Virus record (IMG/VR): IMGVR_UViG_3300003937_000247 | Strand: one strand, 5' to 3' | Source of the DNA: a virus | DNA: 64,000 nt | In this document: positions 1-64,000 of the stretch, piece by piece | How positions within the stretch are numbered: the first letter of the stretch is position 1 | Layout of the letters: each line of letters starts with the position of its first letter | Notes under the pieces: generated by a model | The model's input: only the letters and a program-made list of their open reading frames with translations | Told to the model about the DNA's origin: nothing | Database searches by the model: none | Position numbers and translations under genes: made by a program

Positions 1-120
1 GCAATCTTAATTGATGATTATGAGAAGAATGTTAGAGAATTTACACGATCAGGCGGCGTTGGTATTCACCACACTAGTACATCAAAGACTATTTCTCAAC
101 TGAAAAAGTTGGGTTACTAA
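1..120 (+). CDS. 3' end of a HAD-type 5'(3')-deoxyribonucleotidase-like protein (partial)
   Basis: Frame 1 reads AILIDDYEKNVREFTRSGGVGIHH...LGY*. The ILIDD...GG.GI.H tail is typical of phage NT5C-like proteins. Confidence 0.6.
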   Translation, partial: AILIDDYEKNVREFTRSGGVGIHHTSTSKTISQLKKLGY

Positions 121-130
121 TCTCATTCCT

Positions 131-138
131 TATAAATA
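131..138 (+). promoter_or_regulatory. T4-type late promoter
   Basis: TATAAATA upstream of the 189 ORF. Confidence 0.8.
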
Positions 139-188
139 GTACTAGTTATATAACAGAATAAATTAATTAATTTAAAAGGAGAAAAGAT

Positions 189-803
189 ATGAGTGGATGG
201 GCAAAAGGAGCGGATACCGCTACAAATAAACCAAAACATTTATCTACTAACGAGAACTCCCAGTATAAAAAGCAAGATGTTTACGCAACCAATTCAGGTT
301 GGGTACAAAGAGCTGGTACGAAAGCGTCTGGTAACGATAATGCCAACGCACAACCAGAAGTCTTGGTCGCTATACGAGGGCTTGCAGGTACATCAGCAAC
401 GACTGGACTACAGGAAGCAACTATTACAAATGTAAGATTTGTAGCAGGCACTACTGCAGCTACAGACTTAACTGCTGGTTCATCTAGTCAAACAGTTCAA
501 ATAGAGGTAACTTGGGATGAAGCAGTTACAGTTACTGGAGCACCAGTAATGAAAGTTGTAAATGGTGGCGGTGGAACACACGATTGTGTTTATACTGCAA
601 CTGGTTCAACAGCTAACAGAAAGAGATTTACAGTAGCGAGTCAAACACTTGCAACTGGCAATGTTCTTTCATTAGGAACTGCTCTCCATGACGCAGTAAC
701 ATTACCAGGTGGAGCAACAATCAAAGATACTGCTTCAGGTACTATTAATTCGCAAAGAACTATTGCTGCTGGTATAAGAGTTACACATACAGTAGCTGCG
801 TAG
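189..803 (+). CDS. putative virion structural protein
   Basis: Late promoter, AGGAGA RBS, Thr/Ala/Gly-rich beta-type sequence. Confidence 0.5.
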   Translation: MSGWAKGADTATNKPKHLSTNENSQYKKQDVYATNSGWVQRAGTKASGNDNANAQPEVLVAIRGLAGTSATTGLQEATITNVRFVAGTTAATDLTAGSSSQTVQIEVTWDEAVTVTGAPVMKVVNGGGGTHDCVYTATGSTANRKRFTVASQTLATGNVLSLGTALHDAVTLPGGATIKDTASGTINSQRTIAAGIRVTHTVAA

Positions 804-825
804 TAGAACATAATTATTAACAATT

Positions 826-848
826 TAGGGGCGGTCAATCCGCCCTTA
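826..848 (+). terminator. stem-loop, probable terminator
   Basis: TAGGGGCGG-tcaat-CCGCCCTTA after the stop codon. Confidence 0.6.
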
Positions 849-854
849 TAAATA
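847..854 (+). promoter_or_regulatory. T4-type late promoter
   Basis: TATAAATA. Confidence 0.75.
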
Positions 855-919
855 TATTAACAAAGTGATCTAGGCAATTACCTAGAGTAGCATTCCCGAA
901 AGGGTTTAAAGGAGAATAA

Positions 920-1378
920 ATGGCAGACAAAAAGATAACGGCATTGACCGATTTGGGAGACTCGTTGGCAGCAGCTGACTTGCTCCATGTAGTTGACGAT
1001 CCGTCAGGTACACCAATCAATAAAAAAATATCAGCAGAAAATGTGTTTAACAATATACCATCGTGGTTAGGTTTAGCACAGACTTCACAGTCAATTACTG
1101 CTGACGCTTCATCACAAGTTGCTAACATAACAAGCGCTGTAACTGAAATCAACGCTACAAGTGCAACAGGTGCTATCTCATTAGCAGATGGTTCAGATGG
1201 ACAAATTAAAACTTGTATAAACACTTCAACATCAGGTACAAACAACGTAGTAATTACACCAACTAATTTAAGAGGTGGTTCTACAGTTACTTTGAACGCT
1301 GAAGGTGAAAATGTGACTTTGTTATTTAAAAATTCAAATTGGAATGTAATCGCAGGACACGGTTACGTTGTTGCATAA
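920..1378 (+). CDS. putative virion structural protein
   Basis: MADKKITALTDL N-terminus resembles marine T4-like structural proteins; late promoter and RBS present. Confidence 0.55.
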   Translation: MADKKITALTDLGDSLAAADLLHVVDDPSGTPINKKISAENVFNNIPSWLGLAQTSQSITADASSQVANITSAVTEINATSATGAISLADGSDGQIKTCINTSTSGTNNVVITPTNLRGGSTVTLNAEGENVTLLFKNSNWNVIAGHGYVVA

Positions 1379-1395
1379 TTTTATAGGAGAATATT

Positions 1396-1737
1396 ATGGG
1401 TATAACTACACAAACGTTAATGAAAGAAAGATTTACATTACAAAAAACGCTGAGCGATATGAACGGCAAAATACAAGTGATTGAAAAGGAAGTGACGCAG
1501 ATGAAAAATAATATGAATGCTGTACACGGAGCTTTACAACAATGTGAGAAACTAATTAAACTTGACGCTGAACATGGAAGAGATGATGGAACACAAGCAC
1601 CGATAAAAGAAATTGAAAACGGTCCACCAGCTCCTTTTGATGACGCTCTTAATGTATTGAATAAAGGGTCATCTTTAGATATTAAACCTAAAGAGGAGGC
1701 TCATCTTTTAAATGAAAAGAAAGAGCAAGAAAAATGA
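1396..1737 (+). CDS. hypothetical coiled-coil protein
   Basis: ORF with GGAGA RBS. Confidence 0.6.
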   Translation: MGITTQTLMKERFTLQKTLSDMNGKIQVIEKEVTQMKNNMNAVHGALQQCEKLIKLDAEHGRDDGTQAPIKEIENGPPAPFDDALNVLNKGSSLDIKPKEEAHLLNEKKEQEK

Positions 1738-1910
1738 AAGAAGATATCAACAATTTTTTAGAAGAACTGGCTAACAACACACCACACGTAGATCAGTTTA
1801 AAGATGTTGATAAGTTGAAGGAAAGTAATATGAAAGAGGTTGAAGAAGACCTTGTGGGTGGTAAAACTTTTAAGAAATTAAAGGACGAAGTAAACAGAGG
1901 AGAAAAATGA
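1734..1910 (+). CDS. small hypothetical protein (58 aa, not in ORF track)
   Basis: MKEDINNFLEELANN...RGEK*; ATGA overlaps at both ends. Confidence 0.65.
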   Translation: MKEDINNFLEELANNTPHVDQFKDVDKLKESNMKEVEEDLVGGKTFKKLKDEVNRGEK

Positions 1911-2332
1911 AAACATTTAAACAACATATAAAAGAAGATGGTAAGATGGTTGGCACAGCCACATCTAACGCAGTTGAAGATGGTTCTATTGGTGTTCATA
2001 ACATCCATGAACCTGCAATTTTGAATAAAGTAAATGCTTTTGTTGGCTCTATTGCTAATGGAGAATACATCAAACCTGAGGCTGCTCTTAATCAATTAAG
2101 TGCAAAATTAAGTACAATTGGTGTGACAGTAAAAGATAAAATTGAAATTAAAGATAAAAAGGGTAACTTTGAAAGTGCATTAGTTTATGCTGGAGGCCGT
2201 TTCGGAAAAGATACTGACGGTTCTGATTTAAATGATGATGGTATATCTCATAAAGGTAATAGTATAAAACTAAAAGGTAATTACGAAACATTAAAGAACG
2301 GCGCTGTTAAAGTTTATGCAGAGCTTGGCTAA
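1907..2332 (+). CDS. putative internal head protein (capsid-targeting-like N-terminus)
   Basis: MKTFKQHIKE resembles the T4 internal-protein CTS MKTYQEFIAE. Confidence 0.5.
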   Translation: MKTFKQHIKEDGKMVGTATSNAVEDGSIGVHNIHEPAILNKVNAFVGSIANGEYIKPEAALNQLSAKLSTIGVTVKDKIEIKDKKGNFESALVYAGGRFGKDTDGSDLNDDGISHKGNSIKLKGNYETLKNGAVKVYAELG

Positions 2333-2694
2333 TGTTTGATAGGATAACAAAGAAAAATTGGTTATTTTACGCTATAAAAAACTACAATGTTCCTAATTTA
2401 GATAGTGAACAGGAGTTTTATGAGGATGTAAAAAGATTTAAATATCTTAAACGTCTATTTCGTAAATATAAAACCACAGGCGAACTGAAAACTAGATTAG
2501 TATTAAATCATATTATAGTATTAACAAATGTATTTGGTAATGAGGCAGCGGCTACATTATTATTATTTAAAGTTGAAAGAGAGTATTGGTCGGTATTAAA
2601 AACTTTCTTACAATATTTAAATGTAATTACAATAGATGAGTTGCCAAACATAAAAGTACATAAAACTTTGTTGTCAAGTTTGGAGAAATTATAA
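2332..2694 (+). CDS. conserved T4-like hypothetical protein
   Basis: FYEDVKRFKYLKRLF...RLVLNHIIVLTNVFG pattern recognised from marine T4-like phages. Confidence 0.65.
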   Translation: MFDRITKKNWLFYAIKNYNVPNLDSEQEFYEDVKRFKYLKRLFRKYKTTGELKTRLVLNHIIVLTNVFGNEAAATLLLFKVEREYWSVLKTFLQYLNVITIDELPNIKVHKTLLSSLEKL

Positions 2695-3284
2695 TGGGAC
2701 GAGCCATAGATTTATTAATAACATATAGAGTAATCAAAATGTTGGTTACACCTTGGACGAGCCATGACGCATATAAGTATGGGATTATTGATGATAATGG
2801 AAAAATATTACGAAGAATGAGAGACCTGAAGATAGCTAAAGAGAAAGATTCTTATACTATACTTCATAGATTTGTTTTTAATTTGAAAAGATTACTAGGG
2901 TTATTACCTGGAGGTAAATCAAAGTTTGCTTCATATGCAGCTGCTTTGGCTTTATTATTAAAAGAAAACAAAGATGTAAATGCTATTGAAATAGAAAAAG
3001 CATTGTACAAACATCTTGTTGAGAATAATTTAATAGCATATGATGATGATGTAAAAGAGTCTGTTGGATTTGATTTCTTACCAGAAGGTAAATATATAAT
3101 GACAGATAGATTGGAAGATTTAGAAGGTGATACAACTGGTGATGTAGGTGATGTTGTTTATACAACTGAAAACCAAAAACCTTTTGAGAATTATTTTGGA
3201 GTTAATCTTTACCATGTTATAAACGAAGATACAAGAAAACAGATTATAGTATCCGAGGATAATATAGAGAGGATAAAATTGTAA
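2694..3284 (+). CDS. conserved T4-like hypothetical protein
   Basis: AYKYGIIDDNGK...YTILHRFVFNLKRLL pattern. Confidence 0.65.
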   Translation: MGRAIDLLITYRVIKMLVTPWTSHDAYKYGIIDDNGKILRRMRDLKIAKEKDSYTILHRFVFNLKRLLGLLPGGKSKFASYAAALALLLKENKDVNAIEIEKALYKHLVENNLIAYDDDVKESVGFDFLPEGKYIMTDRLEDLEGDTTGDVGDVVYTTENQKPFENYFGVNLYHVINEDTRKQIIVSEDNIERIKL

Positions 3285-3692
3285 ATGAAATCGTTTAAAG
3301 AATTTAGAATTTCAGAAGACGCTCCTACAAATGCAGTAGGCGATGGATCAAATGTTGCAATGCCACCATCACACGAGCCTGGTGTTCACGTAAAGAAGAA
3401 AAAGAAAGAGAATCCTTTAACAAGATTAATCAGTAGATTTAAAGTAAAGGAAGACTATAATAAGATAGAGGTTGAAAACTTAATTAACAAGATTGAAAGT
3501 AGCCAAGAGGTACAATTAACTCAAATTGAACCTATCAAAAACAATATAAAATCTAAAAAACAACAAGGTACATATACTGAACAATTTGGTATGGCTGCAT
3601 TTAGATATGTGGTAGATAGTCAAATCACATCAACTGTATCTGAAAAATTTAGAAATCAGGTTGCTTCTCAATTACTTTCAAAACACGTATGA
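3285..3692 (+). CDS. putative internal head protein
   Basis: MKSFKEFRISE CTS-like start followed by an EDAPTNAVG motif. Confidence 0.5.
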   Translation: MKSFKEFRISEDAPTNAVGDGSNVAMPPSHEPGVHVKKKKKENPLTRLISRFKVKEDYNKIEVENLINKIESSQEVQLTQIEPIKNNIKSKKQQGTYTEQFGMAAFRYVVDSQITSTVSEKFRNQVASQLLSKHV

Positions 3693-3946
3693 AAACATTT
3701 AAAGAAATAAGAGGAGAGAGTTATATGAGAGGGTTTGGAATAGGTCCTTTAGATACATTAAAACCTATGAACTCTATGGGTTCATCTGGTCAATTTTTTC
3801 CAAACAGAAGATACGCAACTACAATGCCTGCTTTAACAGCAACGGCAAAGGGACCTGGGTTGGGAACAATTAAACCGTCAGCAAGTATGTTGACTGCAAA
3901 CAAAAAGAAAAACAAAAAGGGAGATAAAGATGTCAGAAGAAATTAG
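3689..3946 (+). CDS. putative small internal head protein
   Basis: MKTFKEIRGE CTS-like start, basic C-terminus. Confidence 0.45.
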   Translation: MKTFKEIRGESYMRGFGIGPLDTLKPMNSMGSSGQFFPNRRYATTMPALTATAKGPGLGTIKPSASMLTANKKKNKKGDKDVRRN

Positions 3947-4097
3947 ATATGGCGCTGGTGGCGTTCCTTACAAAGCAAAAGCCGCAGTAGCGCCTAAGGA
4001 AAAAGTTAAAAAAGCTGAAGTTAAAGACGAAGTAATTTCAGAAATTTTAATTAAAAATCCTAATAAAGAAGACAAAGAAGAAAACAAAAAGGACTAA
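3930..4097 (+). CDS. small charged hypothetical protein (55 aa)
   Basis: MSEEIRYGAGGVPYK...KKD*, GGAG RBS. Confidence 0.55.
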   Translation: MSEEIRYGAGGVPYKAKAAVAPKEKVKKAEVKDEVISEILIKNPNKEDKEENKKD

Positions 4098-4103
4098 TCA
4101 TAT

Positions 4104-4685
4104 ATGATAGAAACATTAATCGCATTAGCAATGAAGTTTTGGATGTGGTCATTATTAATATTATTTGTTGTTATAGGTTTTGTTATTAATTTACTAGATA
4201 AAAGAAAAACAACGAGCTTAAATTTTTCTTATGAAAAGTTACCACACTTACAACCACTTGTTATGCCTACAAAAGATAAAGGTTTTTTTAGAGGTATAGT
4301 GATGTGGTTATTAAGCACAAGAAATTGGAAACTTTTAACTGATTTTAGATATACTATGCACGGTATAGATTATGTGATACCTGAAGGTTTTACATTTGAC
4401 GGTGCAAGTATTCCTAAATTTTTAAGATCGTTTTTTTCACCAGTTGGTGTATTACTAATTGGTGGTCTTGTACACGATTTTATGTACAAGTATGCTGCTT
4501 TAAAACCTGCAGCTAAAAAAGGTTCACTTCTATTAGTTGATCAAAAGAAAGCAGATCAAATCTTTAGAGATATAAACATAGAGGTAAACGGCTTCTATTT
4601 TATGAACTACTTGGCGTACTGGTCATTAAGATTAGGTGGTTGGCTCGCTTGGAATGGTCATAGAAGAAGAAATATTAAACTTTAA
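4104..4685 (+). CDS. DUF1353-family protein with N-terminal TM helix
   Basis: IPEGFTFDGASIP...HDFMY...ADQIF motifs. Confidence 0.75.
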   Translation: MIETLIALAMKFWMWSLLILFVVIGFVINLLDKRKTTSLNFSYEKLPHLQPLVMPTKDKGFFRGIVMWLLSTRNWKLLTDFRYTMHGIDYVIPEGFTFDGASIPKFLRSFFSPVGVLLIGGLVHDFMYKYAALKPAAKKGSLLLVDQKKADQIFRDINIEVNGFYFMNYLAYWSLRLGGWLAWNGHRRRNIKL

Positions 4686-4701
4686 AAAGGAGATAAAAAA
4701 T

Positions 4702-4863
4702 ATGTTAAGTTGGATTACAAATAGAGTAAAAGAAGTATCATCATGGCATGGCGGTGCTTTAATTGCAATGGGTCTAATAATATTGTTTGCTGGACCTATA
4801 GCTAAAATGGCTGCATGGGCTGCTATCGCTTGGGGCTTGTGGGCAATTTGGAAAAAAGGCTAA
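4702..4863 (+). CDS. small two-TM membrane protein (holin-like)
   Basis: MLSWITNRVKEVSSWHGGALIAMG..., AGGAG RBS, directly upstream of the spanins. Confidence 0.45.
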   Translation: MLSWITNRVKEVSSWHGGALIAMGLIILFAGPIAKMAAWAAIAWGLWAIWKKG

Positions 4864-4864
4864 A

Positions 4865-5332
4865 ATGTTTGGCCTTAGATTATTTTTTATAGGAATAGTT
4901 GCTACCGCCATTGCTGGCGGTGGCTTCTATGTGATGAAGTTGAGAAGTGATAATGCTATTTTGAAACTAAATCAAATCAAATTAGAATCAGCAGTCGCTG
5001 AACAACAACAACTCATAGAAAATCAACAGAAGGACTTTGAAGAAATACTAGTCGCAAATCAAAAGATGAACGAGTTAGTAGGTGTTTTGAAAAAAGACCT
5101 TGATGATTTAGATAAAAGATTTAACAAAAAAAATAGAGATGTAGGCAAGCTTGCAATTTCAAAAACAAAAGCAATAGAACGAATTACAAACAATGGTTCT
5201 AAAAATGCTAATAGATGTATGGAAATAGCAAGTGGTGCTGAATTAACAGAAAAAGAAAAGAATGCTACAAAGAAGTCCGAAATTAATCCTGAATGTCCTA
5301 GTATCGCTAATCCTAATTACGTTCCTTACTAG
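4865..5332 (+). CDS. i-spanin (Rz-like, T4 pseT.3 analogue)
   Basis: N-terminal TM helix, long coiled coil, C-terminal Cys; overlaps a lipoprotein gene. Confidence 0.65.
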   Translation: MFGLRLFFIGIVATAIAGGGFYVMKLRSDNAILKLNQIKLESAVAEQQQLIENQQKDFEEILVANQKMNELVGVLKKDLDDLDKRFNKKNRDVGKLAISKTKAIERITNNGSKNANRCMEIASGAELTEKEKNATKKSEINPECPSIANPNYVPY

Positions 5333-5654
5333 TTGCTCGGGTGTTAAAAAATTAAGTATCTTCAAAGAAGAGGTGCCTAGAGCACAACTTAATTTAGATA
5401 AACCTACGCCACTACAATTAGAACAATTACAATGGATTATTATTACTAGTGAGAACGCTGAGGAAGTGTTCAAAAAACTAGAGGAAAAGGGTATAGACCC
5501 AGTATTATGGGGATTAACAGACAAAGACTTTGAATTATTAGCAAAAAACTTCGCAAGAATTAGAAATCAAATGAAGATTACAAATGATTTACTAGATAAA
5601 TATAAAGAGTATTACGAAGGAGAAGACGAGAAGAAAGAGGGAGACTCAAAGTAA
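5262..5654 (+). CDS. o-spanin lipoprotein (Rz1-like, T4 pseT.2 analogue)
   Basis: Lipobox LTSC, Pro-containing linker, overlapped with the i-spanin. Confidence 0.65.
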   Translation: MLQRSPKLILNVLVSLILITFLTSCSGVKKLSIFKEEVPRAQLNLDKPTPLQLEQLQWIIITSENAEEVFKKLEEKGIDPVLWGLTDKDFELLAKNFARIRNQMKITNDLLDKYKEYYEGEDEKKEGDSK

Positions 5655-5720
5655 ACCAGGAAAAAAGATGTCGCTCCAAAAGCGGAGTAGCTTTTTGCTG
5701 AAAAAGACGGACAATATAAT

Positions 5721-6170
5721 ATGGGTAGATTAAATATATCAAGTGAATCGGCAGTAAGTATGCCAATGAAAAACTTAATTGCTATTGTTGGAGCAGTAGC
5801 TATGGGAGTGTGGGCTTACTTCGGTGTGATTGAGCGATTGAACAAATTGGAAACTAATACAACACTATTAGAAAAAGATTTAATACAGACAGAGGAAGCG
5901 CTTACAACTGATATTGAACAGAATAACGAATTTAGGATTAAATGGCCAAGGGGAGATTTAGGTTCTCCACCTGCTGATTCAGAGCAATTTATGCTGATTG
6001 AATTTTTAAGTGGCCAGGTGGAATCTATACAGAAGCAACTTGAAGGAATGATGAACAATAAGGTTAACATTGAAAGGTTACAGACAGATATGGATAAAGC
6101 TTTAGAAGATATAGAAAAATTAAAGGACAAATTAAGAGAAGCCAAGAACGGCTATAACACAGGAGAATAA
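5721..6170 (+). CDS. membrane-anchored coiled-coil hypothetical protein
   Basis: Single TM helix plus coiled coil. Confidence 0.6.
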   Translation: MGRLNISSESAVSMPMKNLIAIVGAVAMGVWAYFGVIERLNKLETNTTLLEKDLIQTEEALTTDIEQNNEFRIKWPRGDLGSPPADSEQFMLIEFLSGQVESIQKQLEGMMNNKVNIERLQTDMDKALEDIEKLKDKLREAKNGYNTGE

Positions 6171-6173
6171 CAT

Positions 6174-6476
6174 ATGGACGCAACAACTTTAGTCACTATA
6201 ATAACAATGTTTGTTGTGACAAATACATCAAGCGAATTTATAAAATATGATGGATTAATGGATTGTCTTAAAGACAAAAGAGCCATAGAAAAGAAAAAAG
6301 ATGGTCGTAGAGCAATTTGTGGTCCATCCATGGCAGAAATTGACGCAGACGGTAACATTGTCAGTATTAAAAATAAAATGCCAGACCAATCAGGTAGTTT
6401 AAAACTTGGTGGTACAGCGAAGTCACTTACTGAAAAGAAAAAGAAGAAACAAACAGAAGTGTTAACACAGGATTAA
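6174..6476 (+). CDS. hypothetical protein (CLKxKRxxEK family)
   Basis: MDCLKDKRAIEK motif shared with 7517..7987. Confidence 0.55.
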   Translation: MDATTLVTIITMFVVTNTSSEFIKYDGLMDCLKDKRAIEKKKDGRRAICGPSMAEIDADGNIVSIKNKMPDQSGSLKLGGTAKSLTEKKKKKQTEVLTQD

Positions 6477-6480
6477 TTAT

Positions 6481-7515
6481 ATGAAAAAATTATTAATGAT
6501 ATTATTTACAACTCTATTATTAGTAGGTTGTAATACAAATAAAAGTATTAAAATAGAACAAGAAGTAGGTTTACTTCAAACTGTAAAAGAACGAGGTTAT
6601 GTTGTATGTGGAGTTAATGCAGGCTTGCCTGGTTTCTCTGCTCAGGATGACGCAGGAAACTGGAGTGGTTTAGATGTTGACTTCTGTAAAGCAGTATCCG
6701 CTGGCATATTTGGAGATTCAAGTAAAGTAGAATTTGTAGGATTAAATGCTGCTCAAAGATTTCCAACATTAGCGTCTGGCAATATTGATGTACTTGCAAG
6801 AAACACAACTTGGACAATCAGTAGAGATGTGAACTTAATGTTTGAATTTGCAGGTGTTAATTATTATGATGGTCAAGGATTTTTAGTACCAACACATTTA
6901 GAGATTAGAAGTGCAACACAATTAGATGGTGCGTTTGTTTGTATTACAAAAGAAACTACAAGTGAATTAAATCTAAATGATTATTTTGCAGAAAATAATA
7001 TGCAATATCAACCAATTTATGTTGAAGGTAATAAAGACGCAAAGGCAAAACTATTTGCTGGCGAGTGTGATGTATTTACTACAGACGCTTCTGGTTTAGC
7101 ATCCGCAAGAGCAGGTGCAGAAGACCCTAGTAAATGGGTAGTCTTACCAGAAATTATATCTAAAGAACCATTAGGTCCACTTGTAAGACAAGGCGACCAA
7201 GAGTGGGAAGATGTAATAAGATGGACACATTTCATTATGATAAATGCTGAAGAGGCAGGTATTACTTCTGAAAATGTTGACTCAATGTTAGATAGTAAGA
7301 ACAAAGAAGTTTTAAGAATTTTAGGTGAAGAAGGTTATATCGGTCCTATGTTAGGACTTGGTATGAAATTTGGTTATAATATTATCAAACAAGTTGGTAA
7401 TTACGGAGAATCTTTTGAAAGAAACGTAGGACCAAAAACACCTCTTGCATTAGAAAGAGGACTAAATAAACTATGGAAGGATGGTGGCGTGATGTACGTA
7501 CCACCAATCAGATAA
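6481..7515 (+). CDS. aapJ: general L-amino acid ABC transporter substrate-binding protein (AapJ/BztA family)
   Basis: VCGVNAGLPGFS, GLDVDFCKA, LARNTTWT, NYYDGQGF, IISKEPLGP, VGNYGE, RGLNKLW..GG motifs; lipobox LVGC. Confidence 0.92.
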   Translation: MKKLLMILFTTLLLVGCNTNKSIKIEQEVGLLQTVKERGYVVCGVNAGLPGFSAQDDAGNWSGLDVDFCKAVSAGIFGDSSKVEFVGLNAAQRFPTLASGNIDVLARNTTWTISRDVNLMFEFAGVNYYDGQGFLVPTHLEIRSATQLDGAFVCITKETTSELNLNDYFAENNMQYQPIYVEGNKDAKAKLFAGECDVFTTDASGLASARAGAEDPSKWVVLPEIISKEPLGPLVRQGDQEWEDVIRWTHFIMINAEEAGITSENVDSMLDSKNKEVLRILGEEGYIGPMLGLGMKFGYNIIKQVGNYGESFERNVGPKTPLALERGLNKLWKDGGVMYVPPIR

Positions 7516-7516
7516 T

Positions 7517-7987
7517 ATGTTTAAAAAAATTAAAGACGCAATTAAATTTCACAATCCATGGGAAAAATGGGCTGTGATAATTTGTCTTGCTGTATTATTA
7601 TGTGTTAGTTTTTCAGCTGCTAAAGCAGACTGCACAGGTTGTGGAGATGATGGTCATCAACAATGTCCATTAGACGGCAATGAACATTCACACGCACCAA
7701 AACCCGAAGTAGTATTTGCTGTTTGTGTATTTGCAGATGGCTCATTGATAGACCATAAAGGTGCTAACTCAATGTCCGATTGCTTAAAGACTAAAAGAGA
7801 AGTTGAAAAGGCTTGGAGAAATAAATCAGAAGAAACAGATAGTGTTGAAATAAATGGTATTACTTACAAGATTGATGGAGAAAGTTTAGCATTTATGTGT
7901 GATTTAGTGGATGCTCAAGTACATCATTATGAAGATGGTACTTGGGAAATTATAGAAATTTTAGGTAAACATAAAAAGGACGAATAA
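7517..7987 (+). CDS. secreted hypothetical protein (CLKxKRxxEK family, Cys/His-rich N-terminus)
   Basis: Signal peptide, CTGC...HQQC...HSH, MSDCLKTKREVEK. Confidence 0.55.
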   Translation: MFKKIKDAIKFHNPWEKWAVIICLAVLLCVSFSAAKADCTGCGDDGHQQCPLDGNEHSHAPKPEVVFAVCVFADGSLIDHKGANSMSDCLKTKREVEKAWRNKSEETDSVEINGITYKIDGESLAFMCDLVDAQVHHYEDGTWEIIEILGKHKKDE

Positions 7988-8175
7988 TTTACAATGATAG
8001 ATAATGATACAATATTGACAATATCCAGATTATGGCCAATCTTTGTGGCATTTATTATCCTAATTATTAACCTAGCACAATCTCATTACAGAATTAAGGT
8101 ATTAGAGGAAAAAGTTAAGACAGCTTTTGATTTAATTAATAAGTTACAAGATAAAAAATAAATAAATATTATATT

Positions 8176-8994
8176 ATGGGAACGAACTTGAAAAGAATGA
8201 TAGTAAGTGGTGATAGTTGCACCGAAGCAGAATTTTGGTCTAATTGTCATCCTACTTGGGATTTTAATTATCCAAAATGGCCTGAATATGTAGCCGAACA
8301 TTTTGGTTTGAAGTTAATTAATTTAGCTAGAGGCGGACAAGGCAATCAATACATATATCACACACTATTAGAAGAAGTTACAAATACACCTAAAGAAGAC
8401 ATAGGTTTAGTTATGGCTGGTTGGTCACAATGTCATAGAAAAGATTATGAAACAGGTTGGATGAATAATTGTTGGCATTCCAAAAGAGTAGATCAGGATG
8501 GCGACTTATTACATTGGGTAAGTAAAACTTTAAGACACTATTTAAGTTTTCAAATAATGTGTGAAAGATATAGTCTACCATACTATCATTTCCAAATGGG
8601 TGATTTATTTGAATGTTATTTGAACGGATTACAACCTACTGAAAATGACAGATTATTAGGCAAGACAGATGAAAATGATACAATGGAATATCCAGGAAAA
8701 AGAGATAGAGATGAACAACATATACTTGGTAGAATTACGTCATATGATCCTCACATAAAGAATTTTATTGGTTGGCCAGGCCTACAAGATAAGTATAGAG
8801 GATTTAATTGGCAGTTAGCTGGTAAAAAAGGATTTACTATGCACGATCAAATAATAGGTAAAGATAGGGTAGAAATAAAAAGAAGACAAAGATCCGTATC
8901 AGAATTAGATGATCATCCGAATAAAGAAGGTCATAAAGCAATGGCAGATTTTATAATAGGACAAATGACTGGCTTTGATCCAAATGCTAGATAA
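8176..8994 (+). CDS. SGNH/GDSL-like hydrolase-fold protein
   Basis: GDSCT N-terminal motif, G.GN, C-terminal DDHP. Confidence 0.5.
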   Translation: MGTNLKRMIVSGDSCTEAEFWSNCHPTWDFNYPKWPEYVAEHFGLKLINLARGGQGNQYIYHTLLEEVTNTPKEDIGLVMAGWSQCHRKDYETGWMNNCWHSKRVDQDGDLLHWVSKTLRHYLSFQIMCERYSLPYYHFQMGDLFECYLNGLQPTENDRLLGKTDENDTMEYPGKRDRDEQHILGRITSYDPHIKNFIGWPGLQDKYRGFNWQLAGKKGFTMHDQIIGKDRVEIKRRQRSVSELDDHPNKEGHKAMADFIIGQMTGFDPNAR

Positions 8995-9051
8995 GATTTA
9001 CTTCTACGCAGGTATTATCGGTATAGTAATTACTTTAAGTATCACTCTTAT

Positions 9052-9690
9052 TTGGCTATTCAGTTTTTTATTCTAATGAAAAAAAATATAATTAAAAAAG
9101 ATAAAACTTTATTATTATTAATTGAGTTTGAAGGCGTTCCAGAAGCACAAGCCGACAATCTACTTGATGAGATTAGGTATAGTTATCTAAAAAGATTACT
9201 ATTTGAGCACCCAGCAACTTCTTTACTTATTCTATCAGACCACCGAAGAGCAAATACTAGAATAGCCGCAATATTAGATCATTTACAAGATAGTAGAAGA
9301 ACACATACACATTCCATTGTGAATATTACACCAATCAAAACAACAATGGAAGATATCTACTCTATAGCAGATGTCCAAGGTTATAATATTCAGAATGTTA
9401 TTGTAGCAGGTTGTAATACAACAGGTTGTGTCTTTGAATCTATGCCTTATTCAGCAGTAAAATGGGCTCAAGCAGGCCATTTTGTACAGATAGTATTACC
9501 AATGTGTGGTGACGCTGACATACACGGTATAGGTCCTGAAAAATATATAAGATCATTTGCTCGTTTATATAAAAAAATTAAAAAGGCTAATGTTTTTAAA
9601 AATGTTGAAATAGTAAGTGAACTTCATACTGTGTTGCATTTTAATAATGGTGTGCAATCTAACAGATTTGATATAGAACCTAAAATTTAA
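9052..9690 (+). CDS. hypothetical, possibly isochorismatase/cysteine-hydrolase-like
   Basis: VIVAGCNTTGCV resembles the G..T..CV catalytic motif; the start is probably ATG ~9076. Confidence 0.35.
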   Translation: MAIQFFILMKKNIIKKDKTLLLLIEFEGVPEAQADNLLDEIRYSYLKRLLFEHPATSLLILSDHRRANTRIAAILDHLQDSRRTHTHSIVNITPIKTTMEDIYSIADVQGYNIQNVIVAGCNTTGCVFESMPYSAVKWAQAGHFVQIVLPMCGDADIHGIGPEKYIRSFARLYKKIKKANVFKNVEIVSELHTVLHFNNGVQSNRFDIEPKI

Positions 9691-11317
9691 TAGTATAGAC
9701 GTTTATAGGTTCTTCTTTACCTTTTACTTTAATCTCATCAATATATTTAAAATTAAATCTTTCAAATAAAGGTTCTCTAGTATTTTCAGATATAACAATA
9801 TCTTGTCCTAAAGTTTTACTTGAACTTTCCAATCTACTTGCTAAATTAACAGCGTCTCCTATTACTGAATAATCAAACCTTTGTTCAGACCCCATATTAC
9901 CTACAAGACATTGACCAGTATTGATACCTATACCTATGTTTAAAGGTGGATCAAACTCTTTAGTTTTATTCATTAATGCTAGTTTTTGTTTCATCTCTTT
10001 AGCAGATTTAACTGCCATCTCTCTATGATTTTTACAATCTAATGGTGCGTTCCAAAATGCCATAATACAATCACCCATATACTTGTCTATTGTCCCTTCA
10101 TTTTTTAATATAATATTTGTCATTGCAGTTAGAAACTTATTAACATAACGAGTAAGTTGTTCAGGATTATCTTTAAACCTTTCCGATATAGGAGTAAAAC
10201 CTCTAATATCTGAAAATAAAAATGTTAATTCTTTTCTTTCCCCACCTAGTTTTAATAGAGAAGGATCTTTTTGTAATTTTTTAACCATACCAGGTGCAAG
10301 GTAATGCTCAAATTGTTTTTTGATTTGTAGTTTTAATCTATTCTCTCTAGCAAAATTATTATAGATTAAATGAGACCATATAATACTTCCTATAATCATA
10401 GGAGTTATCCAATCAACCATTATCATATGTTGAGTCCATAGATAACCACTTGCAAGTGCTATATCAAAATAGAAACCTACTAAACATAATGCAGACCATA
10501 GTAATCCTAATCTAGGCATTATAATCAAAAGGAATAATAAAGCAATTATAGTTATTCCTATTTCACTTATATACAACCAATTAGGTCTTGTAATAAACTT
10601 ACCAGACAATAAAGTTTCTGTTGACAATGCCATTATTTCGTGTGTGTTTTTTAAACCGTTTGGAGTAAGAACGAAAGTAGAACCTTTAAAGGTTGTTCCA
10701 ATAAAAACTATTTTACCCTTCATAGATGACCAATCTTTATCAGTATAATCTATTCTAGGTATCTGGTGTCTGAAATCAATCCAAATATCGTCTTGGTTAG
10801 GTATTGGAAATTTAATGACTTTCAGTATAACACTTGGGACGGATTTGTCAAGCGGTAATTTTCTAATAGTACCATCAATATCAATAGGCACTTCTACATT
10901 TCCTACAGCAAGTGCTTTTCTCTCTATACTTTTTAGGTTTTTTGCTTGACTTGTTTCAGTTAATATGATAGGGTACTTGGTAATCATCTTCAAAAACATT
11001 TCATCACCACCTAATCTATCTTTATGTACAAAGACTACATTTAAGAAGACTAGAGCTGCACCATTTTTATATGCGTTGATTATAGTACGACCTAATAAAT
11101 CTCTTTTCCAAGGCCATTGACCAGATTTAACTAAAGCTTCATCCGAAATATCCAGGAGTACTAGACTTTTGGATTCGTAGTTATTCCCAAAATTTTGATA
11201 ATTATCTAAAGCAGAAAGTCTTGTTTTTTGTATCAATACAGGATTAGAAATATAGATTATAATCAATATTAAAGCAATCATCCATACAGACCATTTATTA
11301 GTTAGCAGTTTTATCAT
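9680..11317 (-). CDS. CHASE2-domain membrane-bound class III adenylate cyclase
   Basis: N-terminal TM, GQWPWKR (CHASE2), 3 TM helices, catalytic FSDIRGFT, DKYMGDCIMAFW, DYSVIGDAVNLASRLE, VKGK. Confidence 0.92.
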   Translation of the reverse strand: MIKLLTNKWSVWMIALILIIIYISNPVLIQKTRLSALDNYQNFGNNYESKSLVLLDISDEALVKSGQWPWKRDLLGRTIINAYKNGAALVFLNVVFVHKDRLGGDEMFLKMITKYPIILTETSQAKNLKSIERKALAVGNVEVPIDIDGTIRKLPLDKSVPSVILKVIKFPIPNQDDIWIDFRHQIPRIDYTDKDWSSMKGKIVFIGTTFKGSTFVLTPNGLKNTHEIMALSTETLLSGKFITRPNWLYISEIGITIIALLFLLIIMPRLGLLWSALCLVGFYFDIALASGYLWTQHMIMVDWITPMIIGSIIWSHLIYNNFARENRLKLQIKKQFEHYLAPGMVKKLQKDPSLLKLGGERKELTFLFSDIRGFTPISERFKDNPEQLTRYVNKFLTAMTNIILKNEGTIDKYMGDCIMAFWNAPLDCKNHREMAVKSAKEMKQKLALMNKTKEFDPPLNIGIGINTGQCLVGNMGSEQRFDYSVIGDAVNLASRLESSSKTLGQDIVISENTREPLFERFNFKYIDEIKVKGKEEPINVYTIKF

Positions 11318-11345
11318 ATTATCTATTTATTTAGCCAACTTATCA

Positions 11346-11353
11346 TATAAATA
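11346..11353 (+). promoter_or_regulatory. T4-type late promoter for the csg operon; a divergent AATAAATA variant at ~11324-11331 (minus strand) faces the cyclase
   Basis: TATAAATA 23 nt before csgF. Confidence 0.7.
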
Positions 11354-11375
11354 ATAGTATCATAAGGGGAGAAAT

Positions 11376-11840
11376 ATGAGAATTATACTAACAATTTTAG
11401 TGTGGTTTTCTATGTTTTCTATGACGAATGCTAGTGAATTAGGATTTAAATTTGATAGTCCATCGTTTTCTGGTCAAGGAAAGTCATCACATTATTTAAC
11501 AATTGAAAATATAGAGAAAACAAGAAAAGACGCAATTAAGGCTGCGAATAAAGCAGCAGCAGATAAAGTAATAGCAGACGCCAAGGCAACAGCCATAGCA
11601 AAATTCAAAGCAAATGTAGAGGCAAGATTCTATACAGCACTTGCTAAACAGCTTACAGATAATGTTTTCGGTACAGATGGTCTACAACAAGACTCTGGTA
11701 CATTTACATCACCAATTGGTGGTGAAGTAGTTACTTGGGCAACAACAACAACAGGTAATAATGATACTGTAACCGTAACTGTTACAGAATCAGATGGTAC
11801 CGTAACAACATTTACAATGCCTAAAGAGGACAATTCATAA
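11376..11840 (+). CDS. csgF: curli assembly protein CsgF
   Basis: Signal peptide then SELGFKFDSPSFSG...HYLTIEN; directly upstream of csgG. Confidence 0.85.
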   Translation: MRIILTILVWFSMFSMTNASELGFKFDSPSFSGQGKSSHYLTIENIEKTRKDAIKAANKAAADKVIADAKATAIAKFKANVEARFYTALAKQLTDNVFGTDGLQQDSGTFTSPIGGEVVTWATTTTGNNDTVTVTVTESDGTVTTFTMPKEDNS

Positions 11841-12877
11841 TGTTAAGAGCAATAGGAATATTTTTATTAACATTGTTGTTAGTTAGTTGTGCTGGAAGAC
11901 CTGATTTTGATGTACGAACCCAACCTGTACAATATAAAGATTTAACTGAAATCAAATCACCAAAAGGCGATCCAATAGTGATTGCAGTTTATGATTTCCT
12001 AGATATGACAGGACAAAAGAAACCAGGTGGTAACTTTGCCTCAATGAGTACAGCGGTTACTCAAGGATCATATCAGTTATTAATTAAAGCATTACAGGAT
12101 GCAGGTGATGGTAATTGGTTTAAAGTAGTAGAAAGAACAAGTCTCCCAAGTCTATTACAAGAAAGAAAACTAATTAGGTCTACAAGACAACAAGTTAATG
12201 GAGAAGGTGCAGAACCTTTACCACCATTATTATTTGCAGGTGCATATATCACAGGTGGTATAGTAGGTTACGATTCAGATATTAAATCTGGTGGTGTTGG
12301 TGCTAGAATTTTAGGCATACAAGCACATAAACAATGGCGACAAGATGTAGTTACTGTTATATTAAGACTAGTTAATGTACAAACTGGTGAAGTAGTTGTA
12401 TCAATTACTGTTGAGAAAACTATAATTTCAGGTGAAACTGGTGGCGATATATTTAAATATTTAGATACTGATACAATGTTATTAGAAGTTGAAGCTGGTG
12501 TTGCTAGAAATGAACCTGTTACTTATGCAGTAAGAAAAGCAATTGAAAAAGGTGTAGTAGAATTAATTAATGAAGGTGCTAAAAAAGATTTATGGGAATT
12601 TGATATACCAGTTGTAGAAATTACTGAAAAAAAAGTAATAGATTATACAAATAATACTGAAATAGGTGTACACGTTGATATGGGAGTGGTAAAAGAGGAA
12701 AAGACTTACGAAGAATACCTTGAAGAAAAGAAATTAAAAGAAGAAAACGAAGTAGCAGACGAGAAATTAAAAACAGAAGCTGCTGAAGAAGAATGGAACC
12801 AAATAGATACAGACGAGGAGGAGCAAGATGAAAAAACTGATAATGATTCTAGTGACTCTGGTAACCCTAACCAGTAA
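11840..12877 (+). CDS. csgG: curli secretion pore CsgG with acidic C-terminal extension
   Basis: Lipobox LVSC; AVYDFLDMTGQKK, STAVTQG, WFKVVER, LLQERKLIRSTR, GGIVGYD, NEPV. Confidence 0.93.
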   Translation: MLRAIGIFLLTLLLVSCAGRPDFDVRTQPVQYKDLTEIKSPKGDPIVIAVYDFLDMTGQKKPGGNFASMSTAVTQGSYQLLIKALQDAGDGNWFKVVERTSLPSLLQERKLIRSTRQQVNGEGAEPLPPLLFAGAYITGGIVGYDSDIKSGGVGARILGIQAHKQWRQDVVTVILRLVNVQTGEVVVSITVEKTIISGETGGDIFKYLDTDTMLLEVEAGVARNEPVTYAVRKAIEKGVVELINEGAKKDLWEFDIPVVEITEKKVIDYTNNTEIGVHVDMGVVKEEKTYEEYLEEKKLKEENEVADEKLKTEAAEEEWNQIDTDEEEQDEKTDNDSSDSGNPNQ

Positions 12878-13922
12878 TTGCTGGGCAGGTAATTCAGTTT
12901 GGATTCAGCAAGATAACCAAAACAGCAACAACTCTATCTTTATAAAACAAGATGGTACAGGCAACACGGTTGGTTATAGCACATCATATCCATTTAAAAT
13001 AGATGGAGAGAACATCACCATCATCATTAAACAAATAGGCGACAATAATAAAACTGATTGGTCAAATCATAACTCTTTTAAAGGTGATGATATGACTTTT
13101 GATTATACAGCAACTGGTGATTCTAATACATTGAGACCAGATATTGATGATACAGGTGCTGATGGTCATTATTATGACATAGATATTACAGGTGATTCAA
13201 ACAATGTAGATTTTGATACTTGGACGGCCGATGATGTACAGAAAACTAATGTTGATTTAGATATTACAGGTGACTCAAATGTTTTTTGGGTGCGTAGTAG
13301 AGGTGATGGTCATTTCTGGTATGTTCTTATGTCTGGCGACTCAAATAATGTACAAATTTATACCACAGCAGATTCAGTAGGATTTAATACAAACTCCAAT
13401 AAGGCTATTGGTCCACAAACAACATCACACGGACAATTTGCAGATAGTTCAGGTAGTGAAGGCGCAAGTGCCGACATTTATATTATTGGTAATTCCAATA
13501 CACTACACACTTCATCATACGGTACAGGCAATTATCAACTACACGATATTATAGGTAATGATAATCTTTTAGATATTCATTCTAGTTATACTAGTGCCGA
13601 TAGCGACCCATATGGAGATACAATGACGATATTAGGTGATAGCAATTGGTTAAGAACAATAATAAATGGTGATGATAACACAATAAGATTACATATGGCA
13701 GGTGGAAATAATACTGCTAGAATTTTCCTTTATACAGATGATTCAGTAATAAACTTTGCTCAAGTGGGTGGTGGTAATACTGGTAAGGTAACTATCACAG
13801 GTGATTCAATTTACGATTACACATTAAACTTTTCACAAGACGGTTCAGATAATTGTACATACTCATATAATAGAAATAATCAAACAGCAGACGTAACTGC
13901 TACAGTATCAAACGGTTGTTAA
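12828..13922 (+). CDS. curlin-like beta-solenoid repeat protein (CsgA/CsgB-like)
   Basis: Signal peptide; repeated x-Q/T-G-D/N-S-N units (IKQDGTGN, IKQIGDNN, ITGDSNN, IIGNSNT, QVGGGNT). Confidence 0.7.
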   Translation: MKKLIMILVTLVTLTSNCWAGNSVWIQQDNQNSNNSIFIKQDGTGNTVGYSTSYPFKIDGENITIIIKQIGDNNKTDWSNHNSFKGDDMTFDYTATGDSNTLRPDIDDTGADGHYYDIDITGDSNNVDFDTWTADDVQKTNVDLDITGDSNVFWVRSRGDGHFWYVLMSGDSNNVQIYTTADSVGFNTNSNKAIGPQTTSHGQFADSSGSEGASADIYIIGNSNTLHTSSYGTGNYQLHDIIGNDNLLDIHSSYTSADSDPYGDTMTILGDSNWLRTIINGDDNTIRLHMAGGNNTARIFLYTDDSVINFAQVGGGNTGKVTITGDSIYDYTLNFSQDGSDNCTYSYNRNNQTADVTATVSNGC

Positions 13923-13923
13923 A

Positions 13924-15952
13924 ATGAAGAAGTTATTTTTATTAGTATCAATCTTGGTACTTTTATGTACTAGTCTTTCCTCAGCACAAATAACAGGACC
14001 TAAAGTAGGTACTGTATCAGGCCAAATGGGTACTACTTGGAATGAGCGTGATGGTCAAACTGAAAATACAGCAATGGGTTATGAGTTGCAGATGAACGAC
14101 TTTCTCCAAACTGGAGAAGATGGTGGTATGATTTTATCTTACGTTGATGATACTAAATTTACAATGGGACCAAATACAGAATTAGTTATTGATGAATTTG
14201 CTTTTGATACTTCTTCTGTACCAATTGAAATTGCAATGAACATATCAGTTAATGTAGGTTCATTTACATATGAATCAGGTCAAGTATCCAATTTAGGTGG
14301 TGAAGTTAATATCAATGCTGGATTCGCTACAGTTACAGTACAAGGTACTGCCTTTTCAGGAACAGTTGACACTAGTGGTGAGGTTACAATTACCTTACTA
14401 CCAGATAGTGATGGTGATATAGGGTCTGTAACGGTCTCTAATGACGCAGGTTCTCAAACCATAACTAACGCATACAATTCAGTAACAGTTGTGTCAAACG
14501 ACCTGACACCAACTCCTCCAAAGATAGAAACTAATAAATCAGACATTATTGAGTTAGAAGAATTTGAAGAAGATATAAAAGATGAATCAACAAAAACTTT
14601 TGGTGATGTAGATAAAAAATCTGAATTGTCTAAAGACGAACAAGAAGCTCAGGAAATGGAAGAGGCGATAATAAATGAAGAGGCAAGTATTGTAGAAAAT
14701 AGTGATACAATTGTTGCTACAGATTTATCTGCTAGTGAAGCAGATACAATGATTGAAACAAAATCAGTAGAAGAAAATACTTTAGTTGAAGTAGATGAAG
14801 TTGATACATCTTACTATGATGAATGGGAAGATGATTTAAAAGATTGGGGTTATATAGATGAAGACAACCAGATTTCAGTTTGGGATGCCGAAGGTGAAAA
14901 AACTATGGATTGGGATGACGCAAAGAAAATGACTATTAGAAGACTATGGTTTAACTTCTTGGAATGTTGATGTAGATGAACAAGATGTTGTTGAAGATAC
15001 AAAAGATGAAACAGAAGCAACTGTTGTTGAAGGATATACTTGGGAAGATTTTGCTTTAGATGATGACTATTATAATAATAATGAATACAAAAACGCAGGT
15101 GGTCCTCCGACATTAACAGTACAAAACTATTGTGAGTACAATGGCTATGATGATTACTGGTGTAACCAAGATTATGTTGATTATCTAAATGACTGGTACA
15201 AAGATGATTGGACTTTAAAAGTAACCAATGATAGTTGGACTAAAGAATCTAAAAAGATATTTGGTAAACTATATGGTTGGTGTGGAAGTTGGCCAAACTA
15301 TAAAATGTGTGATGACCAGCCTAAACCTTGGAAGATGAAAGACTTAAAGAAGACTTATATAACTAATTGGAGTTGGGACGATTGGGACATATATTGGGAC
15401 GCATTATACGATTGGTGGTGGACAGGTTACGATTATAATAATGAAGATGATGAGAGTAATTGGGAAGATGAATATTCTTATGAAGATGACTATGATATAG
15501 ACGCAGAATTGGAAATATTATTAGCAAGTTATGATGAGGAAGATTGTTTAAATTATGGATACTATTGGGACAATGCAAATCAATCCTGTGGTACAGAATG
15601 GGTTGACAATAGTGGTTCAGAAACACAGGTAACTGCTAGTGGTGAAACTTTAAATTATACTACTGGAGATGTAACTCAAACTTTAACTACAACAAGTGGT
15701 GGTGTGTCAACAAGTACCACTTCAACAGGAAGAGTTTCAACGTTAGATAACGACTTTAACGCAACAGCTTCAACCTCTGGTGATTACACAATCATAAATA
15801 GATATAACGACAATCATAGGGCTTATATTAAGGTTGAAACTTCCAAGACAGCTGATATTCAAATTTTACAAGATTCAGAAGCACAGAATATAGATGTTGG
15901 CGATATTATACCTCCTGGATACCCATACATAACAATAATACAGACGGACTAA
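13924..15952 (+). pseudogene. FecR-domain periplasmic protein split by a frameshift at ~14933-14970
   Basis: FecR motifs (LQTGEDG, FTMGPNTELVIDEF, TVTVQGTAF). The second frame is open from 14933 to 15952 with continuous acidic W/Y/D-rich composition. Confidence 0.7.
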
Positions 15953-16047
15953 CTATGGACTACGGAACTATAAATTTATTAATAATATTCGGTTTATTAA
16001 TTTGGATGAATTGGTCTATTAACAAATGGATAGATAGGAATTTTTAA

Positions 16048-16506
16048 ATGGCGGATAGTGATATTCAAAAATTAAACACACAATTACAAGTCTTAAAAAA
16101 TGAAGTAGGACAAGTATCAACTGTTAACTCAAAACTTGATCAGGCAATAGATAAACTAACAGATATTTCTGCTAGTATTAAATCTATGTTGGCTGTACAC
16201 GAAGAAAAATTAGCAAAGCAAGAAGAAATAGATAAAGCGATATTCAATTTATTAGAAAATCGTAGAGTTGAAAGTGACAATAAATTTGAAGATATACACG
16301 GCAGATTGAATAAGTCTGTTGATAATTTAAGACAAGAAGTTGAACTATCAGAAAAGCGTTTAATGTGTGAAATTAAGACTTTAGCGTCAAATTTAGACGG
16401 TAGGATCGGCGTGTTTGAGAAATATAGATATATCATCATAGGTGCCTCAATCATCATAGGACTGTCTATGCCATCTATATTAAGTGTCTTAAAGATAGTA
16501 GGGTAA
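16048..16506 (+). CDS. conserved T4-like coiled-coil protein with C-terminal TM helix (upstream of primase)
   Basis: LDQAIDKL..IS.SI..MLAVHEEKL pattern; synteny. Confidence 0.6.
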   Translation: MADSDIQKLNTQLQVLKNEVGQVSTVNSKLDQAIDKLTDISASIKSMLAVHEEKLAKQEEIDKAIFNLLENRRVESDNKFEDIHGRLNKSVDNLRQEVELSEKRLMCEIKTLASNLDGRIGVFEKYRYIIIGASIIIGLSMPSILSVLKIVG

Positions 16507-16511
16507 ACTGC

Positions 16512-16540
16512 TTGACTTTTTCACATATATAGTATATACT
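16512..16540 (+). promoter_or_regulatory. sigma70-type promoter, probably giving a leaderless primase mRNA
   Basis: TTGACT-N17-TATACT; ATG 8 nt downstream with no SD. Confidence 0.75.
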
Positions 16541-16547
16541 TTTTGTT

Positions 16548-17570
16548 ATGAGTGGTTACATTGATTTAAATTATATATCTAAAATACAGCCGAGATTACA
16601 ACAGTTTAAAAAGAAAAGAGATTATCTTTTCAATTTTAGATGTCCAGTTTGCGGAGATTCTAAAAAATCTAAAACAAAAGCAAGAGCATATCTTTATAGA
16701 GTTAAAAATGATATGTTTTTTAAATGTCATAATTGTAGTGCTTCACACAATTTGGCTAATCTTATAAAATTAGTTGACAGACCTCTATATGATGAATATA
16801 TTTTAGAAAGATATAAGGGTAGTAAACCTACCAATGAACAAAGTCTATTTGATAAATTCAAAACAGACACAAAAGCAAAATTAAAATCTACACCCCTACA
16901 AGGCCTTACAGCCTTTAGTACTTTGGAGGATACACATCCTGCAAAAAAATATTTGCTAAAAAGAAAAATACCAAAGGATTACTTTGATAGATTATATTAT
17001 TGCGACAAGTTTCAAGCCTTTGTAAATAAGGTGCGTCCAGGGACTTTCACCTCCCTAAATACACTTACAAGATACGAACATCCGAGATTGATTATACCAT
17101 TTTATGATGTTGACAATGAAGTCTTTGCTTTGCAAGGACGATCATTTGGGAAAGAACAGCCAAAATATCTAACAATTAAACTACAGGAAAACAAACAAAA
17201 AATATTTGGACTTGAACGAGTAAATCTTCATAATACTTTATACATAGTTGAAGGTCCGTTAGATAGTTTATTTTTAGATAATTGTCTTGCTGCTGGTGGG
17301 GCTGACTTACAACTACCTGTTGAAAAAAAGGATGTTGTTTTTATATTTGATAATGAGCCGAGAAATAAAGAGATAATAGATAGAATGTATAAAATGATTG
17401 ATAAGACTTATATGATAGTAATATGGCCAGAAGGTACAAAGGAAAAAGATATTAACGAAATGATAGTGAACGGCAAGACAAAAGAAGAAATACAAAATAT
17501 TATATCAGATAATACCTATTCAGGTTTATCAGCAATCACACAACTAAATTCATACAAACGCATAAGTTAA
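16548..17570 (+). CDS. g61: DNA primase (T4 gp61)
   Basis: NFRCPVCGDS zinc finger, FKCHNC, EGPLDSLF, FDNEPRN, KDINEM. Confidence 0.95.
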   Translation: MSGYIDLNYISKIQPRLQQFKKKRDYLFNFRCPVCGDSKKSKTKARAYLYRVKNDMFFKCHNCSASHNLANLIKLVDRPLYDEYILERYKGSKPTNEQSLFDKFKTDTKAKLKSTPLQGLTAFSTLEDTHPAKKYLLKRKIPKDYFDRLYYCDKFQAFVNKVRPGTFTSLNTLTRYEHPRLIIPFYDVDNEVFALQGRSFGKEQPKYLTIKLQENKQKIFGLERVNLHNTLYIVEGPLDSLFLDNCLAAGGADLQLPVEKKDVVFIFDNEPRNKEIIDRMYKMIDKTYMIVIWPEGTKEKDINEMIVNGKTKEEIQNIISDNTYSGLSAITQLNSYKRIS

Positions 17571-17578
17571 GGAGTAAT

Positions 17579-19906
17579 ATGGTAAGCACAGGATACGAGT
17601 CTATTAATGTCAATAAAAGAAATGGAAGAAAAAGCGAACCCCTTAACATTGATAAGATACACGAAATGGTGGAGTATGCTTGTGAAGATATAACAGGTGT
17701 ATCAGCTTCACAGGTAGAAATGAATAGTGGCTTACAATTTTATGATGGAATATCTACCAACGAAATACAACAAATTTTAATAAAATCAGCTGCAGATTTA
17801 ATTTCATTAGAAACTCCTAACTACACTTATGTAGCATCCAGATTACTACTTTACAGTTTAAGAAAACAAGTTATACACAAATTATGGGACCATCCACACT
17901 TTTATGACCACGTAAAAAAAGTTGTAGATTCAGGTTTATATGATAAAGAAGTAACTACACATTATCAAAGAAAAGATTTTGATAGAATGGAGAACTGGAT
18001 TAATCATAATAGAGATTATGATTTTACCTATGCAGGTTTAAGACAAGTTATAGACAAATATTTAGTACAAGATAGGAGCATTAATACAATATATGAAACA
18101 CCGCAGTTTATGTATATGATGATTGCTGCTACTCTCTTTGCAAAATATCCAACAGAAAGGAGAATGTCATATGTTAAAAAATATTATGACGCAATTAGTC
18201 AATTCAAAATCAATATACCTACGCCTGTTATGGCTGGTGTTCGTACTCCTCTTCGGCAGTATGCGAGTTGTGTATTGGTTGATATTGATGATACCTTACC
18301 TTCTATTTTCTCTGGCGATATGGCCATTGGAAGGTATATCGCACAAAGAGCTGGAATCGGAATCAATGCTGGAAGAATACGAGGTATCAATAGCAGGATC
18401 CGAGGGGGAGAGGTCCAACATACTGGAGTTATACCTTTTCTTAAAAAGTTTGAAGCTACGGTTAAGTGTTGCACTCAAAATGGAGTTAGAGGCGGTTCAG
18501 CAACTGTACACTTCCCTATCTGGCACCAAGAAATAGCAGACATTATAGTCTTAAAAAATAATAAAGGTAGTGAAGATAATAGAGTTAGAAAATTAGACTA
18601 CTCTATACAACTATCTAAATTATTTTATGAAAGATTTATTAATGAAGAAGAAATAACATTATTCTCACCACACGAAGTTCCTGAATTATATGAAGCGTGG
18701 GGTACACCAGAGTTTGATGAACTTTATGTAAAGGCAGAAAGAAAAATAAGTGTTAATAAAAAGAAAGTATCAGCACAAACTTTATTTTTTGATATTTTAA
18801 AAGAAAGAGCAGAAACAGGTCGTATATACATAATGAATATTGACCATTGTAATACTCACTCCTCTTTTAAAGATAAGGTGACTATGAGTAACCTATGCCA
18901 AGAAATTACTTTACCAACCACTCCAATACAACACATTGATGGAGAAGGTGAAATTGCTTTATGTATTTTATCTGCCATCAATGTGGGTAAAATAAACCAA
19001 TATGATGACTTACAATCATTGTGTGATTTAGCAGTTAGGGCTTTAGATGAAATTATAGATCACCAAAAATATCCAATTAATGCAGCTGAAGTTTCTACAA
19101 AAGCGAGAAGAAGTTTAGGTGTTGGTTATATTGGACTTGCTCATTATCTTGCTAAAAAAGGATACAAATATGACCAGAAATTAGCTTGGAGAGAAGTTGA
19201 TAAATTATCAGAAGCATTCCAATATTTCTTATTAAGTGCTAGTGTTAAACTTGCAAAAGAAAAAGGACCTTGCTCAGCATTTAAACAAACAAAATATGCT
19301 GATGGTATATTACCTATTGATACATATAAGAAAGATGTTGATGATATAGTTAAACGAGATTTAACATATGATTGGGAATGGTTAAGAAAACAAATTAAAG
19401 AACACGGATTAAGACATAGTACATTATCAGCACAAATGCCAAGTGAGTCGTCTAGTGTTGTTTCAAATGCTACAAATGGTATTGAACCACCTAGAGATTA
19501 TTTGTCTGTTAAGAAATCTAAAAAGGGACCATTAAAACAGATTGTACCTGAATATAATAAATTAAAAAACTTTTATACCCTTCTTTGGGATATGAAAGGG
19601 AATGAAGGATACATAAATATCGTTGCAGTAATGCAAAAATATTTTGACCAAGCAATTAGTGGTAATTGGTCATACAATCCTGAACATTATACAGAAGGTC
19701 AAGTGCCAATATCAAAAATGGCCGAAGATTTATTGACAACCTATAAATTAGGTTGGAAGACTTCTTATTATCAAAACACTTATGATAGTAAGAGAGATGA
19801 AGATGAACCAGCACATCCTATTGGGTTCCATGACAATGTGTTAGATGATAAACAAGAAGTAAAAGAGGAAGACGATCCAGAAAACTGTGATACGTGTACA
19901 ATTTAA
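17579..19906 (+). CDS. nrdA: ribonucleotide reductase class Ia alpha subunit
   Basis: ATP cone, PTPVMAG, ASCVL, SNLCQEI, MPSESSS, C-terminal CDTC. Confidence 0.97.
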   Translation: MVSTGYESINVNKRNGRKSEPLNIDKIHEMVEYACEDITGVSASQVEMNSGLQFYDGISTNEIQQILIKSAADLISLETPNYTYVASRLLLYSLRKQVIHKLWDHPHFYDHVKKVVDSGLYDKEVTTHYQRKDFDRMENWINHNRDYDFTYAGLRQVIDKYLVQDRSINTIYETPQFMYMMIAATLFAKYPTERRMSYVKKYYDAISQFKINIPTPVMAGVRTPLRQYASCVLVDIDDTLPSIFSGDMAIGRYIAQRAGIGINAGRIRGINSRIRGGEVQHTGVIPFLKKFEATVKCCTQNGVRGGSATVHFPIWHQEIADIIVLKNNKGSEDNRVRKLDYSIQLSKLFYERFINEEEITLFSPHEVPELYEAWGTPEFDELYVKAERKISVNKKKVSAQTLFFDILKERAETGRIYIMNIDHCNTHSSFKDKVTMSNLCQEITLPTTPIQHIDGEGEIALCILSAINVGKINQYDDLQSLCDLAVRALDEIIDHQKYPINAAEVSTKARRSLGVGYIGLAHYLAKKGYKYDQKLAWREVDKLSEAFQYFLLSASVKLAKEKGPCSAFKQTKYADGILPIDTYKKDVDDIVKRDLTYDWEWLRKQIKEHGLRHSTLSAQMPSESSSVVSNATNGIEPPRDYLSVKKSKKGPLKQIVPEYNKLKNFYTLLWDMKGNEGYINIVAVMQKYFDQAISGNWSYNPEHYTEGQVPISKMAEDLLTTYKLGWKTSYYQNTYDSKRDEDEPAHPIGFHDNVLDDKQEVKEEDDPENCDTCTI

Positions 19907-20083
19907 ATGAAAAGAAAAAACAAAAAAATAAATAAGGTTGTATGTGACTCTTGGCCACATCCACATTCATATGAAAGTCTATATGATTGTATAGTATCAG
20001 ACCAAGTACCAGCTGAAGATATAGCATTTTACTTTGAAGATATGGGATTTAAAAAGTATTACGATAATAGAGAAAGTATTTAA
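19907..20083 (+). CDS. small hypothetical protein (58 aa)
   Basis: MKRKNKK...YESLYDCIVSDQVPAEDIAFYF...*; abuts the nrdA stop. Confidence 0.6.
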   Translation: MKRKNKKINKVVCDSWPHPHSYESLYDCIVSDQVPAEDIAFYFEDMGFKKYYDNRESI

Positions 20084-20221
20084 ATGGAAAAATGTAAGAA
20101 CTGTAAATGTGAAGCTCATTGTCCCGAAACTTGTATGAATTGCAAGTGTAAGAAATGTGATTGTTCGGTTTGTGAGAAACCAAGACCAAATGTTAAAACA
20201 GGAGATGAAATAGTACAATAA
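20084..20221 (+). CDS. metallothionein-like Cys-rich peptide (45 aa, not in ORF track)
   Basis: MEKCKNCKCEAHCPETCMNCKCKKCDCSVCEKPRPNVKTGDEIVQ*; 10 Cys plus 1 His in the first 30 aa; TAATG overlap with nrdB. Confidence 0.7.
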   Translation: MEKCKNCKCEAHCPETCMNCKCKKCDCSVCEKPRPNVKTGDEIVQ

Positions 20222-21327
20222 TGAAAAGTGTATTTAATAAAAGTAAAAAACTAGACGCTACAAAACAACAAATGTTTTTTGGTCCTGATTTAGCAGTACA
20301 AAGATATGATACGTTTAAATATCCTGTCTTTGATAGATTGGCACAACAACAATTAGGGTTCTTTTGGAGACCAGAAGAAGTATCTTTACAAAAAGATAGA
20401 AACGATTATAATGAATTATCTGAAGCACAAAAGTTTATATTTACAAGTAATTTAAAATATCAAACAATGTTAGATAGTGTACAAGGTAGAGGACCTTGTT
20501 TAGCATTCTTACCTTTTGTTTCTTTACCAGAACTAGAAGGTTGTATAGTTGCTTGGGATTTCTTTGAAACAATCCATAGTAGAAGTTACACATATATTAT
20601 CAAAAATTTATATTCAAATCCTAGTGAAGTTTTTGATACTATAATAGAAGATGAAAAGATAGAGAAAAGATCAAAGTCAGTTACAGAAGCATATGACCAT
20701 TTGATTCATTTAGGTTATAAGTATCAATTAAATCCTAAATCAGTTAATGAATATGATTTAAAGAAAGCATTATATTTAGCAATGATAACTGTAAATGTAT
20801 TAGAAGGAATAAGATTTTATGTTTCATTTGCTTGCTCATTTGCATTTGGAGAACTTAAATTATTAGAAGGTTCAGCAAAAATTATTTCAATGATTGCTAG
20901 AGATGAGAGTCAACACCTTGCAATGTCACAACAAATTCTTAACTTATATAAAAACAAAGAGAACGATAAAGTGATGTTAAAAATAATTAAAGATACAGAA
21001 AAAGAAGTTTATAAAATTTATGATGAAGCTGTACAAGAAGAAAAACGTTGGGCGACCCATTTGTTTTCACAAGGCAGTATGATTGGATTATCAGAAAAAT
21101 TATTACACCAATATGTTGAATATATAGCAAATAGAAGAATGAGAGCAATAGGATTAGAACAAAAGTATGAGCAATCATCAGCAAATAATCCATTACCTTG
21201 GACGACACATTGGTTGAATAGTAGATCACAACAAAACGCACCACAAGAAACTGAAATAGAAAGTTATGTAATTGGTGGTGTTAAACAAGATGTTATAAAG
21301 GATCAATTTAAAAAGTTTAAACTATAA
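20221..21327 (+). CDS. nrdB: ribonucleotide reductase class Ia beta subunit
   Basis: FFWRPEEV, LDSVQGR, ETIHSRSY, LEGIRFYVSF, RDESQH, APQETEIESY. Confidence 0.97.
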   Translation: MKSVFNKSKKLDATKQQMFFGPDLAVQRYDTFKYPVFDRLAQQQLGFFWRPEEVSLQKDRNDYNELSEAQKFIFTSNLKYQTMLDSVQGRGPCLAFLPFVSLPELEGCIVAWDFFETIHSRSYTYIIKNLYSNPSEVFDTIIEDEKIEKRSKSVTEAYDHLIHLGYKYQLNPKSVNEYDLKKALYLAMITVNVLEGIRFYVSFACSFAFGELKLLEGSAKIISMIARDESQHLAMSQQILNLYKNKENDKVMLKIIKDTEKEVYKIYDEAVQEEKRWATHLFSQGSMIGLSEKLLHQYVEYIANRRMRAIGLEQKYEQSSANNPLPWTTHWLNSRSQQNAPQETEIESYVIGGVKQDVIKDQFKKFKL

Positions 21328-21647
21328 TGCCATCATACGAACCATTACCAGCAAGTTTAAGAATAGAAAAGAGTGAAATAGAAGGACAAGGTTTATTTAC
21401 TTTGATGTTTCTAAAGAAAGATACAAATTTAGGAGTATCTCATATAATTTTTAACCAAGGGCAACACAACCAATTTCCAGATGAAATCATAAGAACACCA
21501 TTAGGTGGTTTTATTAATCATAGTGAAGACCCTAACTGTACTAAAGTGAAAGAAGGCCATAAGTATTATTTAAAAACAATAAAAGATATAACTGGTGGTG
21601 AGGAATTAACCGTAAAATATAGTTTTTATAGTATAAATAAAAAATAA
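21327..21647 (+). CDS. minimal SET-domain protein
   Basis: IEGQGLF, GFINHSEDPNC, GEELTVKY. Confidence 0.85.
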   Translation: MPSYEPLPASLRIEKSEIEGQGLFTLMFLKKDTNLGVSHIIFNQGQHNQFPDEIIRTPLGGFINHSEDPNCTKVKEGHKYYLKTIKDITGGEELTVKYSFYSINKK

Positions 21648-21838
21648 TGCCAGAAGACGAATCAAAAAAAATACAAATCAGCTGTAGCAATTGTGATGTA
21701 TCTTATTGGGTAAAATGGAAGATTGAAGAAGAAGCTGAACCAGAACATTGTCCTTTTTGTGGTGCTGACGCCACAATAACAGAAGATGAGGATGCGATAT
21801 TTGATGATGAAGACGAAGACCAAGATAGTTGGAATTGA
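21647..21838 (+). CDS. small zinc-ribbon protein with acidic tail
   Basis: CSNC...CPFCG; late promoter TATAAATA at 21632-21639. Confidence 0.7.
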   Translation: MPEDESKKIQISCSNCDVSYWVKWKIEEEAEPEHCPFCGADATITEDEDAIFDDEDEDQDSWN

Positions 21839-22355
21839 TTATAGTTTAAGTAGTCCTGCAATTTGTATTTGTAAAGGACAATTTAAGTTTAAAAACTGTA
21901 AGATATATTATTTAACAAATGTGAAAAAATATGAAGGTAATTTTTATAATGGACAGATAAATGGCAGACTACATTTACCCTATACCTCCCAGACACAACG
22001 ACACGACCAAATTTCAGATTGGGCGCTTTCTATTATTGATACTGCTATTGGTAATATTTTTATAGAAGGTTACTCATTTGGAAGTAAAGGACTTGTATTC
22101 AACCTAGCAGAGAATATGGGTGCTCTCAAACATAAACTATACAAACTCAATAAACGATTTGATATGATAGTGCCAGGTAGAATTAAAAAGAACGCTACAG
22201 GCAAAGGTAATGCAGACAAACTTAAAATGTATGAGCAGTTTGTAAAAGATACTAATATTGATTTAATGAAAGAATTTGATCAGACAAAACTCAACAATCC
22301 AGTTACAGACATAGTTGACTCGTATTATATCACAAAATATGGGTCAGAATCATAG
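21786..22355 (+). CDS. RuvC-like Holliday junction resolvase/endonuclease
   Basis: VGIDYSL, IFIEGYSF, ATGKGNADK, DIVDSY; likely start 21804. Confidence 0.8.
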   Translation: MRMRYLMMKTKTKIVGIDYSLSSPAICICKGQFKFKNCKIYYLTNVKKYEGNFYNGQINGRLHLPYTSQTQRHDQISDWALSIIDTAIGNIFIEGYSFGSKGLVFNLAENMGALKHKLYKLNKRFDMIVPGRIKKNATGKGNADKLKMYEQFVKDTNIDLMKEFDQTKLNNPVTDIVDSYYITKYGSES

Positions 22356-22357
22356 AT

Positions 22358-22372
22358 GTTCTCATTTTGTTC
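22358..22372. promoter_or_regulatory. alphaproteobacterial LexA-type box
   Basis: GTTC-TCATTTT-GTTC, intergenic, upstream of an early promoter. Confidence 0.6.
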
Positions 22373-22417
22373 TTATAATTATTCCTAAAAACCTAGTAAA
22401 ATCAACGCTTTTTGTGC

Positions 22418-22446
22418 TTGACTTTCTTATGTTTTTAGTGTATTAT
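22418..22446 (+). promoter_or_regulatory. sigma70-type early promoter
   Basis: TTGACT-N17-TATTAT, preceded by AAAATCAACG.TTTT also found at ~25011. Confidence 0.8.
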
Positions 22447-22456
22447 ATACGTATAA

Positions 22457-22876
22457 ATGATAAAAAACACTATGAAAAAACAAGTTTCCAAAGAATTATT
22501 AGAACATCTTAAACAGATGAACATCAAATCCCAAAAGTGGGTTGATGAAGACCCAAAACATAGATGGTCTTCAATGATTACAGAAGACCCAAAACATTGG
22601 GCAAATTACAAAATTTACACCCTAAAAGAATTTAAACATTATATGGCTGAATCTACACATTGGGATTTATACAAATCTATCAATGGAGTAAGACCTAGAT
22701 TTATGCAATATCATTTAATGACTACAGAAGAAATTGAAGCAGAAAATGACGCTATGTTCAAAGAACAAGAAGAACAAATTGCTGCTGAAAAAAAAGAGAA
22801 AGAAGATACTATAAAAAGAGTATCACAATACGGTAATTTTACCGAAAAACAATTAGAGAAATGGAGAGTAATATAA
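22457..22876 (+). CDS. early hypothetical protein
   Basis: First ORF after the early promoter; DLYKSINGVRPR. Confidence 0.6.
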   Translation: MIKNTMKKQVSKELLEHLKQMNIKSQKWVDEDPKHRWSSMITEDPKHWANYKIYTLKEFKHYMAESTHWDLYKSINGVRPRFMQYHLMTTEEIEAENDAMFKEQEEQIAAEKKEKEDTIKRVSQYGNFTEKQLEKWRVI

Positions 22877-22877
22877 T

Positions 22878-23321
22878 ATGAGTTTAGATACAAACATACA
22901 TCCTTTTAAAGAGGATTTAGGAAAGAACCTATACAGAAAGAAAACTTACTACACCTTATGTGTAGAACAAGAAGTATTGGCAAAAAATAAAGATGACGCT
23001 GATAATAAATTTATGGACGGTGGTGGAATAAACCATTCAAACATTGGTAGAGATTTAACAGATGAAAATCAAGGTGTTGAAACCTATATGGTAGACGCCA
23101 ACTATACAGATTCAGGTGATACTGAATATGTTGCTAAAGTTTGTTATGAAGATGATGAATTTGCTAAAGAAGATGGTTTTGTAGAATTAGATACCTATGC
23201 TTTAGAAGATGACATAATCAACGAAAAGGGAGATTGTGTTGCTAAAGAAAAAGAAATTAAACCTTTAGACGATTTAAAAAAAATTGTTGATGAACACAAA
23301 CCAATTAAGGCAATATTATAA
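22878..23321 (+). CDS. early acidic hypothetical protein
   Basis: ORF in a tightly packed operon. Confidence 0.6.
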   Translation: MSLDTNIHPFKEDLGKNLYRKKTYYTLCVEQEVLAKNKDDADNKFMDGGGINHSNIGRDLTDENQGVETYMVDANYTDSGDTEYVAKVCYEDDEFAKEDGFVELDTYALEDDIINEKGDCVAKEKEIKPLDDLKKIVDEHKPIKAIL

Positions 23322-23518
23322 TGATTGAAATATTAAAATTTATAGAAGAACTAGAACTATTACATAAAATGCTTACTGTTGACAATTCAATAGATGATGA
23401 CCCAAGGAAGATTTTTACTAGAGGTAAAATTAGAGAATTGCTTGCGAAGTATAAAAAAATAGAGTCAGATTTTGACATTCATTTAAATTTAGAAAATGAA
23501 AGTAAGTTAGGAAAATAG
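23321..23518 (+). CDS. small hypothetical protein, paralog of 32318..32500
   Basis: MIEILKFIEEL. Confidence 0.6.
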   Translation: MIEILKFIEELELLHKMLTVDNSIDDDPRKIFTRGKIRELLAKYKKIESDFDIHLNLENESKLGK

Positions 23519-23612
23519 TGAAATTAGGGGGATACAATCATACACAGACAGCTCTTAAACCGTCCCAGGAGGCGGCTATGAGAGGATTATTCCACGGAAA
23601 TATGAGGAAACA

Positions 23613-24035
23613 ATGAGAAACGGATATTTTGCAGTTGTATTGAATAAAGAGAGCTGTGATGCTGTGAGGAAATATTCCACGATGGAAGATGTAAAAGGAG
23701 ACCATATTACACTTGCATATAAACCAGATGATAAAACTTATGAACAGTTAAACGGATTGGTTAATGAGGATGTTGACGCTTATATTAGTGAGATAAGATC
23801 AAATAAAAATATAGAAGCATTGTGGGTTGACGAAATGAACTTAACTAGATTTCCATCAATAAAATTAAAAAGATTTAATCCAGGCCCAGCACACGTTACA
23901 ATATCACATAAGAAAGATTTTAAATCTGGTGACGCAAATAGTATGTTTAAAGATCCAGACCACCTTGTTCCAGTAGACCATACACACGAATTGGGATATT
24001 TGAAAGGTACAGTTAAATGGATATCATATGAGTGA
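23613..24035 (+). CDS. 2H phosphoesterase-family protein
   Basis: Two HxT motifs, DHITLAY and AHVTISH, about 70 aa apart. Confidence 0.65.
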   Translation: MRNGYFAVVLNKESCDAVRKYSTMEDVKGDHITLAYKPDDKTYEQLNGLVNEDVDAYISEIRSNKNIEALWVDEMNLTRFPSIKLKRFNPGPAHVTISHKKDFKSGDANSMFKDPDHLVPVDHTHELGYLKGTVKWISYE

Positions 24036-24169
24036 AAAAATAAAAGAATTACAAAAAGAAGTTAAAGAGTTGGAAGAAGAAAAAAAGATTACCAATTCTC
24101 AAGCAAGAATTAATGATATAGATGAGAGTATCTATAATACAAATCAAAGTATTGAAGAATTGAGGAAAT

Positions 24170-24619
24170 ATGAAAGACATTGATATGAAAACAGAAGCAC
24201 CAGAATTATACATTAATGGTATGGAGACTTTACCAGATGTAATTAATATGATTAAAGATACAATGGATGAAGGTAAAACTGAATCTGCTAAAGATTACTT
24301 AAATCAATTACAAGAATATTTAGCAAAAAGAGATATCAATATTTTAGAATTACAGGAGACAGGTGAAAAAATATTACAAGGACTTGAAAAAAATACAGAA
24401 ATTTTAGACCCACAACAAACAGTAGTTGATAATTTCCACGAGTGGAATATGAAACAAATGGATAGATATGAACCTGTTATGGTACTAATGACAATTTTAG
24501 GACAAACGTTGAAGATTATGAAATCGGCAATGCCTAAACACCAATACGATTCAATTATGGACAACGTCTATGAGTCGAAGGACAGAATTGAACCGTTTAC
24601 TAAACCACAAATACATTAA
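24170..24619 (+). CDS. hypothetical protein
   Basis: ORF with GAGG RBS. Confidence 0.6.
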   Translation: MKDIDMKTEAPELYINGMETLPDVINMIKDTMDEGKTESAKDYLNQLQEYLAKRDINILELQETGEKILQGLEKNTEILDPQQTVVDNFHEWNMKQMDRYEPVMVLMTILGQTLKIMKSAMPKHQYDSIMDNVYESKDRIEPFTKPQIH

Positions 24620-24628
24620 TGGAGGAAA

Positions 24629-24835
24629 ATGAAAACTTTAATGTCAATATTAGTATTAATCTGTTTAACAGTTAGTGCTAACGCAAATCCAGTATTGAAC
24701 TGGTTTGAAACTGAAAAAAACAAAACAATTGAGTTTCAAAAGAAATCGTGGGCTGATGGCAAAGTGCAATTAGCAAACACAAAACAATCTATTATAGACC
24801 TATTTCACAAGGTAACTAATGTTACACAGGATTAG
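24629..24835 (+). CDS. small secreted hypothetical protein
   Basis: Signal peptide, GGAGG RBS. Confidence 0.6.
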   Translation: MKTLMSILVLICLTVSANANPVLNWFETEKNKTIEFQKKSWADGKVQLANTKQSIIDLFHKVTNVTQD

Positions 24836-25010
24836 TGATTTCTGTAAAAAGATTGATAGTATCAAAGCCCAGGCGGATAAGTTGTATAATTTAAAGTATA
24901 ACAACACTAAAACGCCTGGTCGGGATGCTGAGATTAACCATTTAATAGAAGATATACAATCAACGTGTAAAATCGTTGGTGCAGATAAGACACCCTATCA
25001 AAAAGGTTGA
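24819..25010 (+). CDS. hypothetical protein
   Basis: ORF with AAGG RBS. Confidence 0.55.
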   Translation: MLHRISDFCKKIDSIKAQADKLYNLKYNNTKTPGRDAEINHLIEDIQSTCKIVGADKTPYQKG

Positions 25011-25032
25011 AAAATCAACGTTTTTAGAGAGC

Positions 25033-25061
25033 TTGACAAATCTGTTATATTATGATAGAAT
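25033..25061 (+). promoter_or_regulatory. sigma70-type early promoter
   Basis: TTGACA-N17-TAGAAT with extended TG. Confidence 0.85.
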
Positions 25062-25073
25062 ATATTACATACA

Positions 25074-25493
25074 ATGAAAATAAGTGAGAAGGACGATACT
25101 ATGGTAACTAAAGAAGAAATATTTGAAGAATTTAAGATTGCAAAACAAAAAGACATTGCAAAATCAACAACAAAACCACCTTATGAGAACTGTTTTAAAA
25201 ACAGATTAAAGTTATTAAAATCTCATAGGGACGCAAAAATAACAAATCCAAAAGTGTACAGACATTTACAAGTAAATTTTGATAATCTAATACTTGCTTA
25301 TTCGTCACCTGTACCTATTGACGCATTCTATAAGACAGTATTCAATAAGACATTTACTCAATATAATGAGTCTAAAAGAGTTGAAGATATGACAGAATTA
25401 CAAAAAGAAAAAGATGAAAGACGTAGAAAAAAAGAAAAAGAAGAATTAAAGAAACAAAAAGCTGAAGATGTTAAAGAAATTACTATTAATTAG
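25074..25493 (+). CDS. hypothetical protein
   Basis: ORF after the promoter; the start may be the second Met. Confidence 0.55.
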   Translation: MKISEKDDTMVTKEEIFEEFKIAKQKDIAKSTTKPPYENCFKNRLKLLKSHRDAKITNPKVYRHLQVNFDNLILAYSSPVPIDAFYKTVFNKTFTQYNESKRVEDMTELQKEKDERRRKKEKEELKKQKAEDVKEITIN

Positions 25494-25959
25494 TTGTTTG
25501 TTGTTACTTACAAATTGTGCCAGTAAGCAGTCTTATATAGGTGCTAGCACCACCGCAGCTGTTGCTGGTACAGCGTGTTGGCAGTATATAAGTGACAATC
25601 CTGCAGTTGTGGCGACTTGTGCTGTTGTAGGTTCATTTAAAGGTGCCGATATGATGAATAGTGAAACGGATGATCAATTAATGACAAGAGCATTTGTGGA
25701 TCATTTAGACAATGCACCTAATAGTCCAGGTTTTACAACGTGGATGAATCCTAAAACAAATAGTAATGGTATAATTAAAACTACAGGTTTCTATTTAAAG
25801 GGACCTATTAAATGTTCAATGGTTGAAGTTACACATAATCAGAATTTAGATAATACAAGATTTTTTGATTCAATATTATATGGAAATCCATATAGACAAA
25901 TACAATTACACGAAGTTTGTAAAATGCCCGATGGAAGGTGGATGATGATAAATGATTAA
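25468..25959 (+). CDS. lipoprotein resembling the 17-kDa surface antigen (RT0821/Lpp0805-like)
   Basis: Lipobox LTNC, small-residue zipper, TWMNPKT..G, C...CKMPDGRW. Confidence 0.6.
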   Translation: MLKKLLLISCLLLLTNCASKQSYIGASTTAAVAGTACWQYISDNPAVVATCAVVGSFKGADMMNSETDDQLMTRAFVDHLDNAPNSPGFTTWMNPKTNSNGIIKTTGFYLKGPIKCSMVEVTHNQNLDNTRFFDSILYGNPYRQIQLHEVCKMPDGRWMMIND

Positions 25960-26413
25960 AAATATTATAATTTTTGTACTGTTATTAATTTGTGTATCAC
26001 AATGTGGTGGTAACGATACGAAAGCAAAACAAATAGAATTAAAAGCAATGGATAACTTTTTTGATAAACTATTGCAAAATGCAACACCAATACCTTTAGT
26101 AGATAAACAATGTTTGAAATATGAAGATTGTCCTAAATGGGATGGTAATCCAGATACTAAAATGTATTATGACCTAATGAAAGGTCTTAACGGCTCTGGG
26201 AAGATTGAAAAATCAGACTTCAATTGGAATGTTCATCTATATCTATGCCACCAAAATAAGTTGTTGGATAGTATAAACGGTGAAGGTGCATTTGAAAGAC
26301 TTGCAATCATTTCAGCAAAAGACGGAATGATACCTTGTCCTATAGATAACAATCCACATTGGAATTATGATTGGGAAAATCATATATTAAAAGCTAGAGC
26401 GGAGGCAGTATGA
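25952..26413 (+). CDS. putative lipoprotein
   Basis: Signal peptide ending VSQC. Confidence 0.45.
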   Translation: MIKNIIIFVLLLICVSQCGGNDTKAKQIELKAMDNFFDKLLQNATPIPLVDKQCLKYEDCPKWDGNPDTKMYYDLMKGLNGSGKIEKSDFNWNVHLYLCHQNKLLDSINGEGAFERLAIISAKDGMIPCPIDNNPHWNYDWENHILKARAEAV

Positions 26414-26835
26414 TGAATAATAATTTTAAAAGAATTGTTATGTTTACATTTACAATTATAGCACTATTATTAATATGTAATATATTATACGCTGAAGATT
26501 CATTTGAAAACACAATTAAAAAAATAAACATATTAGAAAATGGAAACAATGAAGTCACTTATGATAAAATACAACCTTTAAAAGACCAGTATTGTTTCAT
26601 AAAAGTAAAAATTACAGAAGTTGATGGTGAAATCATCAAAGAAGAAGTTGTTGAATGTGCCGATGGTAGAAAGGCGTATGATGGACCAAGTTATTGGGAG
26701 TTATTCGCTATGTTTTATTATGGTGATATGAATACACCTGCCTATTGTAGGCATTATGAACGACCTAAACACGCATACCATAAACCTGGTAAAGTATGTT
26801 TAGACAAAAATGGAAACTGGGAGGTAAAAAAATAA
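26410..26835 (+). CDS. secreted Cys-containing hypothetical protein
   Basis: Signal peptide, 4 Cys, C-terminal CLDKNGNW. Confidence 0.55.
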   Translation: MMNNNFKRIVMFTFTIIALLLICNILYAEDSFENTIKKINILENGNNEVTYDKIQPLKDQYCFIKVKITEVDGEIIKEEVVECADGRKAYDGPSYWELFAMFYYGDMNTPAYCRHYERPKHAYHKPGKVCLDKNGNWEVKK

Positions 26836-26928
26836 TGATAAAAGGTATAATAACCCTAGTAGTACTATGGATAATCATAGCTTTTACTTGGGATCCATTT
26901 GTATCAACAGTTGAGAAAACACAGGCTG

Positions 26929-26957
26929 TTGACAAAACTAAGGAATTAGTGTATAAT
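26929..26957 (+). promoter_or_regulatory. consensus sigma70 promoter inside the upstream small gene
   Basis: TTGACA-N17-TATAAT. Confidence 0.8.
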
Positions 26958-26988
26958 GTGTTTAATAAAGCGAAGGAGAAAGTGAAAA

Positions 26989-27597
26989 ATGAGTAAAGTA
27001 CTCAAATATATAATAATTGGTTTATTAAGTGTCACGCTTGCAAATTGTTCAAGCAATACTTATAAAATCAAAAAAGAAAGCAAGAATCAGGTACTAAAAG
27101 TTCCTTCTTGGTATATGAAAGACTATTCCGAGAATAAAGAATGTGGTACTAAAATGTTCGGCAAAAAGAAAGACAAAAAATGTGTCTTCGGTGTCGGAAC
27201 TTCTACATCACCTGACCTAGAATTGGCAATTGACAAGGCGACAATGATCGCTAAGGCTGAAGTTGCTGATAAGATAAAAGGGGAGATGAATAAGAAGGCA
27301 AAGATTTTTACTACCGAGTTAGGTAAATCTCAAACCAAAACTGTTGTAACAGATGTTGAAACAACTATAGTAAACATTATTAAGAATACACCAGTACGTG
27401 GTTATGAAGTATTTAAGCAAGAGGTAACTTTAACGAAAAATGGTTACTACCGTGCTTGGATAGGATTAAGATTGCCTATGGGACCATACAACAAGATGTA
27501 CAATTATTCTTTAGAAGAAATAGTTGACGCTTACAAGTTAAAAGAACTTGCTGAAAAATCGTATGATGAAGTAGAGATAATTGCTAATGAGCAGTAA
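26989..27597 (+). CDS. LPP20-like lipoprotein
   Basis: Lipobox LANC; VPSWY, GVGTSTSPDLELAIDKATMIAKAEVA. Confidence 0.6.
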   Translation: MSKVLKYIIIGLLSVTLANCSSNTYKIKKESKNQVLKVPSWYMKDYSENKECGTKMFGKKKDKKCVFGVGTSTSPDLELAIDKATMIAKAEVADKIKGEMNKKAKIFTTELGKSQTKTVVTDVETTIVNIIKNTPVRGYEVFKQEVTLTKNGYYRAWIGLRLPMGPYNKMYNYSLEEIVDAYKLKELAEKSYDEVEIIANEQ

Positions 27598-27856
27598 AAT
27601 CCAAATATACTCAAAGCCTAATTGTACTTATTGTACAAAATCAAAACACTTGATGAAAACGTTAGGCTTTGAATACGAAGAACATATGTTTGGGAAAGAT
27701 TTTACTACACCTGAACAGTTATTTGAGGCAATAGGTAAACAAGTACGAACTATGCCTCAAATTGTTATAGAAGATAAACATATCGGCGGCTATAACGAAT
27801 TAATAGAGTATTTTGCCGATAAGAAGTTAGTAAATTACAAAGGTGAAAAAATATAA
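27587..27856 (+). CDS. glutaredoxin (T4 NrdC-like)
   Basis: CTYC, RTMPQI, HIGGY. Confidence 0.9.
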   Translation: MSSKIQIYSKPNCTYCTKSKHLMKTLGFEYEEHMFGKDFTTPEQLFEAIGKQVRTMPQIVIEDKHIGGYNELIEYFADKKLVNYKGEKI

Positions 27857-28268
27857 TATGAGTGATGATGGACAATTAGAATTTGATTTTGGGTTAGAAT
27901 CTAAAATACCCGATAATGTAATATTATTTCCTAAAATACCTTTACGAAGACCTAATTGGGCACAACAAAAATTAGACGCTAAAAAACAAGATATGTTGAG
28001 AAGACAACACAATCAGGTTTACGTACAGGCCATTACAGAACAATTAACTGAACAGATGTTATTAAGATTAAGAGAAGAAAACATTAACATAACAACAAAA
28101 GAATTTTTAAGTGACTATAAGTTGTCACTAGAGGCGCTTAAGTCTATGTTGCTTAGGGCAGTACATATGAAACACCCATTACAACAACGTGTAGATAGGG
28201 CGGTCAAATGTAAACAAGGAGAAGGTAAGGACGTATATGCCATTACCATTGACTATAACAAATTTTAA
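27843..28268 (+). CDS. hypothetical protein
   Basis: DNVILFPK ... HPLQ pattern seen in T4-like phages. Confidence 0.55.
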   Translation: MKKYNMSDDGQLEFDFGLESKIPDNVILFPKIPLRRPNWAQQKLDAKKQDMLRRQHNQVYVQAITEQLTEQMLLRLREENINITTKEFLSDYKLSLEALKSMLLRAVHMKHPLQQRVDRAVKCKQGEGKDVYAITIDYNKF

Positions 28269-28505
28269 ATTAGATAACAATATGCGTAACATTTATATAA
28301 TTGCAAATATATTAATCTGTCTGGCTGAACATAGTTTAAGAGGACTAAACGCATGGACAAGGAGGGTTATGGGCGAATGCCTGAAGACACCTTGGGCAGT
28401 TTTGAGTAGGGACCTATCTTGCAATAGATGGACTCTTCCTGGAAGATTGTGGGTGAGTTCCAACAAATCCCACGACAGACACATATTGTTATCTAATTTA
28501 AAATT
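28261..28505 (+). ncRNA. candidate structured non-coding RNA enclosed by a 24-bp perfect inverted repeat
   Basis: IR 28261-28284 / 28482-28505; GC-rich core with several nested stems. Confidence 0.6.
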
Positions 28506-28599
28506 ACAGAATTCCATAAAGCACTTTGGGATAATTGCTAGTACTGGCAAAGTTAGCAATTCTAATTATAATGCCACAATAGAAAAGGAGATTTAAACA

Positions 28600-28932
28600 A
28601 TGTTTAAATTTTTATTTAAAAACGACTCATTAAGAGTTGTATCAAAATCTAAAAGAAAATCTACTAGAGGTAGAAAAACTTTATCAAAAAGAGTTAAAGT
28701 TTTAAATCTTTTAAACAAAGGCGAATCTGTTACTTGGAAGACTTTAAGAAGCAGATTTGATCTAGTGTCTCCAAGAGCACTAGTTGACACATTGAGATCA
28801 GAAGGTAATATGATCTATGTTAACAAATCAGCAAAAGGAACATCTTATAGAATAGGTGAACCTACAAAAGCGATAATCGCTGCTGGGATCAAAAAATTAT
28901 ATGGTACTCCGTACGCATATAAAACTGCCTAA
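28600..28932 (+). CDS. basic winged-HTH-like hypothetical protein
   Basis: VLNLL..GESVTWKTLRSRFDL.SPRA.VD.LR.EG.MIY pattern. Confidence 0.55.
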   Translation: MFKFLFKNDSLRVVSKSKRKSTRGRKTLSKRVKVLNLLNKGESVTWKTLRSRFDLVSPRALVDTLRSEGNMIYVNKSAKGTSYRIGEPTKAIIAAGIKKLYGTPYAYKTA

Positions 28933-28943
28933 TACTCATTGAG

Positions 28944-28980
28944 TATAAATAGAGGTATAGGGGTAGGGAGACTTACCCCT
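28944..28980 (+). promoter_or_regulatory. late promoter followed by a stem-loop
   Basis: TATAAATA 28944-28951; AGGGGTAGG-gaga-CTTACCCCT 28959-28980. Confidence 0.65.
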
Positions 28981-29008
28981 TTACACATAACAAAATGAGG
29001 AGGCAAAT

Positions 29009-29497
29009 ATGCCAATGACATCCGCACAATTAAACGCAGGTATGGACACATCAGGATCAGGTGCTCCACTACTACACGAAATCTTACTAAAAGTAAACAA
29101 CGCAAAAGACAAATCCCAAAAAATTGAGGCTCTGAAAAAGAACGATTCAGTACCTTTAAGACAAATTTTAAAAGGTGCTTTTGATCCTAGTATCAAGTGG
29201 GATTTACCAGAAGGTACGCCACCATATAGAGAAAATGACGCACCAGCAGGTACAGAACACACGTCCCTATTTACAGAAGCCAAAAGATTATGGCACTTTG
29301 TAGAGGGAGCAGATAAGAAAACTTCCAGAACGAAGAAAGAAATGATGTTTATTCAATTGCTTGAAGGATTACACGCTAATGACGCTAAACTTATGATTTC
29401 AGTTAAAGAAAAAGAACTGAATCTCGTATATAAAGGGTTAACAGACGCTGTGGTTAAAGAAGCATTTGGATGGAATGCAGATTACAAAACATCCTAA
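29009..29497 (+). CDS. conserved T4-like hypothetical protein (DUF6433-like)
   Basis: FDPSIKWDLPEGTPPY...KKEMMFIQLLEGLH. Confidence 0.7.
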   Translation: MPMTSAQLNAGMDTSGSGAPLLHEILLKVNNAKDKSQKIEALKKNDSVPLRQILKGAFDPSIKWDLPEGTPPYRENDAPAGTEHTSLFTEAKRLWHFVEGADKKTSRTKKEMMFIQLLEGLHANDAKLMISVKEKELNLVYKGLTDAVVKEAFGWNADYKTS

Positions 29498-29544
29498 TAT
29501 AAATATTGTAGAGTGATTCTATAATATTTCAACTATAGGGTGTA

Positions 29545-29559
29545 GAACAAAAGTAGAAC
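29545..29559. promoter_or_regulatory. alphaproteobacterial LexA-type box
   Basis: GAAC-AAAAGTA-GAAC, intergenic, ~70 nt upstream of an early -35. Confidence 0.6.
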
Positions 29560-29628
29560 ATTCTACTTGACAGATTGTCGCACCCTATAACCCTTTGATT
29601 TTACACAATTATTTACTCCATTTTTTGC

Positions 29629-29657
29629 TTGATTTATAGTGCAATATCTGATATATT
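29629..29657 (+). promoter_or_regulatory. sigma70-type early promoter
   Basis: TTGATT-N17-TATATT with extended TG; CCATTTTTTGCTTG is shared with the 59.8 kb promoter. Confidence 0.7.
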
Positions 29658-29698
29658 AGTACTATGAAATCAAATAATTATAAGGAGAGATATATATT

Positions 29699-29893
29699 AT
29701 GGGTAAAGTAAAACAATGGGCTGAAGATACAGCCGAAAAAGCAGTTGATACTGTCCTTGTTAAATTGACAAAAGGATTAATCAATAAAGAAGTTGCTAAA
29801 ACTGAAATTATGAAGTTAGATGTAAATTTAGGTCTAGTAGGTATTGACGAATTTAATATAGATGAAGTTATTGATGAGGCCGCTAATGCGTAA
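29699..29893 (+). CDS. early hypothetical protein
   Basis: MGKVKQWA..., AGGAGA RBS. Confidence 0.65.
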   Translation: MGKVKQWAEDTAEKAVDTVLVKLTKGLINKEVAKTEIMKLDVNLGLVGIDEFNIDEVIDEAANA

Positions 29894-30206
29894 ATCATTT
29901 TTAATATTATTTCTAGTATTCATTTATACTTGGTCTTGGGCAATATTTAATGCTGTCAAGGCTGACGACTATAACACCGCAGTTATTGGACACGTTATAT
30001 CTGAAAAAATTAAAGGCACAAATATTGATACGTCATATATAATGGAGCAAGAGATAGAAAAACTTGTACATAAGTTTGCTATTGATTCAGTATATATTTT
30101 GCAGGCATACCTTCCACAAATATTAGAAGGTGTTGCGAGTGATTTAAGATTAAAACTTGACGAAAAATACAAAAAGGAAATTTTAAATGGCGAAAACAGT
30201 AACTAA
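29862..30206 (+). CDS. secreted hypothetical protein
   Basis: Signal peptide; likely start ~29886. Confidence 0.5.
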   Translation: MKLLMRPLMRKSFLILFLVFIYTWSWAIFNAVKADDYNTAVIGHVISEKIKGTNIDTSYIMEQEIEKLVHKFAIDSVYILQAYLPQILEGVASDLRLKLDEKYKKEILNGENSN

Positions 30207-30615
30207 AAAAACTAGAAAAAAGAAGGCAATTAAGTTAAAGAAAAAACTTAAAAGAGAATTTTCTTTAAAAAGAAAATATAAGACCACCTACAAAGATATT
30301 AGGATTTGGTTTAAACAATTTAATGACACCGTATTTGAAGGTAAACTATCTCCATTCGGACAGGTAGAAATAAAAGATTTAGCAAGAGAAAAATGTATAG
30401 GACAAGTAGTGACCTTGGAATGGAAAAGAAAAGGAACAAGACTTTTTAGATTAGAGATGTTACCTGACTATCCTGAAAAGAAGGATTTTTTAGATACTTT
30501 AGTACACGAAATGGTACATTTATATCAAATGCAAAATTTAGGAGATACAGGAAACCATAACGATTTGTTTTGGTCGTTTGAACCAAAAGTAAACTACGTA
30601 GGTTTACGACTATAA
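30187..30615 (+). CDS. SprT-like zinc metallopeptidase
   Basis: FNDTVFEGKL, DTLVHEMVHLYQ, H...F. Confidence 0.75.
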   Translation: MAKTVTKKTRKKKAIKLKKKLKREFSLKRKYKTTYKDIRIWFKQFNDTVFEGKLSPFGQVEIKDLAREKCIGQVVTLEWKRKGTRLFRLEMLPDYPEKKDFLDTLVHEMVHLYQMQNLGDTGNHNDLFWSFEPKVNYVGLRL

Positions 30616-30632
30616 CAAAAGAAGTTTATATT

Positions 30633-30914
30633 ATGAAAAATAAAGATGAAAAAAACCACATTGACGAATGGTTAAAAATACAAATTAAAAAAGGTATTGA
30701 AATCATTGATAATGTTTTAAGAAACAATAATAATAAGTGGGAATTATATTATACAGGTCATTTACAAAAAGACATTTTCAATAATTTTCCAGGCAGAACT
30801 AGTAAAAAGATATTCAAAGGCTATAGAGCACATTTGGATAATAATAAACTTTTGTTTGTTCAAAAGAAGTTTGAACATAACGGATATGAATATTATGTAA
30901 AGAGAGGTATATAA
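30633..30914 (+). CDS. hypothetical protein
   Basis: YYTGHL...LFVQKK. Confidence 0.55.
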   Translation: MKNKDEKNHIDEWLKIQIKKGIEIIDNVLRNNNNKWELYYTGHLQKDIFNNFPGRTSKKIFKGYRAHLDNNKLLFVQKKFEHNGYEYYVKRGI

Positions 30915-31198
30915 TGAAAAAACTTGATAAAAAATCTAAAGACATATTGAAACTATTGGTTAAAGGTAAAGGCTTCTATAAGACGCCGATTGTACCTAAA
31001 GACCATACGGATGGAAACATTAACTTGCTTGTACCGTTGTACCTTGCAGGTCTTCTTTCCTTTCAAAGACAATACGACATCCCCCTTATAGGTCCTTCTA
31101 ACGAACACCTAGTAAGGTTTAAATGGTATGATGTTATGATAGACAAAAAGAAAACTGTAAAGGATTTAAAAAAGGTAATTAAAAATGGCCAAATTTAA
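30914..31198 (+). CDS. hypothetical protein
   Basis: Coupled ORF. Confidence 0.55.
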   Translation: MKKLDKKSKDILKLLVKGKGFYKTPIVPKDHTDGNINLLVPLYLAGLLSFQRQYDIPLIGPSNEHLVRFKWYDVMIDKKKTVKDLKKVIKNGQI

Positions 31199-31877
31199 AC
31201 TAACAATGAAGTGGCAAAAAGTATTAGATAGAACCTGGTTTTTGACCAAAGTATTTGCTATTCTATGTATTATGTGTGGAGTTGCTTTTACGTGGGGTAC
31301 TTTTTATCCCAATCAAACTGCTGTGAAGAACGTCAATTTAAAACTGGATCAGTTTTATATGCAGAAGATAAAAGATATGGACCTACGAGAACCTGAATTT
31401 ACATACAATAACGATATTCAATTTGTACGTGCTATGCACAAATGTATAAATTATATAAATTTTTCATTACCTAAAACTAAAAGAGTTCCATATGAAATGA
31501 TTATAGGTCAGGCTGCATTAGAGTCTGGTTGGGGAACTAGTAGATTTGGAACAGAAGGTAATAATTTATTCGGGATAAGAACTTGGACCAAAGAAGTGCC
31601 ACACCTTATGCCTTTAGGTATTAAGAAATGGCCTGGTTGGGGTGTTAAAGTATTTGCTAGTAAGTGTGATAGTGTAAAAGAATATATTAGATTATTAAAT
31701 GAACATCCTGCTTATAAAGAATTTAGAGAAATCAGAGCAAATATGCTTAAACAAAATAAACAATTAGATAGTTTGGTCTTAATAAAGACACTTGATAAAT
31801 TTTCTACAACTGCTGACTATGATAAAAGAGTTACTAGAATGATTATGAAGATAAGAAAACTTGAGGTGAACAAATGA
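31185..31877 (+). CDS. membrane-anchored glucosaminidase (GH73/Bax-like)
   Basis: QAALESGWGTSRF..EGNNLFGI, LN.HPAY..FR. Confidence 0.85.
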   Translation: MAKFKLTMKWQKVLDRTWFLTKVFAILCIMCGVAFTWGTFYPNQTAVKNVNLKLDQFYMQKIKDMDLREPEFTYNNDIQFVRAMHKCINYINFSLPKTKRVPYEMIIGQAALESGWGTSRFGTEGNNLFGIRTWTKEVPHLMPLGIKKWPGWGVKVFASKCDSVKEYIRLLNEHPAYKEFREIRANMLKQNKQLDSLVLIKTLDKFSTTADYDKRVTRMIMKIRKLEVNK

Positions 31878-32317
31878 TGACAATTGCAGATGGAATATTA
31901 CTATTTTTTATAGGGTGTACATTAACAGTAATTGGATTTGGTATTGCTTTACACATAGGAAGTAAATCACTTAAACCAAAAGAGAAATTAACAACTGTAC
32001 AACAATCATTAAAAGATATAAGGGGTAAATAATATGCTTTGGTTAATATTAATATGTATGTTGCTGGGATATATTATAGCAACAAGAAATGAAATTATTA
32101 GTTATTTAAAAATGAAATGGGATAAATTTAAACAATGCTAGTGTGGGCAGAAAGACAAGGTATGAGTGATACAGAAATATTATTTTGGCATAGAGTTGAA
32201 AACCTAGAGAAGGCAATTGAGAATGCCCAAAGTATAGATTTTAAAGCGGTATGGACAGATAAGTTAAGAGAACTTATGAAGAAACTACCAAAACGATTAA
32301 TTAACTAGGAGTATATT

Positions 32318-32500
32318 ATGATTGAACTATTAAAATTTATAGAAGAATTAAAAGAAATTAAAGAACAATTACATAAAGGTAAATTGTTAGCACAAAAGGA
32401 AACGTATGACGTTTTAAAAAGTGTTCAAAATAAAATAGATAAATATGAAAAACAAGTAAGGGACTTTGAGGACGAAATGGCTAGTTCCATTGTAATGTAG
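32318..32500 (+). CDS. small hypothetical protein, paralog of 23321..23518
   Basis: MIELLKFIEEL; GGAG RBS. Confidence 0.6.
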   Translation: MIELLKFIEELKEIKEQLHKGKLLAQKETYDVLKSVQNKIDKYEKQVRDFEDEMASSIVM

Positions 32501-32711
32501 TTATGCCAGGTAAATGGGACGGGAAAAGTAGAATACCAACTAAAAAATATAAAGATAATTATAATAGAATCTTTAATGTCAAAAATACACAAAAGAATAT
32601 TAAAGTTAAAAAAAATATTAGACAAGAAGGCTTTAAGAGAACCAAGAAGTAGAAAACAAAAAATAGATAGAATTAATTGGGAAAGGGTAAGAACAATTTT
32701 ACACAAACGTT

Positions 32712-33005
32712 ATGAAAGATAAAGTTATAGAAGAATTAAAAAAGGTTTATGATCCAGAAATGCCATCAATTGATGTGTTTAATCTAGGATTGATATATGA
32801 CATTGACATTAAGGATAAAGATGTTACTATTACACATACATTAACATCCATGCTTTGTCCTATGGCAGATCAAATAAGCAAAGACATTAAAGAAGCTGCA
32901 GAGCGAGTAGAAGGTGTCGGTACTGTAAAGGTTATACTTACACATACACCACCATTTACTAGAGAAATGTTAAGTGAAGAAGCAAAATTAATATTAAATT
33001 TATGA
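32712..33005 (+). CDS. Fe-S cluster assembly protein, DUF59/SufT-like
   Basis: VYDPEMPSIDVFNLGLIYDI, TLTSMLCPMA, PPFT.EMLSEEAK. Confidence 0.9.
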   Translation: MKDKVIEELKKVYDPEMPSIDVFNLGLIYDIDIKDKDVTITHTLTSMLCPMADQISKDIKEAAERVEGVGTVKVILTHTPPFTREMLSEEAKLILNL

Positions 33006-33241
33006 CACATAAAAAAAGTGAAGTGTTGAGAATATTAGAAGGAACTACAATTACTAATTTTTTTGCCAAGGTATCAAATTGTTTTATGAAAACAACAGAT
33101 AAAGATTTTTTAGAACACGCCAAAAAAGAACAAGAAGAATTAGAGTCATCTATGAAATCTTCCAGACACCAAGAGTATGTTAGAAAAGAAATGGATAAAA
33201 TTAGAGCAGAAGGTAAAATGAAGGAAGAAAAGAACGAATAG
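33002..33241 (+). CDS. hypothetical protein between sufT-like and sufE
   Basis: ATGA-coupled ORF. Confidence 0.5.
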   Translation: MTHKKSEVLRILEGTTITNFFAKVSNCFMKTTDKDFLEHAKKEQEELESSMKSSRHQEYVRKEMDKIRAEGKMKEEKNE

Positions 33242-33264
33242 AACAAAAAGGTGCTGATTTAAAA

Positions 33265-33627
33265 ATGTTAGAAGGACACGACAGATTGCATTACCTCATA
33301 GACATTGCTAAAGATGTAACACCACTTCCTAATGAAGTTAAAATAGAGGAAAATAGAATACGTGGTTGTGCTAGTAATTTATGGTTAATAGGTGGGTGTA
33401 ACGAAGATAATACAATGATATATAAAATAGACGCTGAAGCCTTTATAACAAAAGGTACAGCTAAACTTGTAACTGATCTTGTACAAGATTGTCCTAAAGA
33501 TGAAGTTGCTAGTTTAACAATTGATGATTTTCTACCTTTAGGGATTAGAGAGTTATTAACAATGCAAAGACAGAATGGTCTAGGCAGTTTAATTGAAAGG
33601 ATAGTATCAATAGCGAGTACTAAATAA
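33265..33627 (+). CDS. sufE: SufE-family sulfur acceptor
   Basis: YLIDIAK, IRGCASNLW, DAEAFITKG, LTMQRQNG. Confidence 0.88.
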   Translation: MLEGHDRLHYLIDIAKDVTPLPNEVKIEENRIRGCASNLWLIGGCNEDNTMIYKIDAEAFITKGTAKLVTDLVQDCPKDEVASLTIDDFLPLGIRELLTMQRQNGLGSLIERIVSIASTK

Positions 33628-33631
33628 ACAT

Positions 33632-34018
33632 ATGGATAAGATAATTGAATTTATACAAGATAATATAAACTTTTTAAATAACATACAAAGTTATCATTGG
33701 CAGACTAGGTCATATTCTGAACACGAAACTTTAACTGAATACCACGAAAAGTTTAATAGATTAAATGATGAGTTTGTGGAAGCATGGCAAGGCAAAACAG
33801 GCCAACGAGTTAATTTTAGTGCCGAGTTAAGACCAGGCATAATGAACTATGCTGATAACAGACAAGTTTCAGGAGATGTACAAAGACAAGCTTTAAGTAT
33901 AGAAGAATTTTCTAAATTAAAAGAGGTGCAAGGCCAAATAGATTTAGAAAGTGTATTAGAAGATATGCTTTTATGTACCAATCAGTTACTATATCATTTA
34001 ACCTTAATCTGTAAATAA
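33632..34018 (+). CDS. ferritin/Dps-like four-helix bundle protein
   Basis: YHWQTRSYSEHE...DEFVEAWQGK...NQLLYHLTL. Confidence 0.7.
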   Translation: MDKIIEFIQDNINFLNNIQSYHWQTRSYSEHETLTEYHEKFNRLNDEFVEAWQGKTGQRVNFSAELRPGIMNYADNRQVSGDVQRQALSIEEFSKLKEVQGQIDLESVLEDMLLCTNQLLYHLTLICK

Positions 34019-34332
34019 TGCCAACATACACATTTAAAAATAAGAAGACAGGTAAAGTATTTACTGATATGATGAGCATTGCTGATAAGGAAGAATACTT
34101 GTCTAAAAATAAACACATTACACAAGAAATAACAAAGCTTAATATTGTTGCTGGGGTTAGTGGTCAAAGTTATAGAAGCGATTCAGGTTGGAAAGAAACA
34201 CTATCAAAGGTTGCAGAAGCACACCCATTGAGCCCATTAGCAGGAGAAATGGGTACACGGTCAACAAAACAAATCAAAACACAACAAGTTATGAAAAAGC
34301 ATAAGGCTAGGCAAAGTGCAAAAACTAAATAA
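34018..34332 (+). CDS. FmdB-like conserved T4-like protein
   Basis: MPTYTF.NKKTG...GWKETLSKV.EAHP. Confidence 0.7.
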   Translation: MPTYTFKNKKTGKVFTDMMSIADKEEYLSKNKHITQEITKLNIVAGVSGQSYRSDSGWKETLSKVAEAHPLSPLAGEMGTRSTKQIKTQQVMKKHKARQSAKTK

Positions 34333-34756
34333 TAGAGATATAATACAAAGCGAGCAACTGAAACGCAACGGTCGTATACCAGAGTCTAGTAGGTCAATCC
34401 GCTTATTGTATAATCTCATAGGGCAGGAGTTATCCTGCTTAAAACACAAGAGAGTCCTGCCCATAGCTATGGTTGGTCTATTATTGTCGGGTTGTGGTAG
34501 TTTACCAGCGTTTGTTGGTACTAGTGCCAGTACATATGAAACGTACAAAACAATAACATTTACAAAAACAGGAGCCGATATTGCTTTAGCCGCAAATGAT
34601 ATGCCTACCACCAACGATTATGCCCTATCCAAGATAACAGGCTATGATTGTAAGGTTAGTAGAGTATTAGATGAAGGCTTAGAAGCAGTATGTCAAAGCA
34701 TAAAAGTACACGCACCAGACGGCACCACAATTAACAAAAACAAGGAGAAAAAATAA
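34316..34756 (+). CDS. putative lipoprotein (start uncertain)
   Basis: KHKRVLPIAMVGLLLSGC lipobox; LSKITGYDC. Confidence 0.5.
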   Translation: MQKLNNRDIIQSEQLKRNGRIPESSRSIRLLYNLIGQELSCLKHKRVLPIAMVGLLLSGCGSLPAFVGTSASTYETYKTITFTKTGADIALAANDMPTTNDYALSKITGYDCKVSRVLDEGLEAVCQSIKVHAPDGTTINKNKEKK

Positions 34757-35154
34757 TGGCAAAAGATATTCCAGATTTTATGAGGGAATTTGATACGGAT
34801 GTAGATTATGGTTTTACTCCTGTATCACAGAAACCAGCTGACGAAACAACACAGCCAGCTATTGACCCGAAAGCAATTGATAGCCAAAGTTTAGAATTAG
34901 CAAAAGTAAAGGGTGATGTTTCTGATATTAAAAGTATGATGAACGAAGTTATGCAGATTGTAGCTGAGAAAGATACTGTTAATAAAGAAATACAGGACGC
35001 TGATATCGTAGGAAGATTTAAAGAGATTGAAAAGATTGTACTACCATTTTTATACAATCTTTCAAAATCCAGTGAACCATATATACATTGGCCAAATAGA
35101 GGTCCAATTATTAAGGCACAAATGGATAAATTATTAAAACTAACAAGGGGGTAA
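34756..35154 (+). CDS. conserved T4-like hypothetical protein
   Basis: DYGFTPV...LPFLYNL.K..EPYIHWPNR. Confidence 0.7.
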   Translation: MAKDIPDFMREFDTDVDYGFTPVSQKPADETTQPAIDPKAIDSQSLELAKVKGDVSDIKSMMNEVMQIVAEKDTVNKEIQDADIVGRFKEIEKIVLPFLYNLSKSSEPYIHWPNRGPIIKAQMDKLLKLTRG

Positions 35155-35302
35155 TATATGTTAGAGCAAAAGGCACATCATAAAGAACTTAAAAGAGCAG
35201 TCAACGAAATTGAAACAAAAAGATTAAACGACAGGTCTTTTAAATCGTGGTTTGATTTAAGAACCCTAAAGAAGATTAAACTACAAGCAAAGGATAAATT
35301 AA

Positions 35303-35803
35303 ATGAGATTAAGCAAAAATTTCACGCTTAAAGAGTTAGTAACCAGTCAAACTGCTGAACGTAAGGGTATTAATAATAACCCTAACGAGGATCAGATTGA
35401 AGGATTACAAAGATTATGTGAAAATATTTTACAACCAGTCCGTGACCAATATGCTACACCTGTCACAGTATCAAGTGGATTTAGAAGTCCCGATTTATGT
35501 GTGGCAATAGGATCATCTATAAACTCACAACACGCAAAAGGCCAAGCCGCTGATTTTGAAATCTTTGGAGTGTCTAATCAGGAATTAGCACATTACATAG
35601 ATAAAAATTTAGACTATGATCAGCTTATCTTGGAGTATTGGAAACCAGAAGAACCTAGTAGTGGTTGGATTCATTGCTCTTTTAAAAATAAAGAAGATAA
35701 TAGAAAGCAATTTTTAAGAGCATATAGAGATCATAATGGCAAAACGAAGTATGAGGAATACTCATATAGGGTTCACGCAAAACCTAAGCCAGCTAGTGAG
35801 TGA
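35303..35803 (+). CDS. peptidase M15A (D-Ala-D-Ala carboxypeptidase-like), probable endolysin
   Basis: LSKNFTL.EL, SSGFRS, SQHAKGQAAD, WIHCSF. Confidence 0.9.
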   Translation: MRLSKNFTLKELVTSQTAERKGINNNPNEDQIEGLQRLCENILQPVRDQYATPVTVSSGFRSPDLCVAIGSSINSQHAKGQAADFEIFGVSNQELAHYIDKNLDYDQLILEYWKPEEPSSGWIHCSFKNKEDNRKQFLRAYRDHNGKTKYEEYSYRVHAKPKPASE

Positions 35804-35855
35804 ACGGCAGAAGAAATTAATAATTTATACACCGAGAAGGGTGTATAATGACAGC

Positions 35856-35884
35856 TTGACACGCTTGAAATAGTGTGATATAAT
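35856..35884 (+). promoter_or_regulatory. consensus sigma70 promoter
   Basis: TTGACA-N17-TATAAT with extended TG. Confidence 0.85.
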
Positions 35885-35912
35885 TGTTATATAAAATTAA
35901 GGAAGGTATATT

Positions 35913-36623
35913 ATGGCTTTTAATTATATAAAACTGAATGAAGATGTATTGCCTAAATCTTTAGGTGTGAAAGGTAAGAACCGAGATGGTGTAAGATATT
36001 ATACTATTGACGGTGTTAATATGCCTTCCGTTACCTCAATATTAGGACAATTACCCGAAAAGAAAAAAATATTAGACGCATGGAGAACAGCTGTTGGTGA
36101 GAAGATGGCTAAATATATTTCTGTGACGGCTACAACAAGGGGTAAAACTACCCACACTCTCATAGAAAACCATTTAAGAAACGAAGATAAAAAATCTAAC
36201 GGCATAACTGCTGTGACACCATTAGGTCTTTTTAGAATTATGAGACCTTATCTTGCTAGACTAGATAACATACATTGTTTAGAAGAATACCTATATTCAA
36301 AAGAAATAGGTGTAGCAGGTCAGGTAGATTGTATTGCAGAATATAAAGGTAAGTTATCTGTAGTTGATTTTAAAACTTCTACAAAGAGAAGGGACGCAGA
36401 TTACAATTACGGTAACTTCTTACAGACTTCAGCATATGCTAAAATGTTTGAAGAATTATTTCCCGATAAGAAAATAGAACAAACTGTTATTTTAGCTGCT
36501 TGTGAAGACGGATTTGTACAAGAGTGGATACACGGAGTAGATAAGGTAAAAGAACACCAAGAGTTGTTTTATAAACACGCAAAAGATTTTTTAGATAGTC
36601 ATTCCTTCAATTCTACCTATTGA
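35913..36623 (+). CDS. PD-(D/E)XK exonuclease
   Basis: PSVTSIL, RG...H, AGQVDCIAEY, VDFKTS, Q..AYA.M. Confidence 0.88.
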   Translation: MAFNYIKLNEDVLPKSLGVKGKNRDGVRYYTIDGVNMPSVTSILGQLPEKKKILDAWRTAVGEKMAKYISVTATTRGKTTHTLIENHLRNEDKKSNGITAVTPLGLFRIMRPYLARLDNIHCLEEYLYSKEIGVAGQVDCIAEYKGKLSVVDFKTSTKRRDADYNYGNFLQTSAYAKMFEELFPDKKIEQTVILAACEDGFVQEWIHGVDKVKEHQELFYKHAKDFLDSHSFNSTY

Positions 36624-36703
36624 TTTAGCACACATCTTTAATAAATAGTTTAATAAAGATTAAACCAAAAGATATTCAAAAATATCAGCAAAGAGGAAAC
36701 GAA

Positions 36704-37147
36704 ATGAAGAAATTTCTAGCTTCTATATTAATGTCAGTTTTATTAATATTTGTTGTAATGCAATTTGCGAATGCTGAAGAACCAAAACTACTTGATGAAG
36801 AACCAAAGATAAAGAGAGAATCACCTGAAGTAACGCCATATGAAGAAGGCAGACTTTATTGGATGCAAATGCCAGTTGTTTGTGGTACTACTAAAACAGT
36901 AAAAGATTATATTGATGAACATAAATTTATATTAGTTTATGTTGGTGTTGGTAAACAAGGTGGTAAAGATACTGGCGAACCAGTTTACTTGATAAGTGAA
37001 TATGTAACGCAAGATATGAAACAATCTTTGTCAGTAACAACAACATTGACATTAACAGAATCGTGTATAATGTTAAGAGGTTTTGATTTACAGTTTAGAA
37101 AATCACCTTTAACAAAGGGGACTTCAATATTGGAGCTCCAAACTTGA
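36704..37147 (+). CDS. secreted hypothetical protein
   Basis: Signal peptide; MPVVCG...SCIM. Confidence 0.55.
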   Translation: MKKFLASILMSVLLIFVVMQFANAEEPKLLDEEPKIKRESPEVTPYEEGRLYWMQMPVVCGTTKTVKDYIDEHKFILVYVGVGKQGGKDTGEPVYLISEYVTQDMKQSLSVTTTLTLTESCIMLRGFDLQFRKSPLTKGTSILELQT

Positions 37148-37152
37148 AATTT

Positions 37153-37389
37153 GACGTTGAAGAATAGACAATAACTAGTGAGGACGTGGGTGCGATTCCC
37201 ACCACCTCCACCAATTCAAAACACATTATAGTGTGCTTTAAGGGGGTGAGTAGATTCGACTGCTACTAAAACTATTTGGAGTTAAATCGCTGACAGCGTA
37301 CTGTTAAAACTATAAACGACAATCACATAGATTATCGTATGGCTGCTTAGGCAGTCGGGGTTTGCCTGTACCTTGCAACAGAAACAGGC
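37153..37389 (+). ncRNA. ssrA: circularly permuted two-piece tmRNA (alphaproteobacterial type)
   Basis: T-arm GTGGG-TGCGATT-CCCAC and CACCTCCACCA (ends 37213) precede GGGGGTG (37242). These pair as a 7-bp acceptor stem with G3:U70. Tag ORF 37318-37350 reads (A)DNHIDYRMAA*. Outer ends are approximate. Confidence 0.9.
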
Positions 37390-37417
37390 TTGACATTTTA
37401 CGCTAATATGATATAAT
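37390..37417 (+). promoter_or_regulatory. sigma70 promoter
   Basis: TTGACA-N16-TATAAT with extended TG. Confidence 0.8.
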
Positions 37418-37441
37418 ATATTAATAAGAGGTAAAAATTAT

Positions 37442-37669
37442 ATGAGTACATTTATGAATGATGATGAACAAGACCGAGCAAATGCAGCTACCTATGAAGA
37501 CGAGGTGACTTCCAGAAGAACGGTTACTATCCCATTAAGAGAATACGACAAATTAAAAGAAGAACAACATTTTATCAAAGACAAATCATTGATTGCTGTT
37601 ATTGATAAGATTGAAGAATTAGTTAGAGCATTAAGAAAGCACATAGTTAGAACTAATGCTAATGAATAG
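37442..37669 (+). CDS. hypothetical protein
   Basis: RTVTIPLREYDKL; GAGG RBS. Confidence 0.6.
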   Translation: MSTFMNDDEQDRANAATYEDEVTSRRTVTIPLREYDKLKEEQHFIKDKSLIAVIDKIEELVRALRKHIVRTNANE

Positions 37670-37877
37670 TAAAAAGTTTGCTCTGATAATAGAAGGTATT
37701 GTCAAAGAAAAAAAAATGTCCTATATGGATGCTGTAGTCAAATATTGTGGAGATAATGATATTGATACAGCGTCTGTAGGACCTTTAGTCAACAAAGTAT
37801 TAAAAGAGAAGATAAAAGAAGAGGCAGAAAACCTAAACTTGGTTGAGAAATCAAGTACAGCAATCTTACCCCTATGA
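37656..37877 (+). CDS. g33: late transcription coactivator gp33
   Basis: F...IE.IV.....SYMDAVV.YC......E/T...LVNK.LKEKIK.EAE.LNL; synteny with g59-g32. Confidence 0.88.
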   Translation: MLMNSKKFALIIEGIVKEKKMSYMDAVVKYCGDNDIDTASVGPLVNKVLKEKIKEEAENLNLVEKSSTAILPL

Positions 37878-38476
37878 ATAGTTATGAAGCATATACATTA
37901 TATTTAGCCATTAAACTTCACTTTACTTCTGATTCTTATGATTTCTACAAACACAATGCTAAAGTCAATTCATCATTTAATACATTTTTGAAACGCAATG
38001 ATAGATTCTTTTTTCACAAACTTACAACTAAATACAATAAGGAAGAGATGTTAGATTATTTTGTATGTAATTTCTTTCACAATTCAAAGACTTGGATTGG
38101 AGATTTAGTTAGAGCAGATGGAGAAACTATTTACAATAAATGGAAAAAGTATAATCAATCATTTACGTACAATTTTAGAGGCGATTGTGTACTTCTTTCT
38201 AATACTATCAATGATGGTAGTATTCAGTTTGATGATCTGTTTAGTGTTTCTAAAGGTCAGCATCCAAAATTGCTACGACTATTTCTATCACAAAAAATAT
38301 CAATCCAAACGTTAATCATACTAGATAAAGTTTTATCCTTTATTAAAAAATGGGATAAGGAGATTGCTGAGAATATTATCTGGCCTGAAAAATCATTTAA
38401 AGTCAAAAAACTACAACCATTTATAAACTTCAATTTAACAAAGTGTAAATTTATTATGAAAGAGATTTTTGTATGA
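37874..38476 (+). CDS. g59: helicase loader gp59
   Basis: YLAIKLHF.SDSYDFYK...KRNDRFFFHKL...HPKLL. Confidence 0.92.
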   Translation: MNSYEAYTLYLAIKLHFTSDSYDFYKHNAKVNSSFNTFLKRNDRFFFHKLTTKYNKEEMLDYFVCNFFHNSKTWIGDLVRADGETIYNKWKKYNQSFTYNFRGDCVLLSNTINDGSIQFDDLFSVSKGQHPKLLRLFLSQKISIQTLIILDKVLSFIKKWDKEIAENIIWPEKSFKVKKLQPFINFNLTKCKFIMKEIFV

Positions 38477-38626
38477 GTGAAAAGAAACTTACAGAAAAAG
38501 AAGTTAGAAAAGAATATAAAGACCACAGAAAAGATAAAGCATTTGCACAATGTTGGCCTGATACAAATCGTGCCTTCTATGAATGGTGCTCAGGTTATTT
38601 AAATTATAAACACATAAAAGAAAAAG

Positions 38627-38992
38627 ATGTCAGATAGATTCCCTACAGCAGAAGAAAGAGCATTTGGTAAAATCAAAGAGAAGATTGACCCTATTGAAGA
38701 AAAACTAGATGAGAAGATTGCTAAACTAAACAGCAGCCGTGTATATAAAAAGGTTACACCAAAAGGTGACCTGTCTTGGTATGTAAAATGGGTATCAGTT
38801 TTTCTTATACTGTTTGCAACTATGGCCAGAAGTGTAGGTACAATACCACAGTATGATATGTGGTTAGGTTTGTTTGGTACAGCAGGTTGGGCATACGTAG
38901 GATTCTTATGGCACGATAGAGCATTATTATTTTTGAATGCAATATTGGTATCTTTATTATTATTAGGATTGACGAATTATTATTTTTTATGA
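38627..38992 (+). CDS. small membrane protein (DUF6552-like)
   Basis: SWYVKW...GWAYVGFLWHDRALLFLN. Confidence 0.65.
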   Translation: MSDRFPTAEERAFGKIKEKIDPIEEKLDEKIAKLNSSRVYKKVTPKGDLSWYVKWVSVFLILFATMARSVGTIPQYDMWLGLFGTAGWAYVGFLWHDRALLFLNAILVSLLLLGLTNYYFL

Positions 38993-39828
38993 TTAGAACA
39001 TTTTTAATTGGTAATGGTGAGAGTCGTAAAGACTTTGATTTAAATGTATTGAAACCTTATGGCAAGATATATGGTTGTAATGCCATTTATAGAGACCATC
39101 CTGACCTATGTGACGCATTGATAGCTGTTGACGCTGGTATGATACACGAATTATATCATAATGGTATGTGTGCTGATGTGCCTTGCTATTTTAGAGAATG
39201 GACCAAAGTACCTATTCATATGTATGATACAATGTTACAAAGTATGCTACAAACACAAAACAAAGAACAGGCTGATTTGGTTGTAGAGAACGAAAGAGGT
39301 GAGAGCGACCACTTTGTTATGAACGCTCATACTATTAAAGGTCCTGTTGTCATACGAAAAGCAAATGATGATAGAGAGAAAAAAAATATAGACAATGCTC
39401 ACATATATGTGTCTTGGATAAAAGAACCAGACAAGTCACACAATATATCTGAATGTTGTTTTGGCGCTGAAGATTTAGGTTGGTGTGCAGGTACTACAAG
39501 TGGGTATGTTGCTAGTCTAGTTGAAGCACCAGATGAAATGTATCTAATAGGACAAGACCTTATATCAGATACAAAGACAGTTAACAATCTATACAAATCT
39601 ACAAGGTATTATGTATCAGAACATTTTGAGCCCAATCCGTCAGGTATATGGGAAACAGAATGGCTCACACTTATGCAGAACAACCCTAACGTTAAGTTTT
39701 ACAAAGTGAATAAGGCATTTGATGATAAACCTACTAATCAAAAAGTAGAGAGATTCGCAGTACAGGAAGACAAGAATTTAGAGTATATCACCCAAGCACA
39801 GCTGCTTGACAAAATGAGTAAATGGTGA
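38989..39828 (+). CDS. conserved hypothetical protein (GNGESR family)
   Basis: IGNGESR, YGCNAIYRD, YLIGQDL...NNLYK. Confidence 0.55.
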   Translation: MIRTFLIGNGESRKDFDLNVLKPYGKIYGCNAIYRDHPDLCDALIAVDAGMIHELYHNGMCADVPCYFREWTKVPIHMYDTMLQSMLQTQNKEQADLVVENERGESDHFVMNAHTIKGPVVIRKANDDREKKNIDNAHIYVSWIKEPDKSHNISECCFGAEDLGWCAGTTSGYVASLVEAPDEMYLIGQDLISDTKTVNNLYKSTRYYVSEHFEPNPSGIWETEWLTLMQNNPNVKFYKVNKAFDDKPTNQKVERFAVQEDKNLEYITQAQLLDKMSKW

Positions 39829-39906
39829 TATTATATAATAATAATAGAATTTTATCTTAATTATGAGATAAAAAAAAGGGTTAATAGTATAACAAAAGTA
39901 TAAATA
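39806..39906 (+). promoter_or_regulatory. early (TTGACA-N17-TATTAT, 39806-39834) and late (TATAAATA, 39899-39906) promoters of g32
   Basis: Direct motif matches. Confidence 0.8.
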
Positions 39907-39966
39907 ATAACATACTTACATTAATACAATTAATACGTACAACAATATATACAAGGAGAAAATACA

Positions 39967-40869
39967 ATGTCAAGTGCATTAGAAGCCCTAAAAAAGTCAA
40001 AGTCCAATTTTGACTCTCTAACAAAACAGTTAGAAAAAACAATAGATCAACCCGATAGAAAAAACAAATACCAAGACGACAGGTTATGGAAACCTGAACT
40101 TGATAAATCAGGTAATGGTTACGCTGTAATCAGATTTTTACCTGCAATAGAAGGTGAAGATATGCCATGGCAACGAGTCTGGCACCACGCTTTCCAAGGA
40201 CCAGGTGGTCAATGGTACATTGAAAACTCATTAACAACTTTAAACAAAAAGGATCCTGTTAGTGAAGAAAATACTAGGTTGTGGAATACAGGCATAGAAG
40301 CCGATAAAGAAATTGCTAGAAAAAGAAAAAGAAAGTTACAATACTATTCTAATATTTTTGTAGTAAGTGATCCTAAACATCCTGAAAATGATGGTAAAAT
40401 ATTCTTATACAAATTTGGTAAAAAGATTTTTGATAAGATTACTGAAGCAATGAACCCAGCATTTGAAGATGAAAAGGCCACAAACCCATTTGATTTTTGG
40501 GAAGGTGCAAACTTTAAACTAAAAATCAGAAAAGTTGATGGCTATTGGAATTATGATAAATCCGAATTTGAGCCAATTAGTAAATTGAAAAATACTGATG
40601 ATGAGATTGACAAAGTATGGAAATCTCAACACGCTCTAAAGCCCTTCGTTGATCCTAGTAATTTTAAATCTTATGAGGAACTCAAAGAGAAACTGAATAA
40701 GACGCTTACTGGACAAAGAAGTACCGAGTCTGTGGAAGATATTGACCTCCCACCTGTCACAAACGACATACCAACGTCTTCTAACAACTCGGTAGAGAAA
40801 GTTGGAACTACGTCCAACGGTAGCGATGACCTATCGTATTTTAGTAAATTAGCTGAGGACGATTCCTAA
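39967..40869 (+). CDS. g32: single-stranded DNA-binding protein gp32
   Basis: DDRLWKPELDKSGNGYAVIRFLPA, WYIENSLTT, FGKKIFDKI, acidic tail YFSKLAEDD. Confidence 0.97.
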   Translation: MSSALEALKKSKSNFDSLTKQLEKTIDQPDRKNKYQDDRLWKPELDKSGNGYAVIRFLPAIEGEDMPWQRVWHHAFQGPGGQWYIENSLTTLNKKDPVSEENTRLWNTGIEADKEIARKRKRKLQYYSNIFVVSDPKHPENDGKIFLYKFGKKIFDKITEAMNPAFEDEKATNPFDFWEGANFKLKIRKVDGYWNYDKSEFEPISKLKNTDDEIDKVWKSQHALKPFVDPSNFKSYEELKEKLNKTLTGQRSTESVEDIDLPPVTNDIPTSSNNSVEKVGTTSNGSDDLSYFSKLAEDDS

Positions 40870-40892
40870 TCTATCTCTCTCACTTTCTCAAT

Positions 40893-40914
40893 TGGGTAGC
40901 CTTCGGGCTACCCA
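40893..40914 (+). terminator. C(UUCG)G hairpin after g32
   Basis: TGGGTAGCC-TTCG-GGCTACCCA. Confidence 0.75.
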
Positions 40915-40929
40915 TAATACTTCTCTAAT

Positions 40930-41565
40930 ATGTTACCAATAAAAATAGACAGACCTAAAGATTACTTTAAAAATAATATCCATAAGATAGTTTCGGATTA
41001 TCATAATAAGATTATGACTAATATTACTGAAACTCAAAATAAAATGGATAGTTTCATCAATGAACACCATTTAGTTTATGAACTTTTTTACGATAAAAAG
41101 GAATTAAAACTAATGGAGAAATATCACAATAGAGCAAGAATATTAAGTACAAACGCAGGACGAATATTTGACACAGCAGTTAAATTTATTATAACAGACG
41201 TTGAAGGTGGTAAAAGTGAATACATTAATAACCCTAACCAACACCCTTCCAGATTTGAAATTGATGTTATCAACCACGATAAAAAAATAGCATATGAAAT
41301 CAAATGGCGTGACGCAGGCACAGATGGCGACCATACAAATAAAGAGTTTAGAAAAGTAGATTTACTTGTTGAACAAGGTTATACACCTATTAGATTAACA
41401 TTTTTTATGCCAGAGCTAGAACGTTCATTAAAATCTCAAACACAAATTATAAACTATTATGGAAAGTATGGTAAAACCTATACACAAGATAAAGCATTTG
41501 AATATATAAATCAAATGGCAGATATAGATTTACTACAAATATTAAAAGATTTTAAAACGTTTTAA
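40930..41565 (+). CDS. ApaLI-family restriction endonuclease-like protein
   Basis: FEID...AYEIKWRDAGTDGDH..KE......GY.PIRL.FF.P matches the RE_ApaLI signature as recalled. Confidence 0.75.
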   Translation: MLPIKIDRPKDYFKNNIHKIVSDYHNKIMTNITETQNKMDSFINEHHLVYELFYDKKELKLMEKYHNRARILSTNAGRIFDTAVKFIITDVEGGKSEYINNPNQHPSRFEIDVINHDKKIAYEIKWRDAGTDGDHTNKEFRKVDLLVEQGYTPIRLTFFMPELERSLKSQTQIINYYGKYGKTYTQDKAFEYINQMADIDLLQILKDFKTF

Positions 41566-42034
41566 GATGGTCTTCGGTTAGTATAATAAAATTCATATCA
41601 CGTTTTGTACACCAAGCAGCCGCCGTTGACCACTTTCTCATATTTCTCTCAAAAGTCAATAACGCATTTTTATAAACCCTACTTTCACGTAGAGGTTTTT
41701 TAGGTTTACGTGTCTGTTTTTTAGGTTTGATTTCAACAACATATTTTTTAAGTGACTTATTTGCTAGTCTTACTTTCATATAGAAATCAGGATAGTATCT
41801 ATGAGGCTTATTATCAATTGAGCGATACCAAATAACAATTTCTTCACTACCCCATTCTACCACATCTTTGTTCTTATCACAATAGAGCATAAACCTTTTC
41901 TCCCAACTAGACCTATAAATAATGTTGTTAACATTGCCTTTGTACTTTTTTATGTTCAATGGTTTGAATATACCTGTATAGGGACGTTTATCTATATTCT
42001 TCAATTTCTTCATAAATCTATTTATTAACAACAT
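41552..42034 (-). CDS. g4: head completion nuclease gp4
   Basis: KYKGN..NIIYRSSWE..FM.YCD, WGSEE, HRYYPDF, EIKP..QT, ILTEDHL. Confidence 0.93.
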   Translation of the reverse strand: MLLINRFMKKLKNIDKRPYTGIFKPLNIKKYKGNVNNIIYRSSWEKRFMLYCDKNKDVVEWGSEEIVIWYRSIDNKPHRYYPDFYMKVRLANKSLKKYVVEIKPKKQTRKPKKPLRESRVYKNALLTFERNMRKWSTAAAWCTKRDMNFIILTEDHLKTF

Positions 42035-42044
42035 AAATAGTAGT

Positions 42045-42599
42045 ATGGCAAGTGTATTTGACAGAATTAAACTAAAAGCAGGAGATAGTGATAGGTCTGC
42101 TACTTGGTATAGACAACAAGTAAATAAGATAGCAAGTGGTACTACTGCTAGACAACTGTTTAGAGCAGGTAGACTTAACGGAAGACCTAGTATAGGAAGA
42201 CTAAATTTATTTGGTTATAATCCTAAAGGGAGAGCAACACTACCCTACTATGACATATTTCCTTTAGTGTTGCCATTAGAGCCAATACCAGCTGGGTTTA
42301 TGGGTATGAACTTTCATTATTTACCACCGTTGTTAAGATTTAGGTTGTTAGAGAAAATGCAAGCAACAGCGTCTGACCAACGATTTAATAAAAACACAAG
42401 ATTTGAAGTGGCTTATGATGATGTAAAAAGTATAAAAATGGTTAAACCAACAATTAAGAAATATCTGTGGTCACATTTACAAACAGGATTTTTAAGAATT
42501 AATGTTGATGAGGCTGCAATAGCAATAATGTTGCCTGTACAAAGATTTAAAAAGGCAAGTGTGGGACAAGTTTATTCAGATAGTAGGAGATTTATTTAA
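42045..42599 (+). CDS. g2: DNA end protector gp2
   Basis: Y.PK....LPYYD.FPLV, GMNFHYLPP..R. Confidence 0.92.
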   Translation: MASVFDRIKLKAGDSDRSATWYRQQVNKIASGTTARQLFRAGRLNGRPSIGRLNLFGYNPKGRATLPYYDIFPLVLPLEPIPAGFMGMNFHYLPPLLRFRLLEKMQATASDQRFNKNTRFEVAYDDVKSIKMVKPTIKKYLWSHLQTGFLRINVDEAAIAIMLPVQRFKKASVGQVYSDSRRFI

Positions 42600-43696
42600 T
42601 GTCAATTATTAGTGTAGGTAAAAGAATAGGTGATATGGATATCAGATTAGGTATCCCACCATCAAAGCCACATTTTGGCGTTTCAGATATCAACAAAAGA
42701 ATATCATACAATAACGTTACATCTAATTACAATTCACAATATAACATATTCAGGTCAGGTATAACATCAGCAGGTGGGTTTGCAAGACCTTCACAATTCC
42801 TTTGTACGATTGATGGACCTCCAGTTAGATTACAACGTGGCATTTCTATTTATCCTGACTTTAATAGTAAAAAACAAGATATCCGTATGGACAAGAGTGC
42901 GGCATTAGCTAATGCAATTAAAAAGAATTTACAATTAAGAATGGACCTATTTTGCTCAAACGTAAGTTTACCATCCAGAACAATTACAGATGATGTAAAC
43001 GAAACATACTATGGTCCTAAAAGAGCTCACGCAAAGAATGTTCAATATGAAGAAGTAACATTAGAGTTTTATACGAGTATAAACTATGACGAAAGATTAT
43101 ATTTTGAGGCATGGCAAAACTGTATAATTGATCCTATTAGCCATAACGTAGGTTACTATGATGATTATGCTGAACCTTGTATGATTACTATAACACCATT
43201 AACAAAAACATTTACAGCAGCCCTAGCTAATTTTCAACCGACTGGCAACCCTACTGAAGATAGACAGCAAATAAGAAAAAGTTTAGGTAATACTTCTGGT
43301 TACTCATCTTATCAAGTGCAAATGTATGAGGTATGGCCTAAAACTATTGCTGCTACACCATTATCATATGATTCTCAAAATGCAATAATTAAAACAAGTG
43401 TTACATTTACATACAGAAACTTTGCTACAACAGCATGGAATTGGATGGCAGATAGAGCCGCACCAATGAATAGAGAAAAGAAAAAAAATAGGCAAGAATA
43501 TAGAAATAACACTACAGCCATACAGGCTAGTTTTTTAGATAATTTACCATTTGGTATTGGTAATGAAATTGGTAGAGTAGGCAGAGAGGTCTATGAAAAA
43601 ATAAAAAGAAATTTGCCTATAGGGCGAGTAACAGGAGGACGAGTATTTCCTAAGGGTTTACCAGATCCTAAAATTATACGAGATATACTATATTAA
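42599..43696 (+). CDS. g54: baseplate-tail tube initiator (gp54-like)
   Basis: GGFARPSQF, CSNVSLP, FEAWQ, YYDDY, EVWPK.I....LSY, VTFTYR. Confidence 0.75.
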   Translation: MSIISVGKRIGDMDIRLGIPPSKPHFGVSDINKRISYNNVTSNYNSQYNIFRSGITSAGGFARPSQFLCTIDGPPVRLQRGISIYPDFNSKKQDIRMDKSAALANAIKKNLQLRMDLFCSNVSLPSRTITDDVNETYYGPKRAHAKNVQYEEVTLEFYTSINYDERLYFEAWQNCIIDPISHNVGYYDDYAEPCMITITPLTKTFTAALANFQPTGNPTEDRQQIRKSLGNTSGYSSYQVQMYEVWPKTIAATPLSYDSQNAIIKTSVTFTYRNFATTAWNWMADRAAPMNREKKKNRQEYRNNTTAIQASFLDNLPFGIGNEIGRVGREVYEKIKRNLPIGRVTGGRVFPKGLPDPKIIRDILY

Positions 43697-43715
43697 TATT
43701 TAAAGGAGTGAAACA

Positions 43716-44435
43716 ATGAGTTTACCATTAATGAATACACCAGAATATGAATTGACTTTATCAAGGAATATAAAGGTGAAATTTAGACCGTTTTTAGTAA
43801 AAGAAGAAAAGATTTTACTAATGGCGATAGAGAACAACAACGAAGAGGAGATGATCAATATATTAATTCAAACTGTACAAACTTGTATGGTGACTAAAGA
43901 TATTGATGTTACAAAATTACCAGTTTATGATTTTGAATGGTTATGGTTAAACATAAGGTCAAAATCAATTGGTGAGGTTATAGATTTAAAACTGAAATGT
44001 CCAGATGATGAAACACAAGTGGTTGATTATAATTTTAACATTGACCAAGTTAAACCAGATTTTAATAAAGAAGTGGAAACTAATATAAAGTTTTCAGAAA
44101 ATTATGGTGTAATTATGAAAGTGCCAACTGTTAAAGAAGTAGCAAATAAGAAAACCATAATGGATTTAACAGTTAATTTGATGAAGGAGTGTATTGCACA
44201 GATTTATAACGGAGAGGAGATATTTGAAGTTAAGGATATTGAACCAAAGGAACTAGACGAATTTATAGATAATTTGACAATGCCTCAATTTAAAAAGATA
44301 AGAGCATATTTTGAGGAGTTGCCAATCATATCTCATACAATTAAGTATAAGAATCCTAAATCTGGTGCTGAACACGAAATGTTGTTACAAGGTGCGGCTG
44401 ATTTTTTTCAGTTACCCTCTTACACGAAAGCCTAG
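43716..44435 (+). CDS. g26: baseplate hub assembly protein gp26
   Basis: MSLP...P.YEL, FRPFLVKEEKILLMA, IRSKSIGE, G..DFF. Confidence 0.92.
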   Translation: MSLPLMNTPEYELTLSRNIKVKFRPFLVKEEKILLMAIENNNEEEMINILIQTVQTCMVTKDIDVTKLPVYDFEWLWLNIRSKSIGEVIDLKLKCPDDETQVVDYNFNIDQVKPDFNKEVETNIKFSENYGVIMKVPTVKEVANKKTIMDLTVNLMKECIAQIYNGEEIFEVKDIEPKELDEFIDNLTMPQFKKIRAYFEELPIISHTIKYKNPKSGAEHEMLLQGAADFFQLPSYTKA

Positions 44436-44599
44436 AGAGTTTTTATAGGACGAATTTTGCTTTAATGCAATACCATAAATACTCATTGAACGATTTAGAG
44501 TCAATGCTACCGTATGAGAGGGAGATATATGTAGATTTACTGATACAGCACATTAGAGAAGAAAACGAAAAGTTAAGAGAGAAACAAAGGGGAAATTAA
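44408..44599 (+). CDS. g51: baseplate hub assembly catalyst gp51 (-1 frame relative to g26; first ATG 44465)
   Basis: HESLESFYRTNFALMQYHKYSLNDLESMLPYEREIYVDLL. Confidence 0.85.
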   Translation, partial: SVTLLHESLESFYRTNFALMQYHKYSLNDLESMLPYEREIYVDLLIQHIREENEKLREKQRGN

Positions 44600-44600
44600 A

Positions 44601-44915
44601 ATGTTAGAAGGAACTATAACAAAAGCAAAGAAAACAGGAATAGATACCATTAAGTTGGTGTGGGAATTCTTTACAGATGAAATACCACACGTGCTATCTA
44701 ATTGGAGATTTGTTCCAAGAGCAATGATGTTATTATATTGTTATGCTTTCTATAGTACTATGAACTGGTTTATGGCATTACCTGAACCTAACAACGCACA
44801 GGCTGGTTTTGTATCAGTAGTTGTTGGTGCTGGCGCTGCCTGGTTTGGTTTATATGTTAATAGTGGTGGAGTTAATAAGAAACCAGAGAAGAAAAAAGAT
44901 ACAACAATAGGTTAA
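44601..44915 (+). CDS. small two-TM membrane protein
   Basis: WRFVPR...WFMALPEP..AQAGFVSVVVGAGAAWFGLY. Confidence 0.65.
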   Translation: MLEGTITKAKKTGIDTIKLVWEFFTDEIPHVLSNWRFVPRAMMLLYCYAFYSTMNWFMALPEPNNAQAGFVSVVVGAGAAWFGLYVNSGGVNKKPEKKKDTTIG

Positions 44916-44920
44916 GTTAA

Positions 44921-46693
44921 ATGGCAGTTAAATCAGCAATCTTTAAAAAAGGAACAGCAGATAATTTTAATAAGATTCTTAAAAAGCAAAAACTGGAAGA
45001 GTCCGATCCGAAGTTTGCCATATCTGATTCTTTACAAGAATACCAGCAACAATTAGAAAAGTCAGCTGGTTATCAGAACCAAGTCAAGCTTGATAAGGCG
45101 AATATTAGACAAGATGTAATTAATTTTGTTATTGATTATACTGTTGGCGACCTTGACCAATTAAAAGGTATGGACTTTGATGAAGCCAAAACACAACAAA
45201 AGGTTACAGAAAAGACCATTAAAGAGTATGAAGGTTTACATAAAAAAGGTGTATTAAATGATGAAGAAATTGTTTACATAAAAGAAACTGTTGGTAGAAC
45301 AAATGCTGAATTAAAAAAGGTGTTAGGTCTTTCAACCAGATTATCATTATCATTTAGAGATTTCAAAAAAGAATTAAAACCACTTAAATTAGCACAACGA
45401 TTTGGTATGACAAGAATACCAATACTTGGTAAGAAAATAGAAAGAGCAATTGAAGCAGACGAAAGAGCTGAATCTAAAGCCTTAGGAATGAAAAGGCAAT
45501 TGCGTAGAAAAGGACAAAAGGCCGAGTTTAAATCAGGTGGATTTAATCAGGCTGATTTAGCGTCTCCAAAATCATCAGGTGGTAGAGAAGATTTGGCTGG
45601 AAGAGCAGCCACTTCAGGCATATTAGGTATGGGTGCAAAGAGTACTGGAGATCCAGAAAAAGATGTTGAAGAAGAACGAGAGTCAGATAAACAATTTGAT
45701 ACATCATCTGGCCTATTAGAAAGAATACTTGAGGAGAGTGAATTAACAAATGAATTACTAGGGGCAGAGAAAAAACAAGGTAAAAGCTTTTTACAAAAAA
45801 TGGCAACATTGGCATTGGCTATAGGAGGAATAGGTGCGGCCATAGGTTTAGCAATGACGCCATTGCTTGCGCCATTGGCGACAATGGGAGCATCCATTGC
45901 CAATTCGGTGAGAAGTGCGCTTGGGTTCCCTAAAACAAATGTAAAAGGTGGGAATGTAAAAGGTGGGGCAACCAATGCTCATATGCGAAGTAAGACCAAG
46001 ACATTTAAAAAACCTGTCAAACCACCACTTCTTTTAACCGACCAGAGTAAGAAAAACTTAAAGATAAAAGATTCAAAAGTAGCTAACGTAAAAAACACCA
46101 AGGTAGTAGCTAATGCCGCTAAAAAAGGAAGTGCCCTTGCCAAGTCAGCCAAGTTTGCTGGAAATGCAGTTAGAGTAGGTGGTAAATGGTTATGGCCAGT
46201 TGCAGCTGTTATGGGAGCATTTGACGCTGCTAGTGGTTATGCAAATGCAGGTGAAATATTAGGTAAAGAAGAAGGTGACGAGGTAACTACAAGAGATAAA
46301 GCATCAGCAAGTTTTGCTTCATTCTTATCTGGTGTAACAATAGGTCTTATAAACCAAGAGAAAACTGCTAAATGGTTTGCTGGTAAAGACCACCTGAATC
46401 AGGATCAAATAGAATTAACTCAATCACATTCAAGGGCGAACTTGTACAACAAGGCATGGAATCATCCAATGGCTAAAAATGACAAATCTAAATTGGCAAA
46501 AGTAGAGGAGATGAAATTAGATAACGTTGAGAAATTAGATATTATATACAACGGCAGTAAATTGCCATTCAATGTAAACAATCAAAACAACATAGACAAC
46601 ACAAGTAAAACAACAATAATTGATAATAAAACTACATCAATCAAATCAGAAAATCCAGATGGGCTGGTATCTGAATTTAGTCAAATAAAGTAG
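44921..46693 (+). CDS. tail length determinant/baseplate hub (gp29-like)
   Basis: Long helical protein with a hydrophobic Ala/Gly segment, located between g51 and g48. Confidence 0.6.
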   Translation: MAVKSAIFKKGTADNFNKILKKQKLEESDPKFAISDSLQEYQQQLEKSAGYQNQVKLDKANIRQDVINFVIDYTVGDLDQLKGMDFDEAKTQQKVTEKTIKEYEGLHKKGVLNDEEIVYIKETVGRTNAELKKVLGLSTRLSLSFRDFKKELKPLKLAQRFGMTRIPILGKKIERAIEADERAESKALGMKRQLRRKGQKAEFKSGGFNQADLASPKSSGGREDLAGRAATSGILGMGAKSTGDPEKDVEEERESDKQFDTSSGLLERILEESELTNELLGAEKKQGKSFLQKMATLALAIGGIGAAIGLAMTPLLAPLATMGASIANSVRSALGFPKTNVKGGNVKGGATNAHMRSKTKTFKKPVKPPLLLTDQSKKNLKIKDSKVANVKNTKVVANAAKKGSALAKSAKFAGNAVRVGGKWLWPVAAVMGAFDAASGYANAGEILGKEEGDEVTTRDKASASFASFLSGVTIGLINQEKTAKWFAGKDHLNQDQIELTQSHSRANLYNKAWNHPMAKNDKSKLAKVEEMKLDNVEKLDIIYNGSKLPFNVNNQNNIDNTSKTTIIDNKTTSIKSENPDGLVSEFSQIK

Positions 46694-46711
46694 GATTAAC
46701 TAAATAGTATT

Positions 46712-47812
46712 ATGGGATTTCAACCTTTCAAAGCATTAAAAACAATAATAAATGGACTGAAACAACCTTCGTCTGTTTTACAAGGACCTACTATAGGTGG
46801 ATGGAATAAAAAGACAATAGCACCAAATAAAAGAGGTATTATTCATTACAACCCTACTGATATGGACTATTCAGGCCATGTGCATTCAGGATCTGATAAG
46901 TTTTATGTTTATCCATTAGACCACAAAGACCAAGAGCATTACATTTTATTTGATATCATAGAGCGTATACCAGATAAATCAGGAGTTGAATTTAACGTGG
47001 TTCAAGGTGCAGGTCATTCAAAACACCAAGACAATTTAAGCAAGGTTGTATATGGTACAAATAGATTTTTTTCTGAAGGTACAGGTAATCTTATATGGGG
47101 GATGCCTACAGGTAAAGGCAATCATAGAGTTGTAAAACATACAATTGCAGTCTATATGCCACAAACACTTAAATTTAATATGCAGGCAGACTATGGCGCT
47201 GAAGAAGTAGGTTTTGCTATAGGTGCGTTTGCAAAACTAAAAGACGCCCTTGCTGGCGATAAATTTTGGGGCGAGGATATAAAGTCTATAGCTGTAGCGT
47301 CACAAGGGTTAGTAGCAAATATTGCCTCCTTTGCAAGTGGTGGATTACTGGCAGGTGCTGGAGCGGCCTTGCAACGTAGAACTGGTATTGCACCAGCAGC
47401 TATGACAGAAATGGTATTTAATGGTATAGATTACCGAACATTTAGTTTCACATTTAAATTTACACCTAGAAGCAAAAAAGAATCCGATGTTGTAAATAGT
47501 ATGCTACACACTATAAAAGACGCCATGTTACCTATGAAATTTGGCAAAGGTCCATCTGTTGCAGCCTATCGTGTACCACACGAATTTGTAATTAGATTTA
47601 TGAAAGGCACTAATATTAACCCATACATAGACCAAATCGGATTGTGTGCTTGTACAGGTGTTGATATAGATTATGGTAGTGATAAGTTTTCAACACACGT
47701 TGCTGGTGATCCTGTGTCAATAGACGCAACACTAACTTTTAAAGAATTAGAACTAATGGAAAGAAGTAGATATAACCAATTAAGACAAAGTGCTTCTGAA
47801 AGTAGAACATAA
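46712..47812 (+). CDS. g48: baseplate tail tube cap gp48
   Basis: IAVYMPQ, F.GIDYRTFSFTFKFTPRSKKES, LTFKELE. Confidence 0.85.
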   Translation: MGFQPFKALKTIINGLKQPSSVLQGPTIGGWNKKTIAPNKRGIIHYNPTDMDYSGHVHSGSDKFYVYPLDHKDQEHYILFDIIERIPDKSGVEFNVVQGAGHSKHQDNLSKVVYGTNRFFSEGTGNLIWGMPTGKGNHRVVKHTIAVYMPQTLKFNMQADYGAEEVGFAIGAFAKLKDALAGDKFWGEDIKSIAVASQGLVANIASFASGGLLAGAGAALQRRTGIAPAAMTEMVFNGIDYRTFSFTFKFTPRSKKESDVVNSMLHTIKDAMLPMKFGKGPSVAAYRVPHEFVIRFMKGTNINPYIDQIGLCACTGVDIDYGSDKFSTHVAGDPVSIDATLTFKELELMERSRYNQLRQSASESRT

Positions 47813-48342
47813 TGCCAGAATATTTTACTCATTTTCCTAAGATATATTATGACGCCGCTGGTAAAGGTAACTTTAAACTTGTTACAAACCTATTAAGACG
47901 AGTGCAAATGACAGCTGGATTAAAAGAGATTGCAGCTGTATTTGACGAGTATGATATAGGTGGCGAAGATACACCTGAATCAGTATCAGAATCGCAGTAT
48001 GGAGACCAAAGTTACTACTGGATTATATTGTTGTTTAATAATATCAAGGACAGATTTTATGACTGGCCTTTAACTACAGCTCAACTTGAAACATATATAA
48101 ACGACAAGTATGCTGATCCTAATGGCGCTCATCATTATGAAATAGTACAAACTAGTGGTGCAACAACTTCATATGACGACTCACACACAATAAAAGTTAA
48201 TAGTACAGAAGCAGGTGCTACCCTTATTACAAATTCCGAATACGAACAACGATTACAACATAAAAAGGGACGGATTAGACTAGTCAGGCCTGAATTTTTA
48301 GATTTAATAACAGACGAGTTTACAACATTGATAGGAGCATAA
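47812..48342 (+). CDS. g53: baseplate wedge gp53
   Basis: YFTHFPKI.Y, DTPE...YG....YWIILLFN, DWP, HHYE. Confidence 0.92.
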   Translation: MPEYFTHFPKIYYDAAGKGNFKLVTNLLRRVQMTAGLKEIAAVFDEYDIGGEDTPESVSESQYGDQSYYWIILLFNNIKDRFYDWPLTTAQLETYINDKYADPNGAHHYEIVQTSGATTSYDDSHTIKVNSTEAGATLITNSEYEQRLQHKKGRIRLVRPEFLDLITDEFTTLIGA

Positions 48343-48343
48343 T

Positions 48344-50347
48344 ATGGCCTTTGCCAATACTACTGGTCACAAATATAATGATTTCTCCTACAGATATCCT
48401 GGTGACTTTCGGACATCTGAAATAATCCTATACAGTTATGGTGGTTCTCAAATTGAAATAGCAGGACTTACTGGTACTGTAAATATATACCAATCTTTAG
48501 ATTCAGGATTTCTATCAGGTAACATTCTGTTCTTTGATAGTGTAGGCGCTGTAAATAAATTACCTATTATTGGTAATGAGTTTTTAGAGTTTAAGTTTAG
48601 AACACCTATAGACGCAGGTGGTGATGAAGAACTGGATGCTACAAACCATAGATTTCAGGTCTATGAAAAGAAGTCAGTAAAAACAACCCAAAATGTACAG
48701 GCTGTTGGCTTGTATTTTACATCAATAGAATCAATCAGAAATGAGCGAACAAGAGTATCCAAATCCCTTGCAGGTTCATATGCTGAAATGGTTAATAATA
48801 TTGTCAAAGAGGACAAACAATTATTGGCTAGTAAGAAGGACTTGTTTATTGATCCAACACTAGGCAATTACAAATACACATTCCCCAATTGTAGACCAAT
48901 AGAAGCTGTACGTCATATGGCCTATATGGCAGAACCAGTTAATTTCAAAACACCACATTATATGTTTTATGAAAACAATAGAGGTTTTCACTTCAGGTGT
49001 TTGGAGAGTTTATATAGAGAGAGTGCTAACAACCAAGACAATAGAAAGTTTGTTGCTTATTTTGATTTACTATCAGCATTTAATCCTAGTTTCGGACCAA
49101 GTGATATTCAAACTGAATCACCAATTGTTAAACCATATTCATTTAAATTTAACGACTCATACAATACACTAACAAATACAAGACGTGGTATGTTTGGTAG
49201 TGTGATGTATAAGCATAATATGATTGACAAGAAATTTGAAAAAACTAAAATGTCATATACAAGCTATTATGAACAGGCATTACACATAGACGCACCAGAT
49301 GGTTCGCCTTCACAAATGAACAAGTACCAAGGTGTTATGCCACCTGGTCCTGCTGATTTTGATGAAGACATTACAGTTGATGATAAATCAGCTGGTTCAG
49401 ATAGTCACCACCACGTTGAAGCATTAAAGAAATCAATATTGTCAAAAGCAAATGGTGCTGATCAACGTAAATACATGGACGATTATTTTGCTCGTGTATT
49501 TGTGGTACCTGAAACAAAGAAGAACCATAATATGAATATAGATGGCGACCACCTTGATCCTAGATTGGAACAGAAACAAAACCTATCAGAAGCATTACGA
49601 GATTATTTCTCAATGACTATAGATGTACCAGGCAATTTCACATACAACGTGGGTGATTTAGTATGGTGTGAAGTGCCATCATTTAATGCTGCTGAGGCGA
49701 CCAATGATGGTACGATTAAAAGATATGATGTAATAGACCAATTGTTAACAGGTCGTTACCTAATCAAATCTCTACACCATCAAATGGACTTCATAGAACG
49801 AAAGCACACTACTTCGGTAACTGTAGTTAGGAACATATTTGCGACAGATTTACCAAATGCAGATACCTTTAAGGCACAAGCACATTTCAGAACGAAATCA
49901 GTAGATGTAATAGGGTCAGGTATTGATATCTCAACCCTAGTACCTTTAAAGATTAAGAATTTGAAGATACCATCCCCTCAAATTAAGACGGTAGAAGACA
50001 TAGCCAAACAATTAGGGGTAGATATCAACAGTACAGACTTAAACATCAAGGATGCCGCTAATAAGGCGGTTAACAACGTGCTAAACAGTACTTCTAATAG
50101 AGTAATACAATTAAAACATCTTGCGAAAATCAACAGTACTATATTAACACGTAAAACTGTAATTGAGAAAATCGCAGAAAAGGCGAAACTAGCATTAGGG
50201 GGTATCAATTTATCAAACGTAAACAACATACCACCATCAATGCGTGGGACAATGAAGGGCAATATCAGTAGCTTTGTTCAATCAGCAACGGTGGCATTTA
50301 AGCAGAACTTCTCTAAAGCCAAGAGTTTCTTTAAAGGATTCTTCTAA
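48344..50347 (+). CDS. baseplate hub protein (gp27-like) with C-terminal extension
   Basis: LPIIGNE, FYEN.RGFHF...SL, VPGN....VGD, GRYLI..L.H; position between g53 and g5. Confidence 0.7.
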   Translation: MAFANTTGHKYNDFSYRYPGDFRTSEIILYSYGGSQIEIAGLTGTVNIYQSLDSGFLSGNILFFDSVGAVNKLPIIGNEFLEFKFRTPIDAGGDEELDATNHRFQVYEKKSVKTTQNVQAVGLYFTSIESIRNERTRVSKSLAGSYAEMVNNIVKEDKQLLASKKDLFIDPTLGNYKYTFPNCRPIEAVRHMAYMAEPVNFKTPHYMFYENNRGFHFRCLESLYRESANNQDNRKFVAYFDLLSAFNPSFGPSDIQTESPIVKPYSFKFNDSYNTLTNTRRGMFGSVMYKHNMIDKKFEKTKMSYTSYYEQALHIDAPDGSPSQMNKYQGVMPPGPADFDEDITVDDKSAGSDSHHHVEALKKSILSKANGADQRKYMDDYFARVFVVPETKKNHNMNIDGDHLDPRLEQKQNLSEALRDYFSMTIDVPGNFTYNVGDLVWCEVPSFNAAEATNDGTIKRYDVIDQLLTGRYLIKSLHHQMDFIERKHTTSVTVVRNIFATDLPNADTFKAQAHFRTKSVDVIGSGIDISTLVPLKIKNLKIPSPQIKTVEDIAKQLGVDINSTDLNIKDAANKAVNNVLNSTSNRVIQLKHLAKINSTILTRKTVIEKIAEKAKLALGGINLSNVNNIPPSMRGTMKGNISSFVQSATVAFKQNFSKAKSFFKGFF

Positions 50348-50665
50348 ATGAACAAAACATTGAGCCAGCTCAAAGTTTACTGCGAGTTTGAAAAAATTTT
50401 CCATAAGGGTATGGCCACAAGAGAGGCCACATTAGAGATATGTACAAACAATGTAAGAGAGAACTATTTTGAACTATACAAAAGGATCAAAGACAATTTG
50501 AAACAAATGAAAGATATAATCACAAATAAATCAATGAAACAAAGAGGATATCAAAGATGGCCTCAGCGTAGTGCTACGCACGGCGGCGCCTACGCAGCTT
50601 CATTAAATACGGATAAATATAATAGCGTGAGTGGTTTAAATACGGCTCTTTATGGGAATTTTTAA
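50348..50665 (+). CDS. hypothetical protein
   Basis: ORF filling the gap between hub genes; the 3' part overlaps GC-rich hairpins. Confidence 0.4.
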   Translation: MNKTLSQLKVYCEFEKIFHKGMATREATLEICTNNVRENYFELYKRIKDNLKQMKDIITNKSMKQRGYQRWPQRSATHGGAYAASLNTDKYNSVSGLNTALYGNF

Positions 50666-51772
50666 ATGATTACAACAGATTTTATGGGACGAGATGGCTT
50701 CACTTGGTTCACAGGTGTGGTAGAAGATAGAGCAGACCCGCTTAAACTTGGCCGAGTTAGAGTACGCCAGTTAGGTTATCACACGGAAGACAAGGAGGCC
50801 TTGCCGACCGCTGACCTACCATGGGCGCATCCCCTATTACCGATTACATCCTCTGGCATCAGCGGCATTGGCCATACGCCACTTGGCTTGCTTGAAGGCA
50901 GCTGGGTGATTGGTTTCTTTAGGGACGCAGATACGAAACAAGACGCAGTAATCATCGGAGCATTGCCAGGCAAGCCCCTTACAGATGGCGCAACGAACCT
51001 GGCCGTGGGCCAGGGCTTCTCGGACCCCAATGGGATTTATCCGAGATACGCTGAGGAGTCAGACGTAAATAGATTAGCGCGGAATGACGCAGACACAGAG
51101 GAGGCCTCATACCAACACATCACATTGGAGGCCAGAAAGACTTTCAGAGCGGCCTCATATACAAACATACCAACAGGTAATATTATCCCAATACAAGCTC
51201 CGCCAGTGAATACGCCCCTATCAGAAGGAGACGTATGGTCCTTACCTGCTAATACGTATGCGGCCGAGTACCCATACAACCACGTATTCGAATCAGAAAG
51301 CGGCCACCTATTAGAATTTGACGATACGCCCAATAAGGAGAGAATCCTTTTATATCACCATAGTGGGACAGAAACAGAAATCACGGCCGCAGGTACCAAG
51401 GCCGAAGTCAACAAAGATTCAACATACAATATAACTGAAAAGGACAATAAGGTCTACATTAAGGGCACCTCCGACATTACAATAGGTGGCCGCCATAAGG
51501 TCATTATCAATGCTGATGGTGCGGCCGATAACAATTACGATATACAGATAGGGCCTAATGCTAATGTAAACATACAGGTAGATAAAGGGAATGTGAACAT
51601 AGCCGCTTTGGATGGTAATATGAATTTGTTTGCTAATAACAATTTCAACCTATCGGTAGGGGGTGTACTGGACATACAAGCAGGCCAGATTAAAGAACAT
51701 TCACACAGCACCTCTACACGTACAGCTGCTGGGGAGTACCACACGTATGGCTCACCAATTGACCATAACTAG
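50666..51772 (+). CDS. g5: baseplate hub/spike gp5 (no lysozyme domain)
   Basis: WFTGVVEDR.DPLKLGRVRVR, LPWA, GSWVIGFF.D, YPYNHV.ESESGH..EFDDTP..ERI. Confidence 0.93.
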   Translation: MITTDFMGRDGFTWFTGVVEDRADPLKLGRVRVRQLGYHTEDKEALPTADLPWAHPLLPITSSGISGIGHTPLGLLEGSWVIGFFRDADTKQDAVIIGALPGKPLTDGATNLAVGQGFSDPNGIYPRYAEESDVNRLARNDADTEEASYQHITLEARKTFRAASYTNIPTGNIIPIQAPPVNTPLSEGDVWSLPANTYAAEYPYNHVFESESGHLLEFDDTPNKERILLYHHSGTETEITAAGTKAEVNKDSTYNITEKDNKVYIKGTSDITIGGRHKVIINADGAADNNYDIQIGPNANVNIQVDKGNVNIAALDGNMNLFANNNFNLSVGGVLDIQAGQIKEHSHSTSTRTAAGEYHTYGSPIDHN

Positions 51773-51838
51773 GACGTGTCACAGGAGCACTATTAGGACT
51801 GGCTGGCTTTGTTAATCTATAAAAGTAGTAAGTAACAT

Positions 51839-52027
51839 ATGAATATAACGAAGCAGGCTTTTATGGTCCTACATATAGGATTTTTTTTCGTATTAATTTT
51901 ATTACTATTAAGTTGTGCTAATGTAAAGTTTAATTGTGATATAACTAATATAGAAAGTCCCAACATAGAGGGCGCGGTTGAGGAATGCAGGGATAACCCA
52001 ACTGCAATGATTACAAAGGAATTCTGA
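51839..52027 (+). CDS. small putative lipoprotein
   Basis: LLLSC lipobox. Confidence 0.45.
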   Translation: MNITKQAFMVLHIGFFFVLILLLLSCANVKFNCDITNIESPNIEGAVEECRDNPTAMITKEF

Positions 52028-52106
52028 GGATGGCTAATATTATACATAGTGATGTTAGTCCCTCCAGAGAAGTGCTAGAGCTAGCATTATTACATATAAG
52101 GAAGGT

Positions 52107-52448
52107 ATGATTACACTTACGCAAAACGCAATCACGCAATTAACTAACATAGCAAGTAAAGCAAATACTCGTTATGTGAGATTAGATATTAAGGGTGGTG
52201 GTTGTGCAGGCTACGAATACAAATGGTCTACTACAGATATAAGGGAAGATACAGATTGTTTATTGGAAGATGTACTTATTGTTTCAATGGAATTAGAAAT
52301 GTATTTACTAGGGACTTCGTTAGATTGGACAACGGATACGTTTAAGTCGGAGTTTACGATAACTAATCCTCAAAGCAAATCAGGATGTGGCTGTGGTGAA
52401 TCGTTTAGTTTAAGGGAAGATATAGGAGATGGAGGTAATTACTCCTAA
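52107..52448 (+). CDS. A-type Fe-S carrier (IscA/SufA/HesB family)
   Basis: GGGCAGYEY, NPQSKSGCGCGESF. Confidence 0.93.
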   Translation: MITLTQNAITQLTNIASKANTRYVRLDIKGGGCAGYEYKWSTTDIREDTDCLLEDVLIVSMELEMYLLGTSLDWTTDTFKSEFTITNPQSKSGCGCGESFSLREDIGDGGNYS

Positions 52449-52598
52449 AAAATTTTCGCATATCTTCGAGTCTATTTAAAGTGTAACTGTGCGGCCTTTT
52501 TCAATAAATAGTAATATGTTAAAACTGTTTATTATCTTTTGGTTATTAATGATATTGATTGCTGTGGGTATGGGATATTACCATGGACATATAATAAT

Positions 52599-53465
52599 AT
52601 GATTCATAAGACAACCACACCTGTATTGATATCTATGCCACGTAGTGGTTCTCATTACGTAGGTTCCTTTTTAAGAGAAACATACAAAGGACGTGGGGTA
52701 ACATTCCCTGGTGGTAGTGAATTATTTTCACCTGACTTTGTTACTAGAACCACCGATGTGATAGAGTTGTTTGAATTTATACGTAATAAAAGCAAGATGG
52801 ATATCTTCACCGTATTTCATTCTGACCATTTATCTAATAACATAAACATACCAGCAAGGCCAAAGTATGAAACCTTGTTTGATTGGTTTAAAGAATTTTA
52901 TGATGGTTATCAAATATGCTTATTACGTAGAAAGAATTTATGGAAGACCTATATCAGTTGGTTGTTTCATCATTCTATAAAGACTGCTTTTCTAAAAGGT
53001 ACCGAGAGTTTTTCAGCAAGGGATTATGAAACCTTGGATGATGTCCACCCTTGGCATAACATACGAGGTAGTCAAAACAATGAAATCGTAAAATCAACAA
53101 TACAACAAATATCACCAAAGTTTGTGCATAGAGAAAAGCTGTGGCAAAATTTTTTACGTGAGTTGCGTTATTTTGAGGAAGAAATTATTACCTATTATGT
53201 CAAAGGTAAATACAATCATTTAAATGTACGTAGTTGGTGGTTAGAGGATTTAGATGATGAGAAGCTTTCAGAATGGTATGTACCAGAAGAAAGACGTTTT
53301 ACAAAGGCAGGTGGTATAAACACTTTTGTTATGGAAGAACCAATAATTCCTTTTGATATTAAGTATGAAACCTACTTTAAGAAAAGTGAGTTAGAAAAAA
53401 TTAAAGAAAAATTAGATAAAGTAGTAGATACTGAATTTAAGCATTATGGGTACGTGGTAAATTAA
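52599..53465 (+). CDS. sulfotransferase-like P-loop protein
   Basis: SMPRSGS (5'-PSB-like) and LRRKN....ISW (3'-PB-like). Confidence 0.55.
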   Translation: MIHKTTTPVLISMPRSGSHYVGSFLRETYKGRGVTFPGGSELFSPDFVTRTTDVIELFEFIRNKSKMDIFTVFHSDHLSNNINIPARPKYETLFDWFKEFYDGYQICLLRRKNLWKTYISWLFHHSIKTAFLKGTESFSARDYETLDDVHPWHNIRGSQNNEIVKSTIQQISPKFVHREKLWQNFLRELRYFEEEIITYYVKGKYNHLNVRSWWLEDLDDEKLSEWYVPEERRFTKAGGINTFVMEEPIIPFDIKYETYFKKSELEKIKEKLDKVVDTEFKHYGYVVN

Positions 53466-54294
53466 ACGCCCACGCTTTTTCATAACACCAGAAACATTGC
53501 CAACACCAAGCATTAAAATCTCTTGTTTGTCTAGCAGAACCTACACAAGACCGAGTTATAGGAAATAAGTCTTTCATTAGACCTTCTTCTCTAAAGACAC
53601 CAGCAACAAATTTCTTATTAACATTTAACCAAGGTTGATATACATTATATCTTAATTCTGGTTTGTCATTTACATCACGTCTTGCTTCTCCTTGTACTCT
53701 ATCAATATCTGTTGCTGTATAATTGTTTGATGGAAATCTAGCTTTCACAGCGTCACCAAATGCCATACGAACAGCCTTCGGTGGGTTCTTACTCATACCG
53801 TCAAGTCTAATAGGTCGGTCAATTGTTTTCATAAAGTTTGGTATTAATTTATCCAGTTGCATTACCTTTGCTACCTGTACTACAGACATTGTGCTGTATG
53901 CGTCATCTGAAGCTATAAGTTCTTTTGCTTTAGGCCAGTAACCACCAACCTCTCTATCATTAAAATCACCTATGGTAATATCATTTAACTTACCATCTGG
54001 AAATCTCATTTGGAGATATTCTACTATTGCTGTAGCTGCTACAGCGTCTTTCGGTGCGTTTACATCATTACAACAATACGGATATATTTCTATTTGTGGA
54101 AAGTGTTTTAATGTTAGATAAGTTGCAGCCGCTGAATCACAACCACCTGATAATGATACAACAACCCTTTTAGGTATAAACTTTTCATCAAAGTCTATAT
54201 CTTTTAAACAATTTTCTTTGTAAGGTGATTTTTCTACCAATGATTTTATTTTTGTATAAAACTCTACTGTTTGATTACCATATGTTATGTGCAT
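53437..54294 (-). CDS. QueC-like PP-loop ATPase
   Basis: SLSGGCDS; TRSC...CWQCFWC zinc site. Confidence 0.7.
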   Translation of the reverse strand: MHITYGNQTVEFYTKIKSLVEKSPYKENCLKDIDFDEKFIPKRVVVSLSGGCDSAAATYLTLKHFPQIEIYPYCCNDVNAPKDAVAATAIVEYLQMRFPDGKLNDITIGDFNDREVGGYWPKAKELIASDDAYSTMSVVQVAKVMQLDKLIPNFMKTIDRPIRLDGMSKNPPKAVRMAFGDAVKARFPSNNYTATDIDRVQGEARRDVNDKPELRYNVYQPWLNVNKKFVAGVFREEGLMKDLFPITRSCVGSARQTRDFNAWCWQCFWCYEKAWAFNLPRTHNA

Positions 54295-54295
54295 A

Positions 54296-55066
54296 TTATT
54301 TAAATACTCCTTGTCTTACTTTTCTCCAACGCTCTAGTTCTGGCGTTACATTAAAGTATTCCTCATTTTTTATTTTTTTAACTATATTTTTTTCACTAGG
54401 TTTAGGAAAGTTCTCATATTGCTTTTGTACATTTTTTCTTAATGTTCTGGACTTTGGATCAAAACCTCTATTTGTTTTAACCAGTAATAAGGTCATACCT
54501 TCCTTTTGTGCAATTTCTTTTGCTTGTTCTATTTCGTGTTCGTTGTAACCGAATATAATATATTGCCATACAATAGCGTGTCCCATTTGTACACCTAGTT
54601 GCATTGATTCCCATACTTGTTTAAAGTTTGAACCAATACGATAGATTTCGCTTTTAACATCTAAGCCATCTACACCAAAGTACCAAGAGTTTTCTCCTAA
54701 TCCATAACTGTATGCTTTTTCCCACCACTTCATATCCATACTACCGTCTTTTGTATTTGTACCATTGGTTGCAATTCTCAACCCTTTACCTAAACCGTCC
54801 ATCATTTCTAAAAATGCTAGAAAATCAGGATGATATATTGGGTCTGATATTTGGCCACAAAAGGTTATTTGATTTTCGTAATAGTTCAATATTTTTCTAA
54901 ACTCGTTTTTACCTATATCAAATGATCTTTTTATTCTTGGAAGGCCTTCTACTTTTTGACGGAGACATTGTGGACAACGCAATATACATCTATGCGATAA
55001 ATCCATATTCGGTGATGAAAGTTTTTGATTTCTTATATAGAAGTCTGTTAGTTTTTCTTGTATCAT
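54296..55066 (-). CDS. radical SAM enzyme (no fused SPASM)
   Basis: CILRCPQC, FCGQISDP, TNG, FGVDG, YRIG, WQYIIFGYNEH. Confidence 0.85.
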   Translation of the reverse strand: MIQEKLTDFYIRNQKLSSPNMDLSHRCILRCPQCLRQKVEGLPRIKRSFDIGKNEFRKILNYYENQITFCGQISDPIYHPDFLAFLEMMDGLGKGLRIATNGTNTKDGSMDMKWWEKAYSYGLGENSWYFGVDGLDVKSEIYRIGSNFKQVWESMQLGVQMGHAIVWQYIIFGYNEHEIEQAKEIAQKEGMTLLLVKTNRGFDPKSRTLRKNVQKQYENFPKPSEKNIVKKIKNEEYFNVTPELERWRKVRQGVFK

Positions 55067-55386
55067 TTTTTATAAGTATCTTTTTCTCTATTGCCACATT
55101 TATATTGGCATTGTTTCAAAGCACAACTAGGATTATTTATTAGAGCGTCAAAGAAGTTTTCCCATTCTTTAGAACCATATATGTCTTCTAACTTCTCTAC
55201 ATTTTTTAAAGCAAGGTGTTCATCTTTCAAATGGAATACTTCTTCTACACCGTGGTCGTTTTTAGGGTCATCTAACCAACAACAAGGTAACATAAAACCG
55301 TCTGCTGTATATGCAGCTGGTTTATGATAACTTTTAGGTTGATAAGTCAAACATCTAGGTTTGATTTTTATATCTTTTGCTTCCAT
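55063..55386 (-). CDS. stand-alone SPASM/twitch-like Fe-S domain, copy 2
   Basis: PRC...ADGFMLPCCW...C..QCQYKCG. Confidence 0.7.
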   Translation of the reverse strand: MEAKDIKIKPRCLTYQPKSYHKPAAYTADGFMLPCCWLDDPKNDHGVEEVFHLKDEHLALKNVEKLEDIYGSKEWENFFDALINNPSCALKQCQYKCGNREKDTYKK

Positions 55387-55691
55387 TTCACATTACCACA
55401 TTTATATTGACAATAATTCATAGCCTTACTAGGTCTATTTATTATAGTATCAAAAAATGCTTCCCATTCTTTAGAACCATATATTTCTTCTAACTTGTTA
55501 ACGTTCTTTACTGCAAGATGATTATCTTTTAAGTGCCATACTTTTTCTACATCATCATCCACTTCAGGCTGATCTAACCAGCAACAAGGCAACATAAAAC
55601 CATCTGCTGTATATGCAGCTGGTGTATGATATTCATTCTCCATTGGAAAAGTCAAACATCTAGGTTTTATCTTTATGTCTTTTTCGTCCAT
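55368..55691 (-). CDS. stand-alone SPASM/twitch-like Fe-S domain, copy 1
   Basis: PRC...ADGFMLPCCW...YCQYKCG; tandem paralog. Confidence 0.7.
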   Translation of the reverse strand: MDEKDIKIKPRCLTFPMENEYHTPAAYTADGFMLPCCWLDQPEVDDDVEKVWHLKDNHLAVKNVNKLEEIYGSKEWEAFFDTIINRPSKAMNYCQYKCGNVKWKQKI

Positions 55692-55697
55692 AGTATA

Positions 55698-55726
55698 ATT
55701 ATATCACTTAATCTTACTATTGTCAA
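55698..55726 (-). promoter_or_regulatory. consensus sigma70 promoter giving a leaderless mRNA
   Basis: TTGACA-N17-TATAAT on the minus strand, ATG 7 nt downstream. Confidence 0.8.
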
Positions 55727-56583
55727 GCCTTGCCATTTCCTGAACCATTGGCCATTTTCTTTTTGAATACTTCCCAATCTTGTTCATATCTTTCGTCATT
55801 TACCCATACATCAATTTTTTCAAAGTTATACCAATACTTCTTTATTATATCTTCATCTATCATTGATGGAAAAACCCAGTTTTCATCTGGTAGTCCTTTT
55901 TTAGCTTCCTTGACTTTTATATCTCTATTATATACATACGGATGTACTTTACGTTCCAAATTTTCATTTGGGTAACCAACACCCACAAGTAATCTAGGCT
56001 CTGTTAAACAACTCAATAGATTTTCTATAGAGTCTGGATTATTAGCACCTTTCTCAAAGGCACTACAGAAACCTGTTTTGTAACCAAGTAAGGCTGCTGA
56101 CATAGTTAATTGGCCAGACGATATCCCTATTGACATTGCTTTTTGTTCAAACAAAGTTTCTTTTGCTATTGGCGAAGCTTTGTCTGATCTAGCAGCTATT
56201 ATATGTGTACCACCTCTTAAATTTTTCTGGTCATCACAAAACACAAAAACAGCGCTAGCACGTATTTGTGAATTTTCAACAGCATATCTTTTATCTGACT
56301 TGTGAAGGTTGTCCTTCGCCTTATCAGTAAAAATTTTATCTGTTTCTTTGTTTGTTTGAAAAGTAAAATTTTTTGATCTATCATAAATTTCTTTTATGAC
56401 AACAGGATCAGTATATACTCTTAAATTAAAATGTGTTTCATTTTGTTTTGATGGAGAATTTGAAGCAACATAAATTAGAGTTTCTAAATCCTTTTGTGGT
56501 ATGGATTTAGTCAAGTCATAGTTTCGCTGTGCTCTTTTCGCCACATCAATTGCATTAATTATTTCATTATTTGTATTATTCAT
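55723..56583 (-). CDS. nitroreductase-family protein
   Basis: RAQRNYD, SPSKQN, IGISSGQL..SAALLGYKTGFC, VGVGYP. Confidence 0.75.
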   Translation of the reverse strand: MNNTNNEIINAIDVAKRAQRNYDLTKSIPQKDLETLIYVASNSPSKQNETHFNLRVYTDPVVIKEIYDRSKNFTFQTNKETDKIFTDKAKDNLHKSDKRYAVENSQIRASAVFVFCDDQKNLRGGTHIIAARSDKASPIAKETLFEQKAMSIGISSGQLTMSAALLGYKTGFCSAFEKGANNPDSIENLLSCLTEPRLLVGVGYPNENLERKVHPYVYNRDIKVKEAKKGLPDENWVFPSMIDEDIIKKYWYNFEKIDVWVNDERYEQDWEVFKKKMANGSGNGKA

Positions 56584-56599
56584 TTTGTCTCCTTTTAAT

Positions 56600-56614
56600 T
56601 ATTTATTATAAATA
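56600..56614. promoter_or_regulatory. back-to-back late promoters
   Basis: TATAAATA (+, 56607-56614) and AATAAATA (-, 56600-56607). Confidence 0.6.
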
Positions 56615-56680
56615 TAAGTGAGTATATAATCTTATATTTAAATCCCGAACATTGCTAGAAATCAAACGAAGGACTTATAT

Positions 56681-56938
56681 ATGGCAGTAAAGCCTAAAAA
56701 GATTACTATGTCTTCCTTAAAGAGGAAAGCTCCAAAAGTGCCTGGCTTGACGTGTATTAATATTGATAACGTTATAGGGCAATTGGAGAAGTTAGTTGAA
56801 CATAAGAAGAAATTAGATAAAAGACAATTAAAGTCTTTAGTGAAAAGATTAGAAAGATTACGAAGCACCAATGAATCATTAAGAGATAGTGGTATCTATT
56901 GGTATGAAAAACTTAAACACTTATTAAAAACGAGGTAG
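56681..56938 (+). CDS. basic hypothetical protein
   Basis: APKVP..TC..ID...LR..NE.LRDSG.YWY. Confidence 0.6.
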   Translation: MAVKPKKITMSSLKRKAPKVPGLTCINIDNVIGQLEKLVEHKKKLDKRQLKSLVKRLERLRSTNESLRDSGIYWYEKLKHLLKTR

Positions 56939-57134
56939 ATTTATGAATTACTACTTTACAGGTATTTTGATATTAATGTTTATAGCACTAACATTGCTAG
57001 TGAGCCCTAATTGGCCGATATCTTAATTGATTAACGTTTAGTTAAAAAGAAAAAAGAACAGAATATAGCACCTAATACAATTACTCTCAACTCTATTGGT
57101 GAATTCCAGAATATGTCAAATATTTCTATCATTA

Positions 57135-58454
57135 TTAAAATTTGTTGTGGACTAATTTCATCCAGTTATAGTTTCTATGAATGGCCAGTACCGAAGTGAT
57201 CTTATTATTTTCAAAATCAATAACAATGTTTTGACCACCGAAGCCGTCCATAATTAATATAGGTTTATTTCTTTTACCAGACATACCTACATAAAATTGT
57301 CCAGCATACGAGTTTGAATTAGACATACCCTTTGTAGTATCGTTTACTCTAAAACCTTTATCTATTTTATTTTCATATAAAGATTTTAAATATTGTCCTT
57401 CGCAAGTATTATTATTCCAATCATTTAACATTGCAACAGCAATTCTTAAATAATCATATCTTGTTATGTGCATTCCATAAGTTACTGTGGGTTGTTTTCT
57501 TTTTGCACCACGTTGTTTATAAAATACCATATCATATTCAATTCCCACTTTATCAACAAAAATTTCATTTAACATTTTTTTAAATTCTTTATCACCCATT
57601 TTATATAATATATAACTAGCAATTATGTTTGTATTCATATTTGAATACCAATATTTTTTATTTTCTGACGCCGTTGAGTTTTTTAATTCTTTACTTAATA
57701 GACTTTGAACGGAGTGACCGTTAACCCATCTTTTTGAGTTTCTAAAACTTGTATTATCAAAATACTTTTGGTCACCAGCAGCCATATTTAAAAGATTGAT
57801 TAATGGTTGTCCTTCGTATAATGTATTTTCTAAAATATCCCAATTTAATGGTTGATGTATACCATCAACGTATCCTCTACAAACAGCGTGGCCTGTTATG
57901 TATGAGAATATAGATTTACCAACCGAGTTGGAAACGTATCTAGTTTTATTTTTAAAAATTTTACCAAATCTATCTTTAGGAGTAATTTCATCTATCACAA
58001 CCGCACCATTAACATACATTAAATAACTTAATAGTGCTGTTTCATTTAATTGTTCAATTACAAAATCGTCCGTTTTAAGATTAAACTTAAATTCTTTTAT
58101 TTTATTCTTTTTCTTTTTTATTTTAAAGAAAACACGATTCATCTCATTAGGATTACCATAACTAATATATTTTTTTAAATAATGTTTTAAGATTTTATTA
58201 TCTGGAGTTGCATCCTGTGGAATCTCACCTGAATTATAAGGATAACCTTTCGTAGGAGTATTTCTATCATCAATTGTTTTAACTTTAGGTTCTTCTTTAT
58301 CACCACCACACTCATTATAATACCAGAGCATGGAATATTGTTTTTCTGTATTACAATCAAACGCATTCGCTCTCGGTACATAACATAGGAATAAACCTAT
58401 TGTTATAAGTCCCAAAAGTAGATTTATTTTAATTATCGTCCAAATTATTCTCAT
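57135..58454 (-). CDS. serine hydrolase, beta-lactamase/class C-like family, with signal peptide
   Basis: SxxK (SVGKS), LLNMAAG, YSN, DGFGGQ. Confidence 0.8.
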   Translation of the reverse strand: MRIIWTIIKINLLLGLITIGLFLCYVPRANAFDCNTEKQYSMLWYYNECGGDKEEPKVKTIDDRNTPTKGYPYNSGEIPQDATPDNKILKHYLKKYISYGNPNEMNRVFFKIKKKKNKIKEFKFNLKTDDFVIEQLNETALLSYLMYVNGAVVIDEITPKDRFGKIFKNKTRYVSNSVGKSIFSYITGHAVCRGYVDGIHQPLNWDILENTLYEGQPLINLLNMAAGDQKYFDNTSFRNSKRWVNGHSVQSLLSKELKNSTASENKKYWYSNMNTNIIASYILYKMGDKEFKKMLNEIFVDKVGIEYDMVFYKQRGAKRKQPTVTYGMHITRYDYLRIAVAMLNDWNNNTCEGQYLKSLYENKIDKGFRVNDTTKGMSNSNSYAGQFYVGMSGKRNKPILIMDGFGGQNIVIDFENNKITSVLAIHRNYNWMKLVHNKF

Positions 58455-58457
58455 ATA

Positions 58458-58799
58458 TTATCTTTTATAAATTGCAAATGATGTAGCGTGTTGTTTTATA
58501 CAATGTGATTGGTCTCTATTGTAGATACCTGGGATACTAGGACCCCTATATTTAATTCTCCAACTACCGTTCAATTTACCAAAGGCATAATACAACCCTA
58601 ATAGATACATAGGTATATTTTTTGCAATTGATTCTTCATTGTCGGGACTTCTATAAGTTCTTAAAAAAGCGTCAAAGTTATTACTCATATTTTTAAGAGA
58701 AATTCCCTTTATAAAATTTGGGAAAGGTTGTTCGTTTGGAATATTGAAAACAACACCATTTTTCATAAAAGTGTTATTGTTTAATTTTAAAGTACTCAT
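58458..58799 (-). CDS. early hypothetical protein
   Basis: RIKYRGPS...C.K..A..FAIY. Confidence 0.55.
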   Translation of the reverse strand: MSTLKLNNNTFMKNGVVFNIPNEQPFPNFIKGISLKNMSNNFDAFLRTYRSPDNEESIAKNIPMYLLGLYYAFGKLNGSWRIKYRGPSIPGIYNRDQSHCIKQHATSFAIYKR

Positions 58800-59035
58800 T
58801 ATGCAGTCTCCTTTACAAAGTGATAAAATGCAAAGTCATTAGTAGGTGACAATACAGTTTTGTTTTCTAAATTACTTCTTAAATATGATTCTTTAGAGAA
58901 TACACACTCAATAGAATCGGTTTGTATTAATTTATTAATAACTACATCAATTTGAGAATTGATTATATTATTAGTATGTGGATTTTTTTGTATATTCATC
59001 AACGATTTGATGATTTGTGATTTTTCTATTTTCAT
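58799..59035 (-). CDS. early hypothetical protein
   Basis: Coupled ORF. Confidence 0.55.
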   Translation of the reverse strand: MKIEKSQIIKSLMNIQKNPHTNNIINSQIDVVINKLIQTDSIECVFSKESYLRSNLENKTVLSPTNDFAFYHFVKETA

Positions 59036-59292
59036 TATGATATCCTCGCTGGGTCTTGGTTAACAATTTCGTCATATCCGTGAACACCACGAGCAGAGCG
59101 TAAACCGTTGTTTAAAGTATCATATCCGTTTTGGATATGTGAAACTTGGTCGTGTAAATTCATTGAACCACCGTGTGATTCAGAATGCATACGATCCAAA
59201 TTTGATAATATGTTTAAATTTAATTCTATTTGGTCGTTCAATCTTTGCATATTTGCAAGTGCTTGAGCAATCATTTGGTCAGTAGTAATCAT
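59035..59292 (-). CDS. early hypothetical protein
   Basis: Coupled ORF. Confidence 0.55.
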   Translation of the reverse strand: MITTDQMIAQALANMQRLNDQIELNLNILSNLDRMHSESHGGSMNLHDQVSHIQNGYDTLNNGLRSARGVHGYDEIVNQDPARIS

Positions 59293-59672
59293 TATATTCT
59301 TTCATTATTAGAATACCAAATAGACTCATATGTTCCGTCTCCTGATACTCTTTCCGTTTCGTGTACTGGTCCTCTAATTGTAAAGTTCCAATGTTGAAAC
59401 ATTGTGTTGTTAGTGATTAATCTTTTATACATTTTACGTGCTTTTTCTAAAGTCGTATAAGGACCAGCATAATCAGTATGATCCATAAGTTTAAAGTCTA
59501 AATCAGCGTCTCCCATATGCAATTCAGAAATATAATAGTTCTTTTCTAAATGTGCAGGATATTCGGATTTAACTAGTAGGGTTTCCAACATTACTTGTTT
59601 TCTCCCATAGTATAGATTGATAAAAATGCCGAAACTATCATAATTCCGAACATTACAAAAAACATTGCCCAA
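59292..59672 (-). CDS. early hypothetical protein (likely start ~59591)
   Basis: YAGPY.TLEKAR. Confidence 0.5.
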   Translation of the reverse strand: MGNVFCNVRNYDSFGIFINLYYGRKQVMLETLLVKSEYPAHLEKNYYISELHMGDADLDFKLMDHTDYAGPYTTLEKARKMYKRLITNNTMFQHWNFTIRGPVHETERVSGDGTYESIWYSNNERI

Positions 59673-59815
59673 TTGTCATTTCCTAGACAATGTCCTCCAC
59701 AATCCTCAATAAATCCAACTGCCATAATAGCAGCGAATATCGTAGTTAATGAAAATATAAAATTCATAGTGTTTTTCCTTCTGTTTTCTCTCATTATTAT
59801 AAGTATATAATACAC
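59591..59815 (-). CDS. small two-TM early protein (likely start ~59767)
   Basis: AVGFIEDCGGHCLGNDNW. Confidence 0.55.
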   Translation of the reverse strand: MYYILIIMRENRRKNTMNFIFSLTTIFAAIMAVGFIEDCGGHCLGNDNWAMFFVMFGIMIVSAFLSIYTMGENK

Positions 59816-59835
59816 TATTTTTCAACGGAAAACAA
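59807..59835 (-). promoter_or_regulatory. sigma70-type early promoter
   Basis: TTGTTT-N17-TATTAT; TAGTGTATTATATAC is identical to the 22.4 kb promoter. Confidence 0.7.
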
Positions 59836-59906
59836 GCAAAAAATGGTGAAAAAGTCCGTTTTTTTCCCTTATTTTCTGCGATTTTTTGGTATTTTTGGCA
59901 AAAGAT

Positions 59907-59921
59907 GTTCTTATTTTGTTC
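59907..59921. promoter_or_regulatory. alphaproteobacterial LexA-type box
   Basis: GTTC-TTATTTT-GTTC, intergenic, ~70 nt upstream of the minus-strand early -35. Confidence 0.6.
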
Positions 59922-59971
59922 TTTTCCTTGATTTCCCTTGTTTTTTCAACAAAAAGCCGTCATTTCTATCA

Positions 59972-59979
59972 TATAAATA
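59972..59979 (+). promoter_or_regulatory. T4-type late promoter
   Basis: TATAAATA. Confidence 0.75.
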
Positions 59980-60006
59980 GTAGAAACGAACCAAAATGAG
60001 GTAATT

Positions 60007-60219
60007 ATGCCAAAAATGAGAAAGTTTAAATTTACGGATGGAAAAGATTTTAACGAAATAATTGAATCTCTTTCCTTTAAAAAAGCAGTTAAATCTATAC
60101 AAAGAAAAATTGATTTAAAGAAAAATCAAGGTTTATTTTGTGAATGGATTACTAAAAAAGGGAAAGAAATAAAAAGTTGGGTTAAAATGCCTATAGGAAG
60201 AAAGAAAAAATTAGACTAG
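60007..60219 (+). CDS. small basic hypothetical protein
   Basis: GAGG RBS, late promoter. Confidence 0.6.
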   Translation: MPKMRKFKFTDGKDFNEIIESLSFKKAVKSIQRKIDLKKNQGLFCEWITKKGKEIKSWVKMPIGRKKKLD

Positions 60220-60223
60220 ATAA

Positions 60224-60367
60224 ATGAGATTAGCTAAATCTTACGTAGCACACGTAGGAACATATAAAAGAACATCACAATCACAAAGAAAAAGATCCGT
60301 CAAAAAGTCAAGTATGAATAAGAGTAAAAAAAGATCATATAAACCATACAACGCACAAGGGAGGTAA
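60224..60367 (+). CDS. small very basic conserved T4-like protein (47 aa)
   Basis: KRTSQ...SSMNKSKKRSYKPYNAQGR*. Confidence 0.65.
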   Translation: MRLAKSYVAHVGTYKRTSQSQRKRSVKKSSMNKSKKRSYKPYNAQGR

Positions 60368-60371
60368 CATA

Positions 60372-60671
60372 ATGGCTGTAAGAGAGGGAGATAGTCTTAC
60401 AACAGGACACGCTTGTACTGCAATTACTAAATTAGCAATATCTTTAATAAGAACAGTAAAAGCAAATGGTATTCCTGGTGCTGTTGTAGGCACTCCTACT
60501 ATATCACATACTGCCCCACCATTACCTGCTTGCCCAGCACACATTATGTTTTTAAATGCAGGATCACCAAATGTTAAGATAGGCGGTATAAATTGGGGAC
60601 GTATAGGTGATAGTGCTGACCTAGGTGCAATGATTTCAGGTTCTTTAAATGTATTAGCAAATGGTAAGTAA
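60372..60671 (+). CDS. PAAR-repeat spike tip protein (gp5.4-like)
   Basis: REGD....H, V.ANG, H....C..H, GSPNV, RIGD, GS.NV. Confidence 0.88.
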   Translation: MAVREGDSLTTGHACTAITKLAISLIRTVKANGIPGAVVGTPTISHTAPPLPACPAHIMFLNAGSPNVKIGGINWGRIGDSADLGAMISGSLNVLANGK

Positions 60672-60676
60672 TATCT

Positions 60677-60684
60677 TATAAATA
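60677..60684 (+). promoter_or_regulatory. T4-type late promoter
   Basis: TATAAATA before g25. Confidence 0.75.
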
Positions 60685-60689
60685 TAGGT

Positions 60690-61121
60690 ATGGCTTTCTC
60701 AAACTATGACGCAACTACAACAAATAAAAGTAAAAGATCAAATCGTATCTATAGCGATTTGAATTTAAGTTTTACTAAAAATCCTGCTACAAAGGATGTT
60801 GCAAGATTATTTGATGTACAAGCAATTAAGAGAGCTGTTAAAAATATTATTTTAACAAACAAATATGAAAGACCTTTTAATTCAGATTTCGGTTGTAATT
60901 TAAGAGGATTTTTATTTGAAAATATAACTGAACCTTTATTGGTACTAATTAAAGATAGAATATCTATGGCAATTGAAAAATATGAGCCAAGAGTTTCAGT
61001 TGAAGATGTTGTTGTTCAGGATGATGAAGAAAATAATGGTTTAAACATTATGGTTTCTTTTATGGTTAATGGTGTTGAACAACCAATCACAGTATCAACG
61101 TTTTTACAAAGAGTAAGATAA
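60690..61121 (+). CDS. g25: baseplate wedge gp25
   Basis: YSDLNLSF..NP.T.D, AIKRAVKN..LT..YERPF...FG, YEPRV. Confidence 0.95.
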   Translation: MAFSNYDATTTNKSKRSNRIYSDLNLSFTKNPATKDVARLFDVQAIKRAVKNIILTNKYERPFNSDFGCNLRGFLFENITEPLLVLIKDRISMAIEKYEPRVSVEDVVVQDDEENNGLNIMVSFMVNGVEQPITVSTFLQRVR

Positions 61122-61122
61122 A

Positions 61123-62979
61123 ATGGCACAACACAGACTAGAGATATCGGAATTAGATTTTGAAAATATAAAAGGTTCACTAAAAAGATTTCTATCAAAC
61201 CAAAACGAATTTAAAGATTACGATTTTGAAGGAAGTTCAATAGCAGTTCTATTAGACTTACTTTCTTACAACACTCATTATTTAGCTTACAATGCAAATT
61301 TCGTAGCAAACGAAATGTTTATGGACACAGCACAATTAAGAAGTAGTGTTGCGTCATTAGCTAAATTAGTTGGTTATACACCAAACTCATCCAGAGCACC
61401 AGTCGCTGATTTAAAATTAGTAATCAATGATGGTACAGGTTCTTCAATTACAATTCCTGCAGGTACAAAATGGACATCATCAATAGATGGTCTTACATAC
61501 ACGTTTGTTTCCATATCAGACAAAGTTGTACAACCAATTGATGGCGTTTATACTTGCCAAAGTTTAAATGTTTATGAAGGTACCTATGTAACTTACAATT
61601 ATACAGTTGAAGTAAACGATATAGACCAAAGATTTTTAATACCAAGTGATAGAGCAGATACAACTACAATAAAGGTTGTGATACAAAATAGTATTTCAGA
61701 CGTTACACAAAGTACATATACACAAGCAAGTTCAATTACAGAATTAGATAGTACAAGTAAAGTTTATTTTTTACAAGAAGCTGAAGATGGCCAATATGAA
61801 ATATATTTTGGTGATGGTGTTATAGGTAAAAAATTAAATGATGGTAACATTATTAATATAAGTTATATTGTAACAAACAAAACAGAAGCTAATGCTGCTT
61901 CAACATTTAATTTATCAGGTTCTATTTCTGGTTTTACAGATGTAACTACAACTATTAATTCAAATGCTCAAGGTGGTGCTGATCCAGAAAGTTTACAAAG
62001 TATTAAATTTAATGCTCCTAATTTCTATGCGTCACAGGATAGAGCAGTAACAGTAGAAGATTATAAATCAAAAGTAAAACAACTTTATGCTAACACACAA
62101 TCAGTTAGTGCTTGGGGTGGTGAAGACGCTGAAACACCATTTTATGGTAGAGTTTATATTTCTATTTTACCAACAAGTGGTTCAAATTTAACAGACGCAA
62201 CAAAAGAAAGAATTGTAAAAGATTTAAAAAAATATTCAGTTGCTTCAGTTACTCCAGTAATTATTGATTCTGAAACTACAAATATATTATTAACATCAAC
62301 AGTTAAGTTTGATGAAACAAGTACACCAAAAACTGCTGACACTTTAAAATCAAATGTTGTTACAACATTAACAGATTATAATACAAATACTTTACAATCT
62401 TTTGATACAATTTTTAGATACTCAAAACTTTCCAGTTTAATAGACGATACAGACGAAAGTATTTTATCAAATATCACAACAGTTCAATTAAGAAAATCTT
62501 TTTTACCAACAATTGGAACTTCTACAAAATATACAATTAACTTTGCAAACTCATTATACAATCCACATTCAGGACATAATGCAACAGCAGGTGGTATAGT
62601 AAGTTCAACAGGATTTAAAATAGAAGGCGATACTACAAACATTTGGTATTTGGATGATGATGGTGAAGGTAATATAAGAAGATATAGACAAGACGGCTCT
62701 GTTAGAGCATATGGTACTAGTACACAAGGTTCAATTAATTATTCAACAGGACTAGTTGAGGTAAATTCTTTAAATGTTTCTAATATAGAAAATGTTAGAG
62801 GTGTGGCTTCAACAGTTATAGAGATTACAGTAAAACCACAATCAAATGATATAGTACCTATCCGAAATCAAATATTAGAAATGGATATAGCAAATAGTAC
62901 AGTCACAGTTGAGGCTGATGCTCTAGTAGGAGGCTCAGCAAACGCTGGTATAGGATATACCACAACAAGTAGTTACTAA
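61123..62979 (+). CDS. g6: baseplate wedge gp6
   Basis: LDFENIK, DYDFEGS, LSYNTHY, YFGDG..GK, QDRAVT.EDY, WGGE. Confidence 0.96.
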   Translation: MAQHRLEISELDFENIKGSLKRFLSNQNEFKDYDFEGSSIAVLLDLLSYNTHYLAYNANFVANEMFMDTAQLRSSVASLAKLVGYTPNSSRAPVADLKLVINDGTGSSITIPAGTKWTSSIDGLTYTFVSISDKVVQPIDGVYTCQSLNVYEGTYVTYNYTVEVNDIDQRFLIPSDRADTTTIKVVIQNSISDVTQSTYTQASSITELDSTSKVYFLQEAEDGQYEIYFGDGVIGKKLNDGNIINISYIVTNKTEANAASTFNLSGSISGFTDVTTTINSNAQGGADPESLQSIKFNAPNFYASQDRAVTVEDYKSKVKQLYANTQSVSAWGGEDAETPFYGRVYISILPTSGSNLTDATKERIVKDLKKYSVASVTPVIIDSETTNILLTSTVKFDETSTPKTADTLKSNVVTTLTDYNTNTLQSFDTIFRYSKLSSLIDDTDESILSNITTVQLRKSFLPTIGTSTKYTINFANSLYNPHSGHNATAGGIVSSTGFKIEGDTTNIWYLDDDGEGNIRRYRQDGSVRAYGTSTQGSINYSTGLVEVNSLNVSNIENVRGVASTVIEITVKPQSNDIVPIRNQILEMDIANSTVTVEADALVGGSANAGIGYTTTSSY

Positions 62980-62983
62980 TGAG

Positions 62984-64000
62984 ATGGCCAACTTTAAAGA
63001 GAAATTATCAAACCTTTTAACTTCACAAGTACCTGATTTTGTACTTGAAGATCACCCATTATTTTTAGATTTTGTAAAAGCATATTATCAACTATTAGAA
63101 TCAGCAGAAATTACATTAACTAATATTGGTGATCCTGACCATTTAATATTAGAAGGTTCTACAGGTAGTACAATATTATTAGATGGTTCAAATGTAAAAT
63201 ATGATGACAATGGTGATAGAATACTTTTAGAAGATACAAGTTATGGTGATTTTATAAATGGTGAAACAATTACTGGTGCTACATCTGGTGCAACTGCTAT
63301 AGTTTTAGTAGAAGATGTTGATAGTGGTGCTCGTTTATTCGTTACACATCAAAACAAATTTATAGAAGGTGAATTAATTACAGGAGCAGCTTCAAGCGCT
63401 CAGGCAACTATAGGAAAATATAGAGCCAATCCAGTACAAAACATACAACAACTTTTAGATTATGCTGATGTAGATAAAACTATTTCAGCTTTCTTAACTA
63501 AATTTAGAAATTCTTTTTTAACTTCTATACCAGATACTTTACATTCTAGTATTGAAAAAGAACAATTAATTAAAAATGTTAAAACACTATATCAATCAAA
63601 AGGTACAAAACGTGCAAGTGAAATATTTTTTAAATTATTATTCAATGAAACAGCAGAAATAAGATATCCCAAAGATAGTATTTGGAGAGCTTCTGATGGT
63701 AAATGGGATACAAGAAAAATATTACGTTGTTTAGAATTAGGAACTTCAGACGCTTCCAATCTTGTTGGTCAGACAATTACTCAAGCAAATGATCCGTCCG
63801 ATACAGGTGTAAATGAAGCTACTGCTATTGTTGAAGATGTATATAAGTTTATTATTGGTGGCACTACAGTTACAGAATTAGTATTAGGAGATGAATCTGT
63901 TACTGGTACATTTATAGCTGACCAAACTATAACAGGTATAGATAATACAGATTTAGACGTTTTAGTTTCATTGTCTGTTTCTTCTATCATTAATAATAAA
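62984..64000 (+). CDS. g7: baseplate wedge initiator gp7-like (runs off window end; not in ORF track)
   Basis: MANFKEKLSNLLTSQVPDFVLEDHPLFLDFVKAYYQLLE...LYQSKGT...FFKLLF; follows g6. Confidence 0.8.
   Translation, partial: MANFKEKLSNLLTSQVPDFVLEDHPLFLDFVKAYYQLLESAEITLTNIGDPDHLILEGSTGSTILLDGSNVKYDDNGDRILLEDTSYGDFINGETITGATSGATAIVLVEDVDSGARLFVTHQNKFIEGELITGAASSAQATIGKYRANPVQNIQQLLDYADVDKTISAFLTKFRNSFLTSIPDTLHSSIEKEQLIKNVKTLYQSKGTKRASEIFFKLLFNETAEIRYPKDSIWRASDGKWDTRKILRCLELGTSDASNLVGQTITQANDPSDTGVNEATAIVEDVYKFIIGGTTVTELVLGDESVTGTFIADQTITGIDNTDLDVLVSLSVSSIINNK

Follow-up and report, generated by a model that had tools for sequence, protein, structure and literature searches.

We propose that the cassette described here is a pelagiphage 'viral type VIII secretion' system in a divergent-cyclase layout, with a FecR/CHASE2 sensor tied to curli export, and we put the probability of this reading at roughly one half. 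It lies in the window, by which we mean the whole 64,000-nucleotide stretch of viral DNA analysed (IMGVR_UViG_3300003937_000247), from a marine T4-like phage of the HTVC008M (SAR11) type that carries the 'viral curli' block. A viral curli block that includes FecR and adenylate cyclase has already been described (Wittmers 2022, PMC9599517), so the original prediction was mistaken in treating the system as unrecognised; its genes are expressed in metatranscriptomes (PMC9599517). Two points are new here. Judged from gene neighbourhoods, the CHASE2 cyclase and the FecR-fold protein look like an old bacterial gene pair, and in this one record a deletion interrupts the FecR gene. What the original prediction observed is partly confirmed, and its interpretation of the genes as a relay from the outer membrane to the cytoplasm is partly supported.

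Organization of the cassette

All five genes lie where they had been predicted (Table 1). The csgF and csgG genes overlap by 1 nt, csgG and the curlin-like gene overlap by 50 nt, and a gap of 1 nt separates the latter from the FecR-fold gene. The spacing bears out the tight csgF-csgG-curlin-FecR operon that was claimed, but the FecR ORF is a 5' fragment only.

Table 1. Features of the viral curli cassette in the window
Feature	Position	Strand	Comment
CHASE2 class III adenylate cyclase	9680..11317	-	545 aa
Divergent control region	11318..11375		58 bp, between cyclase and csgF
csgF	11376..11840	+	154 aa, signal peptide
csgG	11840..12877	+	345 aa, lipoprotein
Secreted curlin-like repeat protein	12828..13922	+	364 aa
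FecR-fold gene, 5' piece	13924..14970	+	348 aa ORF
Deletion junction in FecR-fold gene	14931..14932	+	128 nt missing relative to relatives
FecR-fold gene, 3' piece	14933..15952	+	339 codons open, first ATG 15305

The putative secretion channel and cargo

The csgF product matches PF10614 (Pfam CsgF) across the whole model (E 5.4e-10) and phrog_35372 (E 5e-33); no sequence match to solved CsgF is detectable. CsgG matches PF03783 (Pfam CsgG, E 3.2e-49), the E. coli CsgG structures (E 9e-49) and NCBIfam CsgG (E 1.3e-52, under the equivalog cut-off). Its lipobox (LVSC, Cys17) indicates a lipoprotein, and the core (residues 18-255) is followed by an acidic C-terminal tail of ~90 aa.

The curlin-like protein has ~14 repeats with ends of the form GDSN or QxGxxN. 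Pfam Curlin_rpt matches 13 of the 23 members of its family (best 6.7e-8); the protein in the window scores 0.012, below threshold, and its weak match to CsgA (E 1.5e-4) is also below threshold. The AlphaFold2 model (pLDDT 71.8, pTM 0.76) is all-beta and matches the beta-helical structures 3p4g, 8vba and 2odl (VIA-align Z 16-17), which predicts a beta-solenoid, in agreement with the earlier suggestion. Late in infection CsgG and CsgF would be made and would form a secretion channel in the outer membrane. The Sec-exported solenoid is the likely cargo and may decorate infected cells as a fibre or adhesin.

A deletion in the FecR-fold gene

In the 5' piece of the FecR-fold gene, a signal peptide is followed by the FecR/CJM-fold head (~residues 25-200) and then by an acidic linker; past residue 336 there are 12 out-of-frame residues and then a stop. 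DNA alignment with six relatives and protein alignment show that this gene lacks 128 nt, one nucleotide short of 43 codons, at the 14931/14932 junction, and that the reading frame shifts as a result. Residues 1-336 are identical to an intact 718-aa relative, P0122, and the translation of 14933-15952 is 100% identical to P0122 residues 380-718. The ORF at 15305-15952, left unexplained by the earlier reader, is thus part of the 3' end of the FecR gene. A single FecR ORF of 706-745 aa is present in 22/23 relatives; the intact 718-aa protein occurs on 14 other contigs and the shortened protein on one contig only. A search of IMG/VR and of JGI metagenome contigs found no copy of the junction sequence. 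A real deletion would leave a FecR head with no tail as the only product, and the tail would then be dispensable; otherwise the record is at fault.

The window's own Pfam FecR score (E 0.0034) is below threshold, and the assignment is made because the relatives match FecR (16 of 22 intact relatives, best 1.5e-7) and because of the predicted fold. Residues 53-198 of the model superpose on 6ovm_R, the cell-surface signalling domain of PupR, with Z 14.7 and an rmsd of 2.4 A over 125 residues; the model also matches 4m0h (Z 13.4), the next match having Z 5.4. The FecR fold of the head is therefore confirmed structurally, at the level of the predicted model. Only the FecR/CJM subdomain is present in the phage protein; the anti-sigma, transmembrane and STN parts, by which FecR acts as a relay, are absent.

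The 3' piece lacks a signal peptide; it encodes a region rich in Trp and Cys, and its C-terminus is beta-rich. Pfam and other profile and fold searches recognised no family or fold in it, and profile comparison shows no resemblance between the tail and the curlin-like proteins. Six cysteines in the tail are invariant among relatives and two nearly so. Together with the folded regions predicted for the tail in this clade, these cysteines argue against the tail being threaded through a channel as narrow as that of CsgG.

The adenylate cyclase

The cyclase matches Pfam CHASE2 (E 6.9e-26) and Guanylate_cyc (E 1.9e-25). Hydropathy suggests a first transmembrane helix (~residues 9-32), a periplasmic CHASE2 domain (33-245), three further transmembrane helices (~249-320) and a cytoplasmic cyclase domain (329-545), and the nearest solved structures are adenylate cyclases (6fht and P. 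aeruginosa CyaB, 3r5g). Its catalytic residues are the metal ligands D370 and D416, K412 (in the DKY motif), R480, N491 and R495; D370, K412, D416 and R495 are unchanged in all 40 phage homologues. An identical cyclase protein was found on 16 contigs. The enzyme thus appears to be an intact class III cyclase with a CHASE2 domain, as originally proposed. Five related phage genomes, one of them complete, show no cNMP-binding domain and no cAMP receptor.

The 40 homologues have S, D or T at position 484, all of which are compatible with ATP, and we take the Lys412 / Ser-Asp-Thr484 pair to be that of an ATP-type class III cyclase. On this assumption the pair speaks against a Pycsar-like pyrimidine cyclase. 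The cyclase domain does match the PADLOC PycC models (best E 3.7e-29), but PycC is homologous to adenylate cyclases, and the solved structures of the latter give higher scores (126 and 124 bits). In addition, no gene for a Pycsar effector adjoins the cyclase, and the remaining proteins of the cassette have no PADLOC match. Such a defence role is highly improbable, and so is its other form, in which the cassette would exclude superinfecting phages by remodelling the surface; this form would agree with the superinfection protection proposed in PMC9599517.

The control region

There is a copy of TATAAATA at 11346-11353 (+), 22 nt upstream of the csgF ATG, and it is followed by a strong Shine-Dalgarno sequence (GGGGAG). 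The same motif is found 21-24 nt before the csgF ATG in 16 of the 19 relatives with the divergent layout, and the remaining three have CATAAATA before csgF. All 11 copies of TATAAATA in the window are on the + strand, 10 of them outside + strand ORFs. Comparison with the relatives therefore indicates that the late-promoter motif before csgF is positionally conserved. T4 late-promoter motifs had been claimed in both directions; the claim stands on the csgF side, where the match is exact, but not on the cyclase side, where there is only CTAAATAAATAG (minus strand, 11323-11334), 6-10 nt from the cyclase ATG. No Shine-Dalgarno sequence is present upstream of that ATG. The TAAATA core is kept on the cyclase side in all 19 divergent-layout relatives, the conserved motif being (C/T)TAAATA, very near the ATG.

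Conservation of the gene set in phages

Co-occurrence, a check suggested by the original prediction, was counted over 36 related phage loci with enough flanking sequence. FecR and the cyclase accompany csgFG in all 36, of which 35 also retain the curlin-like protein. FecR lies 3' of csgG in 76/76 loci with at least 3.6 kb downstream, and the cultured phages HTVC008M and Melnitz have the same block. The cyclase is divergent in 19 of the 36 loci and on the same strand in 17, where it is the last gene of the transcription unit. Both layouts occur among close relatives, so the gene set survives rearrangement. Taken together, the comparisons support the view that these genes form one conserved unit in phages.

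Retention of the curlin-like protein bears on the proposal made for Melnitz (Buchholz 2022, PMC9004378) that CsgG/CsgF is a gated outer-membrane pore for uptake or lysis timing, with the cyclase as timer and the curlin-like protein as an accessory or plug that forms no fibre. Melnitz-infected cultures show no clumping (PMC9004378), which fits that proposal and counts against our own reading; cassettes without csgE (PMC9599517) and the unusual acidic tail on CsgG also favour it. However, the curlin-like protein would hardly be so widely retained, a long secreted solenoid with curlin repeats would fit a cargo, and the bacterial FecR/CHASE2 counterparts described below adjoin adhesin-like exporters, not lysis genes. 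We regard this pore or lysis-timing reading as unlikely.

FecR-CHASE2 pairs in bacteria

We compared a profile of the phage FecR heads with the neighbours of the 80 closest bacterial CHASE2 cyclases. It matches a neighbour at 35 of these loci (E down to 1e-30), in ~28 cases immediately adjacent to the cyclase, and at none of the 80 is CsgG or curlin found beside the cyclase. The FecR neighbours are 200-2500 aa long and combine Pfam FecR with cadherin-like, FG-GAP, NIDO or serralysin-C domains. At ~12 loci the FecR-domain gene adjoins HlyD and C39-type ABC exporter genes, and one HlyD in these loci is fused to a cNMP-binding domain. No iron-related genes were seen among the bacterial neighbours examined. 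FecR-CHASE2 pairs have also been published from Burkholderia (PMC5192318), Campylobacterota (PMC9239204) and S. meliloti, in which the CHASE2 cyclase CyaD1 is beside the FecR-domain protein SMc02177 (PMC5498481). The FecR-CHASE2 link in the original prediction is independently supported by this adjacency and by the published pairs. The pair looks like a portable bacterial envelope sensor, here joined to a curli pore.

CyaD1 and SMc02177 are the only bacterial neighbour pair that has been studied. The plant signal is perceived without SMc02177, whose gene behaves as an output induced by cAMP/Clr (PMC5498481), so in the FecR/CHASE2 pair the order of action may be reversed, or the two may act in parallel. 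CHASE2 cyclases do sense a protein signal via the outer-membrane protein NsrA (PMC13001267).

The induction of SMc02177 favours the suggestion of Wittmers 2022 (PMC9599517) that FecR and the cyclase control viral curli expression, with cAMP acting via a host CRP-type factor and FecR as a tie to iron. Against this, the csgF operon has its own conserved late-promoter motif, and the cyclase, where it is last in the transcription unit, cannot precede the genes that it would switch on. Moreover, fecI, fecA, anti-sigma and STN parts are lacking, the five phage genomes have no cNMP-binding protein, and in bacteria the FecR fold accompanies CHASE2 with no iron-related genes among the neighbours examined. 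Such a regulatory role is distinctly unlikely.

The dispensability of SMc02177 for sensing, the intact and highly conserved cyclase and the fact that the literature examined names no CHASE2 ligand would suit a metabolic takeover gene, which raises cAMP on an external or periplasmic small-molecule cue to CHASE2 and is linked to curli by shared late expression and envelope location, with no shared pathway. This does not seem likely, since strict co-occurrence outlasts changes in gene order and FecR-CHASE2 adjacency in so many unrelated bacterial contexts makes a functional link hard to avoid.

In the secretion reading that we prefer, a two-part envelope sensor would stand beside the channel, made up of the periplasmic FecR-fold protein and the inner-membrane cyclase. 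The pair looks portable, occurs beside type I pumps in Alphaproteobacteria and includes the FecR head of giant adhesin-like proteins, and on this basis we read the phage FecR head as a protein that partners the CHASE2 domain or acts as its ligand, and that may be in physical contact with it. The variable FecR tail may link the head to the exported material, and by making cAMP the cyclase would signal how export is proceeding or what state the surface fibre is in. This direction of signalling and the role of cAMP in the host are inferred, and the original order of relay, from curlin/CsgG to FecR to CHASE2, is conjectural. The phage FecR protein without anti-sigma, transmembrane or STN parts, the five phage genomes without a cNMP-binding domain and the broken FecR gene in this record count against the proposed working.

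Comparison with known systems

The published pelagiphage curli region comprises CsgF, CsgG, a CsgA/B-like protein, FecR, a second CsgA/B-like protein and adenylate cyclase (PMC9599517, PMC7029224), and the same families in the core order csgF-csgG-curlin-FecR are found here. Identity to HTVC008M (KC465899) is 34% over the full length of the cyclase, 32% for the FecR head and 30% for the curlin-like protein ('CsgB'); the GenBank record of Melnitz (MZ577097) names all six genes of the block. In contrast with the published block, the cyclase here is inverted and divergent upstream of csgF (as in 19/36 loci), there is no separate second curlin gene, the clade's FecR carries a ~500-aa tail in one ORF of ~718 aa, and the FecR gene is frameshifted in this record. 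The Wittmers paper (PMC9599517) mentions neither the CHASE2 domain nor the pairing of FecR with CHASE2 in bacteria.

The E. coli curli system (csgBAC / csgDEFG) shares a homologous CsgG, a CsgF that matches the Pfam family, and a candidate cargo that resembles curlin in its QxGxxN repeats and solenoid model. It differs in that csgE, csgC and csgD are absent here and the candidate phage cargo is 364 aa long with ~14 repeats, its Curlin_rpt and CsgA scores being below threshold. Bacterial curli operons have no FecR or cyclase member (PMC9599517).

The Alphaproteobacterial CHASE2 cassettes likewise have a class III cyclase beside an exported FecR-domain protein (PMC5498481, PMC13001267), and their cyclases are the closest bacterial relatives of the phage enzyme. 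In the NsrA-dependent CyaD1/D2/K pathway of S. meliloti the signal also passes via an outer-membrane protein (PMC13001267). However, the export partner, where present, is type I (ABC and HlyD) and the FecR protein is often giant and adhesin-like; a Crp-type receptor, Clr, is encoded near cyaD1 (SMc02176), whereas none was found in the five phage genomes. A FecR-domain periplasmic protein also lies beside a CHASE2 receptor in the Burkholderia 'BiofilmReg' operon (LysM-FecR and a CHASE2 histidine kinase; PMC5192318), and FecR and CHASE2 are neighbours in the Campylobacterota clusters of CHASE2 cyclase, FecR, TPR and phosphodiesterase genes (PMC9239204). These sets are non-viral, have no secretion pore and differ in output domain (histidine kinase) or in partners.

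With the FecR/PupR anti-sigma regulators the phage head shares the fold of the PupR C-terminal juxtamembrane domain (FecR, PF04773), but the phage protein has a cleavable signal peptide instead of a transmembrane helix and is without a cytoplasmic anti-sigma domain, STN, or fecI/fecA partner genes. Finally, the Lap-type system of P. fluorescens (LapA/LapBCE/LapD/LapG) uses different proteins, c-di-GMP as messenger and the opposite direction of signalling; by analogy only, it is a case in which the periplasmic end of a surface protein is read by an inner-membrane second-messenger protein.

Organization of the cassette

The window belongs to a T4-like marine phage, a relative of Pelagibacter phage HTVC008M (KC465899), which is its only DNA-level match among sequenced phages; the GC content is approximately 31-34%. 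The genes for CsgF, CsgG, a curlin-like protein, a FecR protein and an adenylate cyclase all lie within 6.3 kb and are homologous to genes of HTVC008M. The ORF coordinates (see table) bear out the gene spacing of the original prediction: the divergent start codons are 58 bp apart and the plus-strand genes are joined by overlaps or 1-nt gaps, giving a tightly coupled operon. In this pelagiphage-type genome the genes make up a viral T8SS cassette as defined by Wittmers et al. (2022; PMC9599517). The same block is present in HTVC008M and in phage Melnitz (MZ577097), and all six genes are named in the Melnitz record.

Features of the cassette, its flank and related loci (window positions unless a locus is named)
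Feature	Position	Strand	Remarks
Cyclase	9680-11317	minus	545 aa; CHASE2 (E 6.9e-26) and class III cyclase domain (E 1.9e-25)
csgF	11376-11840	plus	
csgG	11840-12877	plus	
Secreted curlin-like protein	12828-13922	plus	364 aa
ORF with weak FecR match	13924-14970	plus	5' piece of broken FecR gene
ORF	15305-15952	plus	Part of 3' piece of same FecR gene
TTG-start ORF	9052-9690		212 aa
Acidic tail of CsgG	12605-12877		About 90 aa
P0122 residues 121-211	14284-14556		End of FecR head
P0122 residues 603-690	15602-15865		Beta-rich C-terminal region
Broken FecR-fusion gene of a relative	L006:5260-6786		509 aa
Extra genes after FecR gene	L109:15147-17021		GHKL-type ATPase
Extra genes after FecR gene	L127:14204-16564		F5/8 type C lectin-like protein
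Extra genes after FecR gene	L116:14522-17740		Collagen-repeat protein
HlyD-type adaptor, bacterial	L176:6231-7943	plus	N-terminal cNMP-binding domain (E 2e-18)

The TTG-start ORF is convergent with the cyclase gene, whose 3' end it overlaps by 11 nt. Pfam, PHROGs, PADLOC and NCBIfam give it no family match, and its one homologue (62% identity) among the first 60 csgG loci is in L003.

Two scans of IMG/VR gave 128 csgG loci, with some contigs fetched twice. Co-occurrence of the FecR and cyclase genes with csgFG, which had been named beforehand as a test, holds clearly: both genes are present in all 36 phage loci with enough flank, and the curlin-like gene is present in 35 of these 36. FecR is also found in every one of the 76 loci in which 3.6 kb or more of sequence follows csgG. 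Close relatives show two layouts, one in which the cyclase is divergent and upstream of csgF (n=19) and one in which it is the last gene on the same strand (n=17), so that the gene set survives rearrangement.

Three distant phage cassettes (L109, L127 and L116) carry extra genes after the FecR gene, which in L109 and L127 stand between the FecR gene and the cyclase. The collagen-repeat protein of L116 has an Mtd_N head and chitin-binding modules. We also sought the histidine kinase that Wittmers et al. (2022) placed upstream of podophage cassettes, asking if it bears CHASE2. Ten ORFs in flanking or inserted positions proved unrelated (radical SAM, AMP-binding, collagen-like, F5/8 type C and one GHKL ATPase) and no clear podophage locus was recovered; the GHKL protein of L109 may be what the literature called a histidine kinase.

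The adenylate cyclase

Hydropathy analysis of the cyclase gives a transmembrane helix at residues 9-32, a periplasmic domain at 33-245, three transmembrane helices at approximately 249-320 and then the catalytic domain, which is the usual layout of a CHASE2 receptor (PF05226). The Pfam CHASE2 match spans model positions 2-254 of 257. The catalytic residues expected from the original prediction (two Asp, the Lys of DKY and the transition-state Asn and Arg) can all be located in the predicted protein together with the periplasmic CHASE2 domain, and on alignment the class III (PF00211) set is complete: D370, D416, K412, R480, S484, N491 and R495. Across 40 phage homologues there is no variation at D370, K412, D416 and R495; position 491 is Asn or Ser and position 484 is Ser, Asp or Thr, all of which presumably go with ATP in class III cyclases. 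The nearest solved structures are adenylate cyclases (engineered Cya2 and Pseudomonas aeruginosa CyaB), and the identical protein is found on 16 contigs.

The cyclase domain also matches models of the Pycsar cyclase PycC, as expected from homology. Identity as a Pycsar cyclase is not supported: no gene for a cNMP-activated effector adjoins the cyclase, and five related phage genomes, including a complete one, yielded no cNMP-binding domain.

Promoter motifs

The original prediction had late-promoter motifs in both directions. This stands on the csgF side, where TATAAATA sits 22 nt before the csgF start in the window and 21-24 nt before it in 16 of the 19 relatives with the divergent layout, the other three having CATAAATA. 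The motif is not enriched across the window (11 copies observed, 15.6 expected), so its function is argued only from strand, intergenic position and conservation: the plus strand carries all 11 copies, 10 of them outside its ORFs. The cyclase side does not have the exact motif, only a conserved, close-set (C/T)TAAATA within 6-12 nt of the ATG, and it lacks a Shine-Dalgarno sequence. From the sequence, late expression of the cyclase in the divergent layout is plausible.

CsgG, CsgF and the curlin-like protein

CsgG has a lipoprotein signal (lipobox LVSC) and the full core of a T8SS channel (Pfam E 3.2e-49), and the whole core aligns with Escherichia coli CsgG over chain residues 24-255 (E 9e-49). 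It does not reach the NCBIfam equivalog cut-off (179 bits vs 505), which makes it a divergent member of the family. The constriction loop of E. coli CsgG carries Tyr-x3-Asn-Phe. When the loops are aligned (window, KPGGNFASMSTAV; E. coli, KPYP-ASNFSTAV) the window protein has the Asn-Phe pair, in a shifted position, and lacks an aligned Tyr. In this clade CsgG has a very acidic C-terminal tail past the conserved core, in contrast with the HTVC008M protein of approximately 280 aa. The tail is probably disordered, and the last 50 nt of the region encoding it overlap the start of the curlin-like gene. CsgF has a signal peptide and matches PF10614 from end to end (model positions 2-132 of 132), scoring 40.0 bits where the cut-off is 25.8 bits, with no sequence match to solved CsgF chains.

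The curlin-like protein consists of a signal peptide and approximately 14 repeats ending GDSN or QxGxxN. The beta-solenoid originally predicted for it is reproduced by an AlphaFold2 model, built with 23 relatives, which is all-beta (pLDDT 71.8, pTM 0.76); VIA-align places beta-helical proteins at Z 16-17. These clear beta-helix matches come from VIA-align only, since Foldseek against the PDB returned nothing at E <= 0.001. The curlin repeat model (Curlin_rpt, PF07012) scores 15.9 bits on the window protein against a 20.7-bit cut-off (E 0.012) and has matches in 13 of the 23 members of the family (best 6.7e-8). With the CsgA equivalog the window protein reaches E 1.5e-4, well short of the cut-off. 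The protein is therefore described here as curlin-like and a predicted solenoid, with membership of the CsgA/B family not firmly established. It is the likely cargo of the CsgG pore.

The FecR gene is split in this record

What was first reported as a FecR gene followed by a separate, unexplained ORF proves to be one gene split by a frameshifting deletion. In 22 of 23 relatives the two ORFs correspond to a single ORF of 706-745 aa. The window is missing 128 nt between positions 14931 and 14932 and the reading frame therefore shifts, so that the first piece stops after 12 foreign residues; the second piece, open from 14933, has its first start codon at 15305 and lacks a signal peptide. The intact 718-aa protein (P0122), identical to both pieces, is present on 14 contigs, among them a contig of 170,818 bp. 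Only one contig has the truncated form, and neither IMG/VR nor the JGI metagenome contigs contain the junction sequence, indicating that the split is private to this record, either as a rare deletion variant or as an assembly fault. The gene should not be annotated as two genes. A second metagenomic relative (L006) also has a broken FecR-fusion gene, coding for 509 aa compared with approximately 715. The break is at a different place, so breaks in this gene recur in assemblies.

The FecR-fold protein

Of 22 relatives, 16 have a Pfam FecR match, and the protein begins with a cleavable signal peptide. In the model of a full-length relative, which is poor overall (pLDDT 59) and of low confidence in the FecR-head region, residues 53-198 match the FecR/CJM subdomain of PupR (6ovm_R; Z 14.7, rmsd 2.4 Å over 125 residues), the only part of PupR that is aligned. 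The second match is a Bacteroidales anti-sigma factor (4m0h, Z 13.4) and the next falls to Z 5.4. The model and the Pfam matches support a FecR/CJM periplasmic subdomain. No gene for a sigma factor or TonB-dependent receptor is present in the cassette (9680-15952) or among the ORFs scanned on either side.

The head is followed by an acidic disordered linker and then by a Trp/Cys-rich tail, with six invariant cysteines. No family or fold was detected for the tail and the ESM Atlas gave no usable match. The idea that it ends in curlin repeats was dropped, as profile-profile comparison with the curlin-like family matched signal peptides only; BLASTP of the tail against the 441-aa 'second curlin' protein of HTVC008M found nothing. 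Threading of the tail through CsgG is unlikely, because the conserved cysteines and predicted folded regions point to a folded, disulfide-bonded structure.

Two regions of P0122, at the end of the FecR head and in the beta-rich C-terminal region, show weak internal similarity (E 0.03-0.24), which could reflect an ancient duplication or chance.

Bacterial relatives of the FecR/CHASE2 pair

We collected 80 bacterial loci, mostly from Alphaproteobacteria, with the cyclases closest to the phage enzyme. In none of them is there a csgG or curlin-like gene within 8 kb. A profile built from phage FecR heads alone matches a neighbouring gene in 35 of the 80 loci (E down to 1e-30), and approximately 28 of these 35 neighbours are directly adjacent to the cyclase. 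The neighbours range from approximately 200 to 2,500 aa, the large ones combining the Pfam FecR domain with cadherin-like, Big_9, FG-GAP, NIDO or serralysin-C domains. Additionally, approximately 12 loci have a C39-type ABC exporter and an HlyD adaptor beside the cyclase. In one of the bacterial loci (L176, from single-cell genome AG-337-E20) the gene directly upstream of the CHASE2 adenylate cyclase encodes an HlyD-type adaptor that has a cNMP-binding domain fused to it, suggesting a direct action of cAMP on a type I secretion machine. The same contig has a second cNMP-binding ORF approximately 4 kb away.

Discussion

The csgF/csgG cluster was described by Zaragoza-Solas et al. (2020; PMC7029224), and Buchholz et al. 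(2022; PMC9004378), who saw no clumping, proposed a role in lysis timing. Wittmers et al. (2022) reported CsgF, CsgG, a CsgA/B-like protein, FecR, a second CsgA/B-like protein and adenylate cyclase in podophages and myophages, found the cassette to be expressed in metatranscriptomes and interpreted FecR as an iron regulator. CHASE2 is unmentioned in these three papers, and our literature search found no paper in which CHASE2 and CsgG occur together. The observation behind the original prediction is real, with two corrections (the split FecR gene and the exact promoter motif on the csgF side only). Its reading as a relay from curlin and CsgG through FecR to the CHASE2 cyclase and cAMP is a reasonable hypothesis about an already published cassette.

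In this comparison the FecR fold and CHASE2 are the constant element, and the FecR tail and the adjoining export system the variable one. On the simplest account the FecR head would be the protein partner of the CHASE2 sensor and the tail would tie the head to a surface protein leaving the cell through an export system, which in these phages is the curli pore. We tentatively suggest, with a probability of about 0.3, that the FecR-fold head and CHASE2 form a portable 'export-state' or 'surface-fibre' sensor that has been coupled to two or more unrelated routes of outer-membrane export. Two such routes would be the type I secretion by which Alphaproteobacteria export giant adhesins and the curli-type secretion of marine phages.

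If this is true, the FecR head would be the first candidate protein ligand for CHASE2, for which no ligand is named in the CHASE2 literature examined, and a lytic phage would give SAR11 cells a surface fibre together with a means of reading its state inside as cAMP. Phages of SAR11 and OM43 rank among the most abundant viruses in the sea, and in some of them the cassette makes up several percent of the genome. The bacterial pairing of FecR and CHASE2 with adhesin-like secretion narrows the question to whether the FecR head binds CHASE2 and changes cAMP output, and the phage pair offers a small, tractable version for study of the CHASE2 domain. This locus is valuable because comparison links it to bacterial FecR/CHASE2 cassettes and because its broken FecR gene is flagged here.

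True FecR regulators have a cytoplasmic anti-sigma domain, a membrane helix, an STN subdomain and fecI/fecA partners, in contrast with the phage protein, which has none of these. The FecR-CHASE2 adjacency of the bacterial loci agrees with published cases. In Sinorhizobium meliloti, CyaD1 (SMc02176) adjoins the FecR-domain gene smc02177, which was dispensable for signal perception and behaved as an output of cAMP signalling (PMC5498481). This limits the sensor reading given above, as does the failure to find a cNMP-binding domain in the five related phage genomes. Burkholderia has a LysM-FecR protein paired with a CHASE2 kinase (PMC5192318), and the CHASE2 cyclase clusters of Campylobacterota include a FecR-domain protein (PMC9239204).

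Follow-up and report, generated by a model that had tools for sequence, protein, structure and literature searches.

Putative SAR11 LexA operators in the promoter modules of an uncultured T4-like pelagimyophage

The 64,000-nucleotide stretch of viral DNA analysed here (IMG/VR record IMGVR_UViG_3300003937_000247, referred to below as the window) carries three intergenic copies of an extended direct-repeat motif that are almost certainly operators for the LexA protein of the phage's host. The boxes are read in this way because they match the host's own operators, recur in phages of SAR11, and keep their half-sites and positions among relatives. The phage programme is probably in part coupled to the host SOS response, or interferes with it. 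The best explanation of the whole, which we consider reasonably likely, is that genuine SAR11 LexA operators are located in the upstream parts of promoter modules and exert an occupancy-type control there.

The sequence GAAC-N7-GAAC is present at 22358-22372 (minus strand), 29545-29559 (plus strand) and 59907-59921 (minus strand), the positions and strands given by an earlier sequence-only reading of this DNA. The corresponding boxes (sites 1, 2 and 3, at 22.4, 29.5 and 59.9 kb) span 22355-22374, 29543-29562 and 59904-59923. All three are in non-coding gaps, as had been claimed, of a window that is ~92% coding. They have in common the extended motif AGAACAAAA-N3-GAACAT, and a scan of the window for its 15 specified bases returned sites 1, 2 and 3 as the only matches without mismatch. 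No match with one mismatch was found in the window, the next best having two mismatches and lying within an ORF. The shorter GAAC-N7-GAAC pattern had six matches in the window compared with 1.37 expected from shuffles. On a weight matrix trained on SAR11 host operators only, sites 1, 2 and 3 scored 22.5, 23.9 and 22.2 bits, respectively. No site reached 22 bits in 300 dinucleotide shuffles of the window, and the mean count of sites with at least 20 bits was 0.037 per shuffle. A chance origin of the boxes was rejected on the basis of these shuffle tests, in agreement with the initial estimate.

The window derives from a pelagimyophage whose gp6 and NrdA proteins are nearest to those of its relatives Mosig and HTVC008M, both phages of Pelagibacter. 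The nearest isolates are lytic pelagimyophages. The window has the genes of a virulent T4-like phage (gp5, gp6, a wedge subunit, NrdAB and a RuvC-like resolvase), with no sign in the window of lysogeny genes. DNA comparison with the annotated phage collection gave one short match only, and DNA near-identical to that of this phage was present in the marine metagenomes of at least 15 studies. The window also encodes an alpha-type permuted tmRNA, which together with the closest cultured phages points to SAR11 (Pelagibacteraceae) as the host of this uncultured phage.

Whether the host encodes LexA had been left as a point to check. A lexA gene was detected above the family cut-off in 5/5 and then in 117/121 Pelagibacteraceae genomes (116/120 without the unpublished genome G054), and the encoded proteins have LexA_DNA_bind and S24 domains. 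The SAR11 lexA, recA and umuDC genes each have a conserved GAAC-N7-G(A/T)AC box, located upstream of lexA at 29/29 loci, of recA at 27/28 (30/31 with three further genomes included) and of the umuD-umuC operon at 18/20. One host box adjoins the host RNR gene, and only about four operator regions are present in the 1.3-1.4 Mb of a SAR11 genome. From this comparative genomics and the established alphaproteobacterial motif we infer the SAR11 LexA motif. The GTTC-N7-GTTC direct repeat is the LexA operator in Rhodobacter, Sinorhizobium and Caulobacter, and the phage boxes have the same direct repeat, the same 7-nt spacer and the same extended half-site, A-GAAC-A. This direct-repeat class of alphaproteobacterial LexA motifs is named in PMC3323433, and co-induction of SAR11 recA, lexA and umuDC has been reported (PMC2864753; PMC12753301).

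The assignment of the boxes to the alphaproteobacterial LexA type was upheld by the occurrence of the same extended motif on the lexA, recA and umuDC promoters of the inferred host. Host operators score 14-26 bits on the host matrix, and the window sites, at 22.2-23.9 bits, fall inside this range. Between site 1 and the SAR11 recA operator there are 2 differences over 18 positions. The second half-site of site 2 reproduces that of the SAR11 lexA operator exactly, and over its 18-nt core site 3 has the sequence of the umuD operator found most often in SAR11. An origin by capture of host promoter DNA was rejected, as site 3 and the host umuD operator share nothing in their flanks outside the box. 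A Type I restriction/modification target was also discarded, by reasoning only, as incompatible with enrichment in the phage and placement on host SOS promoters.

The presence of the extended motif on the lexA, recA and umuDC promoters of more than 100 SAR11 genomes is a signature of LexA alone. It makes improbable the alternative that the boxes are bound by a phage-encoded regulator, or by an OmpR/PhoB-type response regulator of the host, with the LexA likeness being coincidence or mimicry. That alternative would fit a direct repeat with an 11-bp period, since OmpR/PhoB types read direct repeats 11 bp apart; the placement upstream of promoters resembles that of activator sites, and no function is known for the many small early ORFs. 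However, the motif is absent from Melnitz, a sister phage that infects OM43, a non-alphaproteobacterial host. In Melnitz, which is a single negative-control lineage, no site scored above 15.2 bits and no such box was seen. CTGT-N8-ACAG boxes of the E. coli type, considered as a host-matched counterpart in Melnitz, gave six matches, all of them within ORFs, and were rejected.

Each box is followed by the predicted sigma70 promoter that had been described, with the form TGCTTG-N20-TANNNT at 22415-22446 (plus strand), 29626-29657 (plus strand) and 59838-59807 (minus strand). The -35 and -10 elements, separated in each case by 17 nt, are TTGACT and TATTAT at site 1, TTGATT and TATATT at site 2, and TTGTTT and TATTAT at site 3. 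The site 1 and site 2 promoters head small ORFs from ~22457 and from 29699, respectively. The site 3 promoter heads leftward small ORFs, the first of which encodes a small hydrophobic protein with its start at 59768. The further strings said to be common to these promoters were also found in the sequence. The boxes are upstream of the -35 elements by 45, 69 and 71 nt at sites 1, 2 and 3, and none overlaps a sigma70 early core promoter in the window.

The motif proved to be conserved in related phages. HTVC008M has four intergenic boxes and Mosig three, all upstream of early promoters and 10-100 nt upstream of the sigma70 -35. The phage copies thus differ in placement from the host operators, which overlap the core promoter (between or over -35 and -10) or the transcript start; the phage operators neither overlap nor abut the sigma70 early promoters of the window, HTVC008M and Mosig. 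The earlier interpretation therefore stands in part. The identity of the boxes as LexA boxes is strongly supported, but gating of the early sigma70 promoters is not, the boxes being 10-100 nt upstream of the -35 and outside the core promoter.

At site 1, the box begins directly after the stop codon of the gene for the RuvC-like protein (21786-22355) and is oriented away from the downstream promoter. There is no late motif near site 1 and no significant fold at the site relative to shuffles. Of 80 related loci, ~56 retain the box, which occurs in either orientation at a distance of 41-46 nt from the -35; in relatives with an inserted gene at this locus it travels with the promoter module.

At site 2, a T4-type late-promoter motif, TATAAATA, at 29498-29505 (plus strand) is directly 3' of the stop codon of the gene at 29009-29497. 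The box is enclosed in a conserved hairpin at 29534-29589 (plus strand) with a fold z-score of -4.3. Stem covariation and insert polymorphism of this hairpin are visible across 80 related loci, about half of which have the box; box-less relatives share this hairpin but lack a 22-nt insert. The box is ~30-45 nt downstream of a late-type promoter in relatives, and in 29/38 box-bearing relatives NATAAATA is 38-40 nt upstream of it. The region appears in six RNA-library runs as assembled contigs only. One contig spans site 2; contigs of this kind do not reveal transcript starts, ends or levels. Near the predicted start of the site 1 transcription unit, one contig stops at 22445 and another starts at 22456, a weak hint of a start site.

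At site 3, the box is within a divergent early/late control region, in which a T4-type late promoter with the sequence TATAAATA at 59972-59979 (plus strand) faces the rightward operon of baseplate genes (PAAR-like, wedge subunit and gp6). Site 3 is not in a significant fold when compared with shuffles. A box is present at this locus in 59/59 related loci from uncultured phages, in both orientations and with ~10 different spacers. Its position relative to the NATAAATA late motif ranges from a 1-nt overlap to 12 nt upstream in 59/60 loci. The operator therefore abuts the late baseplate promoter in 59 relatives but not in the window, which is an outlier with its box 50 nt from the late promoter, beyond the normal polymerase footprint. 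The box in the baseplate region of HTVC008M is between the late motif and the start codon.

The half-sites were invariant over 53 unique variants of the box, with variation at two spacer positions and in the flanks. Orientation flips among relatives, and position is held within 3-4 nt at each locus. Uncultured relatives retain the box at each of the three loci, though not without exception: close relatives differ in whether sites 1 and 2 are present, and most contigs spanning both have a box at one of them or more. Box and hairpin act as modules that can be exchanged. This behaviour, the further strings that the promoter modules have in common and the nesting of site 2 within a conserved hairpin would suit a motif with no function of its own, carried in a promoter/stem-loop cassette spread by recombination or forming an RNA structure or terminator. 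Such a passive origin is very improbable. The sequence between box and promoter is non-homologous among the three sites, sites 1 and 3 are unstructured, the half-sites are constant while spacers and flanks vary, and inverted copies hold their position. Nor would a passive cassette explain the match to the host operators. An RNA element as the common denominator was rejected, as only site 2 folds better than shuffles and Rfam gave no match at sites 1-3. Because only site 2 is in a significant fold, the box is more readily understood as a DNA site than as an RNA element.

The main rival to local control is titration of LexA, which the earlier reading had named as its alternative. The boxes would then have no local role and would soak up the few LexA molecules of the tiny SAR11 cell as phage DNA replicates, with derepression of the host SOS regulon (recA, umuDC and possibly ribonucleotide reductase) to the benefit of the phage. 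The phage sites equal the best host operators in strength, there are three in 64 kb compared with the roughly four operator regions of a SAR11 genome, and a host box is found next to the host's RNR gene. In a pelagiphage infection, expression of the host nrd genes increased together with that of the SOS genes (PMC12753301). The differences between loci in orientation and in -35 distance, and the retention of at least one box in most contigs covering sites 1 and 2, also speak for a sink. A sink needs no fixed position, yet the boxes stay within 3-4 nt at each locus even if inverted, and site 3 is found at one control region in 59/59 relatives. There are, in addition, only 2-5 sites per genome. 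We regard titration as the sole role of the boxes as possible but rather unlikely.

We favour occupancy-type negative control of the promoter modules. Simple occupancy by LexA appears the most likely mode of action because the orientation of the boxes is free but their position is kept. A single common local mechanism is not evident because the box geometry differs among the three loci and HTVC008M. In the proposed mechanism, LexA dimers would occupy the phage sites in an undamaged cell and act as a block or insulator for transcription sharing the box-bearing intergenic regions. At sites 3 and 2 the block would affect late-type promoters, where the T4-type RNA polymerase and sliding clamp dock or pass, and at site 1 it would affect read-through out of the upstream gene. 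In T4, the clamp gp45 reaches the late promoter complex by sliding along DNA and then binds at its upstream end (PMC2988020). LexA would not repress the sigma70 early core promoters in the classical manner. Cleavage of LexA, caused by UV, other damage or the infection itself, would lift the block and so couple part of the phage programme to the SOS state of the host. As a by-product, replicating phage DNA would sequester some LexA.

A stronger version of this model, which we put forward only tentatively and think doubtful, makes LexA a checkpoint on T4-type late transcription. LexA would occupy the DNA just upstream of the baseplate late promoter, the docking place of the gp55-polymerase and the sliding clamp, and form a roadblock behind other late promoters, such that virion production would need LexA cleavage. 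Were the checkpoint real, a strictly lytic phage would have an SOS-gated pause, and delayed or dormant SAR11 infections, released by UV or other DNA damage, would have a molecular basis.

LexA control is a hallmark of temperate phages, and LexA-controlled switches are known in the temperate elements CTXphi (rstA), coliphage 186 (tum) and GIL01 (with gp7). There, as proposed here, phage DNA bears host LexA operators and DNA damage alters phage transcription. In those systems, however, LexA guards the decision between lysogeny and lysis from an operator that overlaps the promoter, whereas the window has the gene content of a T4-like lytic phage rather than of a temperate or carrier element, and its boxes are outside the early core promoters. 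Unlike the host operators, the phage copies reside on a virulent genome. A further parallel is found in lytic T4-like marine phages, with PhoB boxes ahead of cyanophage pstS and phoA and NtcA sites in cyanomyophages, where a virulent phage borrows a host regulator site to read a physiological signal of its host. Here the regulator would be LexA, the signal DNA damage and the host SAR11, and the downstream genes are small ORFs of no known function and the baseplate operon rather than auxiliary metabolic genes. Our literature search found no paper linking LexA to pelagimyophages, T4-like phages or cyanophage genomes.

SAR11 is the most abundant bacterium of the ocean, and few biological entities in the sea outnumber SAR11 or its phages. 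If the proposed operators are genuine, a lytic SAR11 infection would read or manipulate the DNA-damage state of its host. This would be relevant to daily and UV-driven patterns of viral lysis, to the reported inefficient or delayed pelagiphage infections, and to the takeover of a host with very few regulators. The comparison also provides a first definition of the SAR11 SOS regulon, which appears tiny (lexA, recA and umuDC, plus a site next to the RNR gene), and the LexA box may serve as a host-prediction marker for uncultured phages.

The modules themselves resemble, by description, the PeSL (promoter-early stem-loop) cassettes of T4-type phages reportedly described by Arbiol et al. in 2010, in which repeated stem-loop and early promoter modules flank variable small early genes and are exchanged between positions and genomes. 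Those cassettes are not known to include a host repressor site, whereas the modules of this phage combine the stem-loop with a LexA box, contain the box within it or have the box in its place. The traits of this type seen here are the shared promoter strings and the covarying hairpins.

The window contains six copies of GAAC-N7-GAAC, where 1.37 are expected. Three of the six copies share the longer motif AGAACAAAA-N3-GAACAT with no mismatches: site 1 at 22356-22373 (minus strand), site 2 at 29544-29561 (plus strand) and site 3 at 59905-59922 (minus strand). No one-mismatch copy of this extended motif was found across the window. Coding sequence makes up ~92% of the window; all three boxes are intergenic, and they precede TGCTTG-type sigma70-like promoters (22415-22446, 29626-29657 and 59838-59807, respectively) with box-to--35 distances of 45, 69 and 71 nt. 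The sequence-only reading, which had described three intergenic boxes 45-72 nt upstream of early promoters, was thus correct on position and spacing, and the strings it quoted as common to the promoters are present. A two-mismatch copy at 10668, probably due to chance, falls within a phage gene at 9680-11317 (minus strand) that encodes a fusion of a CHASE2 sensor with a class III adenylate/guanylate cyclase domain.

Among the window's gene products are gp5, gp6, a baseplate wedge subunit, NrdA/NrdB and a RuvC-like resolvase. By gp6 and NrdA, the closest cultured phages are the Pelagibacter phages Mosig (58% identity in gp6, 82% in NrdA) and HTVC008M (54 and 76%) and the OM43 phage Melnitz (52% in gp6). 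ARAGORN and Rfam (RF04321 and RF01849) identified a permuted two-piece tmRNA of alphaproteobacterial type at 37099-37441 (plus strand) with the tag peptide DNHIDYRMAA; PMC9004378 has already described such a tmRNA from Melnitz, Mosig and related contigs. On the basis of these gp6 and NrdA relationships and the tmRNA type, the DNA is that of an uncultured pelagimyophage, the host of which is most probably SAR11. The phage is abundant and widespread: 99-100% of sampled words from 21500-30500 were matched in marine metagenome runs from at least 15 studies, and six RNA libraries contain this region. The six RNA runs cover the box region as assembled contigs only; contig breaks agree with where the site 1 unit is predicted to start but, in assembled contigs, prove nothing.

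SAR11 genomes were reached by a scan with a SAR11 16S probe sequence. A lexA gene scoring above the family cut-off was present in 5/5 SAR11 genomes and, in a wider set of Pelagibacteraceae, in 117/121 (116/120 without the unpublished genome G054, from which no sequence was used), so that the probable host clade does encode LexA. The protein has LexA DNA-binding and S24 domains. A GAAC-N7-GAAC box with AT extensions lies ~20 nt before the lexA start codon at 29/29 loci. At recA, a GAAC-N7-GTAC box sits between the -35-like and -10-like hexamers (27/28 loci; 30/31 with three further genomes), and at the umuD-like/umuC-like operon a GAAC-N7-GAAC box reaches into the start codon (18/20 loci). Operators of this alphaproteobacterial class are known from work on Rhodobacter, Sinorhizobium and Caulobacter. 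The SAR11 box falls into the established alphaproteobacterial motif class (PMC3323433), and SOS group behaviour of SAR11 lexA, recA and umuDC/mucA has been reported (PMC2864753; PMC12753301). At the SAR11 lexA promoters (L248-L276 and L435-L445) two or three boxes overlap, among them an inverted GTAC/GTTC arm that ends at the start codon; this operator array is denser than that at recA or umuD.

A degenerate motif scan found only ~4 operator regions per 1.3-1.4 Mb SAR11 genome, namely those of lexA, recA and umuDC and one between RNR large-subunit and phosphomannomutase-type genes. The fourth, conserved GAAC-N7-GAAC box (positions 1501-1517 of host locus L429, G001:C1:36378-39394) occupies the divergent region between the RNR large-subunit gene and a phosphoglucomutase/phosphomannomutase gene. 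Its position beside the RNR gene suggests that dNTP supply may be under SOS control in SAR11.

The phage boxes match these host operators. Site 3 shares all 18 nt of its core with the commonest SAR11 umuD operator, site 1 has two differences from the recA operator, and the second half of site 2 matches the lexA operator half exactly. With a weight matrix built from host sites only, the window sites scored 22.2-23.9 bits, inside the host range of 14-26 bits; 300 dinucleotide-shuffled versions of the window gave no site of 22 bits or more and on average 0.037 sites of ≥20 bits. We infer from sequence, with good support, that LexA binds at sites 1-3. Capture of a host promoter was rejected because the flanks of phage and host sites are unrelated.

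Boxes of the same type recur in relatives: there are four intergenic ones in HTVC008M and three in Mosig. A sigma70-like early promoter follows each of them at a distance of 10-100 nt, and in both phages one box precedes the large 'peptidase'/CobS operon. In the sister phage Melnitz, whose host is not an alphaproteobacterium, no site scores above 15.2 bits, and its few E. coli-type matches all lie within ORFs. Among IMG/VR relatives, all 59 loci long enough to include the position carry the site 3 box, in one orientation or the other and with ~10 different spacers. The site 1 box is present at ~56 of 80 loci, again in both orientations, and its distance from the -35 is always 41-46 nt; where the RuvC-like gene is followed by an additional, inserted gene, the box travels with its promoter module. 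The site 2 box occurs in about half of 80 loci, where it forms a 22-nt insert within the loop of a hairpin that is conserved and covaries. Across 53 unique variants there is almost no change in the half-sites or in the A on either side of them; variation falls in two spacer positions and in the flanks, a pattern that fits selection on a protein-binding DNA site.

The sequence-only reading proposed that LexA may gate early gene expression. The phage motif is a member of the alphaproteobacterial operator class by sequence, but the promoter overlap is missing: no box overlaps an early core promoter, so classical repression is unlikely. Activation through a fixed protein contact is also improbable, since inverted boxes are tolerated and distances vary between loci. 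Nevertheless, an inverted box keeps its position within 3-4 nt (45 versus 41-42 nt at site 1, 9 versus 12 nt at site 3), which argues for a local, occupancy-type role.

Late promoters neighbor two of the boxes. At site 3 the baseplate operon has a NATAAATA late promoter, and in 59/60 loci the box ranges from a 1-nt overlap with it to 12 nt upstream of it; in T4, polymerase and the sliding clamp dock at the corresponding DNA, the clamp having first slid along DNA to get there (PMC2988020). In the window the distance between box and late motif is 50 nt. The site 2 box is preceded, at 38-40 nt, by a conserved NATAAATA, so that bound LexA could form a roadblock ~30-45 nt into a late transcript. 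No late motif accompanies site 1. Because of these neighboring late promoters, we favor a model in which LexA would act in box-bearing modules as a block or insulator on late-type and read-through transcription, to be lifted by LexA cleavage. The main rival, titration, holds that the phage boxes soak up host LexA. The phage brings three top-strength sites into a cell whose own genome has so few operator regions; moreover, one host site adjoins the host RNR gene, the transcripts of which rise with SOS genes in a pelagiphage infection (PMC12753301). Block and sink are not exclusive. The arrangement in HTVC008M differs again: at 30040-30120 (L334) a late-type motif, CATAAATA, is embedded in the spacer of a divergent early promoter on the opposite strand, and the LexA box lies between CATAAATA and the first baseplate-side start codon.

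Temperate phages use LexA and lytic cyanomyophages use PhoB or NtcA sites, and the pelagimyophage boxes resemble both systems. In the literature searched, LexA operators have not been reported from pelagimyophages or from any virulent T4-like phage, and two pelagimyophage genome papers mention neither LexA nor SOS. The boxes are strongly conserved, host-matched and ecologically central, and existing cultures suffice to test them.

An RNA element was rejected as a common explanation of the three boxes: the conservation pattern is unlike one, site 2 (z = -4.3), but neither site 1 nor site 3, has a fold better than those of shuffled sequences, and no Rfam family matches the sites. Two conserved hairpins lie between the late-type and early promoters at 29506-29589 (plus strand) and in relatives L023-L102, and the stem of the second covaries (GGGTG/CACCC, GGGAC/GTCCC, GGGAGT/ACTCCC). 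In site 1 variants that lack the box a hairpin takes its place, and in some (for example L355 and L372) it is related to those of the site 2 region. These phage hairpin and promoter modules look like PeSL-type stem-loop/promoter cassettes.
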